Positions 1 to 64,000 of a stretch of DNA of 64,000 bases are shown piece after piece; positions within the stretch are counted from its first letter, which is position 1; the number at the start of each line of letters is the position of its first letter. This DNA is from Rhizaria sp. SCN 62-66 (Eukaryota). The position numbers and the translations under genes are program-made. The stretch covers positions 1 through 64,000 of the forward strand of contig MEDY01000025.1 of assembly GCA_001724265.1 (NCBI GenBank). Reading direction: 5' to 3'. The notes under the pieces were generated by a model. It made no database searches and had not been told where the DNA came from. It was given only the letters and a program-made list of their open reading frames with translations.

Positions 1-469
1 CTTGACCTGCTTGCACGCGGCGTTGCGGCCGACACCGTAGTTGTACTTGGTGAAAGCAATGACCTCCTTGTGCGCGATGACGTTCTTGAGGTAGGCCTGG
101 GCGCGGCGGAGGGGCATGCCGCGGATGGCGGAGCTGGTGGCAAGGGAGTTCTTGAAGGAAACGCGGATGCCAGTGGCGCGCGTCTTGGCGACCTTCTCGT
201 CGCCCTTGATGACCTTAGCGTACTTCACCTAAACATGAGAAAATAGTATGGACCATCAGCAGCACGTTGGTATGGGTGCGAGAGCGAGCAAGACAAATGA
301 AGAAGGGATTTGAAGGCGGAAAGCGAGAAGGAAGGTAAGACGAAGCAAGATCGAGCGAGGCCACGGGAAACAGGACTGGGAGAGAGGTAGGTACGGGCAA
401 ACAGAAATGCGTAATTAATAAAAGGCTGATCTGAGCGGCTAAAATCTAAGAAAGAGGGATACGTACCAT
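1..469 (-). CDS. RPL17: 60S ribosomal protein uL22/L17, 5' part (runs off the window). Exons 469-467 (ATG only) and 228-<1
   Basis: Manual minus-strand translation gives M|VKYAKVIKGDEKVAKTRATGIRVSFKNSLATSSAIRGMPLRRAQAYLKNVIAHKEVIAFTKYNYGVGRNAACKQVK, matching the eukaryotic uL22 N-terminus. GTACGT...AG intron at 466-229 directly after the ATG. Confidence 0.92.
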
Positions 470-947
470 TGTGACTCGTTGAATTACCCAAAAAGCGGCT
501 GCAAAATCACGCCCTCGTCTTGTCTCACAGGCCGCACTCGCAAAGCCGCGGTTCGCTTGCTGCGACCAGCCGACTTTTTAGGAACCCTTCTCAGGCCCAC
601 GGTCGTCATCTCTCTTCTCTTCGATCCTTGACTACTTTATTAAAGCGGGATTTAGCGATGAAAATGCAGGGTATTGGCATCGTCAGTCGCGAGGGGACTT
701 TTATATCCTATTTTTTGTTGATATATCTTCCCAGCAATTTATTTCCCGCCCACGCCCTTTCTCTGTCTTGCGACATATCCTCTACCTCCCGATTCCATCG
801 TCTCAGTCAAGTAACGCTTTCTGCCCCTTCCCTTCATGACCTCTAGCGCGCCACAGCAACTTTCTCCCGCGCAAATTTTTCACTAAAAGACAACTGCGCC
901 TTTCAACAACCCCCTGAACTTGTTTTCACTGCGCACGCGATCGCCTG

Positions 948-3498
948 ATGTCGTCTGGCGGCCCCGGCGCGCTTCTCTCCGGCCGACTGCGCTCATGCCT
1001 GTCCCTCGACGGGCCCGTGACGGCGCTGGCGCTCTCGCCCGACCGCTCGCTGCTCGCCACGGCACTGGGCTCGGCCGTGCTGCTCTGGGACGCGGGCTCC
1101 TACGCGCTGCGGCTGACGCTGAACCGCGGGCGCCGCGGGGCCCGCGTGGCCCACAAGCGGCCCGTGCGCCGCCTTCTCTTCTCCCCGTGCTCGACCTTCC
1201 TGGCCACGGCGGCCGAGAACGACGACAAGGTCGCCGTGTGGGCCCTCACCACGGGGCAGCTCCACGCCGTGCTCGTCGGCCACCAGGACGTCGTGCTCGA
1301 CCTCGCCTTCACCCAGGGCGCCGCCGCCGCCGTCGCCGCGGCCGCCGCCTCGAGCCTCGTTTCCTCAACAATCACGCCCACCATCTCCAACGCCATCCTG
1401 AACGCCAACGTCAACCCCGGCTCTAATGTCGCCGCAGCGGTTACGGTCCCGACGGCGACGGCCGCCTCGGCCGTGGCGGCGGCCGTGGCGGCGGCGGTGC
1501 CACCTCGCGAGCGCAGTCTGCTGCTGACCTGCGGCGCGGACGGCGTGGTGCTGGCCTGGGACTTCAAGTCAGGCCGCCGCGTTTCGCAGCACGCGGCCGC
1601 CGTCGAGCCCAGCTCCATCAGGGCGCTCGCGCTCTTCGAACGCACTCTCAACAGCAACAACGGCAATGATGCCCACGGTGACAGCTATCATCCTCACAGT
1701 GCTTTGGCTCCGGTTGGGGGCGCGCACAGCTTTCTTGCTGCTCTTGGCGATGACGACGATGCATATAAATATAATAACAATACTGATGCCCAAAACAGCA
1801 ACTCTACTAACGCTAACAAGAGCCTTGTTGCAGGACTCTCGAGCTCTAGCTCCTACTTTAACTCTAGCTCATCTTCGTCGTCATCCTCAGCCAGTGAGTG
1901 CGTGTGCGCGTGCGCCTGCGCCGACGGCAGCCTCGCGCTGTGGCGGCTGACGCCCTCCCGCCGCACTGCGACCTCCACCTCCATGGGCGGCCTAACTTTC
2001 GTCAGCAACAATCTCAGCAAGAGTGGCGGCTCTAAACAACTGGCGACGGCGACTGTGGGCGGCTCCAGTAGCAGTAGCGGCAGCGGCAGCGGTTTTTCGA
2101 CCAAAATCGGCATCCTCGCCCCCGACTCGCTCTGGCTTTCGGCCCGCAACAACAGCTCTAGCTCCTCCAGCTCTAACGCAACTCCGAGTGCGAGCGCTGC
2201 GAACGCCGGCAGCGCCAGCGCCAGTGCCGGCAGCGGCTCCGGGGTGTGGGGTTGGGCGGACGGACAGCGGCGGCACACGGGCGCGCTCACCGCGACGGCC
2301 TTCAGCCCCGACGGCGGCCTGGTGGCGACCGCGGCCACGGACGCCACGGTCAAGGTGTGGGCCGCGCTGCCCCTTACACGGGGCGCCGGGGCGGGCACTT
2401 ACGCGGCCACGGCCAACGATCGCGGCATCAACATCAACAACAATGCTGCTGGTGCTGCTGTTGCTGGTGCAACGGGCGAGAGCCACGCAAACGCACACTC
2501 GTTCATCTACAGCAGCGACAGTACCAGTCCCGCGCACGCGGCGAGCGCCCTCTCGCACGCGCAACAAGCGGAGTCGCAATCCCCGCAGCCGCAGAGCGCG
2601 CTGTCTCTGTCGGCGCCGCTGCTGCTGACGCTGCGCCACCACGGCGCGGTGACCTGGCTGGCCTTCAGCGGCTGCGGCCGCTACCTGTTCACCGCCAGCC
2701 TCGACGCCACCATCCGCGTCTGGCTCGTGGCCAAGGCGGTGGAGGGCAATGCGAGGGGCGGCGGCAAGGGCAAGGCCAGGGCTAGGGCTGACCCGGAGGC
2801 TAGTAGTGAAGTCAATGCCGACGTGAACGCTGAGCCTGAGGCTGACGCTGAGCCTGAGCCTGAGGCTGAACCGGAGGTGGGCACAGTCGTCTTCCGCATC
2901 GCTCTCCCGCACCCGGCCGCTGCGCTGGCACTGCAATGCCCCTCTAACAACAACAGTAGCAAGGCTGGCTCTCGCTCTGCTAACCCCGAGTCGACAGAGG
3001 CCCCCGACTACAGCAACGAATGCAACTCTGCCGCCGCCGCCGACCACAACGACGACGCCGTCAGCCAGGCCCTGTCGCCCCTGCACGGCCGCTTGCTAGG
3101 CCGCCTCTTCGCCGCAGTCGACTCGCGTCTGCTCTGCTTCGACGTCGTCTTCGCGCCCGCGCCCTCGGCCGCGGACGTCGCCGCCGCCGCCACCGCCGCC
3201 ACCGCCGTCGAGGCCGACGGGGCGGCTCACAATCGCAACCAGAGCGCCGCTGCCACTGCCACTGCGAGCTTGAGCGCGAGTGCGAGGAGGAAGACTGGCA
3301 AGCTCTCAGTGTCACGCCGTCATAAGCAACACTCTCGTCTCATGAACGCCAACAGTGCGAGCGCGAACGCTAGTGCGAGGCTGCAGCCAGTGTCTGCGGA
3401 GGACTTGTTAGCCCACTTGGTCTCCCAGATCGAGTCAACGTACCAGGGCGACAACTTCGCATCGCTCGACGGCAGTAGTGCAGCTAGCCAAGCCGACG

Positions 3499-3547
<49 letters not shown>

Positions 3548-6404
3548 GGAGAACTCTTTTTCTTTTTTCGGTCCCGGCCCCTTCTCGGCCGCGCTCTCAC
3601 GCTCGATGCTGCGCTACCAGCTCTCTGCGCCGCTGCTGGTCTCGGCGGCGGCCGCGCTCGCCGCGCGCGGCCTCGAGCCGGGCGCCCTGCTGCGCGCGCT
3701 GGCGCTGCCGCCGGCGGCCGGCGCCGAGCGCGTGGCCAAGGACCTGCTGTTGGGGCTGCCCGTGGAGGAGACGCTGCTCCAACTGGGCTTCGCCTCGGCC
3801 GCGCGCGCCACCGAGGCCGTCGCCGCCGCGCTCGAGGGCGCGGGCAGGCTGGCGGGCGCCGGACATGACAGCAGCAGCGGCGGCGGCGGCGGGGGCAGTC
3901 TGACTGGCGCCAGGGCCGGCGGCGACTCGTTCGAGCTGGCCGCAACGCTTGCGGCTGCCGCGGTCACTGCGCATAGCAGCAGCAACAGCGGTGCAAACCC
4001 CCACTCTAACTCCAACTCTAGCTCTGGGGTGAGGGCGATTGCGCTGGGTCAGCACTCGTTCACACAGCAACGCCGCAAAGTGGGCTCCAGCAACAGCGGC
4101 AACAACGCGTTCGGAAGCGCTGGCGACTCGAGTGGCGGCAGCAGCTCCAGCGGCAGCAACGTGTTGTACTGCTTGCCTGGGCTGGTGCCGACTGGTCCGA
4201 CAGCGGCGGGTACCGGTGGAACCGGTGGTGCTCACGGTCACTTGCACCACCAAAGTCAAGCCTCGTCCGAAGTGCGGCGCAGGGGCGGGGGTGCCACCGT
4301 GAGCGTGCCTCTAAGTGCCGCCGGGAGTCTAAGTACCTCGCGCAACAGCAGCGGCAGCAGTAGCAGCGCAGCTGTCGGGCTCGCGCCCATGTCCCTGCCT
4401 TCCGTCGCTGCCCCTGCCTTCACAGCGGCAGCGGCAGCAGCAGCAGCAGTGCCAGCGCCAGCGCCAGCGCCTGTGCCGACGAAAGCGACGCCGTCAATGG
4501 CAGCGTTGGCGGCGGCGGCTGTGGCAGCCAGCTCCAGCGCCGTTGTGCCGAACAGTGGTCACAATAATGGCCACGACAATCGCAGGATTGTGAGTCAGCG
4601 GAAACACGGCTCGATCACTCTTGCCCAAGCGCTTGCGAGCAATACGAACAATCACACGCACAACAAGGCTGCACTCGCGAATGCCAACGCACATGCTAAT
4701 GCTGGGCATGCGTTTGCGTTCAGCTCGCTCGTGTCGGGACAAGGCTACGGGACCTGTGGCGGCCTAACGTCTGCCCCCGAGTCGTTGTCGTCTTCGTCCT
4801 CGCCGTCTCGTAAGTTAGGCCGCACTTACTGGCAGTACGACCCCTTACACTCGCCGCACGAGCGCATCTCCGCCCCCGCCACTCTAAGTGCCCATTACGG
4901 CGGTGTAAGTGCCCCCACCCTCCCCACGTTCCGCTCGCTGGCGCAGGGCCAGGTGGACCGGGTCACCGCGGCCGTGGTCGGCGCCGACAGCCCCGTGCGC
5001 TGCCCGGTGACCGGAGCCCGCCACAGCCTCACCCAGCGGCCGCTGCCGCTCCGGGCGGCGGCAGCGGCGGCCGCGGCGGCCGCGGCGGCGGCGGTCGCCG
5101 TAGCGCCGGCCGAGGCGGCGGCCGTGGCCGCGGTGGCCGCCGGCAGGGGGCTGCTGGAGCCGGTGCCTGGGACGCACAGCGCGGGCAATGGCAGCGCTGA
5201 GGCCAATGCGAACGCGAACCCTCACTCGAACTCGAGCGCTGGCGCTGGCGCTGGCGCTGGCGCGAGTATTGATGGCAATGCGAGTGCGGGTGGTAGCAAG
5301 GGTGGCGCGGGCGCGAACGACGGCGCCGTGCTGACGGAGCTTGGACGGCAGACGGTCGCACTGCTCGAGTACGTGTCGGCCCAGTCGTCGAGCGTCGACA
5401 CGAGCCGCTCGCGGAACATCAGCCTCAGCGACACTGCGGCTCCCGCTCCCGCTCCCGCGACTGCTAACGCTGCTGCTACTGCTGCTGCTACTGCTGCTGC
5501 TGTTGCTGGTAGTTATGCGTACAACAGCGCCAGCAGCGGCAACAGCGAGCGTCTGCGCCGCGCCGCCGAGGCGGGCGCCCGGGCCAAGGCCACCGCCGCC
5601 GCCCGCGCGGGCGCCTTCAAGGACCAGCAGCTGCTGCGGCAGCATCTCCACATGCAGGCCCGGGCCGCGCAGCAGCAGCAGCAGCTGCAGATGCAGCAGC
5701 AGTGGGAGCACGAGCTGGAGCAGCAGCGGCTCAAAGTGCAGGCTCAGGCGCAGTCTGAAGCTCAGCAGGCACAGACACATTCGCAGACACAGGGCCAACA
5801 ACATGTGCCGATGCGGCTAAACTTTGGCGCGTCGCCGTCTCTGGCGAACCCGATCCGGTACAATAGCGACAGCAGTGCTCGCACTCTCTTCGCTAGCAGC
5901 CACAGCAACAGCAACAACAACAACAGTGCCGATGTGGATGCCAATGCCAGCACGAGCACGTCCCTGTCGCTGTCGCAAGCCGGTGCCGCCGCTAAGACGC
6001 AGCAGCCGTGGCTGGTCTCGGGGCTGGACGTGTACTGGGACGACTCGAGCGGCACCAGCGGCGCCACCAGGGCTGCCACGTCAATCGCCAACAGCAGCAA
6101 CAGCAGCGGCAACGGCAGCGCCGGACAGCCGTCATTGTCGCTGTCGGTGAGGGAGGTGCTCTATGCGCAACGGCCCTCGCACACAGCGACAACAGCTGGC
6201 AATAACAACACCAACGCTGGCGCTGGCGCTGGCGCTGGCGCTGGCGCTGGCGCTGGCGCTGGCGGTGCTGCACCTGCGGCGACCGACGCTGAGACCGCTG
6301 CGGAGGCGGCCGAGTCTCTGGTGCAGCTGGTGGGCAGGGCGGCGGCACAGGAGCCTGTGACCGTGGCCGAGGGCAAGGTTGTGTTCCTCAGCAACAAGGA
6401 GTAA
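948..6404 (+). CDS. WD40-repeat protein with long low-complexity insertions (1818 aa)
   Basis: Single ORF with WD repeats VTALALSPDRSLLAT..LLWD, HKRPVRRLLFSP..KVAVW, LLTCGADGVVLAWD, HTGALTATAFSPDGGLVATAATDATVKVW and HHGAVTWLAFSGCGRYLFTASLDATIRVW. Ends in TAA. Confidence 0.85.
3501..3545 (+). repeat. (CAA)15 coding microsatellite (poly-Gln), representative of many tri- and hexanucleotide coding repeats in the window
   Basis: Directly visible tandem CAA run. Confidence 0.9.
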
Positions 6405-6930
6405 AGGGATTTTTCCACGCCCTCGCGCTGAGCGAACATTGGAGAGTTGATGAGAGCATTGCACTTGCAACATGAAAGCGAAAGCGAACACAGTTTATTT
6501 AGCACATGGTTAGATTAGATTATCGACTAATACATTAGTTTTATTGATACGATATATACATTTAGTTTTGTATCGACTATTATTATTAAATAAATTTGAT
6601 TGTGAACATAATTTTGTGAGACTTTTTGTGTGTGTTTTTTTCTACCACCATTCGCTGCTTCATTTGCTAATGACAAAGCTAAGACAAGACTAGAACAAGG
6701 CGATGACTATCACACAAACAGCAAAGCGCCAGAGCAATACATAGAGCTAATCTAGCACTGTTACTGTTACCATAGCCAGCACAGCAGTATACAGTGCGAC
6801 ACAGTGACAGCGACAGAAGAGTTATTGTCAGGGAGCGTCCAGTGATATCGAATCATTGCTTCATTGCATTCTTGCATCTGCACCGGTCTAAAGTCATCGT
6901 AATCGGCATCATCAACGTCTAGGTACCCCC

Positions 6931-7485
6931 TTAGAAGAGCATGCCGCGCTTGGCGGCGCCGATGGAGCCCTTGGTGGCGGCCATGGCGCCCAGGCTCAGG
7001 CCGCTGCCGGAAAGCACGCTCAGCGCCTGACGCTGCATCCGCGCGACATTAACCTCAGCGCCCGCCTCAACAGCGGCGGCCGAAACGCGGAGGGGCGCAA
7101 CGGCGGAGCTGAAGTAGCGCTCGGCGTGCGTGGCGACGCCCGGGAGCTTGGGCAGCGTGGGGCGGGGGACCAGCTCGGGCTTGACGTCAGCCAGAGGCAT
7201 GTTGACGCGGATCGGCTGCGGCGGCAGCAGGTTGAACTTGCTCGCGATGCGCGCAACCGTCTCGGTGGGCGACGCGCCGCACGCAATCCAGTGCTGGAAG
7301 CGGTGCACGTTGAGGCGGACGTGCTTGGCGCGGACCGAGTCAGGGTGCGGGTCGTAGGTGCCCAGGATCTCGAGGAACTTGCCGTCGCGGGGCGCGTAGT
7401 GGTGCGCCACGATGATGCGGTACACGGGACGGTGACGGCGGCCCAGGCGCGTCAGGCGGATGCGGACGTCGGACAGATTCGGCAT
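6931..7485 (-). CDS. MRPS16: Mitochondrial (bacterial-type) ribosomal protein bS16 with a C-terminal extension
   Basis: VRIRLTRLGRRHRPVYRIIVA..APRDGKFLEILGTYDP..VRLNVHRFQHWIACGASPTETVARI is the S16 signature. Likely ATG at 7485, stop TAA. Confidence 0.92.
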   Translation of the reverse strand: MPNLSDVRIRLTRLGRRHRPVYRIIVAHHYAPRDGKFLEILGTYDPHPDSVRAKHVRLNVHRFQHWIACGASPTETVARIASKFNLLPPQPIRVNMPLADVKPELVPRPTLPKLPGVATHAERYFSSAVAPLRVSAAAVEAGAEVNVARMQRQALSVLSGSGLSLGAMAATKGSIGAAKRGMLF

Positions 7486-8433
7486 GATCGCGCGGGGAGA
7501 GACGGGGGCAGCGGAGCGGAGCGAGGCTTGCGAGAAAGGAAGAGCTAACGAGCTAACTTTTGGGTTGACGCGAAAAGTAGAAGTCTGTGCGCGCGTAGAA
7601 ATCACCAAGTGAAATACGGATAAGATGGAACATAAATACAGAGTAACCAGAAGCGAAATTGCAGGGATAGACAACGAAGAAGTGTGAGAGGGTACGATGA
7701 ATTGAAGGAAAAGTGAGGGGAAGGCGAGAGCAAGAGCGAGCGGGCGTGGGGGTGTGTTTGGAAGGAAATGCAGAGAGAAGACGAGCGTGAATAGTAACAG
7801 AATTAGTATGGCAGTAAACTACCAGAGCGCTACTATCTGTGCAATTAACAAGAGTTCTATACGTGATTATCTTTGTATGCAACTCTCCACTCAAAGTCAC
7901 AGGCGCAACACCGCCACTCACAACCGACCGACTGTCTGTGCGAGCGAGCGAGCGAGTTTCAATGTCAATGAGGGACCTAAAAATCACGGCCAGTCACCGC
8001 TAAGAAGAAGAGCGAGCTGCGAGCACTAAAAGAACGGATATATGGGGATGTATGACTCTCTAATGAGATAAATTCGCGATATGTGGCGTTTCAGAATAGG
8101 TTCTACTTGCGCGGCGGGGTTTATGCAGTACAAAGTGAGGATGTGTTTATCAAAGCCGTGTTACGAGCACCCGCACTTGGCGAGGCTTCGACGAGCGAGA
8201 GCAATGCAGAGACAGTTTGGAGACATGGAACGACCTAAGCACAAAAGTTGTATTCGTAAAGAGAATGAGAAAGTGAAAAGAGATACCCCGCATCGCTCCC
8301 CCATTGCAGCCCCGCTCACTCAGAGCTCTTCACGCCACTGGCGGGAGAGCCCGAGAACAAGGTGGGGCCGAGAGAGCGTGACGGGACTCATCGTCGATCG
8401 CAGTCAGCTGGCGGAACGGGGTGGATCAACAAT

Positions 8434-8838
8434 TTACGCGGTCTCCTCCTCGGTGGACTCCTTGGCCTTGCGGTTGCCGGCCTTGGCGAAACGGAGGTTG
8501 CGGAGGAACTTGGGCTCAACACTGCACGGAGCAAGAGAGAGGTGGGTGGTGGATGGGTGCGGGCGCGGGAGAAAAGAGCGCACAAAGAGGACAGAGGGGG
8601 GGGGGGGGGGGGGGGGGGGGGGGAAGAGCACATATTGGTGAGCAAGGAGGTCAGCAAGAGCGTGGTACAGGTGGCATAGCGTTAGATGAAGATCGCGAGG
8701 CGTAGCGGAGAATGGGAGGAGAAAGAGATGGACGTACCCCTTGAGCGAGGTGTAGCGCTCCTGCTTCGGCTTCTTGATGCCAGTGCGGTAAGCCTTGGCG
8801 TTCTTGTTGTGGGCGGTGGTGTTCTTGCGCTTGGCCAT
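8434..8838 (-). CDS. RPL29: 60S ribosomal protein eL29. Exons 8838-8738 and 8521-8434
   Basis: MAKRKNTTAHNKNAKAYRTGIKKPKQERYTSLKG|VEPKFLRNLRFAKAGN. A GTACGT...CAG intron at 8737-8522 restores the canonical eL29 sequence. Stop TAA. Confidence 0.95.
   Translation of the reverse strand: MAKRKNTTAHNKNAKAYRTGIKKPKQERYTSLKGYVHLFLLPFSATPRDLHLTLCHLYHALADLLAHQYVLFPPPPPPPPPSVLFVRSFLPRPHPSTTHLSLAPCSVEPKFLRNLRFAKAGNRKAKESTEEETA
8596..8623 (+). repeat. G28 homopolymer inside the RPL29 intron
   Basis: Directly visible. The exact length may be unreliable in the assembly. Confidence 0.8.
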
Positions 8839-9580
8839 TGAGAACTGCGGAGGACGCAAACAAAGCGGGACGGGAAAGAGAGGAGCAGAGAGAGCGGGAG
8901 GTGAGAAGAGAAGGGCGGCGGTCGGGCGGTGTCGGTCGGGGCAAGTCAGTCTTCGGACGGCCTACGCGGCAGTCCTGTGCGCGACAAAAGCGGCGTGGGC
9001 AGCAATCGCAACATAATACCTAATAACAAAGCGGGCAAACACGTCTATTAGTTATATCCTAGTTCCTGAGTATCGGTCGCAGGACCCAGAAAGGATCGCT
9101 TTCTCGTCGCCCCAGCCACTTTCCCCGCAAAAAGGCTCAGCCCCCCGCGACTTAACTTTCTTGACTGGCGGCCCAAAGCAATTCTCTTTTTCCAGAACCG
9201 GCCGGCAGGCCGACTGCCAACCTTGTTCCCTACGAAAAAAAGTGCCCACTCAAAATGAGAGTGTATCTATGTCAAGAAACCGTTAATTAGAAATCCAGGA
9301 GTACTCAACGAGAGAAGACGTGCGGATTAACTAGTTCTTTAAATTAACACTCTTCAAGTGGACATATACGTTGTTAAGTTTGTCCTGCAGTCTCACCTTC
9401 ATCACACACCCCTTTTCCCTTGCTTCATCGCGCCACCTTTCTGTATCTGGCTCGGTCTAAACATTTTTAAATTCGACTCTCTTTTGAATATAGTAGATTT
9501 TAGTTTCATCACATTCTTGTGACGATACTACTTTTTCTTAACAGCTCCTAGATTGCTTGTAAACGCACGCCATTTATTCG

Positions 9581-9593
9581 CCAACGGCTCTCG
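9581..9593 (+). promoter_or_regulatory. MSA-like (3R-MYB) element CCAACGGCTCTCG upstream of the DASH subunit gene
   Basis: Contains the AACGG core of the YCYAACGGYY consensus. The identical 13-mer recurs at 43495-43507. Confidence 0.4.
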
Positions 9594-9678
9594 CTTCACT
9601 GAGTTGAGGCTCGTACGCAAAGCAAACACATATTGTCGCCACCGATACTGTCTGTGTTGACAACTGATACATCACACA

Positions 9679-10583
9679 ATGCAAGATCCTCAGCTTCGAC
9701 AGAAGTAGGTACGTTATTATTTCCGTCCCAGCTTTGTTTTGTTCTCTCATCTCTCAACTGATTCCTAAGTGAAGCTGCTTGAAGACTTGACATCCCTACT
9801 CTTTTATTGAGCTCATGTGTTTGCCAGCTTTGTTTTGACATATTACAACTGTAGATGCTGATCAACCGCGTTGCAGCATCCGCCGAGCGACTGAACTTTA
9901 CACTTGCAGCTATCAACAACGAGGTTGCCGTACGTACTCATAAGTCAAACAGAGTTCAATAATAAGCGAACATCAAACATGACGAGCTAAAAGAACACTT
10001 GTTGATGCTACAACTGATGACTGAGCGACTTGCGTTCATTTTATGCTAAGAATACTCCACATGTGACAAGAAATGCGACTAATAACTCATGACACACGAC
10101 GACACTTAATCGCAACTCTCCAACACCCACACTCGCCATCAGTCTGACTTGTCTCTTACGCCGTCTTTTATTCCTTTCATTCTCTCCGCATAGGCACTCG
10201 CTGCGCACCCCGCGACGGGTGCCGGTGCCGCTGCGGGCGCCGTCTGGCGCGGCTACAGCAAGAGAGTCGCGGCCGCGCTCTCGGCGCTGCCACCGCCGGT
10301 GGCCTCCGAGGCCGCCGCCGCCAACGCCGCCGCGGCCGCGGCCGCCGCTGAGGCCACCAACGCCGAGGCCGAGGCCGAGCAGAGGCTGCGGGCGGCCGAG
10401 GCGGCCCGCTTCCGCTCGCTGCGCACGGCTGCCGCGGCGGCGGCGGCGGAGGCTGAGGCCGAGGCCGAGGCTGAGGCGGGGGCTGGCAAGGCGGCCAGCG
10501 GCCGGGGCCGCAAAAGCACACTGTATAACCCTACGGTAGCGTCCAAGAGCAGGGCCGCGTCGCGCTCGCGCACGCGCGCGTGA
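9679..10583 (+). CDS. DAD4: DASH/Dam1 kinetochore complex subunit, Dad4/Dad1-like. Exons 9679-9708, 9855-9929 and 10194-10583, with an in-frame TAG at codon 10
   Basis: Spliced translation MQDPQLRQK*|MLINRVAASAERLNFTLAAINNEVA|ALAAH..GAVWRGYSKRVAAALSA aligns by eye, with no gap over the first ~34 residues, to the Dad4 pattern MENP....Q..I/LL.RI..NV.RLNES...LN.EL...(W/C)..Y...V...L. Both introns are GTACGT...TAG, phase 0. Stop TGA. Confidence 0.7.
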
Positions 10584-11431
10584 GGAGTAAATAGTTTACT
10601 CGCAGCTCCCGGTTAAAGCGCAGTTAAGCATGACTGCGTTGACGTTATATAGACATAGTGAATGTGCCATGCCATGACCAGGGCCTAGCAATAAGGCGGG
10701 TATAGAGCGCCGATATGCGTGCTCGTGCGATATTTGATAAAGTTGCCGCTCAGAAAATTGCATAATTCATACAATAGTCACAGTTTCAACTCGGGTAAAG
10801 CTTGTTAACAACGACTTATATCAGCCGAAAGCGCTCTCGTCCATTCACCACTGGCGCACGGCCGCCAGCCACACCTCGCCCCTCGAGTCTCGGCCTGTTT
10901 GTTCAAGACGCGTGTGATAGCTATGCTCCGATAACAACAGTTCCGAGACTTGATCTGAATGCATTTGTACGATTAATTATATTTCCCTTTTTTATGTTAT
11001 TCCAGATGTCATATATCTCTGGATCAATCGCTCTTTTCATCCGCGCTCTCACACTCTTGTTCCTGTCCCTGCCACACACCTTCGTTCCCCCGATCCACAC
11101 TTTCGCCGTGCACTTCTTTCGTCCGCAAAGTGCGCCAGCACAGTGTTTTCGTTGCATTTATTGACAAATTTGAACTTCACGCTTCCCCGGCGACGCATTC
11201 AGCAGCAGCACCTGTGACGGCAGCCACGACCAGGATTCATCCAGCTCGAGAGTGCCAGTGGCAGTAGCAGCAGCAGCAGCAGCAGCAGCGCTGCCTGCGT
11301 TGAGCTCGCTCTCGCTCTGGCCAGCAACCAAGGGCGTTAACTATTAACGCGAACGTGCTCTTGCTCTCTCAGCAGTCTCGAAAGCCAAGGACGAAGTCTC
11401 ACAACCGCAGTTGCGGCAGTGGAGAGGCGCT

Positions 11432-14400
11432 ATGTCGCACCATCGTCCGATCAACTCACACAAGCAGCAGGAGCAGCAGGGCCAGCGCCACCAACAGCAG
11501 GGGCAGCAGCAGTACTCTTAGCAGCACCAGCTAGGGCGACAACAACAGCAGCTCTTGTTTTCCCACAGCAGCACTCGCTTACACGCCGATGCTCGCGCAA
11601 GCAACTCTGCGACTGCGCCTGCAACTACTGACGCCGATGCGGATGCCGCCGCGGCTGTGACGGCGGCTGCGATGCAAGCGTCGCTCTCTCGCATTGCCGC
11701 AGCCCTCGCTCACACAACAACATACGCGCCACCTGCCCCTGCCCCTGCCCCTACCCCCGCTGCCCCTCCTGCTGCCTCCGTGGCCGCCGCGCTAGCCGCC
11801 GCCGTCGCCGCCGCCGCCGCGCCCTTGTCTGCCACGTCATCCACCTCCGCAGCGTCCCAGTCTGCTGCGGCGCTGCTGACTGCGGTGCGCTCTGCCCAGG
11901 CCGCCGCGGCCGCCAACAGGCTGAGGGCCTGGCTCCGGGCCGCGACGGCCGCCGCGGTCGCCGAGGCCGAGGCCGCCGCCGCGGAGGCCAAGGCCAAGGC
12001 TGAGGCCGAGGCTGCCGCCAGTAACAATCATAACAGCGAGGGGGACGACGACGACGACGAATATGAAAGCGGCCTAACTTTGCTGCCGGGCTTCCGGCGG
12101 CTGAGCACCCCTTTCGGCCTCAGTGCTTCGGCGCTGGCGGCGGCGAAAGGCGGCGCCGGGAGCGGCTTAGCTTACCTGCTGCCCTCGCAACGGCGCCTGT
12201 TATCACTAGCGCAGGCGCAGGCGCTGGAGCGGGCCGATGCCGCCAAGGCCGCCCGGGAGGCGGCCGAGGCGGAGGCGGGGGCGGCGGCGGTCGCGGCGGC
12301 GGTTGCGGAGGCCAAGGCCGAGGCCGAGGCCGAGGCGGGGGTCGTTACTACTGATGGCCCTTCACATGTGAGTGCTGTCAAGCCTAAGACTGAGGCTGAG
12401 ACGAAGGCCAAAGCCAAGGCCAAGTTGTTGTCTCTGAGCAGCAGCAGCGACAGCGACACCAGCAGCACCAGCAGCAGCAGCAGCAGCGACAGCAGCGACA
12501 GCAGCGACAGCGACTCAAGCTCCAGCTCTAGCTCTAGCTCTAGCTCCAGTTCTAGCAGTAGCGACACTGACACTGACAGCAGCAGCAGCAGCAGTGACAG
12601 CGAGAGTGATGCTGAGGCGAGCAGTAGGTTTGAGCACAAGACCAAGCGTTTCTGTCCCTTGCCAAGCAAACCAGTGACGGCGGCACTCACTGCTGCCAAG
12701 GCCAAAGCGAAGACTGTGTTCAAGGCGAAAGATAAGCCGCGTGACATGGAAGTTAGGCCGCGTCTGTCCGAGCGCTTTTTGCCGACAACACGTGCGCACA
12801 TGGTACTGCTGCTGCAACAACAGCAACATCAGGACGAGCTCCAGCAGCAGCAGGGATTGCTCGGCCACTGCCACGTCTGCTTACAGTCCTTTGCGGCCTG
12901 CGCGCAGTCGCTCGCACTCGCCGCCGCCGCGGCCGCCGCAGCCGCTGCTGCTGCTGCTGCCGCCAATGGCCCGCAGCCGCAATTGCAGCCGCAGCCAGAG
13001 GTGCCGGAGCCGTGCGTGCAGGCGCTGCACTCGCGGTCGCGGTGGGCGCAGGCGCAAGCACGGCTGGTGCTAAGGCTGGGGCCGCTCAAGGCGAAGAAAC
13101 AGCAACTGCAACAGCAGTTGCAGCAGCGGAGTGACTGTGATGTGAGCAAGAGCGATAACAGTGTCCATGACAGTAACAATGACACTGATGCTGCTGCTGC
13201 TGGCTCTGCATCTGTTGTTTCTTTTGATGTAAGTTCCCCTGACCCTGACTCGGGCTTCGCTTACCGCCCCCGCGGCACTGTCGTCACGCTCAAGAAGGCA
13301 CTTCCATCAGGACGCGACGCCCTTACACCAACTGCAGCAACAAACACTGCTGCTACGACTGCTGTGCCCGCACCTGCTGCTCCAGCGATGACTGACCCTG
13401 ACTCCAGTACTTCGGCTGCTGCTGCTGCTGCCGCTGCGGCGGCGGCGGCGGCGGCGACTGATCCTAACGAGCTCTTCCTGCGGTCGCTGTCTGAGCGCCA
13501 CGGCCCCGTGTGTGTGGCCGCCGCCTGGGCCCAACTGGACGCGGCGGTGGGCGATCCCGCCAGGAGGGCCGCGCTCTCGGGGGCACTTACACGGCTAAGT
13601 ACCCGGGCCCCGGGCGCCGACGGGACGCCGCAGTGGTTTTACTCTCGGCAAATGCGGACTCCCATCGGCACGCAGTCCATCCGTCCTCAGTACTCGCAGT
13701 CACGGGCACGGTCACATTCGCAGCCTCAGCCTCAACAGCAAGAGCTTGAGTCTGTTGAGCCTGAGGCTGAGCAGGAGCAAGAGCAGGAGCAGGAGCAGGA
13801 GCGATACTGGGCCTACTCGGCCAACATCGACTACAGCAACACAACTGCCATCGCCAGCGCTACCGCCGCGGACGCGGGCGCAGCCGCTACCGCCGCGGAC
13901 GCGGGCGCAGCCGCTGCCGCCGCCCCTGCTTTGCAGCTGCAGTCAGCCCAGTGGCAGCTTCAGTCCCAGTCCCAGTCGCAGTCCCAGTCCCAGTCTCAGT
14001 CCCAGTCCCAGTCCCAGTCGTTTTTCACCGCTGTGCGCGGCTGCCGCAGCGACGAGCGGCGCCTCTGCGAGTGGGCTAAGGGGATACTTACACATGGGGT
14101 ACCGGCGCAAAATGCGCTCACACAACTCAGCACGACTGCGACCGACAGCTGCAGCAACAGTAATCGTGACGCCAGGGATGCTGCGACTGCCAGTGCGAAT
14201 GCTGCTGCGAATCCTGCTGCCAATGTCACTGCTAGGGCCAATGCTCGTGTGAGTTCCAATGCCAATGCGCGTTCGAGTGCTGCCAATGATCGCCGTTTCC
14301 CCACGTGCCCCTTCGTGCCCCCGCCCTTTCCCAGGCAGGGACTTGCGGCTGCGTCTAAGGGGCACTTAGACGGCGCTGACCGGGGGTACTTAGACGCGTC

Positions 14401-16358
14401 TAAGTGGGGCAGCGAGTGGGCCCGTGATATGTGGGCTCTGGCACCACAACCACCGCAGTTGACACCAGCAACAGCAACAGCAGCAGACACCGCGGCAACA
14501 GAAGCTCGTGTTTTTTCCACTCCCATGGGTGATGATGATGGCGACAGAGATGTGACCAATCGTAGCACTGCTCCTGTCGTCGACGCTGCAAACGCAGATT
14601 CTAGCGCAAGGACGAGCGCGAGTGGGGGTGACGCGCCGTCCTCTGAGCTCATCGAAGCCTTCTACGCCTCCGTCACCGCCCCCGCCCCCGTCGCATTCGT
14701 CCCGGCCACCGCGTATGTAAGTATCCCTGACCGTCTGAGTGCCCCGGCTCGCGACAGCGCCGGCGACAACGGGAGTGATGGCTGCAGCAGCAGTGGCGGA
14801 GACTGGGGCAGCGAGAGCGAGAGCGACGACGAGAGTGCCAGCGCCAGCGCCAGCGCCAGTGCCAGCGCCAGTGAAAGCGAGAGCGAGATTGCTATCTGTT
14901 TTGATACTAGTGGCATTAACGCAGAGTCCGATACCGATACCGAGACTGTGACTGTGCGCTCTCCCAGCTGCACGCGCTTTGCCTCAGCGGGCCCTCTGTT
15001 GCGCATCAAACAACTCAAGCAGAAACTCGAGCGATCAGCCCCCACAGCAACAGCTGCAACGGCTGCGACGACGGCGGCGACAGCACCGACTGCAACTGCG
15101 ACTCAAGAGCTAGAGCTGGAGCCAGTGCTGCTGCAGCCGCAAACGGCCTCAGACTCCGACTCCGAAGCCGACTCTGAGTCTCCATCGCGGTCGCAGCCTC
15201 ACTCCCAGTCTCAGCCCGCCCGCGTGTTGCTGGGCCAGGGCCCGTGGCCGGCGACCTACGGCAGCGTCCCGGGCGCCGCCCGCGCCGCGCCCGTGGCCGT
15301 GCTGAGGGCCACCCACCACGCCTGGGGCGCCGCGCGCGGCCGCAGGGTCAGGACCCGGGCCGCGGCGTCGGCGCTGCTGCTGCGACTGCAGCAACAGCTG
15401 GGACAGCACCAACAGCAGCAGCCGCAGTCGCATTTTCAGCAGCGGCAACAGCAGCAGCAGCAGCGGTTATTGCAGTCGCGTGTGCAGGCATTGCGGTCGC
15501 GGTTGCTGTCGCAGTCGCTCGAGGCCCAAGTGCTGACTATCACCAGCCAAAACAACGCGAGCATGGGCTACGGCGCAACCGCAGGCAATTACGCCTCTGA
15601 TGCTTTCAATACTGGTCATGTTACCGGTAGTATGATGAGCCCCAATAGCACTCACATGAGCGATAACGGCGCGCTTCCCAGCTCTGTGTCGACCAACAAC
15701 AGCAACTCCAACGCAACTCCCACGCACGTAACTGCCAATCTCAACAACAGCAGCAGTAGTGGCTCAACTGCTTTGAGCAGTAGCAGCGCTAGTCAAATTA
15801 ACAGCAGCAGCAGCGGCAGTGGCGGCGGCGGCCACCAGGGCGGCCGCCGCAGCCGCGCGCTGCCGACGCTGACGTCCATCAGCGCCCTCTCCCATCTCAC
15901 AGTTACGACTACCGCCACCGGCGCCGCGCTGCCCGCGGGGGCGGCCGCCGGCGCTGGCGCGGGCGCAGGGGCCGCAGGTGGCGGCGGCGGCGGCGGGGGG
16001 GCGACTGGGGGGGTGCTGACGTTTCCTGAGCTGCTGCTGCTGCAGCATCCTAAGCTGGCGCCGCCGCCGCCGCCGGCCGCGTTGTCTCCGCAGCAACAAC
16101 AGCAGCAGCTCCAGCAGTGGCTGCAACTGTGGCAGCAGCAGGCGAGCCCTACCAGCAGCGTCTCCGGCCACAGCCTTAGCAGCCTCAATGGCCTCAGCCT
16201 CGGCAGCGGCGGCAGCAGCAGCGGCGGCAGCAGCGGCGGCGGCGACTGCTTTGACGAAGACGATAACAACGATAACGATACTGAGAGTGACGGCGAGAAC
16301 GCCGGCGCCCGCACGCCCACCAACGCCGGCACGAGCACCAACATCAACGCTAATGCCC

Positions 16359-16402
<44 letters not shown>

Positions 16403-17501
16403 GGCTCTGGCGGCCGCGGCTATCCGAGCACGGCCACTGCCCCGATCATCAACACGACGCACTACCTCACTGCCCTCAACGCCGTCAACGCGAGCTCGAG
16501 CATTAGCAACAACAGCAGCAGCAGCGCGAGCGATAGTAACGCTGGCTCTGGCTCTAGCTCTGGCTCCGGCGCTAGCAGTGGCAGTGGCAGTGGCAGTGCG
16601 ATGGCGCTAAGTGCAGGGTTCGCGAGCTTCGTGACGAGCACGAGCAGTAGCGAGCTGCAGCAGCTACAGCGGCGCATCTGCTTCCGACGCTCGCTGATTC
16701 ACGACTGGGGCGTCTTCGCGCTTGAGGCGATCCCCCCCGCTTCCTTCATAGTCGAGTACCTCGGCGAGTACCTCCGCAAGCCCGTCGCGGACATCCGCGA
16801 GAAGCGCTACCAGGTACGGGATTACGAATTCAATTGACTTTTGAGAATGTATATATTGATATAATGAATCAAAATGCACATCAATCGTGTAATTTACTGC
16901 TTTCTATATTATACTATAATTAAATCTCTCATCACCCCGGTATACCCCTATTTTGTATCTGTTTAATCACTAATCACCGAAGGCGGCCGGTGTGGACAGC
17001 TCGTACCTGTTCGCAATCGACGGCTGGAGCGGCTGGGGCGGCTTTGGCGGCGGCGGACGCCTCGACAGCGGCGGCGGCTGGGTCATCGACGCGACCGTGC
17101 GCGGCAACATTGCGCGCTTCATCAACCACTCGTGCGCGCCTAACTGCAACGCGTTCGTGGTCCAGACCGGCGGCCGGCCGCGCATCGTCATTTGCTCCAC
17201 TAGGTATGCACTCAAACAATGGATGGCTGCTTGGCGATAATAATATGTGACTATTAACATGAATTTGTGTCACAACATGCGCACATAAGTTTAGTGTATT
17301 ATTCTTAAGTTTTGTCGCGATCGGTCAATATCTTGCTCACTATATCTCACGTTTCATGTACCACATTGCTGTTTCTTTGCTATTGCGCGTAGGGCGATTG
17401 CGAAAGGCGAAGAGATCGTGTACGACTACCAGTTCGAGAGCGAGGAGGAGAAGATTCCGTGTCGCTGTGGCGCCAGCACCTGCCGTGGCACTCTCAACTA
17501 A
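11432..17501 (+). CDS. SET1: SET1/COMPASS-type histone H3K4 methyltransferase. Exons 11432(?)-16813, 16983-17203 and 17393-17501
   Basis: C-terminal SET domain [17 protein letters not shown]...[55 protein letters not shown].|..[10 protein letters not shown] plus post-[19 protein letters not shown]. Start is uncertain: ATG 11432 needs TAG readthrough at 11519, otherwise ATG 11672. Confidence 0.85.
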
Positions 17502-18232
17502 CCGCAACCAACACGTGCAAGACATACGACGTCTCAGTGCATTTGCAGTACGTGCATGGGACACGTTAACAAGCGTCTAAGGAGAGACGAAACATATAAC
17601 GAAGATACCTAGATTAAGATTAATATAACCTAATGAATATAATGTGATACAGTGCAACATGTCTTTAGAATGAGGTCGGTAGAGACTTGTTTGTTTCAGG
17701 ATAACATTACTGTCTGTGAATACAAAGCGCTACTTTGAGTACGTACATACGGACGTAATATGAATATGTGTCTTTGTATCAATCATAGTTATAAAACAGT
17801 GTTTTGTTGTTATTGTAATTTTTTTCTAATATGTTGTTATTTTGCATTTTGTGTGTTGTAATATTACTATTTTGTTCTGGTGTTTACATCGTATAATCTA
17901 AGTCATACCAAGTTGCGTTACGACGAACAAAGAGACCTGCTGGACAGTGATGACGGCAAAGGCAATGTTAAAAAGATAAGATGCAATGAGATTGCAGCTA
18001 TTGCTGTCGCTGTTGCTTGAGATCAGCAGCTTCCTGTTGCTGCGGCATGAGTATCATGCCATGAAACTGCCTCAGAAACTAATCTCTGTCATCCATGGTA
18101 GATGGAAGTTAACTAACCCTCCATCCTACGATCAGCCGGTCCCCCTTCCTTCTCTGTTCGCGTCAGAGAGAGAACGCACGCCGAACGCAACGCGCGTCCC
18201 CCCCTTAGATTGTAAGTACTTGGATCCCGCAC

Positions 18233-19051
18233 TTAGATCTCGACCTTGGTCTCCTCGATGCCGTCCTTGGTAACAACCTTGATGGTCCAGGTGTCGAGGT
18301 TGAGCAGGAAGCGCGTGCGCAGCTCGCGGAAGGCCTTGCGCAGCAGCTCCTTGCCCTCCTCGAGCGTCATGTCCTTGTGCCAGAAACGGTCGAAGAGCGA
18401 GAGAGTGAAGTTGGACGCGTGGCCCTGGGAGGAGTACTTGACGGGCTGCATCGAGGCCAGGTAGTCCATGTAGTACAGCGCGGGGCCATCGACCTCGTCC
18501 ACGCCCGCCAGCAGAATGTTCACCTGGATTGGGTGCGCAGCGGAACAAAGCGCAAGACATGAACGACAAGGTTAGAGACAGAAAAGAGAGAGAGTCGTTG
18601 TAAGATTTGTCGGATCATAAAACACGCATGTTGATCGGGAAGATGACTTCAGAGCAAAACAATCTTTGGATATAGCAAAACAAAAGCAAAACGACATTTA
18701 GCTAAATCATAATTGTTTTATCAACGTCTTGTTGTGGGCATGAACAGTGTGGCGTACCTGCTTGGGGTTGGAGCGGAGCGCCTCTGCGAGCTGCTCGCGC
18801 GTGAAGTTGGCGATGGCCTTGGTCGAGAGCGTGTGGCCCGCGCGCAGCTCGTTGAGCGCCACGTTAGAGCGAATGTACTCGCCGAAGTTCATGCGGTCGC
18901 CCTGCGGGCCCGTCATGGCCATAAGCGTGGTGTTGTTGACCGCGATCGACTTGTCTTCGTCCTTGGTGTAGATCATGATGCTGCGGCCCGCGACGGCGTC
19001 GGTCGCCACCAGCACGTAGTCCTTGCCCACAATGCCGAACGAGGTGTCCAT
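18233..19051 (-). CDS. PSMB2: 20S proteasome subunit beta-4 (PSMB2/Pre1). Exons 19051-18758 and 18523-18233
   Basis: MDTSFGIVGKDYVLVATD..RSIM...DEDK..GDRMNFGEYIRSNVAL..ANFTREQLAEALRS.PKQ|VNILLAGVD..GPALYYMDYLAS..LSLFDRFW. GTACGC...CAG intron, stop TAA. Confidence 0.95.
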
Positions 19052-19762
19052 CGCTGCAATGACGGTGCGACGTATGGAGGGCGCGCAGAAGCGAGAGGTG
19101 AGCGAAAAAGGGGAGAAAGTGGGGAAGAGGGGTCAGAGTCTAGACGAGAGGGCAGAAGGGTTTATGGTTCAAGAAAACAGAGGAGAATTGCGGAGTACAG
19201 ACGCAGTCTGATGGTATGCTATAAATAAACAGGGTTAGATTTATAGCGGTGTTATTAGATCTTATTGCTGCAAAACGAATACACGGATGCTTCCATGCGT
19301 ATCGACTACCCAACGAGACCAAGACCCATCTTGTGGTTGAGACTGAGGGACCAACAACTGACTGGCCGACCGACGAAGAAGAATCAATCAATCAAAACGG
19401 TGGATTTTTGACCAACGGGACCGAAAAAGTCAGGCTGACCAAAAACGAGTGATTATGAACAAAAACAAGTGCATTCTAAGTAAGGCCTGTATTATTCTCA
19501 AGAAATACCAGTACATAATAAACAGAAAACATTGGCCCTTTCTGGTAATATCACTTATATACCACAGAACAGCAGATATCCCTCGCAAAAAAAAACCCGC
19601 TTTGAAGCAGATCTTTCCACGCATTTATCACAGTCCACTAAAACAACTCAAAGGAAGTCAAACAAAGCCCGAAGTGAACACATATCACCACTCAACCTCA
19701 GAGGCTACTTACGGTCCCTGTCAGGCAGTGATATCTGCGGCAGCGCGCGCGTTTTGCCCGCC

Positions 19763-20527
19763 TCAATCGAGGTCGAAGCCGGGGGGGAAGACGCCGGTCT
19801 GCAAGATCCCCTCAAGCACCGCGATCTCTTGCGGGGTCGTAGCGGCCTCGAACTTGGCCAGCAGCTTTACCTTCTGCTCCTTCGTCAGCTTCACCTTCTT
19901 CTTCGGCGCCGCAACAGCAGCCGCGGTGTCAGAATCCGCAGCAGCCGCAGTGGCAGCGGGGGCAGCGGCGTCAGCAGCAGCGGCAGAGGGGGCATTGACG
20001 ATAGCGAACGACGCGAGCGCTGCCCCCGCCTTAAGTTTGGCCGCCACGGCCGCGGCCTGCTGCCGCTCGGCGGGCGTCACGGGCGCGCAGTCGAGCACGG
20101 CCAGGTTGGGCAGCAGCGCCGCCACCAGCACGCGGTAGTTGGCCACCGTCTTGGTCACGGGGTTGCCGAGGAGCAGGAGAGTGGTGACCGTGGGCAGCGA
20201 TGCCAGCGGGGCAAGGTCCGCGGCGGCCGCCAGGTGGTTGTGCGACAGCACGAGCGTCTGCAGCGCCGGCAGCGCGGCGCCCAGCTCGGGTGCGAGCGCC
20301 ACGATGCGGTTGCCACCCAACAGCAGCGTCACCAGCGTGGGGAGGCGGGGGAAGTTCTCTACCTTGACGATCTCATTCTCGCTCAGGTCGATCGCCTCGT
20401 AGAGGTCGTTGGTGATGCCGAGGTTCTCGATGAGCGGGATCTGGTGCCCGCGCAACCCCAGCTCGCGCTGCTTCAGCGGGTTCAGGTACGACGGCGCCGT
20501 GCGCAGCAGCTCGGGAGTCAGCCGCAT
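19763..20527 (-). CDS. SNRPA1: U2 snRNP protein A' (LRR)
   Basis: MRLTPELL..APSYLNPLKQRELGLRGHQIPLIENLG.T.D.YEAIDLSENEI.KVENFPRL..L.TLLL..NRI..GNPV....NYR. Stop TGA. Confidence 0.95.
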   Translation of the reverse strand: MRLTPELLRTAPSYLNPLKQRELGLRGHQIPLIENLGITNDLYEAIDLSENEIVKVENFPRLPTLVTLLLGGNRIVALAPELGAALPALQTLVLSHNHLAAAADLAPLASLPTVTTLLLLGNPVTKTVANYRVLVAALLPNLAVLDCAPVTPAERQQAAAVAAKLKAGAALASFAIVNAPSAAAADAAAPAATAAAADSDTAAAVAAPKKKVKLTKEQKVKLLAKFEAATTPQEIAVLEGILQTGVFPPGFDLD

Positions 20528-20994
20528 CTGCGCCAGAGATTAACAGACGGCAGCAACAAAGCAAGAATTACATGGCAAAGGAGGCAATGTGAGAGAATAC
20601 GAAAATAGAATAAAGATAAATATGTTATAATATTGTGTGGGGTAGTGCTAGAATTTGATTTGACGTTCGGATCATGCCGCACGAGAGGAAACTTTTAGCC
20701 AAGTTGCGGCCGTTTGCCGTTCGCCACTGGGCTCTCGCTTGACGTCCTCAAGCTGGTCACTTTCACATCAGAATCTGCTCATATATCGCCTTTTCCTTGA
20801 TATATTTTGGTTTTTCGCACTTAAATTGCTTTTTAGTGCATTTATCTATTAACAAATCTCTATTATACTCTTTTTGTCTTGCACTAGAGCAGTTTTTGCG
20901 TCAGCTCCACGAAGACCCTTCTCCAAGCTTTGCCTCCCACCAACACCGCTAGCACGCCACTACCCCCTTCCTTCGCTCTGCCCGCGCGCGCCCG

Positions 20995-23091
20995 ATGGCC
21001 AAGAGCCGGTTCGAGTATGTCAAGGAGTTCGAGCAGGACGACAAGCTGCTGCCCGAGTGCTGGATCGTCGTCCGCGTCGACGGCAAGCAGTTCAGGCCGT
21101 ACGTTCCCCGCGCAAGACACGGGATTTCACCGCATATATCACCTCCAATCAAACAAATGTTTGGCTTCGCGGGTTCATCGATGTGTTTTTTGTTATGACG
21201 TATTAATTTTTTACACATGCTCATATTCTTTCTCAGAACCATGCTTCTACTTGACAACACACATCTCACTCCTTTCTCTCTGCGCTCTCTGTCCCCCTCT
21301 GTTGCCTCCTCGCTGGCCGCAGCTTCACCGACGCGCACGGTTACCTGAAGCCCGTGGACGACCGCGGCACGAAGCTGATGAACCGGTGCGCTGCCGAAGT
21401 GATGCGGCAGTGTCCCGACGTCATCCTCGCGCTCGGGGCCAGCGACTAGTTCTCGTTTGTGCTCAAACGGTCCTCCGTGCTCTTCTCGCGCCGCGCGGGC
21501 AAGATCGCGACGTTTCTGGCCTCAGCGTTTACAGCCGCATTTGTCTACCTCTGGCCGCAGTACTTCGGGCCCCGCTCGGCGCGGCTGTGCGCTGAATACC
21601 ACTCTGCCGGGTCGATCACTGGCAAACTGGGCAAGCTGGCTGCGCCGGGGAGAGACAAAGCGGCAGAGCGAGTCAAAGCTGTGGCGAGTGATGACATCAG
21701 TGGCGAGGGCGATTTCGCGGGCTGTACTGAAGCATCTGCAGCTGATGCGACTCCGACGGCAGCGGAGGCTAAGGCTGAGGCTGTGGCAGCTGCTGCAGCG
21801 GCAGAGGAGGAGGAAGAGGCAGCTGTGTCCGCCGCCGCGGCCCGGGCCGCCAGGAGGGCCCAGCCAAGCGACAACGGCTCTGTGTCCACGACGAGGCCCT
21901 GCCGCGCGCTGCCCGCCGCCGCCGCGAAGCGCCTTGTTTCCGCCGCCGCCGCTGTGGCAGCCGCGAACAACGTCAAGTCAACCGACGACTTGAACAACAA
22001 CAGTGCTGCTGCTGCTGCTGCTGCTGTTCCGAGTGCGGCCCGCCCGCTCTCCCTGCCCGCGCTGACGGACTTGCGGGGCACGCGCCTGCGCTTTCCCGCG
22101 CCGAGCTTCGACGGGCGCGCCGTCTGCTACCCCACCGACCGCGCGCTAAGGGACTACCTGTCCTGGCGGCAGGCCGACTGTACGTCCCGATGGCGCTACT
22201 TAGAATGAATACCACACTCCTTCTTATAACTGCTCTTTATTCAATCCCGATGTAATACTTCTATTTTTTTCTGGAAAAATATATATATTTATGTCCTTTT
22301 GTTGCAATGATGCGATGCCATATTCTATCTTCATAACTCTCTCCTCACCTTGTCGCTTTCTTTCCATTGGCTTGTACGTACGCTTTGACTCCGCTCTTGC
22401 ACATGTGAACTTCTCGTCTTGCCACCACTCAGACCACATCAACACAATGTACAACACGGCCTTCTGGGCGCTGGTCCAGCTCAAGGGCCTCTCCCCGCGC
22501 GCCGCTGAGCAAACGTTGACCCCGACCAACAGCGAGGGGAAGCACGAGGTGCTGTTCTCACTGGGGATCAACTACGCGAAGCTGCCGGCCGTCTACCGCA
22601 AGGGCTCGCTGCTCATCTGGTCGGACGACAACAAAACCAGCACTGGCAGCGTTAAGGCGAGTCACGGCAATGGCAGCGGCAGCGCGACGCAGTTGAACGC
22701 CCTGAACGCGACTGCCGGCGGTGGCGAGTCGAACGCTGCTGCTGCTGCTGCGGCTACTGATGGTGGTGGTGGTGGTGGTGGCAGCGGTAAGCTGAGTGCA
22801 GCTGCTGCTGACGCGGACGCCGACTGCGAGGGCGAAGGCTGGGGCTGGAGCGACGCTGAGTGCGATCTCGACGCGTACGGGCAGGAGATCAGCTCCAGTG
22901 TAAGTACCCCCTTAGACGCCGGCAAGCAGCAGGGCCAGCAGCACCAGCAGCAGCAGCACTTAGACGATGTAAGTGCGACTGTAAAGCGCCCTCGCCACGC
23001 CAACAATCACAATAACAACGGCGACAGCAACGACGGCGACGACGACGACGACGCAAGCCTCACCAGCTCAAGCCACGCGAACCTGAACCTG

Positions 23092-23128
<37 letters not shown>

Positions 23129-23424
23129 GCAGCAGCAGCAGCATGAATGCGGCTGCGAGTGCCGGTGCGCCGCGCAAAGTGAAGCGCGGCCGCCGGCAGA
23201 TCGTGGTGCTGCACTGCGACTTGATCGGCGACGCCTTTTGGCAGCAGCGGCCGTGGTTGCTGCCGTATGTGTCGCCCAAAGACAGGGCCAAGGCCGAGTA
23301 CAAGGACCGGAAAAAGAAGGAAAAGGGCGCTACTAACGCTGCTGCCGCTACCGCGCAACAGCAGCAGCAACAGCAGCAAGGGCAGGACAGTGATCGTGAG
23401 ACTAGCGTTGCACACTGCCTCTAA
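20995..23424 (+). CDS. THG1: tRNA(His) guanylyltransferase Thg1 (~650 aa). Exons 20995-21098, 21323-22179 and 22433-23424, with an in-frame TAG at codon 77
   Basis: [28 protein letters not shown]...[75 protein letters not shown]. Both introns are GTACGT...CAG. Stop TAA. Confidence 0.93.
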
Positions 23425-23806
23425 ATGGAACTGTTTGTTATCTAGACTGAACTTTATAGCTACGCATCGTATTTAAATCTTTATACAGAATGAGAGCTGT
23501 ATTTGATCGTATATTAAACATTGTTTTATCTTTGAAAATAGGAGCAAAATTAGATGTTAGACTCGTATTGCGTCTTGCGAGCAGTCTCCCCAAGGGTGGC
23601 TGCGCAGCGCGAACGACGAGGGGAAAGAACTTGAAAACCGGAAAAATGAATATTAAAAACCACGTGCACTTTACCAAAAAGCGCACTCACATATAAAATC
23701 ATGAACAAAAGACCACAAACACACCGAAACAGAATCAGAAATCGCAACAACAACAACAACAACGACACACATTCAGCGATCATCTAGTTTCTCTACCGCT
23801 TTCAGC

Positions 23807-25261
23807 TCACTGCTGCTGCGGCTCCTGCTGCAGAGGCAGAGGGACAGGAAACGACAGAGGCAGCGTGGCCGGCGCGTCATACTGGACCTCCCTGGCGAGC
23901 GGGAACGGCAGCAGCCTCGGCACCGCGGCCTGGTACTTTGAGTACGTGGGGTACTTCGACAGCGTGATGCGCTCAGTCAGGTTCGTCGACGCGTTGAACA
24001 GCAAAGTTAAGCCGCACGCGCCGGCCAGAGGCAACAGCACAGCGAGCACGGCGTTGACGCCGCTGGCGTTACCATTAAATGTGAGTAGCGGCGACTGCGC
24101 AACTAAGTGGGGCAGCACAGCAGCGGCTTGACTTACGACGACGTCTAAGGGATACGACAAGCTACTCACAAAGCTACTACTACTGCTGCTGCTGCTGAAG
24201 AGGGCGCTAGCGATCGATGGCAGGACGGCAAAGAGCGCGAAGCTCCACCACAGCGAGACCTCGGCCGCGAAGTTTGGGTGCCGTGAGTGGGCGAACAGAG
24301 AACTCGTGCAGTAACCGTGCCGCAGGTCCTCGAGCGAGGCGACGCCGGACCGCGCGGCCGCGGCGGCGATCGCGCGCGCGCTGAGGGCGTTGACGACCAC
24401 GGCCGCGTCCGCGTTGTCGATGTCGATCGCGTCTGCTGCGTCGTCAGCAGCTGCTGCAGCGCCGCTGCGGTTGTTGTTGTTGTTGCTGCTGCTGGCGCCA
24501 TTGTGGGAGTCGGCGGGGGTGCTCGCTTTGTTTGGACTGGCGGGCAGGTGGGACGTCAGCGTGAGGGCCAGCGCAGTGCGGTAGAGATCGCGGTAGCGGT
24601 AGAAGCGCCACTGCTGCTCGTCGGCAGCCGTTTCGATCGCAAAGCACGTCAGGAAACACACTGCCGCGACTCCGTCGCTGAAAGTCAACCCGCCGACGAA
24701 GAGGGTGAACAGAGACCAGACGGCCGAGAGCGCGCTTGTGTCCGCGGCGGACGCGGCCAGCGCGGTGGAGACGGCGGCTGCGGCGTGCGTGGGCGAGCGC
24801 AGCGCGTAGTACGCGGGAAAAGCGAGCAGAAACAGGAGAACGTTCTGGACGAAAGCAGTGAAGACGAAGTTGAGCAGCTGGTAAAGCACCTCGTTGTTGA
24901 TCTCAGCGCGGACAAAGACCCAACGGTAGTCCTCCGCGTGGCGCGCGTAGCCACCCTTGCGCGCGTAGTTGTATGTGAGGCGGCAGCCCCACAGCGCGGC
25001 CAGCAGCGCCATCGCAGTCAGCCGCGGGTGGAGGGCGAGGAAGGCGGCGAGGCTCAGCTCACGGGTGAGCAGGGACGCCGCGCGGAGCTCGAACAGGCCC
25101 GCAAAGACAAAGTACCAGACGTAGAAGACGGGCAGCAGGCTCCACAGGCGGTCGACAATGCTGTAGTTGCGCAGGGCGATCGAGAGCACCCAGCAGGATA
25201 GCGCTGAGGCGAGCATCAGACCGACGACGCCGGTCAAAACGGGGTCACCGAAATCTAGCAT
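23807..25261 (-). CDS. DUF1295 / steroid 5-alpha-reductase-like multi-pass membrane protein
   Basis: NYSIVDRLWSLLP, LWGCRLTYNYARKGGY...EDYRW, ETAADEQQWRF, LFAHSRHPNFAAE, STNLTERITLSKYPTY..YQ. Likely ATG at 25261, stop TGA. Confidence 0.88.
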   Translation of the reverse strand: MLDFGDPVLTGVVGLMLASALSCWVLSIALRNYSIVDRLWSLLPVFYVWYFVFAGLFELRAASLLTRELSLAAFLALHPRLTAMALLAALWGCRLTYNYARKGGYARHAEDYRWVFVRAEINNEVLYQLLNFVFTAFVQNVLLFLLAFPAYYALRSPTHAAAAVSTALAASAADTSALSAVWSLFTLFVGGLTFSDGVAAVCFLTCFAIETAADEQQWRFYRYRDLYRTALALTLTSHLPASPNKASTPADSHNGASSSNNNNNRSGAAAAADDAADAIDIDNADAAVVVNALSARAIAAAAARSGVASLEDLRHGYCTSSLFAHSRHPNFAAEVSLWWSFALFAVLPSIASALFSSSSSSSSFVSSLSYPLDVVVSQAAAVLPHLVAQSPLLTFNGNASGVNAVLAVLLPLAGACGLTLLFNASTNLTERITLSKYPTYSKYQAAVPRLLPFPLAREVQYDAPATLPLSFPVPLPLQQEPQQQ

Positions 25262-26241
25262 CTGCGGCGTGAAAGTGCATTGTAGCGGGAAAATATTAAT
25301 AAGATAAGCATGTAAGCTTGAAGTTTTACTTGGGCAAACGCCCTTCAATTGCAAGCCACGATGCAGAATTGTCTACAAGCAACCAGCTAATATCTTGACC
25401 TGGGCGCGTGTGGCCAAAAGTGGACGGGAAAACAGCATAAATCCATTTTATTGTATTTCATATTGTGACTTTACCAAAATTATCATATGAATAAGATGAG
25501 CGGCTGTGACTTCTATTAGAAATCACTACTCCATTTGCTTAAATCTTCTTTTAGTGTGAGATACATATGATTTTGCGGTTTGACCACGGTTACAAGCTTC
25601 TAACGGACAGCCGGGTCGCGAGGTGGTCGCCGCAAGTTTGAATTAGCACCAAACATAATCCATCAAAACCGCGGACTCATAAGCCCAGACAATGATATTT
25701 GTGTAGTATATGATGTATTGTTTCTATTTCTTTCTGTCCACACTCTCCCAAACGGTCTCTTGCCGTTCTATCCTTTTCCTTCTGTCACGTGTCTCGCCAC
25801 ATCTTTCTCGTCACCTTCTCTTTGTTTCCATCCCTGCACTTTACAAGCAACGTTGACGGAACTTTAACCCTTGAATTCACGATTTTCATGCTTTATCCTG
25901 GTCATCAATCTGCTTCGTATTTCACTCACTCTTGCGCTTCCCCGCTTTCTATCCCCTCGTCTTCGTCGTCACCCCCCGCAGTCAAGCTCCCCAACCAACT
26001 CACTTGTGTATCTCCCGAGAGCTTCTCCCCGCTCCCTACGCACACTTGTAACCCCTGTTGTCTGCCTTTCACCAGCTACAACACCTCCCATAACCCTCAC
26101 ATCTTTACAGTCGAGCATTAAACTCCTCTGTTGTTGAACCCTTCCCTTCCGTTAGCTAGCTGGTCGTCCCGCGTTTGCGCTCCCTCTCTTTCACAGCCCC
26201 AGTCTCCCACCCTCCACCAGTACCAGCACCCTCCGCACACC

Positions 26242-27690
26242 ATGCAGCGCACCCCGTTACTCCTGGCGGTGCAGAAGGGCCAGAAGCAGGAAGTGGCCCG
26301 GCTCCTGCGGCGCAAGGTCTCCGTCTCCGAGGCAGACAGCGACGGCGTCACTCCCAGCATGGAGGCCGCGGCCAACAACCACATCTCGATCCTGTCGACG
26401 CTGCTCGACGCCAAGGCCGACCTCAACGTTGTTAACCGCCTGGGCCGCTCCGCGCTCATCGAGGGCGCGGCGCGCGGGCACGCCGCCATCGTGCTGCGCC
26501 TATGCCGCGCGCGGCCCATTCTCGACTACGCCAACACGCACCACCCGCTGCGTCTCACCGCGCTGCACGAGGCCGCCTCGCGCGGCCACGACGGCGTCGT
26601 CTTCTGGCTCTGCGAGGCGCGCGCCGACATCAACAAGACCAACGCGTGGGGCGACACGCCTCTTATCATGGCGGCGCACAACAACAGGTTGGTGACTGTG
26701 CAGATGCTCGTGGCGCAGCGGGCCAACACCGACGTGCGCGGCGACGGGCGCCAATCGGCGCTCGAGACGGCGCTCTCGCAGGGCCACATGCGCGTCGCGG
26801 CGTTTCTGTCTGACCCGCGCACTAAGGACGCGGCCTACCTGAACGAGCTCTACAGCAAGTTCAAGGCCGCGCAGAAGGACGTGCTGCAGGACGAGGTCAA
26901 CTACGACGCGTCGCTGTCGTCGCGCAAGGTGCCAGTGCCGGGACCCGTGCCCCAAGAGTACCCCGAGTGGGAGGAGGCCCTCGAGCCTGTCGCCATCAGC
27001 GGCAACGGCTCTGCGTCCTCGTCGTCGTCGTCGTCGTCGTCGTCAGATGCTGCGGCGGCGGCGGCGCTGTTCCAGAACACGCTCAAGCTGACCCCCAACA
27101 CGCCCGTGTCGGTCCGCCGCGTGCCGCTAGCGACACTGCCCGAGTTCGGGGCCTGCCAGTGGATCGCGACCGAGCCCACGCGCACGAGCCGGCTGTCGCG
27201 CGAGGAAAAGATCTCCCACTTCGACGTCATCATCCACAGCAAGGAGACGCTCTACCCCGTCCTCACGCTGAACGGCAACGGCAGCTGGTCCTACGCCGGC
27301 GACGCGCTCTCGGGCGAGCTGCACGGCACCTTCGAGCTCTTCCACATCATCACGCGCTCGTCCCTGGCTGCACTCGAACGCGCTAAGGGTCCTGCGCCCG
27401 CGCTGGAGGCCACGGCGTCGCCCTTCTTCTACCTGGTCCGCCTCACCACCACGCCCAGCGAGGAGCAGTTCGCTGAGGGCGGCGAGCGGGCGCCGGTGCA
27501 GGTCGTCGGCTTTGTGCTAGGCCGCCAGATCGTGCTCGGCCGCCTTGTCATGGAGATGAGCGAGCTCGCGGTGCCCTGGTGGCTCATCAACAACACGCCC
27601 GCCGCCGCCATTGCCCACAGCAGCGGCGGCGGCAGCAGCGGCAGCAGCAGTGCCAGCGCCAGCAGTGGCAGTGCGGCGGCCAGCAACTAA
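26242..27690 (+). CDS. Ankyrin-repeat protein with an unidentified C-terminal domain
   Basis: About six ankyrin repeats (TPLLLAV, GVTPSMEAA, GRSALIEGA, TALHEAA..GH, GDTPLIMAA, SALETAL..GH). Likely ATG at 26242, stop TAA. Confidence 0.88.
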   Translation: MQRTPLLLAVQKGQKQEVARLLRRKVSVSEADSDGVTPSMEAAANNHISILSTLLDAKADLNVVNRLGRSALIEGAARGHAAIVLRLCRARPILDYANTHHPLRLTALHEAASRGHDGVVFWLCEARADINKTNAWGDTPLIMAAHNNRLVTVQMLVAQRANTDVRGDGRQSALETALSQGHMRVAAFLSDPRTKDAAYLNELYSKFKAAQKDVLQDEVNYDASLSSRKVPVPGPVPQEYPEWEEALEPVAISGNGSASSSSSSSSSSDAAAAAALFQNTLKLTPNTPVSVRRVPLATLPEFGACQWIATEPTRTSRLSREEKISHFDVIIHSKETLYPVLTLNGNGSWSYAGDALSGELHGTFELFHIITRSSLAALERAKGPAPALEATASPFFYLVRLTTTPSEEQFAEGGERAPVQVVGFVLGRQIVLGRLVMEMSELAVPWWLINNTPAAAIAHSSGGGSSGSSSASASSGSAAASN

Positions 27691-28720
27691 GTGGCTTGAC
27701 TTAAAGCCAAGCCGCAAGATGTAAGTATAGAGTAGATAACGTATAATCGCTCTCTACGTTTTCTTGCTTTCTTGCTTTAAGCTAAGAAAAGAAAGAGAAA
27801 ACAAGTCTCGAGTCTTGTTGCGAGTCTCTATTGGTTTGTTGTTGTGCTGCTAAGTTGCTGTTGTTGTTCGTTTTTTCTAGTTTTGTTTTTTGTTTTCTGT
27901 CTGATTTTGTAACAGGGATGTGTGTTTTCGAATTGTAATAGTGTTCGTAGTTGTTAGGAGTATTCTTGATGTTAAAGCGTATGATATTCTTTTAGTAACC
28001 TCTGATGTTTGTTTTTTTGTTTGTTTGGCATATAGTGTCACAGGAAATACAAGTATTCTGATTTACATGTACATGTAACTCTTAAGTGAAAGCGTAATCA
28101 CAGCATTGCCAGCTTAACCTAGAACACCATAAGTTTGCGGTTGCGACACCAAAAGAAGGGAATCCTCATCATGTGTATGTAGTACATCTGTCATGCACGC
28201 TTGCAAAACAATATCAAGGTTCAGTGTGATAATATATGTATGGTGGAGCGTATTGTCAATCAGTCAAACAAGAATTGTTCTCGGCGCTCTTAGTCGAGTC
28301 GCACATCAACGCAATGCGCCGCCAATCATACTCGTATCATGAAGACATACTGAAACACAAACCAAAGCAAAACAATATTAAACTTCTCACAAGGTAAATA
28401 ATCGAACAAGCTATCAAGCATAAAATATGAAATGCCAGTCCGACGCCCAGCCAGCCGCCCTCCCTGGCGGTCACATGTCACCACAATCCGAGAAACTTGA
28501 GGGCAACTAACAGTTCCTCCCTGGTTTTTCTTGTTCAACGTCGTCAATGTACGTGTATGTTTGTGTATTCACTCAATCTTAGCGAGCTACCGTTCATTCG
28601 AGGACTCGCAATATCATCTTTGTCGGCCCTCTATCTAAATCTTAGACCAGCCAATGTGAAGTGAAACTACTCACTGGTTACTCAAATGTATGGACTCTGG
28701 ACTCTGCGCGCACGCTAACT

Positions 28721-30190
28721 TCACCCGCGCGCGAAGCTGCCGGTACCGTTAGCGGCCTCCGCGGCCGCCGCGGCCGCCGCGGCCTCGCCTGCGCGCGAGT
28801 ACTCACTCGGATCCGTGAAGCCCGACTGGTACTGGATCTGGAGCATGGCCATGCGGCGCACGCGCCAGAGCAGGTAGCCGACGCCGACGAGCAGGATTGC
28901 GAGGAAGACGAAGACGACGGCGAGCGCGGCGCAGGTCCCGTCGCAGCTGGTGCCGCCGCCAACGTTGTACACGTCGGCCGAGGCGGACTGGGACACGCAG
29001 CGCGGGCCGTGCCACCTGTCGTGGCAGAAGCACCGGCTGGCCTTGAGGTCCGTGTCGTAGGAACAAATGCCGTTGCCGCCGCAGGGGCCATCGCCGCTCG
29101 TGAGGCCGCGCGCAAAGGCAGATTTGACGGAGTTCTTCTGTGCAGTCTCAGCAGTCTCAGTCTCAGTCTCAGTGTTGCTGTTGTTGTTGTTGATTTCACT
29201 CGCAGTGCTGAAGGGGTTGTTCACAACGGCGGAGGTGACGGAGGTACTTACACACTGTAAGGGGCAGGCGGCCGGGTGGTTGAACGTGGCCCTGTAGTTG
29301 CACTCGGTCGCCTCATCCACCCGCACCACGCCAGCGTCGGCCGCGCTCGAGCAGAGAAAGCGGACAGTGAAGCTGTACTTATCGAGCCCGCAGGTGGCGC
29401 CCGTGGGGTAGTATAAGTCCAGCCCGCCGCTGGGGTCGCTCGGGTTCACCAGGGACAGCTGCGGAGGCCGCGCAATGCGTGAGGCGTGAAAGCGAAGGAA
29501 ACGACAGCGGAGAAAGATAAAAAAGACAAAAGACGAGGTATAGACGTGAGTTTAAGACGTGATAAGATGTTTTTCAAGTAAAATATTTAAAAAGCATAAG
29601 AGACTTGAATATCACATAAAAGTTTTAAAACAGTCCTGAATCACGGAGATATATCTTTGGGAACGTACGGAAGTCTTGGGGTCGTTGTGCTTGCCGAGCG
29701 CGTGACACATGCCGACGGCCTTGATGAGCGAATAGGCGCCGGCCGTCTCGACGTCGCAGAGGTTGTCGGGCCGGATAGTGGCGCCGCAGACGTTGAAGTA
29801 GTACGTCTAGTTGAGCAGCGAGGGGTCGACGACAGTGTAGGACTGCCAGTCGGGCCTGCTGAGGGCGGACAGGTCGTAGCTCGTGCCCGAGGCCTTGCTC
29901 GTGAAGGTGCACTTGGACGTGTCCCACTCGTCGTCCGCCGCCGCGGCTTCCAAGTGCAGAGCCGTGAGCGCAGCGGGTGCGGGCACGGGGGACGCTGCAG
30001 CGCCGCGCGCAGAAGGCGCAGGCGCGGTGCGGGCGAGATCGGACGCGGCGCGCGACGCGGGGGGGGGCACAGCAGCGACGGCATGGGCGAGGGAGCTAAC
30101 GCTGGCGAGCACGAGCGAGAGAGCGAGGGCCAGCAGCGCGGGGCGCCGGCCGCCGCGGAAACACGGAGCGGGGGCGGCGAGGGGCGTCAT
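28721..30190 (-). CDS. Type I membrane protein with a mannose-6-phosphate receptor homology (MRH/ATG27-like) domain, an EGF-like domain and a TM helix. Exons 30190-29669 and 29458-28721, with an in-frame TAG at codon 128
   Basis: Signal peptide, then C.F.....YDLSAL..YTVVD...N*TYYFNVCG...C...C.ALG..|..GLDLYY..G.TC...FTVRFLC..E..ECNY...F.HPAACP, then CGGNGIC......CFC...W.GPRC and a hydrophobic TM helix. GTACGT...CAG phase-0 intron, stop TGA. Confidence 0.85.
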
Positions 30191-30633
30191 TGCGGGAGAG
30201 TGACGGGCTAGGGGGCGCGCGAACGAGGCCGGGATAGGTGCGACGAGCAGAGGGCGGGGGTTTCCTCGGGCGAGCGGGACTGAAAGAGCTAGATAAAAAG
30301 CAGAACAAGGAATTTGTGAAATAAAAATATAGAAACAAGATATTAAGAACTAAAATATTTGTTTACTCGGGTGAAAGCTCGGCATGACGAGTGAAATACG
30401 GTGTAAACTGCGTTGAGAAATGTAGGGCTACGTCGTTCGCTATGGCTCGATCGCTGGCGCTGGTTTTCCGTTTGTGGTGTCCATGTCGAGACTCACGAGG
30501 CGCAGTTGGTATCAATCTTCATCAATTGATCGCTAAATGATTTAAAACAACATTTTCTCGACTGCCAATGCGCTTTTCTAACTTGTCCCTTAATTATATC
30601 TTTTCACCTGTTCTTTTTGCCCCGCTATCACAG

Positions 30634-33600
30634 ATGCCAGGAGCCCGCAAACAGACCGCGGGCAGTGGCCACGCCCCTGCTGCTCCCACGGCGGCCGCGG
30701 CCGCCCCAACAGCACCTGTAACAGCCGCCGGCGCACCTGCTGCGACGTCACTTGCTGCATCACCTGCTGCAGATGCGACGGCCCTTGCAACTGCAACTGC
30801 GACTTCACCTGCCCACAGTGCGAAGAAGTCCAAGCTCGCGAACCACAACAACAGCACCGCTGCGACTGCAGCTAGCCATAGCTCTGGCTCTAGCGCGGGC
30901 GCGAGTGCGATTGCCGCGGCCAAGGAGCGGCTTGCTGCGCTGCGCAAGTCCAAAGCAGCCAAGCCAACCAAATCAGCGACAACCAGCAGCTCTCTCGGCA
31001 GCGGCACGGCGAACACAAGCAGTAACGCAAACGCTAACTCTATGGTTGCAACGAAACAACAGCTGCTCGATCAAGATCAAGAGCAGGAGCAGGAGCAGGG
31101 TGAGCATGACGCTCTCGTCTCTCTGTCCTCTCCGTCCAACACACACACTCACACAAACAACTACAACCCCTCTGCTAGCTCTGTTGCTACGAGTAGTAGT
31201 GGCATCAATGGGACTGCTCCTGCTGCTGCTGCTGCTGTTGGTGTAACAGTGATCGACCCCAGTCGCCCCCCCTGCCCGTCGCCCCTCCCCGGCGGCCTAA
31301 CTTCCGACGCCGCCGACGCCCGCTTCCACGACGCGCTGCTGCTGCTGGCTGGGCCCCAGGTCTTCGCCACCGCCACCCAGGGCTACACTAAGCTAGGCCG
31401 CGGCATGGTCGCGGTGCAGGAAGTTAGGCCGGGGCAGGTTGTGTGCTCCGTGCCGGCGGCGCTTGCAATCACGGCGAGGCTCGCACTCAGGGAGACCAGG
31501 GAGGCCGGGACCGGGAGCGAATCCCTAACTTACACGACGAATGTGTCTAAGGGCACAAGTGTGTCTCTGGGCAGTGTCGCTGGCGCCGCTGCGCATAGTC
31601 TGTGGCTGCAGGCGCTTCCGACGCTTCTGGCCAACAGCACTGCCGCGAACGCTCATAACAACGCTGCTGCGAGAAACAACAACTCTGGCTCCAAGAACAA
31701 CAACAGCAGCAAGAGTAAGAAACGCAGCAGCAGTGCACTAACAAGCGAGGCCAACAACGCTAAGACTGCAACGTCTGCCGCTACTGCGACGACTGCGACT
31801 CCTGCTGCTGTTGTTGCTGCTGGTGGTGTGGCTGATGACGCGAGTGTGGTCGACAGCGACGTGCTGACGCTGTTTCTGCCGGGCCAGACCGCAGTCTACG
31901 CCTTCCTGATGTACCACCGCTTCGCGACCAGGCACGCGCCCCAGCCGCCGCGGGGCCTCGGCGGGCTAAGTACCTCCTTAGACGGGGACGGGCTTGGCGA
32001 CGCGACTGAGACCGCGACTGCGAGTCCTAGGGCTGGTGTAAGTAGCGACTACTTGAAGTCTAAGGGTGTCCCTGAGTGGTTTTGGACTGTCTACGCCCAG
32101 TGGCTGCCGGCTACTTACAGCGATCCCCTCTGGTGGCCCTTAGACCAACGCGAACGCCTACTTAACAATCGAAGTAGTAGTAGCAACACTACTGCTGCCT
32201 CTAGTCAAAGCCAGAGTCTAAGTACCCCCTTACAGCAGCATCAGCAGCAGAGCGCGCTGGGAATGACCGTGGGCGGCCGCCTGGCTGCCCTCAAGCGCCT
32301 CTACACCCTTACAATCGCCCCCTTAGCTGAGATGGGCGGCGACTGCGCGGCGGCGTGCACATGTAAGTGCACCCACGCTCCTGCTGCTGCTGCTGCTGGC
32401 GATGCTGATGCTGCTTGCGATGCTGATGCTGCTCCTGCTTACTGCGTGTGCGGATGCAAATGCGACTGGCGGCTTATCTTCGGGCGCTTCGACAACTTCC
32501 TCTGGGCGCACTCGGCCTTCAGTTCGCGCTCATTCCCCGCCGCCATGGCCACACACGCGGCCTTACTTAACCAGCCCCTGCCCCTGCCCCTCTCTCTGCC
32601 CCAGCCCCAGCCTCTGCCCGTGTCTGGCGATGTGTCAAGCAGCACCACCTCCACCAGTGTCAGTGCCAGCGCCAGTGCCAGTGCCGCCGCCGCCGCCGCC
32701 GCTACTGCTGCCGCTGCGGATGTCGCGTCGCTCTGTGCGCGCTACTACACAGGCCGGCTGCTCGGGGTGATGTTGCCGTTCATCGACCTGAGCAATCACT
32801 GCCACCACTGGCCCGTGGCCTGGCACGCGGGACCAGCCAAGCACCACTTAGACGCGTCTAAGTACCCCTCAGACGAGCACAGCGCGTTCGACGCGCAGGC
32901 GCGCGCGCACCTGTCTAAGTACCCCGGGGACGCTAAGTACCTCGCGACACTCATTGAGAGCGACAAGAGCAAGAGCAGTGACAGCGAAAATGCTTCAAGC
33001 GATGTAAGTGTCGCCTTTGGCCCTGGCGACGGTGTAAGTACCACCGCGTACCAATACCCTCTCCAGTTCATGCCTTCATCCCCCACAACTCCCTTACAAA
33101 GCGACGCGACGGCCCTACTTACACCGACGGCACTTACATCCTCCTCCAGCTCCCGCGTCAGCGGCAACGGCGCGCCGTTGGACTGGGCTGTGGGCTACCG
33201 CTCCCTTACACCGTACTCCAAGGGGGACGAGGTGTACAACAACTACGGGCCCAAGTCCAACGAGGAGCTGCTCGTCGGCTACGGGTTCGTAGTTCCGAAA
33301 AATGTCGACGACAACGTCGCCGTCAAGGTGCGCGTGAGTGATGTGACAGTGGAGGGCGTCGAAGGGCTCAAGAGGGCCATTCCCAAGACGAACACGTCCG
33401 CGTCAGCCGCCTCAGCCGCCTCAGCCGCCTCACCTGCCTCTACCGCCTCTGCCTCTGCTTTGAGTCAGAACGAGAGTGAGAGCAAGAGCGAGAGTCTGAG
33501 TGCTGAAAACGACGATACTTGCGCAGATGCCAACTATGCTCTCATTGACGTCGATGTAAGCGCCCTGAGCACGCAAATCGACGACGTGCTCTTCCTCCGC

Positions 33601-36600
33601 GGCGACGGGCTTCCCCCGCGCGCGCTCGCGGCACTGCGCGTCACCACGGCCTCCGCGGCTGCGCTGCCCGCTGTGGGCGCTATGGCCGGTGTGACCGCCG
33701 GAGCCGCGGTGGCCAGTGCACCTGAGACTGGGAGCGGCTTAGCTTCATCATCCTCTGCTGCGGGAGGCGGCTTGACTTACTTCGCGCCGTGCGGTGTCGA
33801 CGCCGAGCTGCGCGCACTGGCCTCGCTGAGGGGGCTAGCGCGCGACCGGCTACTTAAACTGCCGGGCAATCTAAGTACCTTATCTTCCTCGTCCTCGTCT
33901 TCGTCTTCTTCAGACTCTTCGTCTTCCTCAGACTCTCCGAGCAACAGTGAGAGCATGAGTGATAACAATGATAACGCAAGTACTGCTGCTGCCGCTGCTG
34001 CTACTGCCACTGCTAACGCGGCTACTTACGCGTCCGAGTCCTGGCCCTACTTACACCATGAGAGCTCTCGGTGGGCGGAAAGTCAGGCTGCGGCCCTGCT
34101 GGCAACTGAGGCCGCCGCTGACTCCGCTCTGCTGCCCCAGAAGGAGGAGGCGCAGGATGATGAGGTACTTACCCGGTCTAAGTGTCCCTGGCGCGGGGCC
34201 GGGTTCGCGCGCTTCTGCGTGGGCCACTACCGCGCGGGGCAGCGGCGGGTGTTGCTGGCCACGCTCAACCACGCGCTGCGCAGGGAAGTCGCTGTCACTG
34301 CGCTCAAACAGCAGCAGCAGAAGCAGCAAAAGCAGCAGCAGCAGCAGCAGCTGAAGCAAGAGATTGAGCACACAGAGTTAAGCCGTGTCATGAGTGATGT
34401 GAGTGCTGCGTTCAGCGAGTGGCGCGGATACTTAGACCAGTGTAAGGGCTTCTGCCATCCTCACATCACGCCCGCACTGACGCTCTCGTCGTCTGCGGCG
34501 CCCACGGCCACTGCCACTGGTGTCGTTGCGGTGTTTGACTCTGGCGACGCGGCTGTCGGCGCCCCCTTAGAAGTGCTGTCGATCCCCCCCTCCACTTACA
34601 TCTCCCCCTCAGACCTACTTACACTCGCACCCGCTGCCGCCGCCAAGAGCGCCGGTCCTTCCCCGCCCGGCCTCCTTACCCACGGTGTAAGTACCTGCGC
34701 GGCGCACGTGCTGTCGCGCCTGCTGCTGGAGCCCGCGGCCGCCGGCATGCTTGATAGCTCGGTCGTGGCCGCTCTGTGGCTGCTGCTCCTCGCGGCTAAG
34801 GGGGTACTTATAGGCGAGTCTAAGGGGGATACGGCTACGGGGGCAGAGGAGGCGTTGTGGCTGGCGACTCTCAGGGCCGACCCTGCCGCTGCGACACTGA
34901 CACAGGCACTCAAGCAAGCTCTCAGTCCTAGTAACGGTGGCGGCAGGAGTCGTTGCAACGCAGCTTCGGTTGTGCCGAACCACCCCTTAGTCTCTCTGGG
35001 GGTCAGCGCGGAGGCGGGTCTAAGTACCCCATTAGACGCGCTGGTTAGCGCCCTATTCAGCCTGCCTGCGCCGCCATCGACCGCGACGACGCTGCCCCTG
35101 CCGTTGCCGACCAAGGTGCTGGTGAAGGTGAACGCGAAGGGTTCGCAGCAACAGCAGCAGGCCGACATGGCTGATGCCGATGATAACGACGATGTCGATG
35201 ACGATACGATTGACGCCAGTGCTGTGCCCTTAGACGTGCTTGTCAGCGACGTCGGCGGCGTCAGTCAGGCTGAGCTCACGCAGCAGCTGGTCCAGGCCCT
35301 CACTCAGAAGCAAGACCTGAGTGATAACGCCTCGACCGCTGGCACTGATGCTGCTGCCACGAATGTTGTGTCGGTGGCGACATACATGTGCCCTCCTTTC
35401 ACAAAAGCTTTGGCTGCCAAGAACAACGCTGTTGCGCTCAACAGCAGCGTTGTGGCCAAGAGCGTCGTCACCTCCCCGGCCCTTACTCGGTCTAAGTACC
35501 TCTCAGAGTTCCTCACCGAGGCCTGGTCGCTGCTCGCTCCTACGGTCACTGCCGCTCTCCTTGCCTATAATGACGAGGCGGGGGACGACGAGGACTCGGC
35601 ATCACAGCACCAGCTGTTTCACACCGCGTTCATGGCTGCCGCGGCGCTGGCGGAGAGGCTCACGGTCACCCTCCCTGTCACTGTCGCTCGCGGCGGCTTA
35701 ACTTCGGGCGCGGTGAAGAATGTCAGTGTGTTGGTGCCGTGCCCCTTACACTTGCACCACATCACCAACGACACTTATGCGTATCGCAATGGCAACGCCC
35801 GCAACAGCAACGGCGACGACAGTGTTCTCACGCTGCTGCTTCCGAAGAAGAAAGCTGCTTCGAGCGCTGATGTAAGTACCCTGGACGTGAGTGTATGTGG
35901 CAGCAGCGTCAGGACCGGCCCTTCCTTGTCCGTCTGCGCAACTGAGCACTCCGCAAGCGGCTTATCTTTGGTCTCAGGCGGCCTTGCTTCGGGCACTGTG
36001 GCTCCAGCCTTTGCCATGACCCTCCTTGTCGCCCCCTCGATGAATAACAGCAGCGGTGGCACAAGTACTGCCTCTGATAGTGTTGTCGTTCTGAGTGCCA
36101 CATTAGAGACCGGCGGCTTAACTTCGGCGCACGGCAGCTTAGCTGCACGCATCCAGCAACATCAACAACAGCAGCAACAGCAGCAGAGCACTGGATCTTC
36201 GTCGCCCGCTACGGTCGAGGGCGCCCCTCCCCGCGGCCTCAAGACCCTGCAGGCCTCTGCCGCGGTCACTCTCTGGTGGCTCTCTCAGTGCTCCGGCGCG
36301 CAGTCGCAGTCGGCGCGGAAGCAGCAGAGGTACTTACAGCTCCTCATGAAGTACTTGGACGCAGACTCGCTCAACACCTCTAAGTACATGGAGTACTTAC
36401 AGGCGCTGTCTACGGGGTGCGCGCGCGCAGCGCTGTTGCATGCAGTGACGGCCACAGGCGCCGCCGCGGGAGCAGGGGCCGCTGCAAGGGCCCACCTCGC
36501 CTCCCTGCCTCCGCTGCCTTCGCTTACGCTCCCTCGTAGCAGCGGTTGTCAGAGCAGCACTAGGAACGCCAAGAACACGTCTGTCAAGTACTGTTTCCCT

Positions 36601-37842
36601 GTCAGCATCACCAACCCGCTCTGGTTCAACACCAACAGCACTGCGAACGCTGCCCTCACCGCGACTCACAAGAGCGCAGCCAAGTCGACGAACGGCAGTA
36701 ACGGCGGCGATGACTGCATCGAGATCCCCTCCATTTTCGGGTCTGGAGGGGTCGACGAAGCGTTCCTCCGCCTCGGTCGCACTGCGGGGTGGACTTCGTC
36801 TCGTCTAAGTACCCCCTTAGACGCGATCGCCACGACAAGCAGGCTGGTTTTGACTCCGGCTTACATTGCCGCTGTTCTGTGGGGACTTAAGGACCGTGAG
36901 AGGTACTTAGACGACCTCAAGGGGTACTCAGACTCACACGCAAGTCATGGTAACAGTAACAGCAGCAGTCGTACTGATGCCGATGTTAAGCCGCTGCCTT
37001 CCCTGCTCACGGTCACCCAGCCGTGTCCCTCGGTCGCTGCCCTCGTCAAAAGCTGCTCCCTCTCCGTCGGGCTCGCCGGCTGGACCCACTACAACCTCGG
37101 CAACAGTGGTGACAGCAGTGCCAGTGACATCGGCCGCTACGGCGCTCACGCTGCCGCTGGCGCTGTGAAGAGTGGCGGAGGCGTGGACCTGTCGCACCAG
37201 ATGCTGCTGCCGGCGCCTGCGGCTACGGCGACTAAGGGGCGCTTAGACGGCTCAGGGGACGTGGCGGTGCCGGCAGAGGTGATTTGCGTGTTGCTCACAC
37301 TGCTTAACTATGCCACCGACAAAACGCGCAACGACGACGATGATGACGACGATGATGACGATGACGACAACGACGATGACAGTGGCAGTGGCAGTGACTC
37401 TGAGAGTGCTGTCGTTGTGGGTAATCTCAGCACCTTTGCTGGCGACGGTCTCTCTGATACCGCCAGTATGTCTGCCGCCGTCAGTACCGTGACAAACATT
37501 GTCCGTCCTTTAGGTTTCCCGACAACAGCTGCCGCTGCGACTTCAACAAACCATGACGCTGTCAACAGCAGGACTAATATCAACACCGCCGCCGCGGCGG
37601 TCGTTGCCGCTGCGGCCGCGACCGCCGGCGCCACCGCCTACTGGGCTCCCCTGCTCACGGTCGTTCTCAGGGTACTGAGTGCGCAACACAAACTAAGGGC
37701 CGCCGCGCTCGCTGCGCTCGTCGATGTAAGTAGCACGGTGCACGCGGACAGTCTAAGTACCCTCCAAGCAGGCTCTGCGTGGGCCACGGAGCAGATGCAG
37801 CTTGCGGACGCGTGGGTCAAGGTGCTCAATCGCTACATCTAA
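30634..37842 (+). CDS. SET-domain protein methyltransferase of the Rubisco-LSMT/SETD3/EFM1 class, expanded by insertions (~2400 aa)
   Basis: GRGMVA...VVCSVP...IT; W..Y..WLP..Y..PLWW; FLWAHSAFSSRSFP; MLPFIDLSNH; KGDEVYNNYGPKSNEELLVGYGF. Likely ATG at 30634, stop TAA. Confidence 0.85.
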   Translation: MPGARKQTAGSGHAPAAPTAAAAAPTAPVTAAGAPAATSLAASPAADATALATATATSPAHSAKKSKLANHNNSTAATAASHSSGSSAGASAIAAAKERLAALRKSKAAKPTKSATTSSSLGSGTANTSSNANANSMVATKQQLLDQDQEQEQEQGEHDALVSLSSPSNTHTHTNNYNPSASSVATSSSGINGTAPAAAAAVGVTVIDPSRPPCPSPLPGGLTSDAADARFHDALLLLAGPQVFATATQGYTKLGRGMVAVQEVRPGQVVCSVPAALAITARLALRETREAGTGSESLTYTTNVSKGTSVSLGSVAGAAAHSLWLQALPTLLANSTAANAHNNAAARNNNSGSKNNNSSKSKKRSSSALTSEANNAKTATSAATATTATPAAVVAAGGVADDASVVDSDVLTLFLPGQTAVYAFLMYHRFATRHAPQPPRGLGGLSTSLDGDGLGDATETATASPRAGVSSDYLKSKGVPEWFWTVYAQWLPATYSDPLWWPLDQRERLLNNRSSSSNTTAASSQSQSLSTPLQQHQQQSALGMTVGGRLAALKRLYTLTIAPLAEMGGDCAAACTCKCTHAPAAAAAGDADAACDADAAPAYCVCGCKCDWRLIFGRFDNFLWAHSAFSSRSFPAAMATHAALLNQPLPLPLSLPQPQPLPVSGDVSSSTTSTSVSASASASAAAAAAATAAAADVASLCARYYTGRLLGVMLPFIDLSNHCHHWPVAWHAGPAKHHLDASKYPSDEHSAFDAQARAHLSKYPGDAKYLATLIESDKSKSSDSENASSDVSVAFGPGDGVSTTAYQYPLQFMPSSPTTPLQSDATALLTPTALTSSSSSRVSGNGAPLDWAVGYRSLTPYSKGDEVYNNYGPKSNEELLVGYGFVVPKNVDDNVAVKVRVSDVTVEGVEGLKRAIPKTNTSASAASAASAASPASTASASALSQNESESKSESLSAENDDTCADANYALIDVDVSALSTQIDDVLFLRGDGLPPRALAALRVTTASAAALPAVGAMAGVTAGAAVASAPETGSGLASSSSAAGGGLTYFAPCGVDAELRALASLRGLARDRLLKLPGNLSTLSSSSSSSSSSDSSSSSDSPSNSESMSDNNDNASTAAAAAATATANAATYASESWPYLHHESSRWAESQAAALLATEAAADSALLPQKEEAQDDEVLTRSKCPWRGAGFARFCVGHYRAGQRRVLLATLNHALRREVAVTALKQQQQKQQKQQQQQQLKQEIEHTELSRVMSDVSAAFSEWRGYLDQCKGFCHPHITPALTLSSSAAPTATATGVVAVFDSGDAAVGAPLEVLSIPPSTYISPSDLLTLAPAAAAKSAGPSPPGLLTHGVSTCAAHVLSRLLLEPAAAGMLDSSVVAALWLLLLAAKGVLIGESKGDTATGAEEALWLATLRADPAAATLTQALKQALSPSNGGGRSRCNAASVVPNHPLVSLGVSAEAGLSTPLDALVSALFSLPAPPSTATTLPLPLPTKVLVKVNAKGSQQQQQADMADADDNDDVDDDTIDASAVPLDVLVSDVGGVSQAELTQQLVQALTQKQDLSDNASTAGTDAAATNVVSVATYMCPPFTKALAAKNNAVALNSSVVAKSVVTSPALTRSKYLSEFLTEAWSLLAPTVTAALLAYNDEAGDDEDSASQHQLFHTAFMAAAALAERLTVTLPVTVARGGLTSGAVKNVSVLVPCPLHLHHITNDTYAYRNGNARNSNGDDSVLTLLLPKKKAASSADVSTLDVSVCGSSVRTGPSLSVCATEHSASGLSLVSGGLASGTVAPAFAMTLLVAPSMNNSSGGTSTASDSVVVLSATLETGGLTSAHGSLAARIQQHQQQQQQQQSTGSSSPATVEGAPPRGLKTLQASAAVTLWWLSQCSGAQSQSARKQQRYLQLLMKYLDADSLNTSKYMEYLQALSTGCARAALLHAVTATGAAAGAGAAARAHLASLPPLPSLTLPRSSGCQSSTRNAKNTSVKYCFPVSITNPLWFNTNSTANAALTATHKSAAKSTNGSNGGDDCIEIPSIFGSGGVDEAFLRLGRTAGWTSSRLSTPLDAIATTSRLVLTPAYIAAVLWGLKDRERYLDDLKGYSDSHASHGNSNSSSRTDADVKPLPSLLTVTQPCPSVAALVKSCSLSVGLAGWTHYNLGNSGDSSASDIGRYGAHAAAGAVKSGGGVDLSHQMLLPAPAATATKGRLDGSGDVAVPAEVICVLLTLLNYATDKTRNDDDDDDDDDDDDNDDDSGSGSDSESAVVVGNLSTFAGDGLSDTASMSAAVSTVTNIVRPLGFPTTAAAATSTNHDAVNSRTNINTAAAAVVAAAAATAGATAYWAPLLTVVLRVLSAQHKLRAAALAALVDVSSTVHADSLSTLQAGSAWATEQMQLADAWVKVLNRYI

Positions 37843-38463
37843 GGGCTTTTTTGGCGTGACGCAGTTCCCATTTAAACATTGACAGCATCAACCTCTTGAA
37901 GGGTTTTTCTTTATTTCAATTGTACATCTAGTATTTAGAATTCATGTGTAATTTTACACATGTGAATGAATAAATGATATTTATTGGTTCGCTCACGCTG
38001 TTACGTATTGCCATCCAGAAGCTATTTTTTGTCGGTCACAACTTTGTCGCAACTCGTTGTGTTTGATACTTGAGTCCGTACTAAAATGAATGCATAATGA
38101 CGACCTTTCGAGTTCATAGATATGTTTCCGTTCAGCGTGTCGCCGTCGTCTTCTGTGTCAAGGTGGACGAATGGTCTTCAATATGACAGAGCTTTATTAT
38201 CACGTAAATGCACAAGTACATCGCAGTCGGAGCGCTTATTACGTATACATGTACTGTACATGTATGTACAGTGTACTATTGTAACTCGCCTCTTAGCTAT
38301 TGCTCCAATGTGAACAAAAGCAAAGTCAGGCTTAGAGTGGAAAAACTAAAGTAACGATTAAGATATTCTGAATACCAACAAAGACACAAGCGCCAAACTT
38401 AAGAAACATTGCTCCCAGATTAATGAACTAATCAAAGATGCCACTCAGACGGCAAGCAAGCAC

Positions 38464-41400
38464 TCAAAAGGCCGTTTTAAACCCGAGCCGCGCCTGTGCC
38501 GCTGCTTTCTCGTCCCTCGTCGGCGCCACCGCCGTAGCCACAGAGGGCGGCATTAGGTGATGCGGCGTTGAATGCGTTGCCGCTTTCTGCGCAGTTTTTC
38601 GGTCCTCCCGCTCGCGGGCCCGGTCGAGCCACTCTGGGGGCGCTACTTCGGTCACGGTAACCTGGAAAGGCACGTCAAACGCTTCGTCCCAGTCGCCCCC
38701 GTCTGAGGGGGTACTGAGCTCGCCGTTGTCTAAGGGGGTACTGAGCCCCGTGCCGGCGAGCACTTCGCGCCACTGCCGCCGCCACTGCTTGCGGGCTGCG
38801 GCCGTGACAGCAGTGGCGGCCCAAAGCGGGTCCTCGAGGAGCGCGCCCTGCCACTCGCGGCGCCACCCGTCATCGCTGTCGTCGTGGTGGTCGCGGTGGC
38901 TGCTGCGGCTGCTCTGGGGCAGCGTAATGGCGAACGAGAGAACGAGGGAGAGCTCGGAGGCGGAGGCGGGAGCGGCACTTACACGCCCGTCTAAGGGGCT
39001 GCGCTTAGACGCGGGTAAGTAGACGGACTTCTCCCAGACCGGCTGAAGGCTGAGTAGGTCGCGGCCCTTCGACTCCGCGCTCACGCTGCCCGTGCCCACC
39101 AACACGGGGTACTGAGCCGCCTCGTCGAAGCGTCTGCCGGCCAACGTGGCGGCCGCAGTTGTCGTCGCGGTTGCGGTCGTCGTCGTCGTGATCTGGTTGT
39201 AGAACGAGTTGAAGCTGCTCACGTCGCTGCCGTGAACGCTGCTGCTGACGTTGTTGATGCTGAACGTGGTGGTGTTGACGACGCCGATAGAGCAATGACA
39301 CGGCAGCTGCTTGATGTGTGAACTCGCAGAGCTCGGCAAAGTGACTGTGAGGAGGCGAGTGCCGTCGCAGGTACTTACATTTTCCTCCTCCGCAGAGGAT
39401 GAGGTACTTCCACCACGACCAAAGCCAGTGTTGTGGCTGCTCTTGGGCAAGGTCGTTGTAGTCACCCCCTTAGACTGTGTAAGTACCCCGACAGCAACGC
39501 TCTCCAGCCAGCGCAACACAACTTGCTTCACAAACGTGTCGTTTTCACTGTCACGGTCACTTTCGCTGTCCTCAGCATCAGCATCAGCGTCAGCATCAGC
39601 ATCATCAACACGGGCACTCGCAAAGGACTTGTTCATTGATGCGTTAATCGTGCTAGTGTTTGCTTTGCTGTTGTTGCGATTCTTATGACCAGCTTTGTGA
39701 GGCTTTGTTGCGAGCTGGATGACTGAGCGCAAAGCATTCACATCGATGACAAAACGTAGGTAGCGGTGCACTTTAGTCAAGCCGCGCACGCTGTGAGTAT
39801 AGATCGCCGGGGGCTGACTGAACAACAAAGCACTCGAATGAGATTTAGCAGGAGCAGGAGCAAGAGTACTCAGAACAGACGTGGCTGTACTTACATTCGC
39901 CTGAGCAACACGAACAAAGCTCTGCTGCTGTAAATGCTGCTGTAAATGCTGCTGTTGCTGCTGCTGTTGCTGTTGCTGCGGCGTCGCTTTGGGCGTCGGC
40001 AGCGGCGGCAGCAGCGGTGATTGTGCTTGCAAGAACAACTGATGGGACTGAGACTGAGACTGAGACTGAGACTGAGACTGCGACAGAGACTGTGTGATGT
40101 TGAAGACCTTATCGTCTAAGGGGGTATTGACACTGACGGCGTCATAGTACTTGTCCCCTGCATCGTCAGTCTCGCTTGCAGCGACACTTGCGTCGCCCCC
40201 ACTGACAATGTCGCTGTCAGGAGTACTTATATGAGCGGGAGTGCTCGCATTGGAGGTACTTACCTCAGCCACAGTCCCGCGAACCGCAGCCGCAAGTTCG
40301 TTCTGCTGATGCTGCTGCTGTCGCAACAAAAACTCTTGCTCCTGCAGCTTCAACTGCTGTTGCTGCAGTAACAGCTGCTGTTGCAACTGCTGCAGCTGCG
40401 CCTGTCGCTGTTGCTGCTCCTGCTCCTGCTCCAACTTCTGCTGCTGTAGCTGCTGCTGCTGTTGCTGCAACAATATCTGCTGCTGCTCCTGCTCCTGCTG
40501 CTGTTGCTGCAGCAGTTGCATTTGCTGCTTCCGCTCCTGCTCCTCTTGCAGCTGTTGCAGCTGTTGTTGTTGTTTTTGTTGCTGCTGCTGCTGTTGCTGC
40601 TGCTTTATCAAAGCAAACTGACGTTGCCGCTCCTGCTCCTGCTCCTGCTCCTGCTCTTGTTGTAGCTTCTTTTGACGCAAGAGCAGTTCCTGTTGCTGCT
40701 GCTGCTGTTGCTGTTGCTGCTGCTGTTGCAGTTGCTCTAGTTGTAAGCGACTGTGCCCGCGAGCCTCCTCAGCAGCGTCAGCCGCAATCGAGTGACTGTG
40801 AGCCGAACTGACCCTGTGAGCGTCCACATGACCGTGAGCTGCAGACTCATTGTTAGTCCTCGTGTTTTTCGCGCTTATCCGATCGACGCCACTGCCACCG
40901 TCACCGCCACCGCCGCTGCCGCTGCTGCTGCCGCTGCTGCTGTCCCCGCCGCCGCTGCTATGGTCACCACGGTAGACGACAGGCGCCAGCAAATGCGTCA
41001 TATCAGGGATGTAGCCGTCATACAGCGCAACTTCCCCGCCGCCGCCGCCACCGCTGACACTAGGGCCGAGACCAGTAGCGTCGCTGTCGAACGCGCCTGC
41101 GCTGGTAGCATTGTGACTTCTCACAGCACCCTTGGCGGCCGCAGCTGCAGCAGCCGCTGCCGCAGAGCTCGAGCTCAAGCGCGAGCTGCTGACAGCGGCG
41201 CCTGCAACGCCGCCCTCGCTTGCGGGGATAATCCTGTTGGCGCCGGCGCCGGCGCCGGCGTTGGCGGCACTGGAAGCGCTTTGCAGCAGCCCCCCACCAG
41301 CGCGCTGCAGGAGCCGGTAAATCTCGGGGTCGTGGCGCCACGGCTCCTCCAAAGTCAACCCGCCACCGGCACCCGCACCCTCGGCGCCAGAGCCCTTGTA

Positions 41401-42203
41401 GCCGCTGTTACTCGTGCCTGCGCTGGCGCTAGCAGCGTTTGCAGCGACGCTCTTGTTTGCAATCGTCCTCGAAGCCGGGACCGCGTTTGCGCCGTGTTGC
41501 TGCTGGGTACTTAGACTGCTCTTACTTAGACTACCTGCGGCGGCGCCACTCAGATGGATCGCGGGGCTAAGGGGCGCCGAAAAGAGCAGCGGCGCCTGAG
41601 GGTTCACCACTCCGGTCACTACGGCCCCGTCGAAGGGGGCGCCGACCCGGGCAGCCGCCGCGGCTAAGGGGTTTGCGGAAGAGGCACTTAGACCGAGGCC
41701 GCCCTGCTTCTGCGGCAGCGGGGGCGCGGGCGCAGGGAAGAAACGGACGCGGGTCGCCAGGTTGAGGGCGGCCCGAAACGGCGAGGGCGCACTTACATTC
41801 GCACTTACATTGCTCGGGGCACTGACACTCGCGGCAGGTGAGGGGGCACTGGCATTATGCTGTGAAGGAGAAATAATAGCACTATTCAGAACGGCAACGT
41901 TGTTATTGTTAAGGTTAGACCGCACTTCAAGTTGTTGCTGTTGCTGATGCTGTTGCTGAGTGTCTTCGAAGTTAAGCCGCGTTGGCTTGGGAGGCGCATT
42001 GATAAAATGGGCCGCCTCAGCCTCTGCCGCCGCCGCCGCCGCCGCCACAGCATCAGCCTTTGCACTTGCGCTTACTTGAGCCAACATCAAAGCCTGTTGC
42101 TGCCGCTGCTGTTGTTGCTGCTGCTGAAGCTGTAACTGAAGCTGCTGCAACTGCTGCAACTGCTGCTGTTGCTGCTGTTGCTGCTGTTGCTGCAGTTGTT
42201 GTT

Positions 42204-42238
<35 letters not shown>

Positions 42239-43293
42239 TGGTGTTGGTTTGTCGGAGATGTAAAGAACCTCCGCTGCTGCTGCTGTTGCTGCTGCTGTTG
42301 TGAAGTCGGCAGCTGTTGCGTGACAGTCCGTTTGTTATTGTTGTAGTTATTGTTGCCCATGGCAGCAGCTGTCGTCGTTGTTGCGCTAGTGGTTGGCAGA
42401 GGCGAGTAGATGAACGAGTCGGCCGGCGACACGGGTACCACGATTCCCCCCGCCCCCGCCATAGTAGCGGCCGTGTAAGTGCCGGCCGCGTAAGGAGGCA
42501 GCGGGCGGGAGCCCACGGTCGGGGTCGTCATAAACAGCAAGTTACCCCCGTGGCCGCCGCCGTATCCACCGCCGTATCCACCGCCGCTCCCGCCGCTACC
42601 GACGACGCCGTGCACGTTGACGTTAACATCGCGAGCAGCAGTCGCACTCTGACTATAGTGGCTGTAACTCTGAGCCTGGGACTGAGACTGTAGCTGAGCC
42701 GCGGTCAAAGGACCATGCATAGCTTGCATCGCGTTTGCACCCCCGAAGTGTTGCTGCTGCTCTGAAGCGCTGGCACTGCTGCTGCTGCCGCTGCTGCTGT
42801 AATTGTTGCTGTTGCTTGACAGCCTGAGGCTGTTGTCGAGCGCCGACAGCATCGACGTGTGTTGCGTGACGGGCGACAACAGAAATGCAGCCGCCGCCGC
42901 TGGCGAGGCCAAGTCACTGCCACTGCCGCTGGAGAGCAAGCTTGAGTGCGGGCTGCGGGCGCTGCTGCTGGCGCTAGCGCTGGTGCTGGCGTCCGCCGCG
43001 CTGGCGCTGCTCGTGTTAACGTTCACGTGCGTCGAGTTGTTGTTTGTAGTATAGTAGTTGCTGTTATTGTCAATACCGGGGGCGGGGGAGAAGAGCAAGA
43101 ACGAGTCGGGGGTTGCGTGGGGCATCGTAGCGAGCCTGTTGCGGCTGTGCGCGACTGTGTAGAGACGGCTGCTGTCGGCAATCATGCTGGTGTCGTCAGC
43201 GTTGTGGCCGGCCCCCGGTGTGCCGGCGTAGTAGCGCCCGTAGGGGAGGCCGGGCGGCGGGGAGCGGGCCCCGGCGGGAGGCGAGAAGGACAT
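38464..43293 (-). CDS. Hypothetical Gln-rich low-complexity/coiled-coil protein (1609 aa)
   Basis: Long uninterrupted ORF with the same codon and low-complexity style as its neighbours, flanked by AT-rich spacers. No domain recognised. Stop TGA. Confidence 0.75.
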
Positions 43294-43471
43294 CGGTGGA
43301 ACAGAAGCTAGGAACCTCTGCTAGATATAAAAACAAAACAAATACAAAATAAGATAAGTGAAATTATTGCAAATTTTGTCTATAGCTCGGACAACGGACG
43401 TGAATTTGAAATATCGGTCATCTTAGAACACGCTCTCTGGACCTCGCGCTTGCTGGCGAACTGGCTGGGAG

Positions 43472-43507
43472 CCAACGGCTAGCAGCGGCAATCTCCAACG
43501 GCTCTCG
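43472..43507. promoter_or_regulatory. Two MSA-like CCAACGGCT elements in a divergent promoter
   Basis: CCAACGGCT at 43472 and 43495, with TTTGAA (CHR-like) near 43405 and 43595. Confidence 0.4.
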
Positions 43508-43781
43508 AAACGCCAGCCAACAGCGAGGCCGGCGAGCGTGATTTATTCAGAGGTGTTTGCTCGCATAATATACCTACAAAAGCGAGTGTTATTCTTTGAA
43601 TTAGAAGTTATGCTAATAGTTATATTTAGCTGTTTGTGCTAAATTTGCGTAGAAGTTGTCATTTGTACTGAACTATCCCTCGTCGTTTCGCCTCTCGTCT
43701 AACGCTCATTCCACACTTCCGCGACACCCCTTTCCGTTCTTCCGTGCTTTACGAACAGCGCAACGCCACCCCTCGTGCACG

Positions 43782-45939
43782 ATGGCCGAGTCGCGTAACC
43801 AAGATCTCGCCAATGGCGGTCCTATCGCCGACAACTACTACAAGCTCCTCGGTGTTGCCAAGACCGTACGTGCCTTTCCCTCCCTCCCCAGCCCCACCCC
43901 CGCACACTCCACTTCGCCGCCCATTGCTCACTCAGATACCGACCATCGCCCTCTTTTTTCTTGCTCCCGCGCTACGCAGTCAACCGAGACGGAGATCCGT
44001 GACACTTTTCACCGCCTCGCGGTCGAGTACCACCCCGATCGCTCCGGCTCCGAGGTCGACCACAACACCGCCATCTTCTCCAAGCTCTCCCAGGTACGCA
44101 TCGCTAAAACAACCACGTTGAAGCGCTTTATGCGAGCACTGCACGAGTTAACTTTGTTCTATTGAACTAATTGGGATTTTGTATAACTCCCATTAGTTTT
44201 AGGTGATTATGTGACTGTCTTCACTGCCTGTATCAAGTTTCAATAACCTCGTCCTCACACACACTGCTCCCAACCCGCTTTGCTCTCCTCGCTTCGTTTC
44301 GCACTTGATCCCGCCTCAGGCCTACTCCGTCCTCTCGGACCCCATCTCCCGCTCGCTCTACGACATTGCGCAGGGCTACACCGAGGACACCCCCGAGACC
44401 CGCCGCCGCATCAACCACCTGAAGCGCGTCCAGGCTGAGGTGCGTCGACACTCCCCCTCTCGCGAAACCTCCATTAATGCACTAAATTGCACTGTTGAAC
44501 CGATGTATCGTTAAAACATGAGTTTAAAGTCTTGAAATAAGCCTGTAATAAGTTCTTACATTTGTCTATACTCTTTTTGTTTTTCTACGTGTGCATATCC
44601 CCCCGCAATCTCGCGTCCCCAGGCCCAGAACGAGCACTTCGAGCGCCTCGTCCCCGAGGCCCGCGCCGAGGAGGCCGCCACCGACGGCCTCATCATCATC
44701 GAGGCCCTCTACGGCGACGTCTCTGTTGACAACGACACCTCTGCGCGCTCGGGCACCTCCGCCGCGGGCCGCTGCATTGACGTCACGGCTGCGCTCCAGT
44801 GCCTCACGAAGTCCTCGATCCTCTTCCTCCACGGCGGTACGCTTATGTTCACCTTAAAACGCACTGTTTTATGCCTTGAAGAGTCTTGAAACAAACAATC
44901 TTATCTTCTAAATGCATCAATTGGAATTATCTAATTTGAGTTTATATCATCACAAAATTCATGTGTACGCTTGCTCACTTGTAACGCTTTCTATCTTTGT
45001 TGTTGTTTTTGTGACTGTTGCACCACAGGCGGCAGCAAGTCTTGGCTGGAGGGTTTCTACGACCCGAACGAGGACCAGCTGGACAACATGCTGTACATCC
45101 GCTACCGCTTCAACAACGACATGCACGAGTGCCTGTACAGCGACCTCTCCGAAATCTGCCTCCCCGCCGCTGAGCACCTCATCCAGGACTCCAGCAGCGG
45201 CGCCGCCGACGCCGACGAGAGCGAGTACTACTCCGAGGACGAGGATAGCGGCCGCGGCGGCGACGACAGCGAGGGCGGCTTGACTTCCGGCGACTCGATG
45301 CGTACCCCGCCCCGCCACGGCCGTCGCGTCAACAACGCTGCGACGACCCCCAACAGCAGCAGCAGCAACAACCGCCGCCGCCGCCACCGCAGCAGCATGG
45401 CGGGCGGCCTGCGCAGCTCCGTCCGCGTGAAGCCGCGCGCGCAGGTTCAGCAGGAGGAGGTACGGATACAAACGCTCTATATCGCGTTTTTGGAGACATA
45501 TATCGCCTGCTGTGAGAAGAAAAACTTGTTCAAACGTTAAAATTATTATGATTGATATTATAATTACATTTTTTGAATCCACGCTCACGTTTATGCTGTT
45601 AAATCCTTGCTTTTTGCGTCTGTGTCCTAGGCCGCCCTCAAGGCCGGCCGCCGCCGCAAGCTCTACCTCTCGCTGGCGACTGTCGCCATCAGTGGCGGCG
45701 TCTACTACGCCAGCAAGGAGAAGCTCATCACGCTGCCCACGGTCTCCGAGGCCGTCTCGGCGCTCAAGCTCGACAAGGCTGTCAATGCAATGTTCTCTTT
45801 CTTCCGCTCCTTTGGCGCTGGCTCTTCGGTCAACGCAACGGCCGGCGGCAACGGCAGCGACGTGCCTGCGGGCAACGGCGCCGCCGCGGCCATCGGCAGC
45901 AGCTCCACGGCCGCGATGCTCGGCGAGGAGGCTTACTAA
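43782..45939 (+). CDS. J-domain protein with a DNAJC11 C-terminal (DUF3395-type) domain, ~423 aa. Exons 43782-43865, 43980-44093, 44320-44439, 44623-44836, 45029-45459 and 45631-45939
   Basis: J domain NYYKLLGV..EIR..F.RLA.EYHPDR..F..LSQAYSVLSDP.SR.LYD, then GLIIIEALYG..IDVTAALQCL..SKSWLEGFYDP...LYIRYRF...HE. Five GT-AG introns keep the frame. Stop TAA. Confidence 0.85.
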
Positions 45940-47095
45940 GCGCACACGCGCTTTAGTTAAGCCGCCCGACGGAAGGAGAGGCAAAGCCGTTGCGCCCCGC
46001 TGCGTTTCCAGCGGCAAGATAGTCGTATTATAGTCTAAGTAGTAGCGTATATGCTCGGTTTTATGTAAAAATGAATGACACACACATCACTCGAGTACGA
46101 GGATCTTTTGACTTGCTCTATTAAGTTACGAGCAAGTTCAGTTAAAGCTGTTCCAAGTGTAAAAAAGTGCGAAGTGTGTTTAGTATGTATGCTTATTTTG
46201 TTGCAATTACGCACCTCAATTCAAGTATATTGGTTAGCAAGGTACTTAGACAAGGTGCTGCAATGTAAGCATATGCAAGACATGTGCTTTGATACCGTAG
46301 ATACTGGTACACTTACCAGTATCTTCGCTACTAGAAAGCAAATAGGAACGAAACAAACACTACTGTTGATGTATGTTTAATATTAGTTTAGTATCATAGT
46401 TTATCAAAATAAGAACTCGTTTTTTTTTCAATCAAAAACAATAACCACAAAATAATCAACAAAATACACGTCAAACAAAGAATCTCATTTTCGTCGGAAG
46501 AATCTAGGCGCATAGAAGTATGGCAAGAAAGGTTGATCACTGAAAATCCAAGAGTTTGCCGCGCCAACACTGCTCCTACAGCCCTCCATTTGACAGAGCG
46601 TCTCAAAATGCGTTCATAATGCGACGTCAAATGGCAACTCTCTGCAGTCACGCTGCGTAGGTTCGCTGCCCGGCACGCCAGCACGCGGCCCACAGACACG
46701 GCGCCGCGCAGCAAACTCACCGGACACGACCGAAAGACGATGAACTGCGGCACGTAATATGAACTCTCACTCCTAGAGTTATCATTGTTAGAAACAACGC
46801 CCCGAGGACACATCAGCACTGTGCCGACGGGGTACGTCATTGCTGCGACTGTCTCTCGTACTGATTGATTCCCAGGTCATACGGGATGACAGATTGGTGA
46901 GACGGCTCAATTTATCACGTACTTTTCATAAAAATGGTATATATTCTGTCATGATTGATGTTTGTTGTCAATATGACAAAGTGATAACCTCATACCTTAA
47001 GTCATGTGTACTTAAAGATGATTTTATTTTATCACATATTATAGTTAAAAATTAGGCTCGAGGACCATCAAATCGTACTTTCAAAAGTATAGATT

Positions 47096-47167
47096 GCGCT
47101 ATTGGTCTAGTGGTTATGATTGATCGTTGCCAACGATTAGAGCCGTGTTCGATTCACGGATAGCGCA
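47096..47167 (+). tRNA. tRNA-Gly(GCC)
   Basis: Acceptor stem GCGCTAT/ATAGCGC plus discriminator A, D-arm TGGTCTAGTGG, anticodon arm GATCG-TTGCCAA-CGATT, T-arm CCGTG-TTCGATT-CACGG. Confidence 0.95.
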
Positions 47168-47169
47168 CC

Positions 47170-47177
47170 TTTTTTTT
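47170..47177 (+). terminator. RNA polymerase III oligo-T terminator
   Basis: T8 run two bases after the tRNA discriminator. Confidence 0.8.
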
Positions 47178-47416
47178 GCCCGTTCCGCAGCCGGCCAGCG
47201 ACACTCCGCAGCGCTCCTTCTTTTTTGTTTTGCCCACCCACAGCATTCAGTTCGCTCTTGTCACACGTAAGGAATAGTTGCGGTTAAAACTCATTTTGTA
47301 TTTTCATCTCCAAACACAATCTATCCTAAAGAAAACAAACTATATAGTCCCATTTTCTATATTTTCATAACAAGCATGACAGTAAGCTTACAAGTTAAAC
47401 TTCACTTCCTCATACA

Positions 47417-50400
47417 TTACGCTTCGACCAGCGGGGTATTGAGAGCCTCCAGCACCGTCCACAGCAGCTCGTTGCGCAGCGCCGGACTCAGCCGCGGCCT
47501 CCACCCGGTGGCCCCCGCCCCCGTACTATGGCTGCTGTCACCCGCATTCCTCACACCGCCACGCCCAGCGCCATGACTGTTGCTGTGGTTACTAAGCGTC
47601 GCCTCCTCGACCGCGTCCGCAACGGCGCTCTGGACGAGGATCTGCACGTACTTGCACACCACTGCCGTCCTGGCGGCGACCCGCACCGCCACCCCGGCCC
47701 CCGTCACCGCGGCGCGGCTGGCGGGGTAGATCGCCCAGTCCGGCGCCAAAACGGACCCGTCGCGCGCGCCGCCGTCCGCGAACGGGCACGGCGGCAGCAG
47801 CGCCAGCGCGGGCAGGTGCGCCAGGGACGTCTCGCGGACGGTCGCTGCGCCGCCGCCGGCGCGGTGCTTGGAGCCGTAGAGGCCGAGGAAGCCGCCGCAG
47901 CCGCCGTTGCGGACGAAACCGCCGGTCCCGGTACTAGCCCCGCTGCGTTGCTGCGAGCTTTTGCTGTTGGGGTTAGTGGCTGTGAAAGGGTTATAGTGTA
48001 AGGGGATGGGGCAGTAAGGGGTTGCGAGCGCCAGCGGCAGCGACGAGGCCCTTAGAAGCGAGTCTAAGGGTGCCGTGAAGCGCAGCGACCCCGGCAGCGG
48101 CACACACACAGGCGCAGTCTTAGCAACACTCCTGCCGCTGCTGTTGCTGTTGCTGTTGTAGTAGCTGCTGTTGCTGTTGCTGTTGTTAGCGGCGGCGGCG
48201 GTCAGGGACGGAGGCGCCACGTGCATGGTGTTATGCGCGAGAGCTGTGGTGACCAGCGAGACCAGCAGGGGCACGCAGTCGGTGAGGGCGTTGAAGGACG
48301 CGGGGGAGTTGGCCCACGGCGGCAGCGGCTGCGACCAGGGCGAGGACATGTCAGCAGTTGCACTTGCACTCCCAGTCGCAGGCTCTGGCTCAGGTTCTAG
48401 CTGAGTGTCAGCGTCAACGATGTCGTTATGATCGTTATCGGTGTCCGCATCGTCATCATCATCGTCTTCATCGTCGTCGTCGTTGTTGCCTAGCAGGCTC
48501 GGCTCATCATCGTCCTCAGCGTTGTCAGCGTTGTCACCAGTATCAGCAACAGCATCGTTGTCGTTAGTATTTGTTGAGTCAGCATTCGCAGCGTTTGCAT
48601 TCACACTCTTCGCGTTTGCGCTATCCTTAACAGCGTTGTTGTTGTTGTTGCTCTTCTTGTAGCTGTTCCTGTTGTCGCGAGAGGCGCTCGCCGCCGCCCC
48701 CACCTGGGGCCGCGCTGGGATGAGTCCCACTTCAGTGAGCACTTCAAGTACTTGAAGCTTGGCCTTGTGCAAGTCGGCCATCGCCTTCTCGTCCAACCCG
48801 TACTGGGCGCAGAACGCGCGACTGCGGTTAGTGCACACCGCCCCCCAGTCAGCGCCCGCGCCCCCAGTGTGGGGGCGAGACTGGGAGTGAGCCTGGGAGT
48901 GGGACGTGTAAGTGTGGGCCTGCGTGGCGATGGCGCTGGCGGCGCGCCACCCCTTGTACGCGAGCCAAATCGACACCTGGTCACTGTAGTGCGCCTTCGA
49001 AGTCGCCGGCACGTACTCGGTCACGCCAGGGTTCGACAGGGACAGCGAGTGCGACTGTGTTGTGGCTGCGGCGGCGGCTGCCGATGCGGCTGTAGTGCTG
49101 AGGGGGACGGCAACACGGCCGACGGTGACCGCAAACGGCACCGGCGCCGGGGCCATGCCCACGCGCACCCTTACACCGTCCAGCCACGAGCCATTTACAC
49201 TAGAGGTACTTCCACTCACATCGACAGCAGCGGAGGTACTTACAGCGACAGCCGAGGAAGAGGGGGTACTTACACTGCGCTCGATCGCGACGGGCGCGTA
49301 CGTGCCGAACTTAGCCCTGGCCTTGGCGGCGCCCTCGCGGTCCTGGGCCGCCTCCAACGCCTGCCGCGCCCCGCCGCCGCGCTGCTGCTGCCTGCCGCCG
49401 GCGCCGGCGCCCGCGGCGGCGGGGGCGGGGGGGCCCTTGAAGGGGCTGTCGCCGACTTCGAGGCTCGCGGCCAGCACGGCCGCCGCGTCCACGCAGCGGA
49501 AGACGACGCCCAGCACGCATAGTAAGGAGGCTGGGGGCGAGAGCGGCAGCGCGGCGGCGACGCGGCCTAGCGACGTGAGCGTGAGCGTCAGCTGCGGCCG
49601 CGGCAGCGGCTTCGTGGTGCGGTATATTGTGGCCGCAGCTGCTGAGTCAGCAGCGGCGTCTAAGTACCCCTTAGACTGTGATAATGACGAGGAGGAGACG
49701 GAGACGGAGCCAGAGAGGTACTTAGACGAGGCAGCGAGGAGAGTCTTTGTTTCGGACGGCGTAAGCACCCGGATGCTATTTGTCGCACTCACAAAGCAAC
49801 GAACCTGTTGCTGTTGTTGCTGCAGCTGTTGACTGTTCTTCTCATCATTGCTGCTGTCCCGACTGACGAGCGCACTTGGAGCGTTGTGCGTGAGAGCATT
49901 CACATTGCGAATAGTAGTCGGATTCGTAGTATTGTTGTTGATACTGTTATTATTGGCCGCGAGCGTGAGTCGCACGATGCCGTGCCGGCCCAGGGACGCC
50001 ACCGCCGCGACGACCGCCGACAGCGGCGGCGGGTCGAGGCACTGGCTCAGCAGCTCGAACACACCGCTGCTCACCGCCTGCATGGGGGTACTCATGGGAG
50101 TACCCGTGGGGGAGCGTGTGTTAGCACTGCCCGCGGCGAGAATATGCATCACCAGCGGCAACACAGGCACTCGCAGGAGCTCCGGCACCGTGAAGTGCTC
50201 CATGCGCCGCGAAAACGTCGGTTCCGAAAAAAGGCGGTAGCACACGCCGGGCCCGGTGCGGCCCGCGCGGCCGGCGCGCTGCTGCGCAGAGGCGCGGGAA
50301 ATGGGCTTGCAGGAGAGCACTTGGGTGCCCGAGCCGGCGACGCCGCTGCCGCTGCCGTTGCCGCCGCCGCCGCCGCTCTTGCCGGAGGCTGCGCTGAGCG

Positions 50401-53400
50401 ACGAGTGCGACGACTGGTGCTCTTTGCCGCAGTCAATGACGCAGGAGACGAAGGGCAGTGTTACGCCCGTCTCGGCGATGTTCGTCGACAGGATGATGCG
50501 CAGCTCGTGCGGCGGCGGGCGCCGGAAGGCCTGCTGCTGCGCGGCCCAGGGCACGGCCGAGTGCAGCACCGAGACGGAAGTCAGGCCGCCCACGGCGCCG
50601 CGGGAGCCCACGCTGGCGCCGTTGCCCACGAAGCCAGCGTTATTGTCGCCAGGCCGAGCGCTGGAGCTACTGCCATTCGCGCTAGAGCCACTCTCCCTGT
50701 TGTAGTAGTGCGCCGGGGACGGGGCCAGGAGCCGGTTGGCCTCGATGCGTTTCGCCAGCGCCTTGATGTGCGCCAGCCCAGGGAGGAAGATCAGCACGGC
50801 GCCCTCCACCAGCGGCGGCGCCGAGTCCCGCGCCGCCAGGACGTCGCTCGCGCGAAGGCAGACACCCGCCGAGGTCGGGACGCCGCCGAACGCGTCGCAG
50901 TAGCGCAGCAGCCCCTGCGCCTGCGCAGCCGCGGGGGGCGGGAGGGCCGCCGCGGCCACTGCGCAAAGCCGGTCGACGCCCGTGCCACTGCCGCCGCCGC
51001 CGCCGCTGCTGCTGTTGTTGTTGTTGTTGTTGTTGCCTGAGAGGAGCCAGCTGGTGTAGCGGCAGCCCCGGGCGGCGCGCGTGAATGCTGCGGCGTGCGG
51101 CGGCAGCGGCACGGTGCCCTCGGCCATGGCGGCGATACGGCGCATCACGAGCGCGGTCAGGAGAGCCTCGACCACATCCAAGTTCAGGAAGGAGTCGTTC
51201 AAAGTTAAGCCGCGGAGGGGAGCGGGCACGGCCGACCAACCCACGTGCGGCTTAACTAAACCAGCCGCATTAGAGCCAGAGCCAGAGCCGTTGCTGTTGT
51301 TGTTGTTCGCGATGGTGGAGAGAGAGAGGGCGTGGTGCTTCGCGATCGCGAGCTGACGCTCACGCTGCTCTTGCGCCCTTTGCTTCGCGTCCTCGTCTTC
51401 ATCGTCGTCGTCAATGGCTACAACAGCAACATTGGCTTTGGCCTTGGCGTCGGCATCGGCATCGTCGTCATCCTCATCGGCTAGCAGCTTGTCAGCGGCG
51501 TTAGCGCCCGCGCCCGCGCCGGCGCCGTTTGTGGTGGTATCCGGGAACAGCGTCTCAAGTGAAGGCAGCAGCGGCTGCTCGAGTGCCCCCCAGACGTACG
51601 TTTCGCCGGTCACCTTGGTCCATCGCCGCAGCCAGGCCGCCTTGGCCTCGCGCCACTGGGGGCCGAAGCAGGAGGATAGGTACCCGCCCACGGTCACTTC
51701 GCCGGGTAAGTACTCCGAGTCTAAGTGCCCACGCTCTGAGTGCCCCCTGTCCGCGTCTAAGGGCCCGAGGCCGCCGCTGTCGCTGGTGGCGGCGAGGAGG
51801 GCGGGTAAGTACCCGCAGTGCGCGAGAGCCTGGTCTAAGTACTTGATCTCGACGGGGTACGTGCGGCCGGGCACGGAGAGGCAGGGCACTAAGGGGTTCT
51901 TGCTATCGACAGTGACAACAACAGCGGCAGAATCGTTATCATCGCTGTCAATATCAATATCATCGCCGTTGTCAGCAGCAGCCGGAGCTGTAGAAGGAAC
52001 AGAGCTAGAGGATGAATCAGCAGCTTGTGAAGTGTTCTTGTTCTCGGGGACGACATCGACACTCGTCACAGCGTTAGCAGTGCTGTTGCTGTTGTTGCTA
52101 GCGGCAGCGGCAGCATCCTCGTTGTCAGAGGCATCCCAAGCATCCAAATCGGGGGACTCTGTCTCCGCCTCCGTCGCCGCCTCTGCTGCAACTGCTGCAA
52201 CTTCTACTGCGGCCACGTCAGCTGCGTTCGCTGCTTCTGAGTTCGCAGCAGCTGCAACAGCAGTGTCTTTGTTATTGTTATTAGAGCCGTTATCATTGCC
52301 GTCGTCCTCTTTATCAGAGGCGTCCCAAGCGTCCAGCTCGGCCGCCGCGGCCGCCGCGGCCGCCGCCGCCTCGGCCTCAGCCTGGGCTTTGGCCGCGGCA
52401 CCGCTGACGGCGACAATAGCGCTGTTGATAGCAACAGCAGCAGCAGCACTCGCAGTGCTTGAGTCGCTCGCAACAGGGACAACAGCTTGAGCGCGATTGC
52501 TATCAAAGATGCCATTGCCAACACTCGCCTTGTTTTTGCTCTTGCTGTTGTTGCTAATGTTGCCGAAGGCCGTGTTGTTGACGGTGGCGAAGCACGAGAG
52601 AGCGGCTAAGCTGGCGTCGTGAAAATACTCGCTCATTTGCGCCGACGACAGCGTCGCAGACATTACGATCAACCGCAAAGGCCCGCATACGGCACTGGAA
52701 CTAGCATTACTGTTAGCATGACTGTTGTTGTTGTTGTTGTTGTCAAGAGCGGCGGCAGCGGCCAGACGTGCGCGCGTGACGAGCGTCCGCCTAAGTAGCA
52801 CCAGCAGAAAGTCAATCTCCACCGACCTCTCATGCACCTCATCGAGAATCACTACTGAGACGTCGCTGAGAAGCGGATCCGCCCGGAGACGCCGCAGCAG
52901 AATGCCGTTCGTGCAGTAGAGCAGCGGGGAGCGGGGGTGGGCTTTGTGGTCGAAGCGGACCGAGTAGCCCACCAGGGAAGACGGCCGGGGCCACTGCTGC
53001 AGGGTCGGGGTACTTAGACCCGGGTAAATAGTGCTGCCGCCGCCCTTAGCGTCGTCAGACGAGGACCCAGCAACAATGTTGTTGCTGTTGCTGTTGTTGC
53101 TGTTGGCAGCAGCCCAGTCAAGCACCTGGCTGGCCACGTGCGTCGCCGTCGACGTCGCCGTGATGCGCCGCGGCTGTGCGCAGATCACCTTGCCCCACGA
53201 CCAGGGGTACTTCGCGCCCCCACGCCGCGGGGGGGCACTTACACCCGTGGTACTTACACCAGTGGCACTCAAACCCGTCTTACTTAGACTGAGCCGGTCC
53301 GCGAGCATTGCCTCCAGCACGAACAGCGGCACACGCGTCGTCTTGCCGCTGCCCGTCTCGGCCGCAACCACGGCCACGGGCCGAGACGCGAGCGTGGCCG

Positions 53401-56400
53401 CCAGCGTGGCCCGGAACGAGTCGATGGGCAGGGTGGGATGCAAGGGCGGCAGCAGGTGGGCGGCTAAGGGGGTACTTACATTGCCGCTAGCTGCGATGGC
53501 GTTGCGCTTCTGGAGGACAGCAGCGGCGTCAGCGACGGACATGATGCCACCGCTAAACCGGCTGTGACCGCCGCCGCCGCCGCCACTACTGCTGCTGCTG
53601 CTATGCTGCTGCTGCTGCTGCTGCAAGAGGAGGGTCGAGAGCAAAGGCCGTTTGCCACTGAGCGCCAAGGCAGTCGGCAGCACCGACACAGGCTTATACT
53701 GCAACTGTAACTGCTGCTGAGACTGCGGTTGCTGTTGCTGAGTAAGAGCAGCAGCGGGGGTACTTAGACCGATATCTAAGGGCGTCGCGGCCGCGGTCGC
53801 AAGGTCGTGCGCGAGCCGCCACAGCCATGCGCGCTCCCGCAGGCGGAGCCCCACGGTCACCCGCGCGCGCTCGGCCGCCTCGGCCGTCTCGACGGCGCGC
53901 AGGCAGGACCGAAAAAAGGGCGGCAGGAAGAGCGCAGGGCTGGTGCGGCCAGAGGTCGACGGCGGCTGCAGCAGCGCTGCGGGTACCGTTACCACCAGAG
54001 GCACAGCGGCGGAGGCAGCAGCAGCAGGAAGGATGGGTTTGTGGGAGCATGCCAGGGAGGTCAAAGCGGAGGCTACCTCTGTCGCAGCTGCAACAACATC
54101 AGTCGAGCTAGAGTTAGAGCTAGAGTCAGTGTTTTTGTTGCCAGAGAAGGCTGATGCAACTGTAAGGGCCTTCGCGACACACACAGGCACATTTACACTT
54201 CCACTTCCACTGCCACAGCGAGTACTTAGACTCTGATTCACACCCTTGTCGTCACTGGTGACACTTAGAGTCCCGCTCGAGGTACTTAGACCGCTCTCCC
54301 ACTTAGACACACGGCGCCAATACTTCCCCCACTGCAGCTCACAGTGCCGCTGCCGCGCCGCCGCCGCCGCCGCCTCGGCCTCGGCGGCCTGCCTTCGCGC
54401 AGCGCGGCTTAACTTCCAGAGCGCGGGGTCGGCGGCGTTAAGGCCGTGGAGCAGGAGGGTGAAGAGCAGCTCGGTGGCGAGCGGCAGGGGCGCGGCGGCG
54501 GTCGGCAGACGGGAGTAGAGACAGCTGGCGGGGGCAAAGGATGAGGCGGGCAGGGGAAAGCGGAGCAAAGCGCCGCCGCCGTCGCCGCCGCCACCGTTTG
54601 AGTCGTTGTTACCAACAGATCTAACACCATTCGCCGCCGATGAACTAGTGGTGTTGTTGTTGTTGCTCGAGCTAGAGCCGAGAGGGCTGATGACGCGAGC
54701 GCCGCGAACAACAACAGCAGCTGCTGCGTTGCTCGGGGCAGTACTCGCGCCTGCAGCAGCAGCAGCAGTGGCGTCCGTGCCGTCAGCGTCGACCGCATGC
54801 GCACGCGCAGAGGGCGGCTTGGGCGCGGGGGCCGTGGTCGCGGTGGCCATGGCGGCGACGGCGCTGAGGCTGGTCACTGCCGCGGCCGACGAGAGCGCCT
54901 CGGTGTACGTGACGAGGTCGGCGGTCGTCAAGACGAACACGGGCACGGGCGCGTAGGCACCGGCGCTCGCAGTGGAACGTCCGCTGTTATTGGCATTCCG
55001 AGTACCCGTGACGTTGTTGCCATTGCGACCGCCACCGTGACTGTTGTTGTTGTTATGGCCGGTACTCATGGCGGGCGCAGCGGTGTTGACGGGCGGAACC
55101 CCTGACCACGTGCGCGGCGGCAGCGGCGGCGGCAACTGAGACTGCAGCGACTGAGACTGCGAGCTCTGGCCCTGACTCTGCGACTGCTGCTGCTTCGCTT
55201 GCTTCGGGGGGCCGTCTAAGGGGGTACTTAGCGGCGCCGGCGCGACCGCGTAGCCGTAGCCGGCCCCCAGCAGCGCCAGCAGAGGCGGCGCCACCTGCGG
55301 CAGCGCGCTGTGAGTCGGCAGCAGAGACAGCTGCAGGACTTGCGACCGCGACGCCTCCGAAACGAGGGACTTCACGCGGGTCTGGCTCGAGCTCATGTTC
55401 ACGAAGCCGCCGCCGCTGCTGCTGTCGCCCGCGTCGCTGTTGTTGTTGCCGTTGCGGGAGTTCGAGTTAGCGTTTGTGGTGGAGAGGAGCTCGTGCAGCG
55501 AGCGCCCGTTGCCGAAGCTCCTGCCGCTGCCGTCGTCAAATTCGCCACAACTCCCGTCGTTGGTACCGCCACCAACGGCGCCGCCCTTGTTTGCCCTGCC
55601 CTTGCGCTTAGACTTCGCTTCCGTAGTCATGCCCGCGCCTGTGCCTGCGTTATGAGCATTGGCATTGGCGCTGGCATTGGCACTAAGGTTATTAGGCTTG
55701 GGGGGCTGGGGGTAAGGGTGGCCGATGTGGGCGGCGTACTTCTCCAGCTGTAAGGGAGTGACTAAGGGCCGGAGGTTGACTAAGGGGGTCAGGCAGCCCT
55801 GCCCTTCGTCGTCTAAGTAGTCGTCACTGTTGTCACTCTGCTGCTGCTTACGGTCATTTGCATTCACGACAGCTGTGTTCGAGCTAGTCTTACTAGCTTT
55901 GTCAGCGTTTGCGCTAAGATTGACGGTGGCAAGGTTCGTGATCACAGATACTGGGGTCAGTTGCGAGCCGATGACGGCTGCCCGGGGCAGCTTCCTGCGT
56001 TCGCGAAAACAACAATGAAACAAGAGAAAAAAAGCACAATATGTGAGATGTGGAAAACAAAAGTGAATAAAGTGAGTGATTTTCGATGTTTTTAGTATTC
56101 AAATAGTATTATTTCATGTGGGACGCGTCGTCATGATATATAAAGTCGCAATTAAGTGTTTCAGACACACGTACCTGGTCGAGAGGATGATACGGCAGCG
56201 TACGACGCTGGCGCCCGAGGCCGAGGGTACGTTGACGTGTTGCAAGGTCACATGAAGCCGCTTCCACTGGCCGTTGCCGCAGAGCACGCCCTGCACCACG
56301 TCGAACACACACGTTCCGGTACTCGTGGGTGCGTTGCCACTGCTGTTATGCGCGCTGAGGCTCTTAAACTGGAGCCGGGCGCCAAGACCGCTGACGCTCG

Positions 56401-59400
56401 AGGCACTTACACTCGAGGCCGCGCTGAGACCGGAGGTACTTACAGTAGCCGAGGAGCCTGCGGACAGCACGAACGGGCTCGCCACCGCGGGGAAGTTGAA
56501 GTTAGGCCGCGTCGCCGCGTGAAGAATAGCCGCGCTGAGCTGGGGGTGGTACTGGGCCCTCAGCCACAACGGCGACCGCGGGTCGACAACGCACTTAGAC
56601 GGGCTAAGTACCCCCTTAGACGCTCCAGCAGCGCAGGTAAGCGCGGCCAATGAAGGACACAGCGCTCCGTTGGCGCTGAAGCAAGCACTCGCGGCGTTGT
56701 TTGCGCGATTGCTGTTACTATTTGCGGTGTATGCCAGCGCTGTCACGGCCGGCAACGCGTTATTAGAGCTGTTATTCGCGCTACTCGCCGTTGTGGCTGT
56801 TGTTGTAGTAGTAGAGAGCAGCACTTCGTCCCAGTTGCCGCAAAACCTGCCGGCGGCGACACCACAGCCCACCCCCAGAGTAGCCATCGTCAGACTGCCG
56901 CCGCCACTGCCGCTGCCGCTGCTGCTGTTGCTGTTGCTGTTGCTGCCGCTAACGCTGACAGTGTTGATGCTCGTGTCGGCGGTGTTGTTGGTGACTGTGA
57001 TTGTGGTGGTGGTGGTGGCGGAGGAGGCGGGCACGAAAGCAGGCGCGCAGGCTACGGTGGCGGCTTGCCACAGCAGCGTCCTCAAACCATCAACACTATT
57101 ACCACTCTCATTATCATTATCATGATCATTGTCAACCGCAGTAGCGTTTACGCCAGCGTTAAAGTTGTTGTTGCTGCTGATCTCCAAAGCGCCCGCGGCG
57201 TTGGCGGCGGCGGCGGCGGCGACGGCGACTGCAACGGCGGCCGGTGACGGCGCCGAGGCTGGGGCGTCCGGGTTGTAGTTATAGCCGCCAGCGCCAGTGC
57301 CAGCGCCAGAGCCGCTTGTGGCAGAGCTCGAGGGGGCATTCGCGCTGCTGCTGCCGCCGCCGCTGCTGCTGCTGCTGCTGCTGCTGGTGAAGTGCAGTGA
57401 GATGTTTGGACTGGGCCCGTCCCAGACACGGCCGCTGCAGACGGGCGCCGTGAGGGTGACCTCGCGCACGGACACGCCGCCCCCCGCCTCCTCACTATGG
57501 GCGCCCACGGTCACCTGCGCCTCGAAGCAGCTGAACGGCGGCGGCGCGCGCTTCGGCGCGGTGGCGGCGGCCACGGCGGCGGCAGCGGCGGCGGCGGCTG
57601 AGGCGCCCTTTTTGTTGGCCATGGACGCCAGGACTAGCTGTGCCTTGGTCAACCCCTTTGTGGCGCTCCGGCCCTTAGTTAACAGCAAAGACCCTCCTGA
57701 CGTCGGAGTGTTAGGATTCGCAGCGGCGGCGGCGGCGGCGGCGGCGCGGGCAGCGGCGGCGGCGTCGGCAGCGGCATTCATATCGTCGATGAACGAGCCA
57801 ACGCTGACACTCTTCGAGGAGGTCTTAGCAGCAACAGTCTTAGCTTTAGCGTTGGAGTTGTTGTCGTCGTCGTCACTTTCACTAGAGCTCGAGCTTGAGC
57901 TGCTGTCATTGCCGTTCGGAGCAGCCTCAGCCTCAGCTTCAGCAGTAGCAGCAGCAGCAGCAGCAGCAGTTTCAGTCTCAGTCTCTAGCTTCGGCTCAGT
58001 CTCAACAGCGTCCGTCACAGCATCCGTGTTGGGATCCACATCCGCAGCCTCAGCCTCACATTCAGCCTCAGATGCGGTTTCGTCGTCCTCATCGTCCTCA
58101 TCGCCGTCATCGCGGTTGTCGATATCATTACCAGCCCCAGCCTCAGCCTCAGCATTGGCATCGACGTCATTGGTCTCGGCCTCAACCCCAGCCTCATCCT
58201 CAGCCTCAGCCTCAGCAGGGGTCTTCTTAGCACTGGCGCCGGCGCCAGCTGAGCGCTTAGACTTGTTGTTGCTGCTGCTATGATTGGCAGAGACGGCTTT
58301 TTTCGGAACCGGCCACACCTTGTCGGTCAGCGTCTGCGGTAACCGGTGGGGAGCAACCGTGAGACAGAGGTACTCAATGGCGGCTTGACTTAAAATGCGC
58401 ACGAGCTCGCCCTCAGGGGGGGTAGTTGTCACCTCAACAGCAGCCGCTGTCGCAGTTGCAGTAACATTTGCACTTGACTTGTCGCTGCCGCCGCCGCCGT
58501 CGTTGTCCTTGTCCGTGTCGTCATTGGCAGTACTCGTAGCGCTCGCAGCCGAGCCGTCCCAGCTGTCCCCCGCCCCCTTACTATGGGCGTCGTCGTCGTC
58601 GAACAGCGGCACTGCGATGGCGGTCAGGCCGGGCACGGCCACGGCGAGTTGGCGGCTCTCGATCGCTGGAACCGGCAGCGGCACGGGCGCGAACAACACA
58701 CTGGCACTGGCAGTGGCACTGGCAGTGGAAGTGTGAGTGTTGTTGTTGTTAGGGTCGCCAACGTCAACAGTGATCACAGCCACACTATTAGGGTTGCTAC
58801 TAGGAGTGATATTAGGGTTATTGAGGTTGCTATTATTCGCGAGAGGTAAGGTTGTTGTGACACCAGGCAGTGACCGGTTAGGCCTTAACCACACTGCTTC
58901 AGTCTCTGCAGCACTCTCAGCAGCATTCGCAGTCTCACTACTCTCTGTGGCTTGACTTTCCACCAGCGCGGCCTGACTTCCGACCGCGGCGGCCTGACTT
59001 CGGCGGCACTGCTCCACGGCCGCGGCCGCGACCGCCGCGACGGCCGTCTGCGCCAGCGCGGCAGGCACCGCGCAGGCCTGGGTCAGATAGGCCACAGCCG
59101 AGGCCAGCGTGGACGTGGCCAGGGAGAGAGAGCGCGGGGGTAGGTGGAGGAACGCGGCGGGCGGGGGCAGCGACGACAGGGACTGGGAGAGGGCTGGGGT
59201 GAGTACCGCTACTGCTGAGTTAACAGAGGGGGCGGAACTAAGGGGGTACTTAGATGACGACGACGACGACTCGCTCGCAGTATTCGAACCCTTACTGTTG
59301 TTCTTGTTTAGGGTGTGGTTGATGGTGGCGGCGGCTGACTTGGTTGCGGCCGAGGACGAGGCGAAGGGGTTCGAAAGTAAGGCCGCGTGTAAGTGGTACT

Positions 59401-59621
59401 GAGACAGCTCCGCCCGACTCACAACTGGCACAACAGCAGCAGCAGCAGCACCGGTCGAAGAACCCTCAGTATTGTTGTTATAGCTTGCGCTGTGAAAATC
59501 GTCGTCCTCGTCGTCGTCGTCGTTGTCGTTGGCTTCACTATCACTGTTGTCGTTGTTGTTCAGCTGCTTATTACCAGTAACACCGCTGCCGTCCTCCTCC
59601 TCGTTCTCAGCGTTGAGCTTG

Positions 59622-59655
<34 letters not shown>

Positions 59656-60630
59656 CGGCCTCGGCCTCCGTCTCGGCCGCGGGGGGCGCCCATTCGTCCC
59701 CCACGCCAAGCCCGCGCCGCACCAGGCTCCACAGCCTGTGCTCCAACGCCGCCGGCAGCGACAGCACCGGCAGAGGCAGCGCGCCCGCCAAAGCCCCCCC
59801 GCCGCCGCTGCCCCCAGAGCTCTTGTTGTAGTTCGCGCCGCTCTTAGGGTGACTGTGGGCGGAGTCCTGGGAAGTGACAAAATGGAGTATAAAGCGGGGA
59901 TAGTGTAAGTATAAAAAAATGGTTCATTTAAAAATAGCAATTAATTATTGGTTAATGCATTATAGAGCTATAGTGATATTTCTCTTCCACTGAGCGCGAT
60001 ATATGCCGTCAAATGCGTGTTTTGGCTCTTACTTACCTTGGGCCTGATGCTCGCGGGCAGACGGAGCGCCACCGGCACTGGCCGGGCCGGCAGAGTGAAT
60101 GCCGAAGCACCTGCAGTGTGTGTCGTCGTCGTCGTCGTCGCAGCGGTGGGAGTGGCAGAACCATCACCGGCGGCGGCGGCATCAGCAGCAGCAGCAGCAG
60201 TAGTGATTTTATTGTTTGCATTGTTGTTGCTGTTTCTACTAGGGTTAGTTTGTGCTGCAACGCCCAAGGCAGCTGCCGTTAACACAATGCCACGCTTGTT
60301 AGCCTTCCGTTGAAAGCCGCCGCCGCCGCCGCCGCCGCCGCTGTTGCTGCTGTTGCTGCTGCTGCTAGGACCTTTCGTGGTAGCGGTAGCAGTAGCAGTA
60401 GCAGTAGCCGCAGTTGCAGTTGCAGGAGCGGTAATAGTAGCTGTCGCGCTGTTGTTGGCGCTAGCATTAGCACTGTTAGCAGTTGCAACAGTGGCATCAG
60501 CAGCGTTGGCAGAAGCACTGGCAGTGGCTATGGCGGCAGCGGCGGCGGCGGCTGCTGCCGAGGCGCCGGGGGCAGTCATGCCGGGCTGGAAGCCGCGCAA
60601 AAGCGGGGCTTTGTTGTTGCGCTTGCTCAT
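47417..60630 (-). CDS. Giant DEAH/RHA-family RNA helicase (DHX29/36/57-like), ~4287 aa. Exons 60630-60037, 59866-56175 and 55994-47417
   Basis: AETGSGKTT, QPRRITA, VGYSVRFD, YCTNGILLRRL, DEVHER, MSAT, PGRTYPV, LIFLPG, STNIAETGVT, QQRAGRAGR, CYRLF and HA2 LTSLGRVAAALPL. The three ORFs join in frame through GTAAGT..CAG (phase 0) and GTACGT..CAG (phase 2) introns. Stop TAA. Confidence 0.87.
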
Positions 60631-61503
60631 CGAACCGCTTTAAGCACAATATAGCACGAGCGCTGTTGCTGTCGGGTGAGGGGTGCGAAGGCTGGCCAAG
60701 TTCTAGCTGAGCGAGGTAGCAAGACACAGTTGTCAGGATCAAAGAGCTGCGCTGTTTGACTATGGAAGCTGTAACTAGGCCAAATAAGAACTAGTTAGTG
60801 TCTAAGCGTGGTATGCTTAAGAGCACGCACTAGGCTGTCTATGTGTATGGGCGAGAAAGTGATGAAAAGAAAGACCCGTGACAGGAGCAGAGTGAGGGAA
60901 GAGCGAGATTTACGAGACCAAGAGTGTGACGAGGGCTTCCTCGAGAAAGAGATATCTCAGCAGATACGTCCTCAACAAGCATCTTATTACAGGATAACAC
61001 AGACCACAAAGATTGAAACTCCATTACAAGCATCATATCTCTAGTGACGGACATTGAGTCGATATCTCAAACAATTCCTCAACCTGTCCAGTGACCGCAG
61101 CTGCCGTCCCCGTTTTTTAGGTCCCACCCCTTGGCCTCCTGCCGACCGACCAACCAACCAAGAGTCGACCGACGCAGCAACGCCGAGCGTCTTGTCGCTT
61201 TGCCTTGCCCTCCACCAAGAGTTTCCATACTCACCCCCGGGATACTACTTGCGTTAAACCTGCTATCCCCCTTTTTACATTCTCTGCAGCGCCTATCTTG
61301 CCTGTTTATCCTTCGTCGCCGCATTCACCGAAAGCCTCTCTCACGCCCACGCTCTCGACCATCCGCTTCCCACCTCGTATCCCCCCTATCCTTTCCAATC
61401 TAGACCGCAACTCTTCCCATAACAGAGCCCCCGCGCTTTTGTTCTCAATACCCCCGCCAGGTTGCCAAGAAACGCGCGTTTGCCGAGTATATATCCCTCC
61501 AAA

Positions 61504-63122
61504 ATGCTCCGCTCCACCGCAGCCTTCCGCTCCGCGCTCCGCAGCGGCACCAGCGCTCTGCGCGTTGCAAGTGTTGCCACGACTGCTGTGACAGCGCCCA
61601 ACGCCACCGCCAAGTTTAGCCTTGCTTCGACTTCTAATGCTTTTACGAACAAGCTTTCTCTTGTCGCCGCCCCTGCCCGCTTCAACTCGACCGCCGCTGC
61701 CCCCGTAGTCCCCCCCGTTGCCCCCGCTGCTGCGACGGAGCCTGCTGCTGCAGCTGCTGCTGCTGCTGCGACGACGGAGCCCCCCAAGCCGAAGCTGTCT
61801 CTGCGGCAGCGCTGGCGCGCGGCCCGGGCTGAGTCCAGCTTCCGTCAGTTCTTCCCGCGCAACTTCTACCGCTACACCGCCTTCTCCTTCGCGGGCTTCT
61901 ACGCGCTCAACGCCGTGACCGAGCACTGGGTGGACCTGCTCCGCGATCTCCACGTGCCTGCCTCCATCATCGAGTCGGCTGTGTACCACGAAGGGGCGCT
62001 GCACGCCCTGGCCGTTGTGGCGCTCATCAAGGGCGGCGCTCACGTGCTCTCTCTCGGCGGTAAGCCCTCCGAGCGCGTCATCCAGGAGATCATGAACGCC
62101 TGCGCGCAGCGCCCCGCGGTCCAGGCCGCGCTGGGGCCGAACGTGCGCGTGGGCGTGCTGTCGACCTACGCCTACACCGACAACGCGCTGCGCGTCCGGA
62201 ACTCACGCCGCCGCGAGGCCGAGAAGTGGGCCTCGCTGGCCACGCTGGGCGAGCTCACCGAGCCCGCGCCCGTGCCGCTGTGGCGCCGCATCTTCCGCCG
62301 GGCCGCCAAGAAGGGCGCGGCGAACCTCACCCCCAACGGCTCTGTCACTGGGACCGCCGTCGTGACTGCAGTGGACGATGTCAACGTGAGCGTGACGCAG
62401 AAGATGAGCGACATCAGCGTCGCCCTGCCTGGCGCCCCCGAGGAGCTGATCGCTGCCACCACCGCCGCCGCCGCTGTGAAGGCTAATGCTGCAACTGCTG
62501 CAACTGCTGAGGCTACTGATGCTGCTGAGGCTACTAAGACTGCTGCTGCCGCCGATGCGACTACGACTGCGAATACTGATGCGGCGGCGGCGGCCACTGC
62601 GATCGACCCCGCGACGGGCATGCCCGTGGCGCTCAAGGAGCGTTTCGCCGGCCAGGCTCAGCGCGCCAAGGACCACGCGGTCGACTACTCCGGTTGGGGC
62701 CGCATCTGGAAGGCGCGGCGCGTCCAGGTCGTCATGCATGTCATCGGCGACACGGACTCGGCGCTGCTGCTGGCCGAGGTTGAGAAGAAGCACACCGGCT
62801 GGAGCGACCTCTACCAGGTACGACATTTATGATGAGAAACAAAGACATCTTGTGGTATTGTTTGATTTGAAGTAGTATAGGGTAGAAGCGGACTTTGATT
62901 TTTATGAAACTCACTTTTTTTGTTGATCGCCCAATTTTTGTACACCTTTGTTACTATTTATCACAGGGTTTCACGGAGTTCCGCACGTTCCAGTTGGTGT
63001 CTCTGACGACGGGCAAGGTGCTCAACATGGAGGGCCCCGAGCAGGCGACTCTGCTCAACAACGCCAAGCTGACACAGCTCTTCAACACCATCCCCGCTCC
63101 GCAGCCCAACCCCTACCTGTGA
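61504..63122 (+). CDS. Probable mitochondrial inner-membrane protein, Tim21/Coa1-like. Exons 61504-62817 and 62967-63122
   Basis: Arg/Ser/Ala-rich presequence (MLRSTAAFRSALR...ARFNST), TM segments, and AVQAALG.NV...MHVIG...ALLLAEVEKK...FRTFQL, which resembles the Tim21 fold by eye only. Stop TGA. Confidence 0.55.
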
Positions 63123-64000
63123 GCGAGTCATCCGTCAGTGACCCCCATCGCCAGTCAGTCAGTGAGAGAGAGAACGCGAGGCGCCAGTCAGTGAGAGAGT
63201 GAGTCGGTGGCGGTGAGGCTGGGGTGACACGCGCTCGCACAGTCACACTAAAGTCATCGTCACAGAGTCATTGTCAATGGCAGTCCAGTGACGACTGCGA
63301 GGTATTGAGAAGAGATGTAGAATGTGTTGTTGTGAGGATCGCTTATTGTTGTTATTATTATAAGGTTACTTAGGGCCAAGGTGTTACGTATCCCTGTTGT
63401 TGTTGTTGTTGATGTTATTGGAGTTATATTGAAGCGTCATTGTGTTCAGAGTGCTTTCGTTGCGCTGTTTACGGAAAGGATAGAACGCTTAGTTGGACTT
63501 TGTTGGAGGTATTTATCACGGCAAATACATATATTTATTGTTAAAGGACTTGATTTTGCAAGGTTATCTTGAGTAGTGGCTATTAAGCAGTGTTATGCAG
63601 TGGAATGCGGCAGTTTACGGTCTTTGAGTGCTTGAGTTTGTTGCTCTCAGCCGACTGTGTATTGAACACAATCGACTGGCTAAGATAAGATTTATCTCAG
63701 TAGGGAGACCGTCATATGGACTGTGGCAGCACTGACGCGATTTAACTTAATGCAAAATATTATTTATGCTTTTTATAGTTTGTGGAAGTGCAGTTTGACC
63801 TCTGTGCAAGTCTTGTTTGTTTCACTCTCAGCACCACGCGACGTGACCTGGCTCGTGGCATAATTTCTCTCGATGCCTCACGCTCACATGCACTCTCTTT
63901 TAAATGCCTCTTTGCAACCTTGCCTTTGCTGTTTCTATGATTCCATTTCTCAGGTATTTCGTTTCTCTTGCGTTGACTCTGCGTCAGTATCTCGGAAAGA

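Follow-up and report, generated by a model that had tools for sequence, protein, structure and literature searches.

In-frame TAG codons in an uncultured wastewater eukaryote: a candidate genetic code with UAG as glutamate and UAA and UGA as stops

TAG codons lie in frame within otherwise intact genes of an uncultured eukaryote from wastewater/bioreactor metagenomes, the reading frames that they bound recur on several contigs, and no gene end in the DNA analysed is TAG. We consider the chances about evenly balanced that UAG is decoded as sense in this organism, most likely as glutamate. More tentatively, and with confidence somewhat short of even, we propose the exact code in which UAG would specify Glu while UAA and UGA would both remain stops, at an early stage of the change and in a possibly amoebozoan host.

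The window (the whole stretch of DNA analysed, 64 kb) comes from an intron-rich contig of ~60% GC. The source may be an amoebozoan, a placement taken from one protein, U2A', whose closest named match (single best named hit) is amoebozoan. Together with ~9 kb of tRNA loci, the window makes up the sequence read from the organism. Sequencing runs, of low depth (about 5-6x), were compared with it. Run X3, from a different study, shows only 3 differences in 19.9 kb, and run X4, a diverged strain, shows 68 counted differences in 19.9 kb, including seven T>G changes, five of them among those listed; the run differences used are the best-supported ones, with 32 further ones beyond those listed. X6 is the only run recorded as RNA, and X7 is labelled RNA and is probably DNA; their small shares are no evidence on habitat. 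A dispersed-repeat search of the window returned only low-complexity trinucleotide repeats. A codon-usage score for in-frame stops flanked by coding signal was non-discriminating: antisense frames of GC-rich genes scored equally well, and TAG, TGA and TAA all came up. All four TAG triplets named in an earlier note on this DNA are present (Table 1).

Table 1. Genes, in-frame TAG triplets and tRNA gene of the window
Feature	Position	Strand	Description	Basis
Small gene ('Dad4-like' in the earlier note)	9679-9708, 9855-9929, 10194-10583	+	3 exons, TGA end	Spliced model
TAG of small gene	9706..9708	+	Codon 10, final codon of exon 1, abuts GTACGT 5' splice site	Spliced model
SET1-type methyltransferase	11432..17501	+	Large exon to ~16.8 kb, then two small SET/post-SET exons; TAA 17499-17501	
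TAG of SET1	11519..11521	+	Q-rich 5' region, 29 codons past ATG 11432, in frame	
THG1 (tRNA-His guanylyltransferase)	20995-21098, 21323-22179, 22433-23424	+	3 exons, 651 codons, TAA end	Spliced model
TAG of THG1	21447..21449	+	In frame, codon 77, Glu of SDE motif	PDB and homolog alignments
MRH/CIMR-domain type I membrane receptor	30190-29669, 29458-28721	-	2 exons, 420 codons, TGA end	Spliced model
TAG of MRH receptor	29807..29809	-	In frame, codon 128, sole internal stop	Spliced model
tRNA-Gly(GCC)	47096..47169	+	Only tRNA gene of the window	ARAGORN; Rfam RF00005, 55.2 bits

THG1 gives the most informative site. In its spliced model, with GTACGT...AG introns, the TAG at codon 77 is the sole internal stop. 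The match to the Thg1 catalytic domain (Pfam PF04446, 3.2e-25) runs across this TAG and the C-terminal domain Thg1C (PF14413, 9.6e-23) is present as well, so that both Thg1 family domains are matched. Human THG1 (PDB 3otb, 4.7e-19) can be aligned gap-free (sdX fsfvlkr against sdE ysfvfkr), which sets the X of the TAG opposite E. All 10 of the aligned homologs have E in this column, as do the three PDB alignments listed, and within a 95-residue stretch THG1 keeps each of the 21 further columns that do not vary among the homologs; Glu is the only residue predicted to keep the enzyme active at codon 77. Homolog searches returned no close relatives: since the next best homolog has 48% identity and no shorter fragment spans codon 77, the codon of a sister species is unreadable there. 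ORFs opening at the first start codon past the TAG are present on three ENA contigs, one of 174 kb, as well as on that of the window, and public protein sets hold THG1 as fragments of 243-249 aa, cut by standard-code gene calling.

The second domain-spanning case is the MRH receptor. Its CIMR match (Pfam PF00878, 5.8e-8, 33.4 bits, cut-off 22.5) covers residues 88-176, TAG included, and it also matches CI-MPR chains in PDB (E = 0.0012), among which the TAG column is variable. A 127-aa ORF closed by the TAG is found on four contigs from JGI, Logan and ENA, and in public sets the protein is stored as this 127 aa fragment. The 174-kb contig, which bears the window's DUF1295 allele according to exact protein look-ups, is missing under the 127-aa ORF; this is uninformative, since gene callers choose different starts. 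X3 retains the TAG (one record). In X4, a + strand T>G at 29808 turns TAG into TCG (Ser) at 10.6 of 10.6 depth on two contigs, and the same change stands at 3 of 5 in X7. Because X4 has TCG there, the TAG is a young polymorphism of very recent origin. Among the differences listed, the exon with the TAG has four SNPs, all non-synonymous, plus one codon insertion, a pattern such as weak constraint or decay of the gene would leave.

The earlier note had placed the TAGs inside intact, correctly spliced genes, which the domain-spanning models bear out for THG1 and MRH, while the other two are ambiguous as coding. In the small gene, the frame of ATG 9679 continues through the TAG into the rest of the gene, and after splicing the TAG directly precedes the ATG opening exon 2. 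Exon 2 itself opens with ATG, and an in-frame reading of the TAG requires ATG 9679 to be the start; the standard code would give a nine-codon upstream ORF abutting the next ATG. The proposed Dad4 identity found no support, neither exon 2 (25 aa) nor the exon 3 ORF having a Dad4 match in Pfam, nor in PDB at E<=10; with these short exons queried unspliced, the negative is a weak one. In SET1, whose SET domain is split over three pieces, the TAG had been called possibly in frame. It is in frame with ATG 11432, although it may belong to the 5' leader instead, since the next in-frame ATG (11672) lies 50 codons downstream.

A recount of the 16 gene ends in the window agrees with the first tally: ten are TAA, six are TGA and none is TAG. 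SET1 and the proteasome subunit (PSMB2), which had been cited as evidence that UAA is a stop, do end in TAA, each just past a complete domain match. The 15,513 modelled codons contain three in-frame TAGs, no TAA, no TGA and no frameshift, and the rarity of TAG described for the long ORFs is real (0 in the 11,812 codons of the six longest); as a trinucleotide, TAG has 1002 occurrences in the window, close to the 1071 of TAA. Should TAG normally supply 15, 20 or 25% of stops, its absence from this small sample of 16 ends would have a probability of 0.074, 0.028 or 0.010, respectively. TAG accounts for ~62% of possible nonsense mutations in these GC3-rich genes, and for this reason it is not significant that all internal stops are TAG; GAG, by comparison, makes up only 13-21% of the codons one mutation from TAG here. 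Candidates for sense TAG thus comprise two domain-confirmed sites (THG1 and MRH) and two ambiguous ones in 16 genes. According to the spliced models all of them (2-4 sites) lie, as first described, within the first 130 codons of intron-containing genes and upstream of an intron. The bases after the four TAGs share no common context, being T, A and C in three and, in the fourth, G before and A after splicing.

The tRNA-Gly(GCC) gene was used as a probe for further loci of the same organism. In metagenome contigs it found five short contigs (one the window's own locus, two of the same locus), which consist nearly entirely of tRNA clusters and spacer and offer no genes of use. The tRNAs of loci L002-L005 are Gly-GCC, Glu-CTC, Asp-GTC, Arg-ACG, Gly-CCC and Arg-TCT. 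At least two of the organism's tRNA clusters carry a gene for tRNA-Glu(CUC). A tRNA(CUA) is absent from the window, as had been reported, and from the tRNAs of the four further loci. Probes from the 3' half of tRNA-Glu and from tRNA-Gly gave 0 matches in genome contigs, the tRNA-Glu probe gave 0 matches in viral contigs, and the 64 kb window holds no eRF1 gene.

From these observations we propose that UAG has probably lost its function in termination and is decoded as sense, at least in part, with glutamate the likeliest residue, while UAA and UGA still terminate. Translation would be carried by a tRNA with a CUA anticodon, which might have arisen through a single change in the anticodon of a tRNA-Glu(CUC) gene; since the organism has such a gene, the raw material for a one-step derivative exists. 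An eRF1 that recognises UAG poorly would act alongside the putative tRNA(CUA). Sense UAG would still be scarce (2-4 in about 15,500 codons), as expected shortly after a codon is freed, and new TAGs would arise by single mutations, silently from GAG, as at the THG1 site, or from other codons at tolerant positions, as from TCG in MRH. At this early stage UAG would be gone from gene ends, only beginning to reappear in genes, and still polymorphic between strains. The identity of the residue is suggested by one site, THG1 codon 77. There the best fit of Glu given in the earlier note stands; at MRH it does not, since a variable column and Ser in the diverged strain leave no consistent residue, and the small-gene and SET1 sites lack homologs for comparison. 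Pyrrolysine at UAG was considered and rejected as a misfit with the catalytic Glu of THG1, and we know of no such system in eukaryotes.

The case for sense UAG is weakened by the MRH TAG/TCG polymorphism, by the share of TAG among possible nonsense mutations and by the sparseness of sense TAG, and these points bear directly on a serious though rather doubtful alternative under the standard code. By that account the THG1 and MRH TAGs would be loss-of-function nonsense alleles of one strain, or would sit on most of a polyploid's copies; the remaining two TAGs would each end a short upstream ORF in a 5' leader, and the zero count of TAG ends would be chance or ordinary bias. Segregating nonsense alleles occur in natural populations, and the present cases resemble them in that a single premature TAG stands in a gene otherwise intact and is, at MRH, polymorphic with TCG in another strain, X7 having both. 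Exon-placed differences are eight non-synonymous against four synonymous (with the TAG/TCG site counted and 29470, intronic in the final model, excluded), which implies that selection on segregating variants is weak and makes one or two nonsense variants per 64 kb plausible. TAG is what ~62% of nonsense mutations would be expected to yield, the chance of 0/16 TAG ends rises to 0.07 if TAG normally makes 15% of stops, both ambiguous genes offer an ATG past the TAG (opening exon 2 of the small gene and 50 codons downstream in SET1), and some amoebozoans lack canonical Thg1 function. This account nevertheless calls for independent knock-outs of two of the 16 genes, both being the assembled allele on ~4 contigs, and the MRH TAG turns up as well in a run that differs in study and year. 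One of them would have to fall exactly on the codon for the catalytic Glu of THG1, an enzyme whose conservation is otherwise perfect, though GAG is only 13-21% of TAG-mutable codons; the missing TAG terminators are an additional requirement that it does not explain, and 15,513 codons without a frameshift or an in-frame TAA or TGA also speak against it.

An incomplete reassignment, in which UAG is an ambiguous or leaky stop with partial and perhaps position-dependent read-through through an inefficient suppressor tRNA or a weakened eRF1, would suit both the extreme rarity of sense TAG (0 in 11,812 long-ORF codons) and the position of the candidates, only 2-4 in number, in the first 130 codons upstream of an intron. 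We think it unlikely, given that no base context is shared after the four TAGs and that TAG is never a terminator here, whereas known ambiguous codes, in the available texts, keep the codon as a stop with context-dependent termination. Removal of the TAG at the RNA level is very improbable. Stop-loss editing in the fungal sexual stage is of the A-to-I type, UAG to UGG, so TAG is indeed the codon targeted by such editing and the genes are otherwise intact, but Trp cannot stand in for the catalytic Glu of THG1 and no form of editing known to us converts U to G. Nor can an unusual intron excise the THG1 or MRH TAG, because the alignments cross both without a gap. Run X6 has a depth of 0.16 in the THG1 bin and X7 has zero depth there, and neither has a listed piece spanning the THG1 or MRH TAG as RNA. 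Assembly or sequencing artefacts, which the depth of about 5-6x in the runs might invite and which the earlier note had named as a possible refutation, are the least credible explanation, hardly worth entertaining: identical stop-bounded ORFs are found on several contigs whose assemblies come from different sources (JGI, Logan and ENA), and X3, with its 3 differences in 19.9 kb, has the MRH TAG too.

Sense UAG as Glu would have partial counterparts elsewhere. Peritrich ciliates read UAR as Glu, and Oligohymenophorea sp. PL0344 is said to read UAA as Lys and UAG as Glu. The available text of PMC12153298 gives UAR = Glu and UGA = Trp for Blastocrithidia nonstop. UAG would be decoded here as Glu, as in peritrichs and Blastocrithidia; unlike in those, where UAA is sense, there are 0 in-frame TAA in 15,513 codons and TAA ends ten genes. 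PL0344 (PMC10553269) is among the nearest known systems, with UAG uncoupled from UAA as it would be here; UAA is also sense there, whereas here it closes 10 of the 16 genes and has no in-frame occurrence in the modelled codons.

Reassignment of UAG alone is described in the available text of PMC5304391 for Rhizaria sp. exLh (UAG = Leu; 384 sense UAG in 71 genes; ends 56 UAA, 15 UGA) and for Iotanema spirale (UAG = Gln; 204 sense UAG in 126 genes; ends 104 UAA, 15 UGA); for each, a tRNA(CUA) a single step removed from an ordinary tRNA is predicted, as in the mechanism proposed here. Going by that text, the present organism is like both in having in-frame UAG in conserved genes, here at the two domain-confirmed sites, with UAA and UGA as sole terminators, and differs in that the residue would be Glu, from one informative site, and in that sense UAG would be more than ten times sparser (2-4 sites in 16 genes). 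Phyllopharyngean ciliates mined from metagenome assemblies read UAG as Leu or Gln and prefer UAA as stop, and two of the genomes have suppressor tRNA genes (PMC11687900, available text). According to the same source they share with our case a metagenomic origin and the reassignment of UAG alone that is proposed here, but they have widespread sense UAG together with a suppressor tRNA, whereas no suppressor tRNA was found here in the window or the four loci. The contig is also unlike those of ciliates in its ~60% GC, its richness in introns and its nearest U2A' in an amoebozoan.

Gene calling with the standard code already cuts THG1 and MRH in public protein sets, which is a practical consequence. 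If the TAGs are nonsense alleles, they are ordinary population variation. Nuclear codes that split UAG from UAA are very few, and those found in print, in the texts available, assign Leu or Gln. If the proposed reading is true, a code in which UAG means Glu and UAA still terminates would be a variant not yet described and, should the placement by a single best named hit hold, perhaps the first nuclear code change in Amoebozoa. The capture of a freed codon is a step in code evolution that has mostly been inferred, not observed; sparse sense UAG together with the TAG/TCG polymorphism would then be a rare natural snapshot of it.

All four TAG triplets of the earlier note were found where it had placed them, at 21447-21449 (+, THG1), 29809-29807 (-, the MRH receptor), 9706-9708 (+, a small gene at 9679) and 11519-11521 (+, SET1). 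Its description of in-frame TAGs within intact genes stands for THG1 and the MRH receptor; the SET1 triplet may lie in a leader, and so perhaps may exon 1 of the gene at 9679. The THG1 and MRH triplets are not assembly or sequencing artefacts, an alternative that the note had raised. In the public protein collection, ORFs that open with the nearest start codon downstream of the THG1 TAG occur on the window's contig and on three ENA contigs (one of 174 kb), and a 127-amino-acid MRH ORF ending at the TAG occurs on four contigs (JGI, Logan and ENA). The sequencing run X3, from another study, agrees with the window at the MRH site, with three differences in 19.9 kb. As a DNA-level observation, the TAGs are real and reproducible.

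Among 15,513 modelled codons, the in-frame internal stops are three TAGs, with no TAA and no TGA. The spliced models of THG1 and the MRH receptor have one internal stop each, TAG at codons 77 and 128 respectively; the spliced model of a DNAJC11-like control gene with six exons translates with none. As an in-frame codon TAG is as rare as had been claimed, the six longest ORFs (11,812 codons) containing none, and as a bare trinucleotide it matches TAA in frequency across the window. Every remaining TAG in an ORF bounded by TAA or TGA is intronic, sits at a 3′ splice site or precedes the start codon. The earlier count of terminators was reproduced: 10 TAA, 6 TGA and no TAG (n = 16 gene ends).

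Features of the window and of related metagenome contigs (L002-L004)
Feature	Location	Strand	Description
Small gene at 9679	9679	+	3 exons, 165 codons; TAG codon 10 is the final codon of exon 1
Proteasome beta-subunit gene intron	18522-18755	-	X7 contig joins 18521 to 18756; GT..AG ends
U2 snRNP A' (U2A') protein	19766-20530	-	Best named match Balamuthia mandrillaris, 55% identity
THG1	20995-21098, 21323-22179, 22433-23424	+	651 codons, TAA end
MRH receptor	30190-29669, 29458-28721	-	420 codons, TGA end
tRNA-Gly(GCC)	47096-47169		Sole tRNA in window
Giant gene	47417-60630 (60630-60037, ~59867-56174, ~55994-47417)	-	Gene model; at least 4,360 codons, 3 exons
tRNA cluster	L002:309-1951		Intron-bearing Arg-TCT, Gly-GCC
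tRNA cluster	L003:279-1513		Asp-GTC, Gly-GCC, Glu-CTC, Arg-ACG
tRNA cluster	L004:238-2408		Gly-GCC, Glu-CTC, Asp-GTC, Gly-CCC
tRNA-Glu(CUC) gene	L003:1192-1264 and L004:422-494		

A Pfam Thg1 match (3.2e-25) covers the THG1 TAG, which in a gap-free alignment with human THG1 (3otb) stands opposite the Glu of the SDE motif. This column is E in 10 of 10 homologs in our alignment, where the window retains all 21 of the 21 otherwise invariant columns around the TAG; the conserved N-terminus is present in exon 1. Judged by its sequence, THG1 apart from codon 77 looks fully functional, and only Glu at that codon would preserve the SDE motif. The nearest homolog other than the window's own has 48% identity, and a search for shorter THG1 fragments spanning the TAG site found none. 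The gene is long compared with the homologs found (189-318 residues), and has long low-complexity inserts, rich in Ala, Asn and Gln, at 21600-22080 and 22600-23300.

The MRH TAG is also covered by a Pfam match (CIMR, 5.8e-8, above cut-off), but its position varies across CI-MPR repeats (aligned residues include V, K, Y and E) and is therefore uninformative on the residue. Glu, proposed as the best fit, draws its support from the THG1 site; at the MRH site a diverged strain (run X4) has Ser. X4 carries G rather than T at + strand 29808 (10.6 of 10.6 depth, two contigs), as does X7, a run labelled RNA but probably DNA, in 3 of 5 depth; with G, codon 128 is TCG. Since X4 and part of X7 have TCG, the MRH TAG is a young polymorphism. 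X4 shows 68 counted differences from the window in 19.9 kb; of its seven T>G differences, five are among the best-supported ones listed. Among the aligned pieces listed, none of RNA origin crosses the THG1 or the MRH TAG. All four single-base differences between X4 and the window in MRH exon 1 (29669-29840, -) are non-synonymous (A>T, A>S, stop>S, V>A), and the X4 sequence is one codon longer at 29762; given three non-synonymous differences beyond the TAG and this codon insertion, the exon is weakly constrained. Strain variation has a hot spot at 28030-28770, in the intergenic stretch separating the ankyrin and MRH genes, with 19 substitutions and 50 gap letters in X4, insertions of 13 and 20 bases included.

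The other two sites are ambiguous. The gene at 9679 had been labelled Dad4-like, a likeness that we presume; Pfam and PDB searches with its exons, which are short and were queried singly rather than as the spliced protein, gave no match and left the label unsupported. Because ATG opens exon 2, exon 1 could be a leader under the standard code, an awkward arrangement with a 9-codon upstream ORF abutting the main ATG. The SET1 TAG lies in Q-rich sequence between two successive in-frame ATGs, the first 29 codons upstream and the second 50 codons downstream, and may belong to the 5′ leader. SET1 has a genuine SET domain, split across three exons; the TAA terminator follows 22 residues past the domain's end, in agreement with the family-typical position noted earlier.

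As had also been noted, the window holds no tRNA with anticodon CUA. When its tRNA-Gly(GCC) was used as a probe, three more loci with tRNA genes of this organism were reached on metagenome contigs (L002-L004; L001 is the window's own locus, and L005 is the L003 locus at 99.75% identity). These carry Gly-GCC, Glu-CTC, Asp-GTC, Arg-ACG, Gly-CCC and an intron-bearing Arg-TCT, and no CUA anticodon; the clusters are tight. Scans of genome_contigs and viral_contigs for more sequence of the organism gave no match. The tRNA-Gly scores 55.2 bits in Rfam against a threshold of 29 (as a short stretch or in 'evalue' mode); the whole-window search at the gathering threshold reported nothing, the genuine tRNA being lost to speed filters.

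The window is eukaryotic; its exons are rich in GC and its introns in AT, and the 5′ splice site is highly uniform (GTACGT at the start of 7 of the 12 modelled introns, GTACG at 10). It is near-complete in the bioreactor and wastewater metagenome runs X1-X3 of 2015-2017 (shares 0.96-0.99), of which X1 may be the source, and is covered at a share of 0.63 by X4, a 2025 run of unrecorded origin. The proteasome beta-subunit intron, confirmed by the X7 contig, is the sole splice junction among the 15 of 492 joints listed. An identical U2A' protein occurs on seven public-assembly contigs, the longest of which (174,270 bases) belongs to the same organism. Its best named match gives only a hint of a possible amoebozoan origin; the matches that follow are fungi (~48% identity), and an Atlas search gave no taxonomic resolution for the organism. 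In the giant gene, DEAD and Helicase_C matches are weak and low-complexity tracts long; apparent gene ends at 56114 and 59941 were rejected as introns of this one gene.

Whether UAG is decoded as sense appears to us evenly balanced, and the narrower reading, in which UAG means Glu while UAA and UGA still terminate, has somewhat less than an even chance. UAG would have been freed as a terminator and then recaptured as a sense codon, in which case internal TAGs, a Glu site and the absence of TAG terminators would all be expected. The cost is that the codon would be very infrequent and its residue assigned from one site, THG1; the prior for stop-codon reassignment outside ciliates is low.

Under the standard code the THG1 and MRH TAGs would instead be nonsense alleles, a reading that we hold improbable to a degree but take seriously. 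That the MRH TAG is polymorphic speaks for it, as does base composition: with GC3 at 0.75 in these genes, 62-64% of single-base routes to stop yield TAG, so finding only TAG is no argument for a new code. Nonsense variants are plausible because purifying selection is weak, the strain differences placed in exons, among those listed, being 8 non-synonymous (TAG/TCG included) and 4 synonymous. Yet it would take two knock-outs in 16 genes, each being the allele assembled on about four contigs, with the MRH TAG also turning up in a run from a different study and year. One would have to strike the catalytic Glu codon of an otherwise fully conserved enzyme, when GAG makes up only 13-21% of the codons able to mutate to TAG; two further in-frame TAGs must by chance follow in-frame ATGs, and TAG must be missing from 16 terminators (P = 0.01-0.07 under the standard code). 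Leaky read-through, RNA-level repair or artefact jointly take the rest of the probability. The DNA-level data are consistent with a new variant code, and as yet they cannot be told apart from strain-specific nonsense alleles combined with a small-sample bias in stop codons.

The earlier note knew UAG as Glu only beside a reassigned UAA. Peritrichs combine UAG as Glu with a sense UAA, as reportedly does Oligohymenophorea sp. PL0344. For Blastocrithidia the source bears the claim out, UAG being Glu and UAA sense too, whereas the window would keep UAA as a stop (PMC12153298). UAG-only reassignments to Leu or Gln do exist, as had been stated: they are described for the rhizarian exLh (Leu) and Iotanema (Gln) (PMC5304391) and for Phyllopharyngea (PMC11687900). 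PMC5304391 gives 384 in-frame UAGs in 71 genes for exLh and 204 in 126 genes for Iotanema; with 2-4 in 16 genes, some very long, the window is much sparser. Among the papers ranked highest in our literature searches (the top 25 of 316, 15 of 118 and 15 of 63), we found no report of UAG as Glu with UAA as a stop, nor of one in Amoebozoa; if true, this assignment would be a new variant code.

Follow-up and report, generated by a model that had tools for sequence, protein, structure and literature searches.

We found that a short DNA word with the best consensus T[C/G]TAAGT[A/G]CC(CC) recurs far above chance in the long protein-coding exons of the window (the whole 64,000-nucleotide stretch analysed here), where it appears to have been copied between unrelated genes as DNA. 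The unit spans 10–24 nt and occurs about twice per 1,000 nt of long genes, on both strands and with differing amino-acid readings. About one-third of the copies extend into ...CCCTTAGAC(GC), and the longest shared form (approximately 22–24 nt) is GTSTAAGTRCCCCCTTAGACGC.

Abundance of the word

The abundance of the word is real. Exact GTSTAAGTRCC occurred 33 times (0.14 expected) and the 7-nt arm CTTASAC/GTSTAAG 90 times (11.2 expected), and when up to 3 mismatches to the 20-mer were allowed, the two strands together gave 14 copies, compared with none in 100 dinucleotide shuffles; a sequence-only reading of this DNA had put the near-complete copies at about 15. We ran the k-mer comparison proposed in that reading, against an amino-acid-preserving null with fixed codon usage, on nine long open reading frames (ORFs) of our choosing (39,783 nt; 300 shuffles), and obtained a strong excess: 26 sense and 10 antisense 11-mer cores with at most 1 mismatch compared with 1.49 and 0.47, and 13 copies of the 20-mer with at most 3 mismatches compared with 0.11. 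An unbiased list of enriched 7-mers was headed by words of the motif (TGTAAGT, 24 versus 0.95; TCTAAGT, 27 versus 2.25). A further seven contigs from this organism (28.3 kb) contain 36 copies (3.7 expected), a count that includes the 8 copies through which those contigs were found.

Location of the copies

Nearly all core copies (91 of 97, compared with 4.7 expected) lie in the nine long ORFs (39.8 kb); the remaining 24.2 kb holds 6 (3.8 expected), that is, almost no enrichment. Of these ORFs, the 7.3-kb SET-like one is the most densely populated, and a 1.6-kb ankyrin ORF has no copies at all. The previously proposed range of 14353–59254 does contain copies, but others lie outside it (4309–4337, 4882–4913, 6917–6936, 13582–13603 and 14074–14093). 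The sites and ORFs referred to below are as follows.

4309..4345, + strand: 37-nt two-unit composite in a WD40 gene, read P-L-S-A-A-G-S-L-S-T-S-R
6917..6936, + strand: near-complete copy with 2 mismatches, holding the stop of the S16 gene
13582..13603, unstranded: inverted core pair, back to back, 11–13 nt apart
14383..14407, − strand: 25-nt stretch with back-to-back arms (…CTTAGAC GC GTCTAAGTACCCC), equal to 32844–32868 in another gene
18211..18237, unstranded: two core-like copies in a proteasome beta-subunit gene, at the stop codon and just after it
22898..22917, + strand: near-complete G-form copy with 1 mismatch, in an insertion of tRNA-His guanylyltransferase (Thg1)
30541..37839, + strand: copy-richest ORF, 2,433 amino acids, weak SETD6/SETD3-like match; 19 sense and 21 antisense TAAGT cores
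32913..32949, + strand: composite matching 4309–4345 in the SET-like gene, in another frame (L-S-K-Y-P-G-D-A-K-Y-L-A)
36803..36822, + strand: sole perfect 20-mer, GTCTAAGTACCCCCTTAGAC, read L-S-T-P-L-D in the SETD6/SETD3-like gene
38693..38746, − strand: 27-nt tandem duplication with a copy in each unit (LSTPLDNGE-LSTPSDGGD)
47420..56098, − strand: DHX29-like DEAH helicase ORF, 2,893 amino acids; 15 sense and 8 antisense TAAGT cores
51803..51844, + strand: two antisense cores, K-Y-L-D and G-Y-L, aligned to F-H-L-E and G-F-V of DHX29
53230..53293, − strand: four 15-nt tandem units (GTSTAAGTRCCNCNG) in the helicase ORF, read LSKTG-LSATG-VSTTG-VSAPP

The perfect 20-mer is present where it had been reported, and 24 nt at this site are identical to positions 580–603 of contig L008. 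Lineage-specific insertions with copies occur in Thg1, in the helicase and in the SET-like gene. The Thg1 insertion comprises about 170 amino acids and has a second inverted pair at 22955–22975, and the 53230–53293 array forms an insertion of about 24 amino acids relative to DHX29, between helicase motifs I and Ia. The two copies at 51803–51844 occupy, as judged from the alignment, conserved helicase positions rather than insertions. The motif had also been described as absent from ribosomal protein and U2A' coding sequences. We found no copy within the U2A' or L29e coding sequence (both short, intron-containing genes), but the mitochondrial-type ribosomal protein S16 gene ends at a stop codon (6931–6933) that is the minus-strand TAA of the near-complete copy at 6917–6936. 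The proteasome beta-subunit gene likewise has its stop codon inside a core-like copy.

The flanks of the copies (up to 60 nt) have an ordinary coding signature, with a GC3 of 0.723 compared with 0.740 elsewhere. The host, uncultured and recovered from bioreactor/wastewater metagenomes, is a eukaryote, as indicated by spliceosomal introns, the proteasome subunit and U2A'; the earlier label 'protist' is not established. The window also contains many CAG, AAC and GCC runs.

Reading frames and codon spelling

The 63 sense copies in the nine long ORFs comprise 50 in the L/V-S-T frame and 13 in the S-K-Y frame, and the 28 antisense copies are spread over three frames (16, 9 and 3). Sense copies outnumber antisense copies both here (P = 3 × 10^−4) and in the other contigs (24 versus 8). 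The motif does occur in unrelated genes, in both orientations and in several frames, as had been noted. The codons that it uses are indeed rare: CTA and TTA account for 73 and 91 of 1,179 leucine codons, respectively, and GTA for 67 of 798 valine codons. AGT directly follows 21 of the 73 CTA and 25 of the 67 GTA codons, and GAC or CAC follows 31 of the 91 TTA codons. A single fixed rare-codon spelling was found for 13 of 30 LST, 11 of 15 VST, 11 of 14 PLD and 6 of 7 YLD tripeptides. The variable positions of the word fall on first codon positions (L/V and T/A), with the rare third-position A or T retained. The 12 tripeptides encoded by the word total 149, of which 61 have the exact word spelling; the remaining 88 are not far from what residue shuffles predict (74.6), showing that copies add amino acids instead of recoding existing ones.

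The least credible source of the pattern is a protein motif that recurs, or else an artefact of assembly or library. The predominance of the L/V-S-T frame (50 of 91 copies) is what a protein motif might produce. Conservation of amino acids while synonymous codons vary freely, confined to a single frame and strand, was not what we found, given that the synonymous-shuffle null is off by about 20-fold, the spelling of LST, VST, PLD and YLD is fixed on rare codons and copies are translated in four frame/strand combinations. Copies were identical in a second assembly (100% over 2,586 nt), and 96% of the words of the 7.3-kb stretch 30541–37842 were present in runs from other years and from another study. 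This explanation is refuted as far as sequence alone allows. Amino-acid composition, codon usage and a single protein motif fail to explain the synonymous-null result, the codon spelling and the tripeptide counts, in agreement with the proposal that the constraint is at the nucleotide level.

Lack of maintained symmetry

What is conserved is a word without symmetry rather than a palindrome. The motif had been introduced as a palindrome with 7-bp inverted arms, but the arms are perfectly complementary in only 1 of 14 near-complete copies. Arm cells were paired in 76.5% of cases compared with 79.5% in shuffles, two-sided change was seen in 1 of 98 arm cells and the covariation score was below the shuffled mean. 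Four left arms bearing G were never compensated, and about two-thirds of the core copies have no second arm, single half-sites being the majority. A palindrome bound by a dimeric factor, as suggested earlier, or a structural DNA or RNA hairpin would be consistent with the presence of copies on both strands and with the fold of the perfect copy (7–8-bp hairpin, −12.9 kcal/mol, z = −4.5). The G-form copy, however, folds no better than its own shuffles (z = −1.5), and the single perfect pair of arms and the lack of covariation argue against either structure. With arm complementarity unmaintained and most copies single half-sites, this reading largely fails the covariation test, and we consider it improbable.

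Copying between loci, clustering and divergence

Self-BLAST identified 25 identical nucleotides at 14383–14407 and 32844–32868, in different genes, and the 37-nt composite is common to the unrelated WD40 and SET-like genes, in two different frames. Because these identities link unrelated genes, DNA has evidently been copied between them. Simple hexamer repeats aside, no complex sequence other than the motif copies is common to different loci, and the motif is present in 15 of the best 60 of 79 shared pairs.

Most copies are single, and the others form small tandem and inverted clusters: gaps of up to 60 nt make up 40% of all gaps compared with 17% at random, and 40 of 49 same-strand gaps are divisible by 3. 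Arrays of three 15-nt units are present at three sites (including contig L003 and ~51719–51770), and further inverted core pairs lie at 34164–34186 and 56590–56612. The copies do not form head-to-tail arrays of a 1–7-nt unit, as microsatellites do; the tandem periods are 15–57 nt with 2–4 units, and copies lie farther from triplet tracts than do random positions (median, 314 versus 199 nt).

Sense 12-mers at 0, 1, 2 and 3 mismatches numbered 13, 25, 28 and 54 (expected 0.03, 0.24, 3.5 and 36.8), and antisense 12-mers 5, 10, 11 and 43 (expected 0, 0.16, 3.2 and 29.6). Third codon positions carried 21 of the 32 core mismatches in the most frequent frame (P = 0.003), an excess that could stem from natural near-matches instead of copies that have decayed. 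Around 22 near-complete copies, the flanking 24 nt contained no direct repeat indicative of target-site duplication, a position table of 102 cores revealed no conserved flank except GC(G), which is frequent on one side, and self-BLAST of the window and seven other loci (92 kb) recovered no longer parent element or transposase.

Resemblance to splice sites

GTAAGT is the universal 5' splice-site word, and the main rival of a copy-and-decay origin is a selected signal of transcripts or gene bodies in long exons that looks like a splice donor. The G form (GTAAGTA) would mimic the 5' end of an intron and the C form would have a splice-dead first base, so that U1 snRNP or another 5'-end-binding factor might be recruited without splicing, possibly protecting or marking intronless exons of 4–9 kb; copies could have originated by orientation-blind copying, with selection then retaining those in the sense direction. 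We regard this as unlikely, although several observations are in its favour. GTAAGT occurs 27 times in the sense direction in the nine ORFs, the candidate real introns of the window begin GTA[AC]G and a CCC run lies just downstream in 4 of 17 of them, compared with 1.7% of control windows. Copies are confined to ORFs and stop/3'-end regions, with the sense bias, the density contrast between the SET-like and ankyrin ORFs and the lack of copies in U2A' and L29e described above, and the variable base at core position 2 is C or G (33 and 30 sense copies, respectively) and almost never A or T. On the other hand, about 31% of copies are antisense, the real introns mostly begin GTACG (12 of 17 candidates) rather than GTAAG, the conserved CC(CC) and CTTAGAC part is left unexplained and mismatches are mainly synonymous, as if the word were weakly constrained or unconstrained. 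The window and the other loci yielded no U1 gene.

Rather more doubtful is a derivation from a mobile-intron (introner-like) family with ends resembling GTAAGTACCCC… and …CCCTTAG, whose dead, internally deleted remnants would be too short to be spliced and would be retained as coding sequence if in frame. The full word does read as a 5' splice site followed by a pyrimidine run and TAG, the 5' ends of real introns are alike (C run included) and inter-gene copying fits such a family. Yet the real introns of the window are AT-rich, have 3' ends that differ from CCCTTAG and are not among the repeats shared between loci; antisense copies are common, and no full-length member was seen.

Removal of the word from mRNA, as micro-introns or as the ends of in-frame GC-rich introns (exitrons), would be very improbable. 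GT…AG boundaries are available in either orientation of the 20-mer, and the C form would yield an 18-nt in-frame GT…AG. In the dominant frames, however, excision of GTAAGT…TTAG takes out 3n+1 bases (16 nt for the full word), yet the ORFs stay in frame for thousands of codons, which argues against removal. The 18-nt form begins GTCTAA, unlike the real donors seen in the window, and codon periodicity is normal in the flanks.

Introners, which are spliced, measure about 100 bp or more, whereas the word spans 10–24 nt. U1 telescripting sites are intronic or exonic 5' splice-site matches with no common extra sequence, in contrast to the CC(CC) and CTTAGAC part here. The word shares with these systems the likeness to an intron 5' end, the gene-body distribution and the sense bias.

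Comparison with known repeats

Rickettsia palindromic elements are bacterial, true palindromes of about 100–150 bp in several families. As with those elements, we found nucleotide-level repeats that stay in frame within unrelated protein genes, add a peptide and are tolerated where the protein is non-essential. The differences are that the word is far from a palindrome of 100 bp or more, resides in the nuclear DNA of a eukaryote rather than in a bacterial host, does not maintain its symmetry and is almost absent outside ORFs. Miniature inverted-repeat transposable elements (MITEs) are short, without coding capacity, and are dispersed at high copy number on both strands with inverted ends. The word resembles them in all these features, yet it is several-fold shorter than any MITE we know of, its 7-nt arms are not conserved as a terminal pair, neither target-site duplication nor, within the 92 kb compared, a parent transposon was seen and it is biased to exons, whereas MITEs usually occupy introns or spacers.

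In Eimeria, CAG repeats encode homopolymeric amino-acid runs and telomere-like repeats are mostly non-coding (PMC4199364). Those coding repeats are likewise biased to coding DNA, read in several frames, placed in loops or insertions and depleted from conserved housekeeping genes, but they are simple tandem triplets, whereas the word is complex, dispersed and mostly single-unit. PARCELs (PMC2996958) are tandem 25-residue domains defined by protein HMMs and selected for amphipathic structure. They share DNA-level dyad symmetry in coding repeats of unrelated microbial ORFs, eukaryotes included, and are presumed to undergo shuffling in the genome; the word, by contrast, spans 4–7 codons without protein-level conservation. 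Nematomorph mitochondrial genes also carry inverted repeats within translated sequence; these are perfect, up to 284 bp, of varying sequence from site to site and stringently preserved in structure (PMC6649704), unlike one short recurring word whose structure is not preserved.

A proposed miniature copy-and-decay repeat

The explanation that we favour, at a little under even odds, is that the word forms a family of very short dispersed repeats that would be copied, decay and be tolerated in insertion-rich exons. New copies would be born by DNA copying, not by protein-level selection or point mutation, and would land in, or survive only in, long insertion-tolerant exons. Each would be translated in whichever frame is open (L/V-S-T-P-L-D, S-K-Y-P, x-Y-L-D or V-L-R); those in the third frame, which carries TAA and TAG, would be lost or turned into the stop codon of the gene. 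Small tandem (15–57 nt) and inverted duplications may multiply copies locally, and copies then appear to decay, mainly at synonymous sites, as ordinary coding DNA. We infer that single units were inserted; candidate agents, neither of which was seen, are repair-templated filler DNA and a transposase for which a miniature non-autonomous element would be the substrate.

Several findings run against the copy-and-decay reading. The near-zero enrichment outside long ORFs tells against a freely or neutrally inserting element, which would be expected also in introns and spacers; the sense bias (63:28 and 24:8) and the two copies on conserved helicase residues count against it too, and the near-equal use of C and G at position 2 is unpredicted by simple decay from one master. 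Between the two alternatives of the sequence-only reading, a miniature, putatively mobile element tolerated in frame is nevertheless better than a dimeric-factor site: inter-gene copying and the Thg1 and helicase insertions support it, although neither target-site duplication nor, in the 92 kb compared, a longer parent was found. Beyond anything that we found described for nuclear genes, the pattern points to a copying process that acts at the level of DNA.

A short word recurs in long exons

The motif that the sequence-only reading had noticed is confirmed and is stronger than that reading had stated, with counts far above the nulls. The exact 11-mer GTSTAAGTRCC occurs 33 times (0.14 expected) and the 7-nt arm 90 times (11.2 expected); the 20-mer, present perfectly at 36803–36822, has 14 copies with up to 3 mismatches, compared with 0 in 100 shuffles. 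A position table of 102 cores showed conservation only from 3 bases before TAAGT to about 5 after it, giving the consensus G-T-S-T-A-A-G-T-R-C-C-(C)-(C), with nothing conserved beyond. We applied a synonymous null, in which codons were shuffled within each ORF and protein sequences and codon usage stayed unchanged, to nine ORFs (39,783 nt) picked for length and mostly for domain hits, the other ORFs of the window being left out of the counts. Under this amino-acid-preserving null, a check put forward in the sequence-only reading, the excess persists and is not explained by amino acids or codon usage: the 11-mer with up to 1 mismatch occurs 26 times in sense (1.49 expected) and 10 times in antisense orientation (0.47 expected), and a codon-order shuffle lowers these expectations to 0.20 and 0.10. 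In an unbiased scan of 7-mers, motif words also top the list of excesses over the synonymous null.

Motif words in the 7-mer scan (observed; expected)
TGTAAGT: 24; 0.95
TCTAAGT: 27; 2.25
GTCTAAG: 31; 2.58
CTTAGAC: 23; 1.45

The word is imposed at the DNA level. Tripeptides that it can encode are nearly always written in one spelling, and CTA, TTA and GTA each make up merely 6–8% of the codons for their own amino acid. In the commonest frame, the C/G and A/G variation of the word falls on the first base of a codon and exchanges L with V and T with A; the rare A and T at third positions are retained. Core copies with up to 1 mismatch number 63 in sense, divided between two open frames (50 and 13), and 28 in antisense (16, 9 and 3). 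The 12 encodable tripeptides occur 149 times; the word spells 61 of these, and residue shuffles predict 74.6, close to the remaining 88. The copies therefore add residues and do not recode pre-existing ones.

Tripeptides and their fixed spelling (occurrences with that spelling)
LST: CTAAGTACC, 13 of 30
VST: GTAAGTACC, 11 of 15
PLD: CCCTTAGAC, 11 of 14
YLD: TACTTAGAC, 6 of 7
SKY: TCTAAGTAC, 6 of 8

Location of the copies

The genes of the window are of eukaryotic nuclear type, with GC-rich exons (GC3 = 0.73) as opposed to AT-rich introns and spacers.

Genes of the window
Proteasome beta subunit, split by an AT-rich intron
U2A′-type LRR protein, ribosomal L29e and mitochondrial-type S16
Thg1 and DnaJC11, several exons each
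WD40, ankyrin and DUF1295 proteins
DEAH helicase, with DHX29 as its closest solved structure
2433-aa ORF, with a weak SETD6/SETD3-like match

The nine long ORFs hold 91 of the 97 core copies (4.7 expected from local-composition shuffles), or about 2.3 per kb of long-ORF sequence, and the remaining 24.2 kb holds 6 (3.8 expected). Of the 17 stop codons inspected, 4 (6931–6933, 18233–18235, 27688–27690 and 37840–37842) are a TAA in the context (T/A)C-TAA-G, the beginning of the word in its closed frame.

Copies outside the nine ORFs
One near-complete copy, supplying the stop codon of the S16 gene
Two copies, flanking the stop codon of the proteasome gene
One copy, within another ORF
One copy, in a Thg1 intron, which may be due to chance

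Where the protein is conserved, the copies occupy lineage-specific insertions: one of about 170 aa in Thg1, a large one in the SET-like protein and, between motifs I and Ia of the helicase, a loop of about 24 aa built from a 15-nt array. The exceptions are two antisense helicase copies, whose K-Y-L-D and G-Y-L align with F-H-L-E and G-F-V of DHX29. The codon-position GC pattern is the usual one in sequence up to 60 nt from the copies. Housekeeping proteins of the window have very large, low-complexity insertions specific to the lineage. Thg1 has two (22600–23200 and 21580–22060, one of about 170 aa), and the insertions of a distant metagenome Thg1 (P0028) are similarly placed. In the DHX29-like helicase (47420–56098), about 320 aa separate the two RecA halves, compared with about 75 in DHX29. 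An AT-rich stretch at 56100–56174 (minus strand) follows a GTACGT donor at 56174, which suggests that ORFs 56117–59923 and 47420–56098 are two exons of one gene of >12 kb.

Runs of CAG/CTG, AAC and GCC triplets are numerous in ORFs across the window (for example, 3499–3547, 23092–23128, 40374–40604 and 42094–42237), and encode tracts of poly-Q, poly-N, poly-A and poly-S, a pattern that recalls Eimeria and its homopolymer-rich proteins. Hitch-hiking of the word with triplet repeats was rejected, as the copies lie farther from triplet tracts (median 314 nt) than random positions do (199 nt). Other features of the window include a 28-G run at 8596–8623, near the L29e gene, and a lone tRNA-Gly(GCC) gene at 47096–47169, flanked by two protein genes.

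Copying between genes and local duplication

Unrelated genes share copied DNA that bears the word, and such DNA has also been duplicated locally. An identical 25 nt occurs in different genes at 14383–14407 and 32844–32868, and a 37-nt two-unit composite, invariant at 27 positions of its 33-nt core, is read in different frames in two further places.

Composites and arrays
4309–4345, 37-nt two-unit composite, WD40 gene, read PLSAAGSLSTSR
32913–32949, 37-nt two-unit composite, SET-like gene, read LSKYPGDAKYLA
About 53230–53293, about 51719–51770 and a metagenome contig (L003), three-unit arrays of 15-nt period
38693–38746, 27-nt tandem duplication carrying two copies

Self-comparison of the window and seven other contigs containing the 20-mer kept 79 pairs; the motif is present in 15 of the best 60. 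Simple hexamer repeats aside, the only complex sequences shared were motif copies of 24–30 nt, and no longer repeat family was found in this set. Gaps between copies are ≤60 nt in 40% of cases, compared with 17% (s.d. 4%) when copies are placed at random; of 49 gaps between same-strand copies, 40 are divisible by three, and five opposite-strand pairs lie 12–13 nt apart. Spacing periodicity, which the sequence-only reading had proposed to look for, was not found up to 600 nt.

Palindrome and probable decay

The palindrome had been read as a possible site for a dimeric DNA-binding factor, and the arms lend this no support. They are fully complementary in 1 of the 14 near-complete copies; 76.5% of arm cells are paired, compared with 79.5% when partners are shuffled; only 1 of 98 arm cells shows a two-sided change, and none of the four G-bearing left arms faces a C in the right arm. 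Predicted RNA folding gave z = −4.5 for the perfect copy and z = −1.5 for the common G form (GTAAGT-type). Arms that are not kept complementary and a G form that folds poorly argue against both a hairpin and a symmetric dimer site; judged from these alignments, the palindrome is incidental.

For the 12-mer T[CG]TAAGT[AG]CCCC, the excess runs smoothly over the mismatch classes, and third codon positions take 21 of the 32 mismatches of the 10-nt core in the commonest frame (P = 0.003; for example, CTA to CTC or CTG). We read the mismatched copies as decaying as ordinary coding sequence does; alternatively, some of them may be natural near-matches.

The 12-mer by mismatch class (observed; expected)
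0 mismatches: sense 13; 0.03, antisense 5; 0
1 mismatch: sense 25; 0.24, antisense 10; 0.16
2 mismatches: sense 28; 3.5, antisense 11; 3.2
3 mismatches: sense 54; 36.8, antisense 43; 29.6

Occurrence in metagenomes

The exact pattern GTSTAAGTRCCCCCTTAGAC has 9 matches among about 241 million metagenome records and none in 2.9 million viral contigs. Eight of the nine come from one sample, which holds the organism of the window, given that one of its contigs (L002) is 100% identical to 22212–24797. The ninth (L005) belongs to a different data set, appears bacterial and probably matches by chance; at 128–165 it carries the exact 20-mer and, after it, a third CTTAGAC arm, probably a fortuitous hairpin, and it has otherwise no similarity to the window. 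Origins in a tRNA anticodon loop, an snRNA or telomere repeats were weighed by eye; the nine matches include no tandem telomere-like array. In the seven other contigs, 28.3 kb in total, we counted 36 core copies (3.7 expected), including the 8 by which the contigs were found; of the 36, 24 are sense and 8 antisense, and 4 do not fall within any ORF of ≥150 aa. In practice, the word marks this organism almost exclusively.

The DNA derives from bioreactor and wastewater metagenomes, and 96–100% of the words of a 7.3-kb stretch are present in three DNA runs of two studies. A polyA RNA run contained 12% of the words of the SET-like gene, a share that alone is no evidence on splicing or expression. 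Protein searches with DUF1295 and Thg1 gave fungal and metagenome matches in the conserved parts (27–62% identity); the best named matches were fungal, at modest identity. Exact look-up found 3 of 10 guessed gene products, in protein clusters of 1–2 members; one clustered pair differs at 1 of 484 residues, and these clusters carry no indel information. A protein atlas search returned no usable match, and Rfam gave none for the window and seven other loci.

Insertion or selected signal

Of the two readings proposed from the sequence alone, a miniature element tolerated in frame is the better one. We tentatively favour a version of it, at slightly less than an even chance, in which a miniature element was copied and then drifted. 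Whichever open frame a copy occupies, it adds amino acids. Single units of about 20 nt would have been inserted by an agent that we did not see; copies in the frame containing TAA/TAG would have been purged or turned into a stop codon, and the survivors would then drift. Three misfits hold our confidence at this level: the near-absence from introns and spacers, the 2–3:1 sense bias and the strict choice of C or G at one position. The reading is incomplete, leaving the exon restriction unexplained, and this restriction is the most interesting part of the finding.

All three misfits are predicted by the main rival, which we consider unlikely: that the word is a selected transcript-level signal, a splice-donor look-alike. 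The G form is the textbook splice-donor word, and the C form (CTAAGT-type) is the same word minus its essential first G. However, 31% of the copies are antisense, the CC(CC) and CTTAGAC parts are left without explanation, and the real introns of the window prefer GTACG (12 of 17 AT-rich candidate introns at 9613–60036; GTAAG in 5 of 17). In 4 of these 17, one of them probably not a genuine intron, a CCC run lies 6–13 nt from the donor; control windows taken from the same introns have such a run in 1.7% of cases. Excision of GTAAGT…TTAG from the dominant frame would remove 3n + 1 bases, and the ORFs nevertheless stay in frame, which argues against micro-introns.

A combination of the two is rather improbable: a mimic of the 5′ end of introns, confined to exons and biased towards sense, that spreads blind to orientation, with sense copies kept for recruiting the 5′-splice-site machinery to very long intron-free exons. 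The G form would be splice-competent and the C form splice-dead; copying might proceed via cDNA from mature mRNA, a route that would explain the lack of the word in introns and spacers. Such a nuclear, coding-embedded, self-propagating RNA-processing signal would be a kind of element so far undescribed.

Comparison with known systems

In-frame selfish repeats are known from Rickettsia and organelles, and the Rickettsia repeat is the nearest idea to the word described here. The word does not belong with the MITEs, having neither a target-site duplication nor paired terminal repeats. Coding repeats include the CAG runs of Eimeria (PMC4199364) and PARCELs (PMC2996958), and coding palindromes occur in mitochondrial genes of Nematomorpha (PMC6649704). 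None of these systems, nor the Rickettsia repeats, fits all features of the word together (host compartment, unit size and lack of conservation at the level of protein or structure). Searches through the main text of openly accessible papers, by motif strings and by concept, turned up no account of a comparable element in nuclear DNA.

The exon restriction poses two questions: is there a copying route that sees mature transcripts only, and is a splice-donor look-alike useful in giant exons? If the insertion reading holds, the translated exons of a eukaryotic nuclear genome accommodate one 10–24-nt word in thousands of copies, and new copies keep arising; depending on the protein, identical DNA is read as L-S-T-P-L-D, S-K-Y-P or x-Y-L-D. 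Protein insertions would then have a source other than triplet-repeat expansion and classical transposons, and the idea of the in-frame selfish repeat would extend from Rickettsia and organelles to nuclear genes.

Follow-up and report, generated by a model that had tools for sequence, protein, structure and literature searches.

The third catalytic carboxylate of a eukaryotic tRNA-His guanylyltransferase gene (THG1), a near-invariant glutamate, is occupied by an in-frame TAG in the DNA analysed here, and a second gene in the same window (the whole stretch of 64 kb that was analysed) carries a TAG inside a conserved domain. As TAG terminators are in addition lacking from the gene models of the window, what had appeared as a single-site oddity has become a probable genome-wide change of the genetic code. 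The best reading of these observations is that TAG is sparingly used as a sense codon for glutamate, with TAA and TGA remaining stops, and this reading is considered somewhat more probable than all its competitors taken together.

The window is eukaryotic and intron-poor, its coding sequence being GC-rich (GC3 about 0.7-0.9) and its intergenic and intron sequence AT-rich. It stems from an uncultured organism and occurs in metagenomes of bioreactors, wastewater, activated sludge and microbial fuel cells dated 2015-2025. Four runs in which the share of the sampled words was 0.72 or more were counted as carrying it, and contigs of three of these were compared with the window. A search of the window in Rfam gave no match. 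The best PDB match of its proteasome protein is 7qve, which we take to be a plant-like proteasome chain, and an atlas search with its U2A' protein led to generic eukaryote clusters only.

The THG1 gene and its codon 77

The THG1 gene is found on the forward strand at positions 20995-23424 and consists of three exons with 650 codons in total. Exon 1 (20995-21098) starts with M1, ends after the second base of P35, and includes the catalytic D29. It is followed by an AT-rich intron of 224 nt (21099-21322, GTACGT...CAG). The translation of exon 2 (21323-22179) starts with FTDAHGY and contains the palm-domain motifs, an alanine-rich insertion of about 170 amino acids, and the stretch from FDGR to YLSWRQAD. 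Intron 2 (22180-22432, GTACGT...CAG, 253 nt) is probably spliced at its canonical site, which yields a tyrosine where relatives mostly have a cysteine. Exon 3 (22433-23421) encodes the Thg1C domain together with long low-complexity insertions, and a TAA stop (23422-23424) follows directly. In Pfam, PF04446 (Thg1) matches exon 1 with an E value of 1.2e-9 (38.7 bits, profile positions 1-28) and exon 2 with an E value of 8.8e-25 (87.6 bits, profile positions 31-115, spanning the TAG), and PF14413 (Thg1C) matches exon 3 with an E value of 9.5e-22 (77.9 bits). All three matches exceed the gathering cut-offs of 29.2 bits for PF04446 and 26.3 bits for PF14413, and the N-terminal palm domain and the C-terminal domain of the Thg1 family are thus both present above gathering score. 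The gene shares these two domains with the eukaryotic enzymes of known structure (human THG1L, 3otb; yeast, 5xox; Candida, 3wbz) and keeps their D29, S75, and D76 as well as every other conserved column except codon 77, which is TAG here. It differs from eukaryotic Thg1 further by the alanine-rich insertion that separates the palm motifs from FDGR and by the low-complexity insertions in the C-terminal part.

The in-frame TAG is located at 21447-21449 on the forward strand. Direct reading of the surrounding codons gives GGG GCC AGC GAC TAG TTC TCG TTT GTG CTC, that is GASD, the TAG, and FSFVL, and this places the TAG in the SDE motif. In the accounts of the catalytic site in PMC6471195 and PMC3245924, D29, D76, and E77 are the conserved catalytic carboxylates of Thg1 and can be superimposed on D475, D654, and E655 of T7 DNA polymerase. 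The window's gene has D29 and D76, and its triad is complete only if the TAG at position 77 stands for glutamate. In a phmmer comparison with the PDB the TAG aligns without a gap to residue 77 of the 3otb chain (human THG1L), which is the E of its GQSDEYSF motif, and to the matching E of yeast Thg1 (5xox).

Among 1.84 billion representative proteins HMMER found 630 matches with E values of at most 1e-3, of which the best 150 were used for counting residues; removal of the window's own fragment (P0003) left 149. At the column of the TAG, 147 of these 149 proteins have glutamate and two have lysine, while glutamine, leucine, serine, tryptophan, and tyrosine do not occur. Of the 49 columns in which 90% or more of the homologues agree, the THG1 gene has the consensus residue in 48, the TAG being the sole mismatch; the eight such columns of exon 1 are all kept, and so are all 30 downstream of the TAG. 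The closest relative among the best 150 of the 630 matches, a metagenome protein from ENA (P0029) with 71% identity over the aligned part, reads GASDEFSF and hence has glutamate where THG1 carries the TAG. The same protein reads through an intron at the position of THG1 intron 1, with an identical CC|GTACGT junction. Judged from these homologues, no residue other than glutamate is compatible with the column. A word-index search for relatives of exon 2 recovered the window's own fragment alone, and THG1 peptides found no match in JGI metagenome contigs. With U2A' a single JGI contig (L001, 2,752 nt) was found, which matches the window exactly, stops within THG1 intron 1, and hence contributes nothing beyond it.

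A first-pass annotation of the window had located the TAG at Glu77 of Thg1, had derived the numbering D29, S75, D76, and TAG77 from the spliced gene, had described the downstream motifs as intact, and had favoured glutamate over leucine or tryptophan as the inserted residue. The gap-free alignment to human THG1L, the gene model, the conserved columns, and the residue counts given above uphold each of these points, and in the comparison with the Thg1 profile, which had been proposed as a check, the PF04446 match on exon 2 does cross the TAG.

Whether the DNA really has TAG rather than GAG at this site, which the same annotation wanted to see checked in the reads, was decided in favour of TAG by assembled contigs from two studies. 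Logan contigs of runs X2 and X3 cover 21306-21747 without any difference from the window; as the figures of the two runs are identical they were counted as one data set. A Logan contig of run X4, which is from another study and year, covers 21121-21532, again with 0 differences. At eight other listed positions this run does differ from the window, so it represents a different strain. For 21447 the comparison with the Logan contigs lists no other letter. Fragment proteins beginning just past the TAG are in addition present on one contig (P0003) and on three contigs (P0166), several of which may stem from overlapping samples. The TAG recurs in independent assemblies and is not an assembly error. 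Contigs of a poly(A) metatranscriptome (run X6) match the gene at 21902-22122 and 22795-23010 only, outside the TAG and the introns.

Further in-frame TAG codons in the window

When open reading frames were translated with TAG as X, a second gene with an internal TAG was exposed. It occupies positions 28721-30190 on the reverse strand and encodes a receptor-like protein with a signal peptide, an MRH/CIMR domain, an EGF-like region, a transmembrane segment, and a tail. Exon 1 (30190-29669) begins with an ATG at 30190 and is separated by an intron (29668-29459, GTACGT...CAG) from exon 2 (29458-28724), which contains the second half of the MRH domain, the EGF-like region, the transmembrane segment, and the short tail and is followed by a TGA stop (28723-28721). 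The TAG is codon 128 (29809-29807), with VVDPSLLN in front of it and TYYFNVCG behind it. In the longer context the signal peptide is followed by ...KCTFTSKASGTSYDLSALSRPDWQSYTVVDPSLLN, the TAG, and TYYFNVCGATIRPDNLCD... The Pfam profile CIMR (PF00878) spans the TAG with an E value of 1.3e-7, and PDB repeats of the cation-independent mannose-6-phosphate receptor (CI-MPR) can be aligned with the protein both before and after it. In these repeats the residue opposite the TAG varies (Y, E, K, R), and only THG1 is therefore informative about the inserted residue. A fragment of 127 amino acids (P0167), which is N-terminal and ends exactly at the TAG, is present on four contigs, a number that may include overlapping samples. 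A word-index search for relatives of 95-305 amino acids recovered just this fragment, which is the window's own. Apart from the TAG the gene is intact, and it is unrelated to THG1.

A possible third in-frame TAG lies at 11519-11521 on the forward strand in a gene of about 1,900 codons for which exons with a SET and a post-SET domain were found. It is codon 30 if counted from the first ATG (11432), and the next in-frame ATG after it is at 11672. The 50 codons that separate the TAG from this second ATG score as coding in this frame only, with 10.1 as compared with 3.7 and -11.2 in the two other frames, which contain stops. This TAG, which sits in a CAG-rich glutamine tract, is a plausible third case.

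Other TAG triplets that seemed to be in frame were considered and set aside as non-coding. Those at 10191 and 45628 are YAG 3' splice sites, the one at 59970 is intronic, those at 25375 and 43323 belong to AT-rich upstream sequence, and every candidate left after these lies antisense to a longer gene. Excision of the internal TAG codons by a tiny intron was likewise rejected: the only spans available from a GT to the TAG have 27-30 nt as compared with 160-265 nt for the recognised introns, and their removal would delete D76 of THG1 or the core of the MRH domain.

Stop-codon usage and competing explanations

All TAG, TAA, and TGA triplets of either strand were examined with a codon-usage score built from about 13,300 (13,313) trusted codons. 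Stops which are in frame on the same strand and have coding potential on both flanks were found twice for TAG, in THG1 and in the MRH gene, and not once for TAA or TGA. Of 17 gene models in the window ten end in TAA, seven in TGA, and none in TAG, a small sample in which several models are based on an open reading frame and its coding potential alone. If TAG had a share of 20% among terminators the chance of finding none in 17 would be 0.8^17, or about 0.02. The six large open reading frames which are bounded only by TAA or TGA contain no TAG in 9,414 codons. Two characteristics of a variant code are thus seen, both in small samples: UAG occurs in frame within conserved domains of unrelated genes (two to three sites), and UAG is absent as terminator (0 of 17). 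If UAG is a sense codon rather than a terminator, it would be used about two to three times in roughly 17,000 codons. Established variant codes usually employ the reassigned codon far more often.

This rarity is one of the points in favour of the strongest competitor, which retains the standard code and regards the TAG codons as nonsense mutations that have become fixed, with THG1 and the MRH gene as recent pseudogenes or null alleles. The loss would perhaps be tolerated due to a second gene copy or a HisRS independent of G-1, and some eukaryotes reportedly live without Thg1. The codon usage of the window is also permissive for this explanation. Among the 13,313 codons the sense neighbours one step away number 1,740 for TAG, 753 for TAA, and 777 for TGA, and as the codon usage is GC3-rich, TAG (about 53% of the targets) is the likeliest nonsense codon to arise by chance. 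Two chance nonsense mutations would both be TAG with a probability of about 0.28, which is not very improbable. Furthermore, decoding machinery for UAG is not seen in the window: no tRNA with the anticodon CUA is present in the 64 kb, the sole tRNA gene being tRNA-Gly(GCC). Against fixed nonsense mutations stands the fact that two, perhaps three, genes within 64 kb have an in-frame TAG and no other lesion. The intact 30 conserved columns beyond the TAG of THG1 do not suit a pseudogene either, and the TAG is common to a strain that differs from the window elsewhere, with no alternative letter at 21447. The control scan with its lack of in-frame TAA and TGA points in the same direction, as do the gene models, none of which ends in TAG. 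Taken together, a fixed TAG at a near-invariant glutamate, a second TAG, no TAA or TGA cases, and no TAG terminators fit a sense UAG better than pseudogenes, and the standard code with nonsense alleles is judged unlikely, while still the foremost of the alternatives.

If UAG is a sense codon genome-wide it may nevertheless specify a residue other than glutamate, such as glutamine or leucine, so that THG1 either works with the substituted residue 77 or is inactivated by it. The possible third TAG in its glutamine tract would suit such an assignment, the site in the MRH gene fits several residues alike, and the reassignments confined to UAG that are named in PMC11687900 are to glutamine, leucine, and serine. 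None of these three residues occurs at the THG1 column in the 149 homologues retained from the best 150 of 630, however, and the closest among them has glutamate. Residue 77 is moreover one of only three conserved catalytic carboxylates, and the rest of THG1 has no sign of relaxed constraint. A sense UAG with a meaning other than glutamate is accordingly given a distinctly lower probability than nonsense mutation and is regarded as improbable. The assignment to glutamate itself is derived from a single informative site, that of THG1, by comparison with its homologues.

Still less probable is recoding of individual sites under the standard code, either by programmed read-through with near-cognate tRNAs or by A-to-I editing of the kind found in filamentous ascomycetes, which would turn UAG into UGG (Trp). 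Programmed read-through and A-to-I editing both exist in eukaryotes, and UAG is a preferred triplet for the editing in fungi. A fungal connection might be seen in the eL29 protein of the window, which has its best PDB match in a ribosome chain of Chaetomium thermophilum (9i1w), but a close named fungal relative is not apparent: the best named matches of U2A' are 38-40% identical, compared with 62% for the best unnamed one. Tryptophan, glutamine, and tyrosine are never seen at the THG1 column and lysine in only two of the 149 proteins counted from the best 150 of 630, and insertion of tryptophan or of a near-cognate residue would remove a catalytic carboxylate. The three sequence contexts (GAC TAG TTC, AAC TAG ACG, and TCT TAG CAG) have no common read-through motif, and site-specific recoding would leave the missing TAG terminators unexplained. 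This explanation is therefore considered very unlikely.

The weakest alternative, a sequencing or assembly error at a true GAG codon, found no support and is effectively refuted by the unanimous Logan contigs from two independent studies and by the reading frames predicted to start just after the TAG on one plus three contigs.

Relation to known codes and implications

UAA and UAG almost always shift their meaning together. Codes in which UAG alone is reassigned had been described by December 2024, and those named in PMC11687900 use it for leucine (the uncultured rhizarian exLh and metagenome-assembled genomes of phyllopharyngean ciliates), for glutamine (Iotanema spirale, Protocruzia, and the phyllopharyngeans Hartmannula and Trochilia), or for serine (Scotinosphaera). 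The window resembles these codes in having in-frame UAG in conserved genes and termination by UAA and UGA. It differs from them in the residue, which here points to glutamate and is absent from the list of glutamine, leucine, and serine in that paper, in a far lower use of UAG, and in the host, a GC-rich eukaryote unlike a ciliate with introns of 160-265 nt. Codes with UAG as glutamate are on record for peritrich ciliates (NCBI table 30), for Blastocrithidia (table 31), and for an uncultured ciliate with UAA as lysine and UAG as glutamate (PMC11687900, PMC12153298). The meaning proposed here for UAG would be common to all of them. According to these sources, however, UAA is a sense codon there, whereas in the window it ends 10 of 17 gene models and was never found in frame between two flanks with coding potential, which sets the window apart from tables 30 and 31. 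No report of UAG as glutamate with UAA as stop, or of such a code in eukaryotes from sludge, was found in the freely readable main texts searched.

Pyrrolysine machinery is archaeal or bacterial, and no pylT, pylS, or pylBCD was among the Pfam matches of the 64-kb window. The first-pass annotation had pointed to a pyrrolysine encoded by UAG in the Thg1 of Methanosarcina, and this was borne out by PMC3245924 and PMC6471195, which describe for the Thg1-like protein of Methanosarcina acetivorans a pyrrolysine at O142, which corresponds to human T159. The peptide that holds this residue is dispensable and 16 Å away from the catalytic metal. In both cases a gene of the Thg1 family is split by an in-frame UAG, which in M. 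acetivorans is translated through. The UAG of the window is at a different position from O142, namely at the catalytic Glu77 of a spliced eukaryotic gene.

With UAG as glutamate, the TAG at codon 77 of THG1 would be a synonymous replacement of GAG, and the product would be a full-length tRNA-His guanylyltransferase of 650 residues with a complete metal-binding triad of D29, D76, and E77. The peptide expected around codon 77 would then be ...ALGASDEFSFVLK. By analogy with other reassignments of UAG, decoding would probably be performed by a tRNA-Glu(CUA) together with an eRF1 that is blind to UAG. For the lineage as a whole this would amount to an undescribed nuclear code with UAG as glutamate and UAA and UGA as sole stops, caught at about one to two in-frame UAG per 10,000 codons and without UAG terminators; for this wider statement the arguments for and against are about evenly balanced. 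Such a low usage would mean that the reassignment of the stop codon is at an early or almost 'unassigned-then-captured' stage.

Gene calling with the standard code would split or discard genes of this organism, and the entries for THG1 and the MRH gene in the protein collections searched are indeed fragments. If the proposed code is true, it would be an additional case in which UAA and UAG have split meanings, and its low usage may reveal codon capture at an early point, when terminators have been purged and the first sense uses arise by GAG-to-TAG changes. The site in THG1 could at the same time serve as a functional read-out of the code, as glutamate is the only residue that would be expected from the conservation of this column to yield an active enzyme.

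Intron features and gene structures

Introns recognised in the window were found to be AT-rich and 160–265 nt in size, with the 5' sites GTACGT, GTACGG, GTACGC or GTAAGT and with CAG or TAG acceptors preceded by a pyrimidine tract. These included introns 1 and 2 of the tRNA-His guanylyltransferase gene THG1 (21099–21322 and 22180–22432, plus strand), the intron of the MRH gene (29668–29459, minus strand), two further minus-strand introns (18757–18526 and 60037–59868), and those at 9930–10193 and 45468–45630. The long open reading frames of the largest genes in the window, which comprise 1,800–2,900 codons, are free of introns. The gene for a SET-domain protein (11432–17501, plus strand, about 1,900 codons) consists of such a long open reading frame, closed by a GTACGG 5' splice site near position 16818, and of two short downstream exons which carry the gene on to a TAA stop at 17499. 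Codon 30 of this gene is possibly a further in-frame TAG. More intron-rich than any other gene in the window is a DNAJC11-like gene (43653–45939, plus strand) with at least five exons, which encodes a DnaJ domain and a DnaJ-like C11 C-terminal domain.

Ribosomal protein eL29 and RNA genes

For the ribosomal protein eL29 (8437–8961, minus strand), chain Lb of entry 9i1w was by far the top match in the PDB with an E value of 1.2e-15, followed by a runner-up with 2.2e-10. In a search listing this entry is connected with a publication about the ribosomes of Chaetomium thermophilum; the match is not enough for placing the source organism. The sole tRNA gene in the window is a tRNA-Gly(GCC) at 47096–47169 on the plus strand, and no Rfam family was found in the window at gathering score.

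Read data sets and strain differences in THG1

The sequencing runs X2 and X3 yielded the same contigs at the same depths despite different studies and years of filing, and look like a single data set filed twice. Their contig over 20900–21291 equals in length the 2,752 nt JGI metagenome contig which ends in THG1 intron 1. In THG1 itself (plus strand) an Ala/Glu-rich insertion of about 170 amino acids separates the palm motifs from the FDGR motif (21590–22085), and long Asn/Gln/Gly/Asp low-complexity insertions occupy the C-terminal part (22640–23160). Resembling tracts are present in most large proteins of the window. Breaks in public assemblies fall at these repeats, as seen in the Logan contigs. 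The strain represented in sequencing run X4 and the poly(A) metatranscriptome run X6 differs from the window by a C to A exchange at 22874 (plus strand), which changes Ala to Glu in a low-complexity part of THG1, and by a synonymous C to T exchange at 23289 (plus strand) in the same gene. The in-frame TAG of THG1 is retained by this differing strain.
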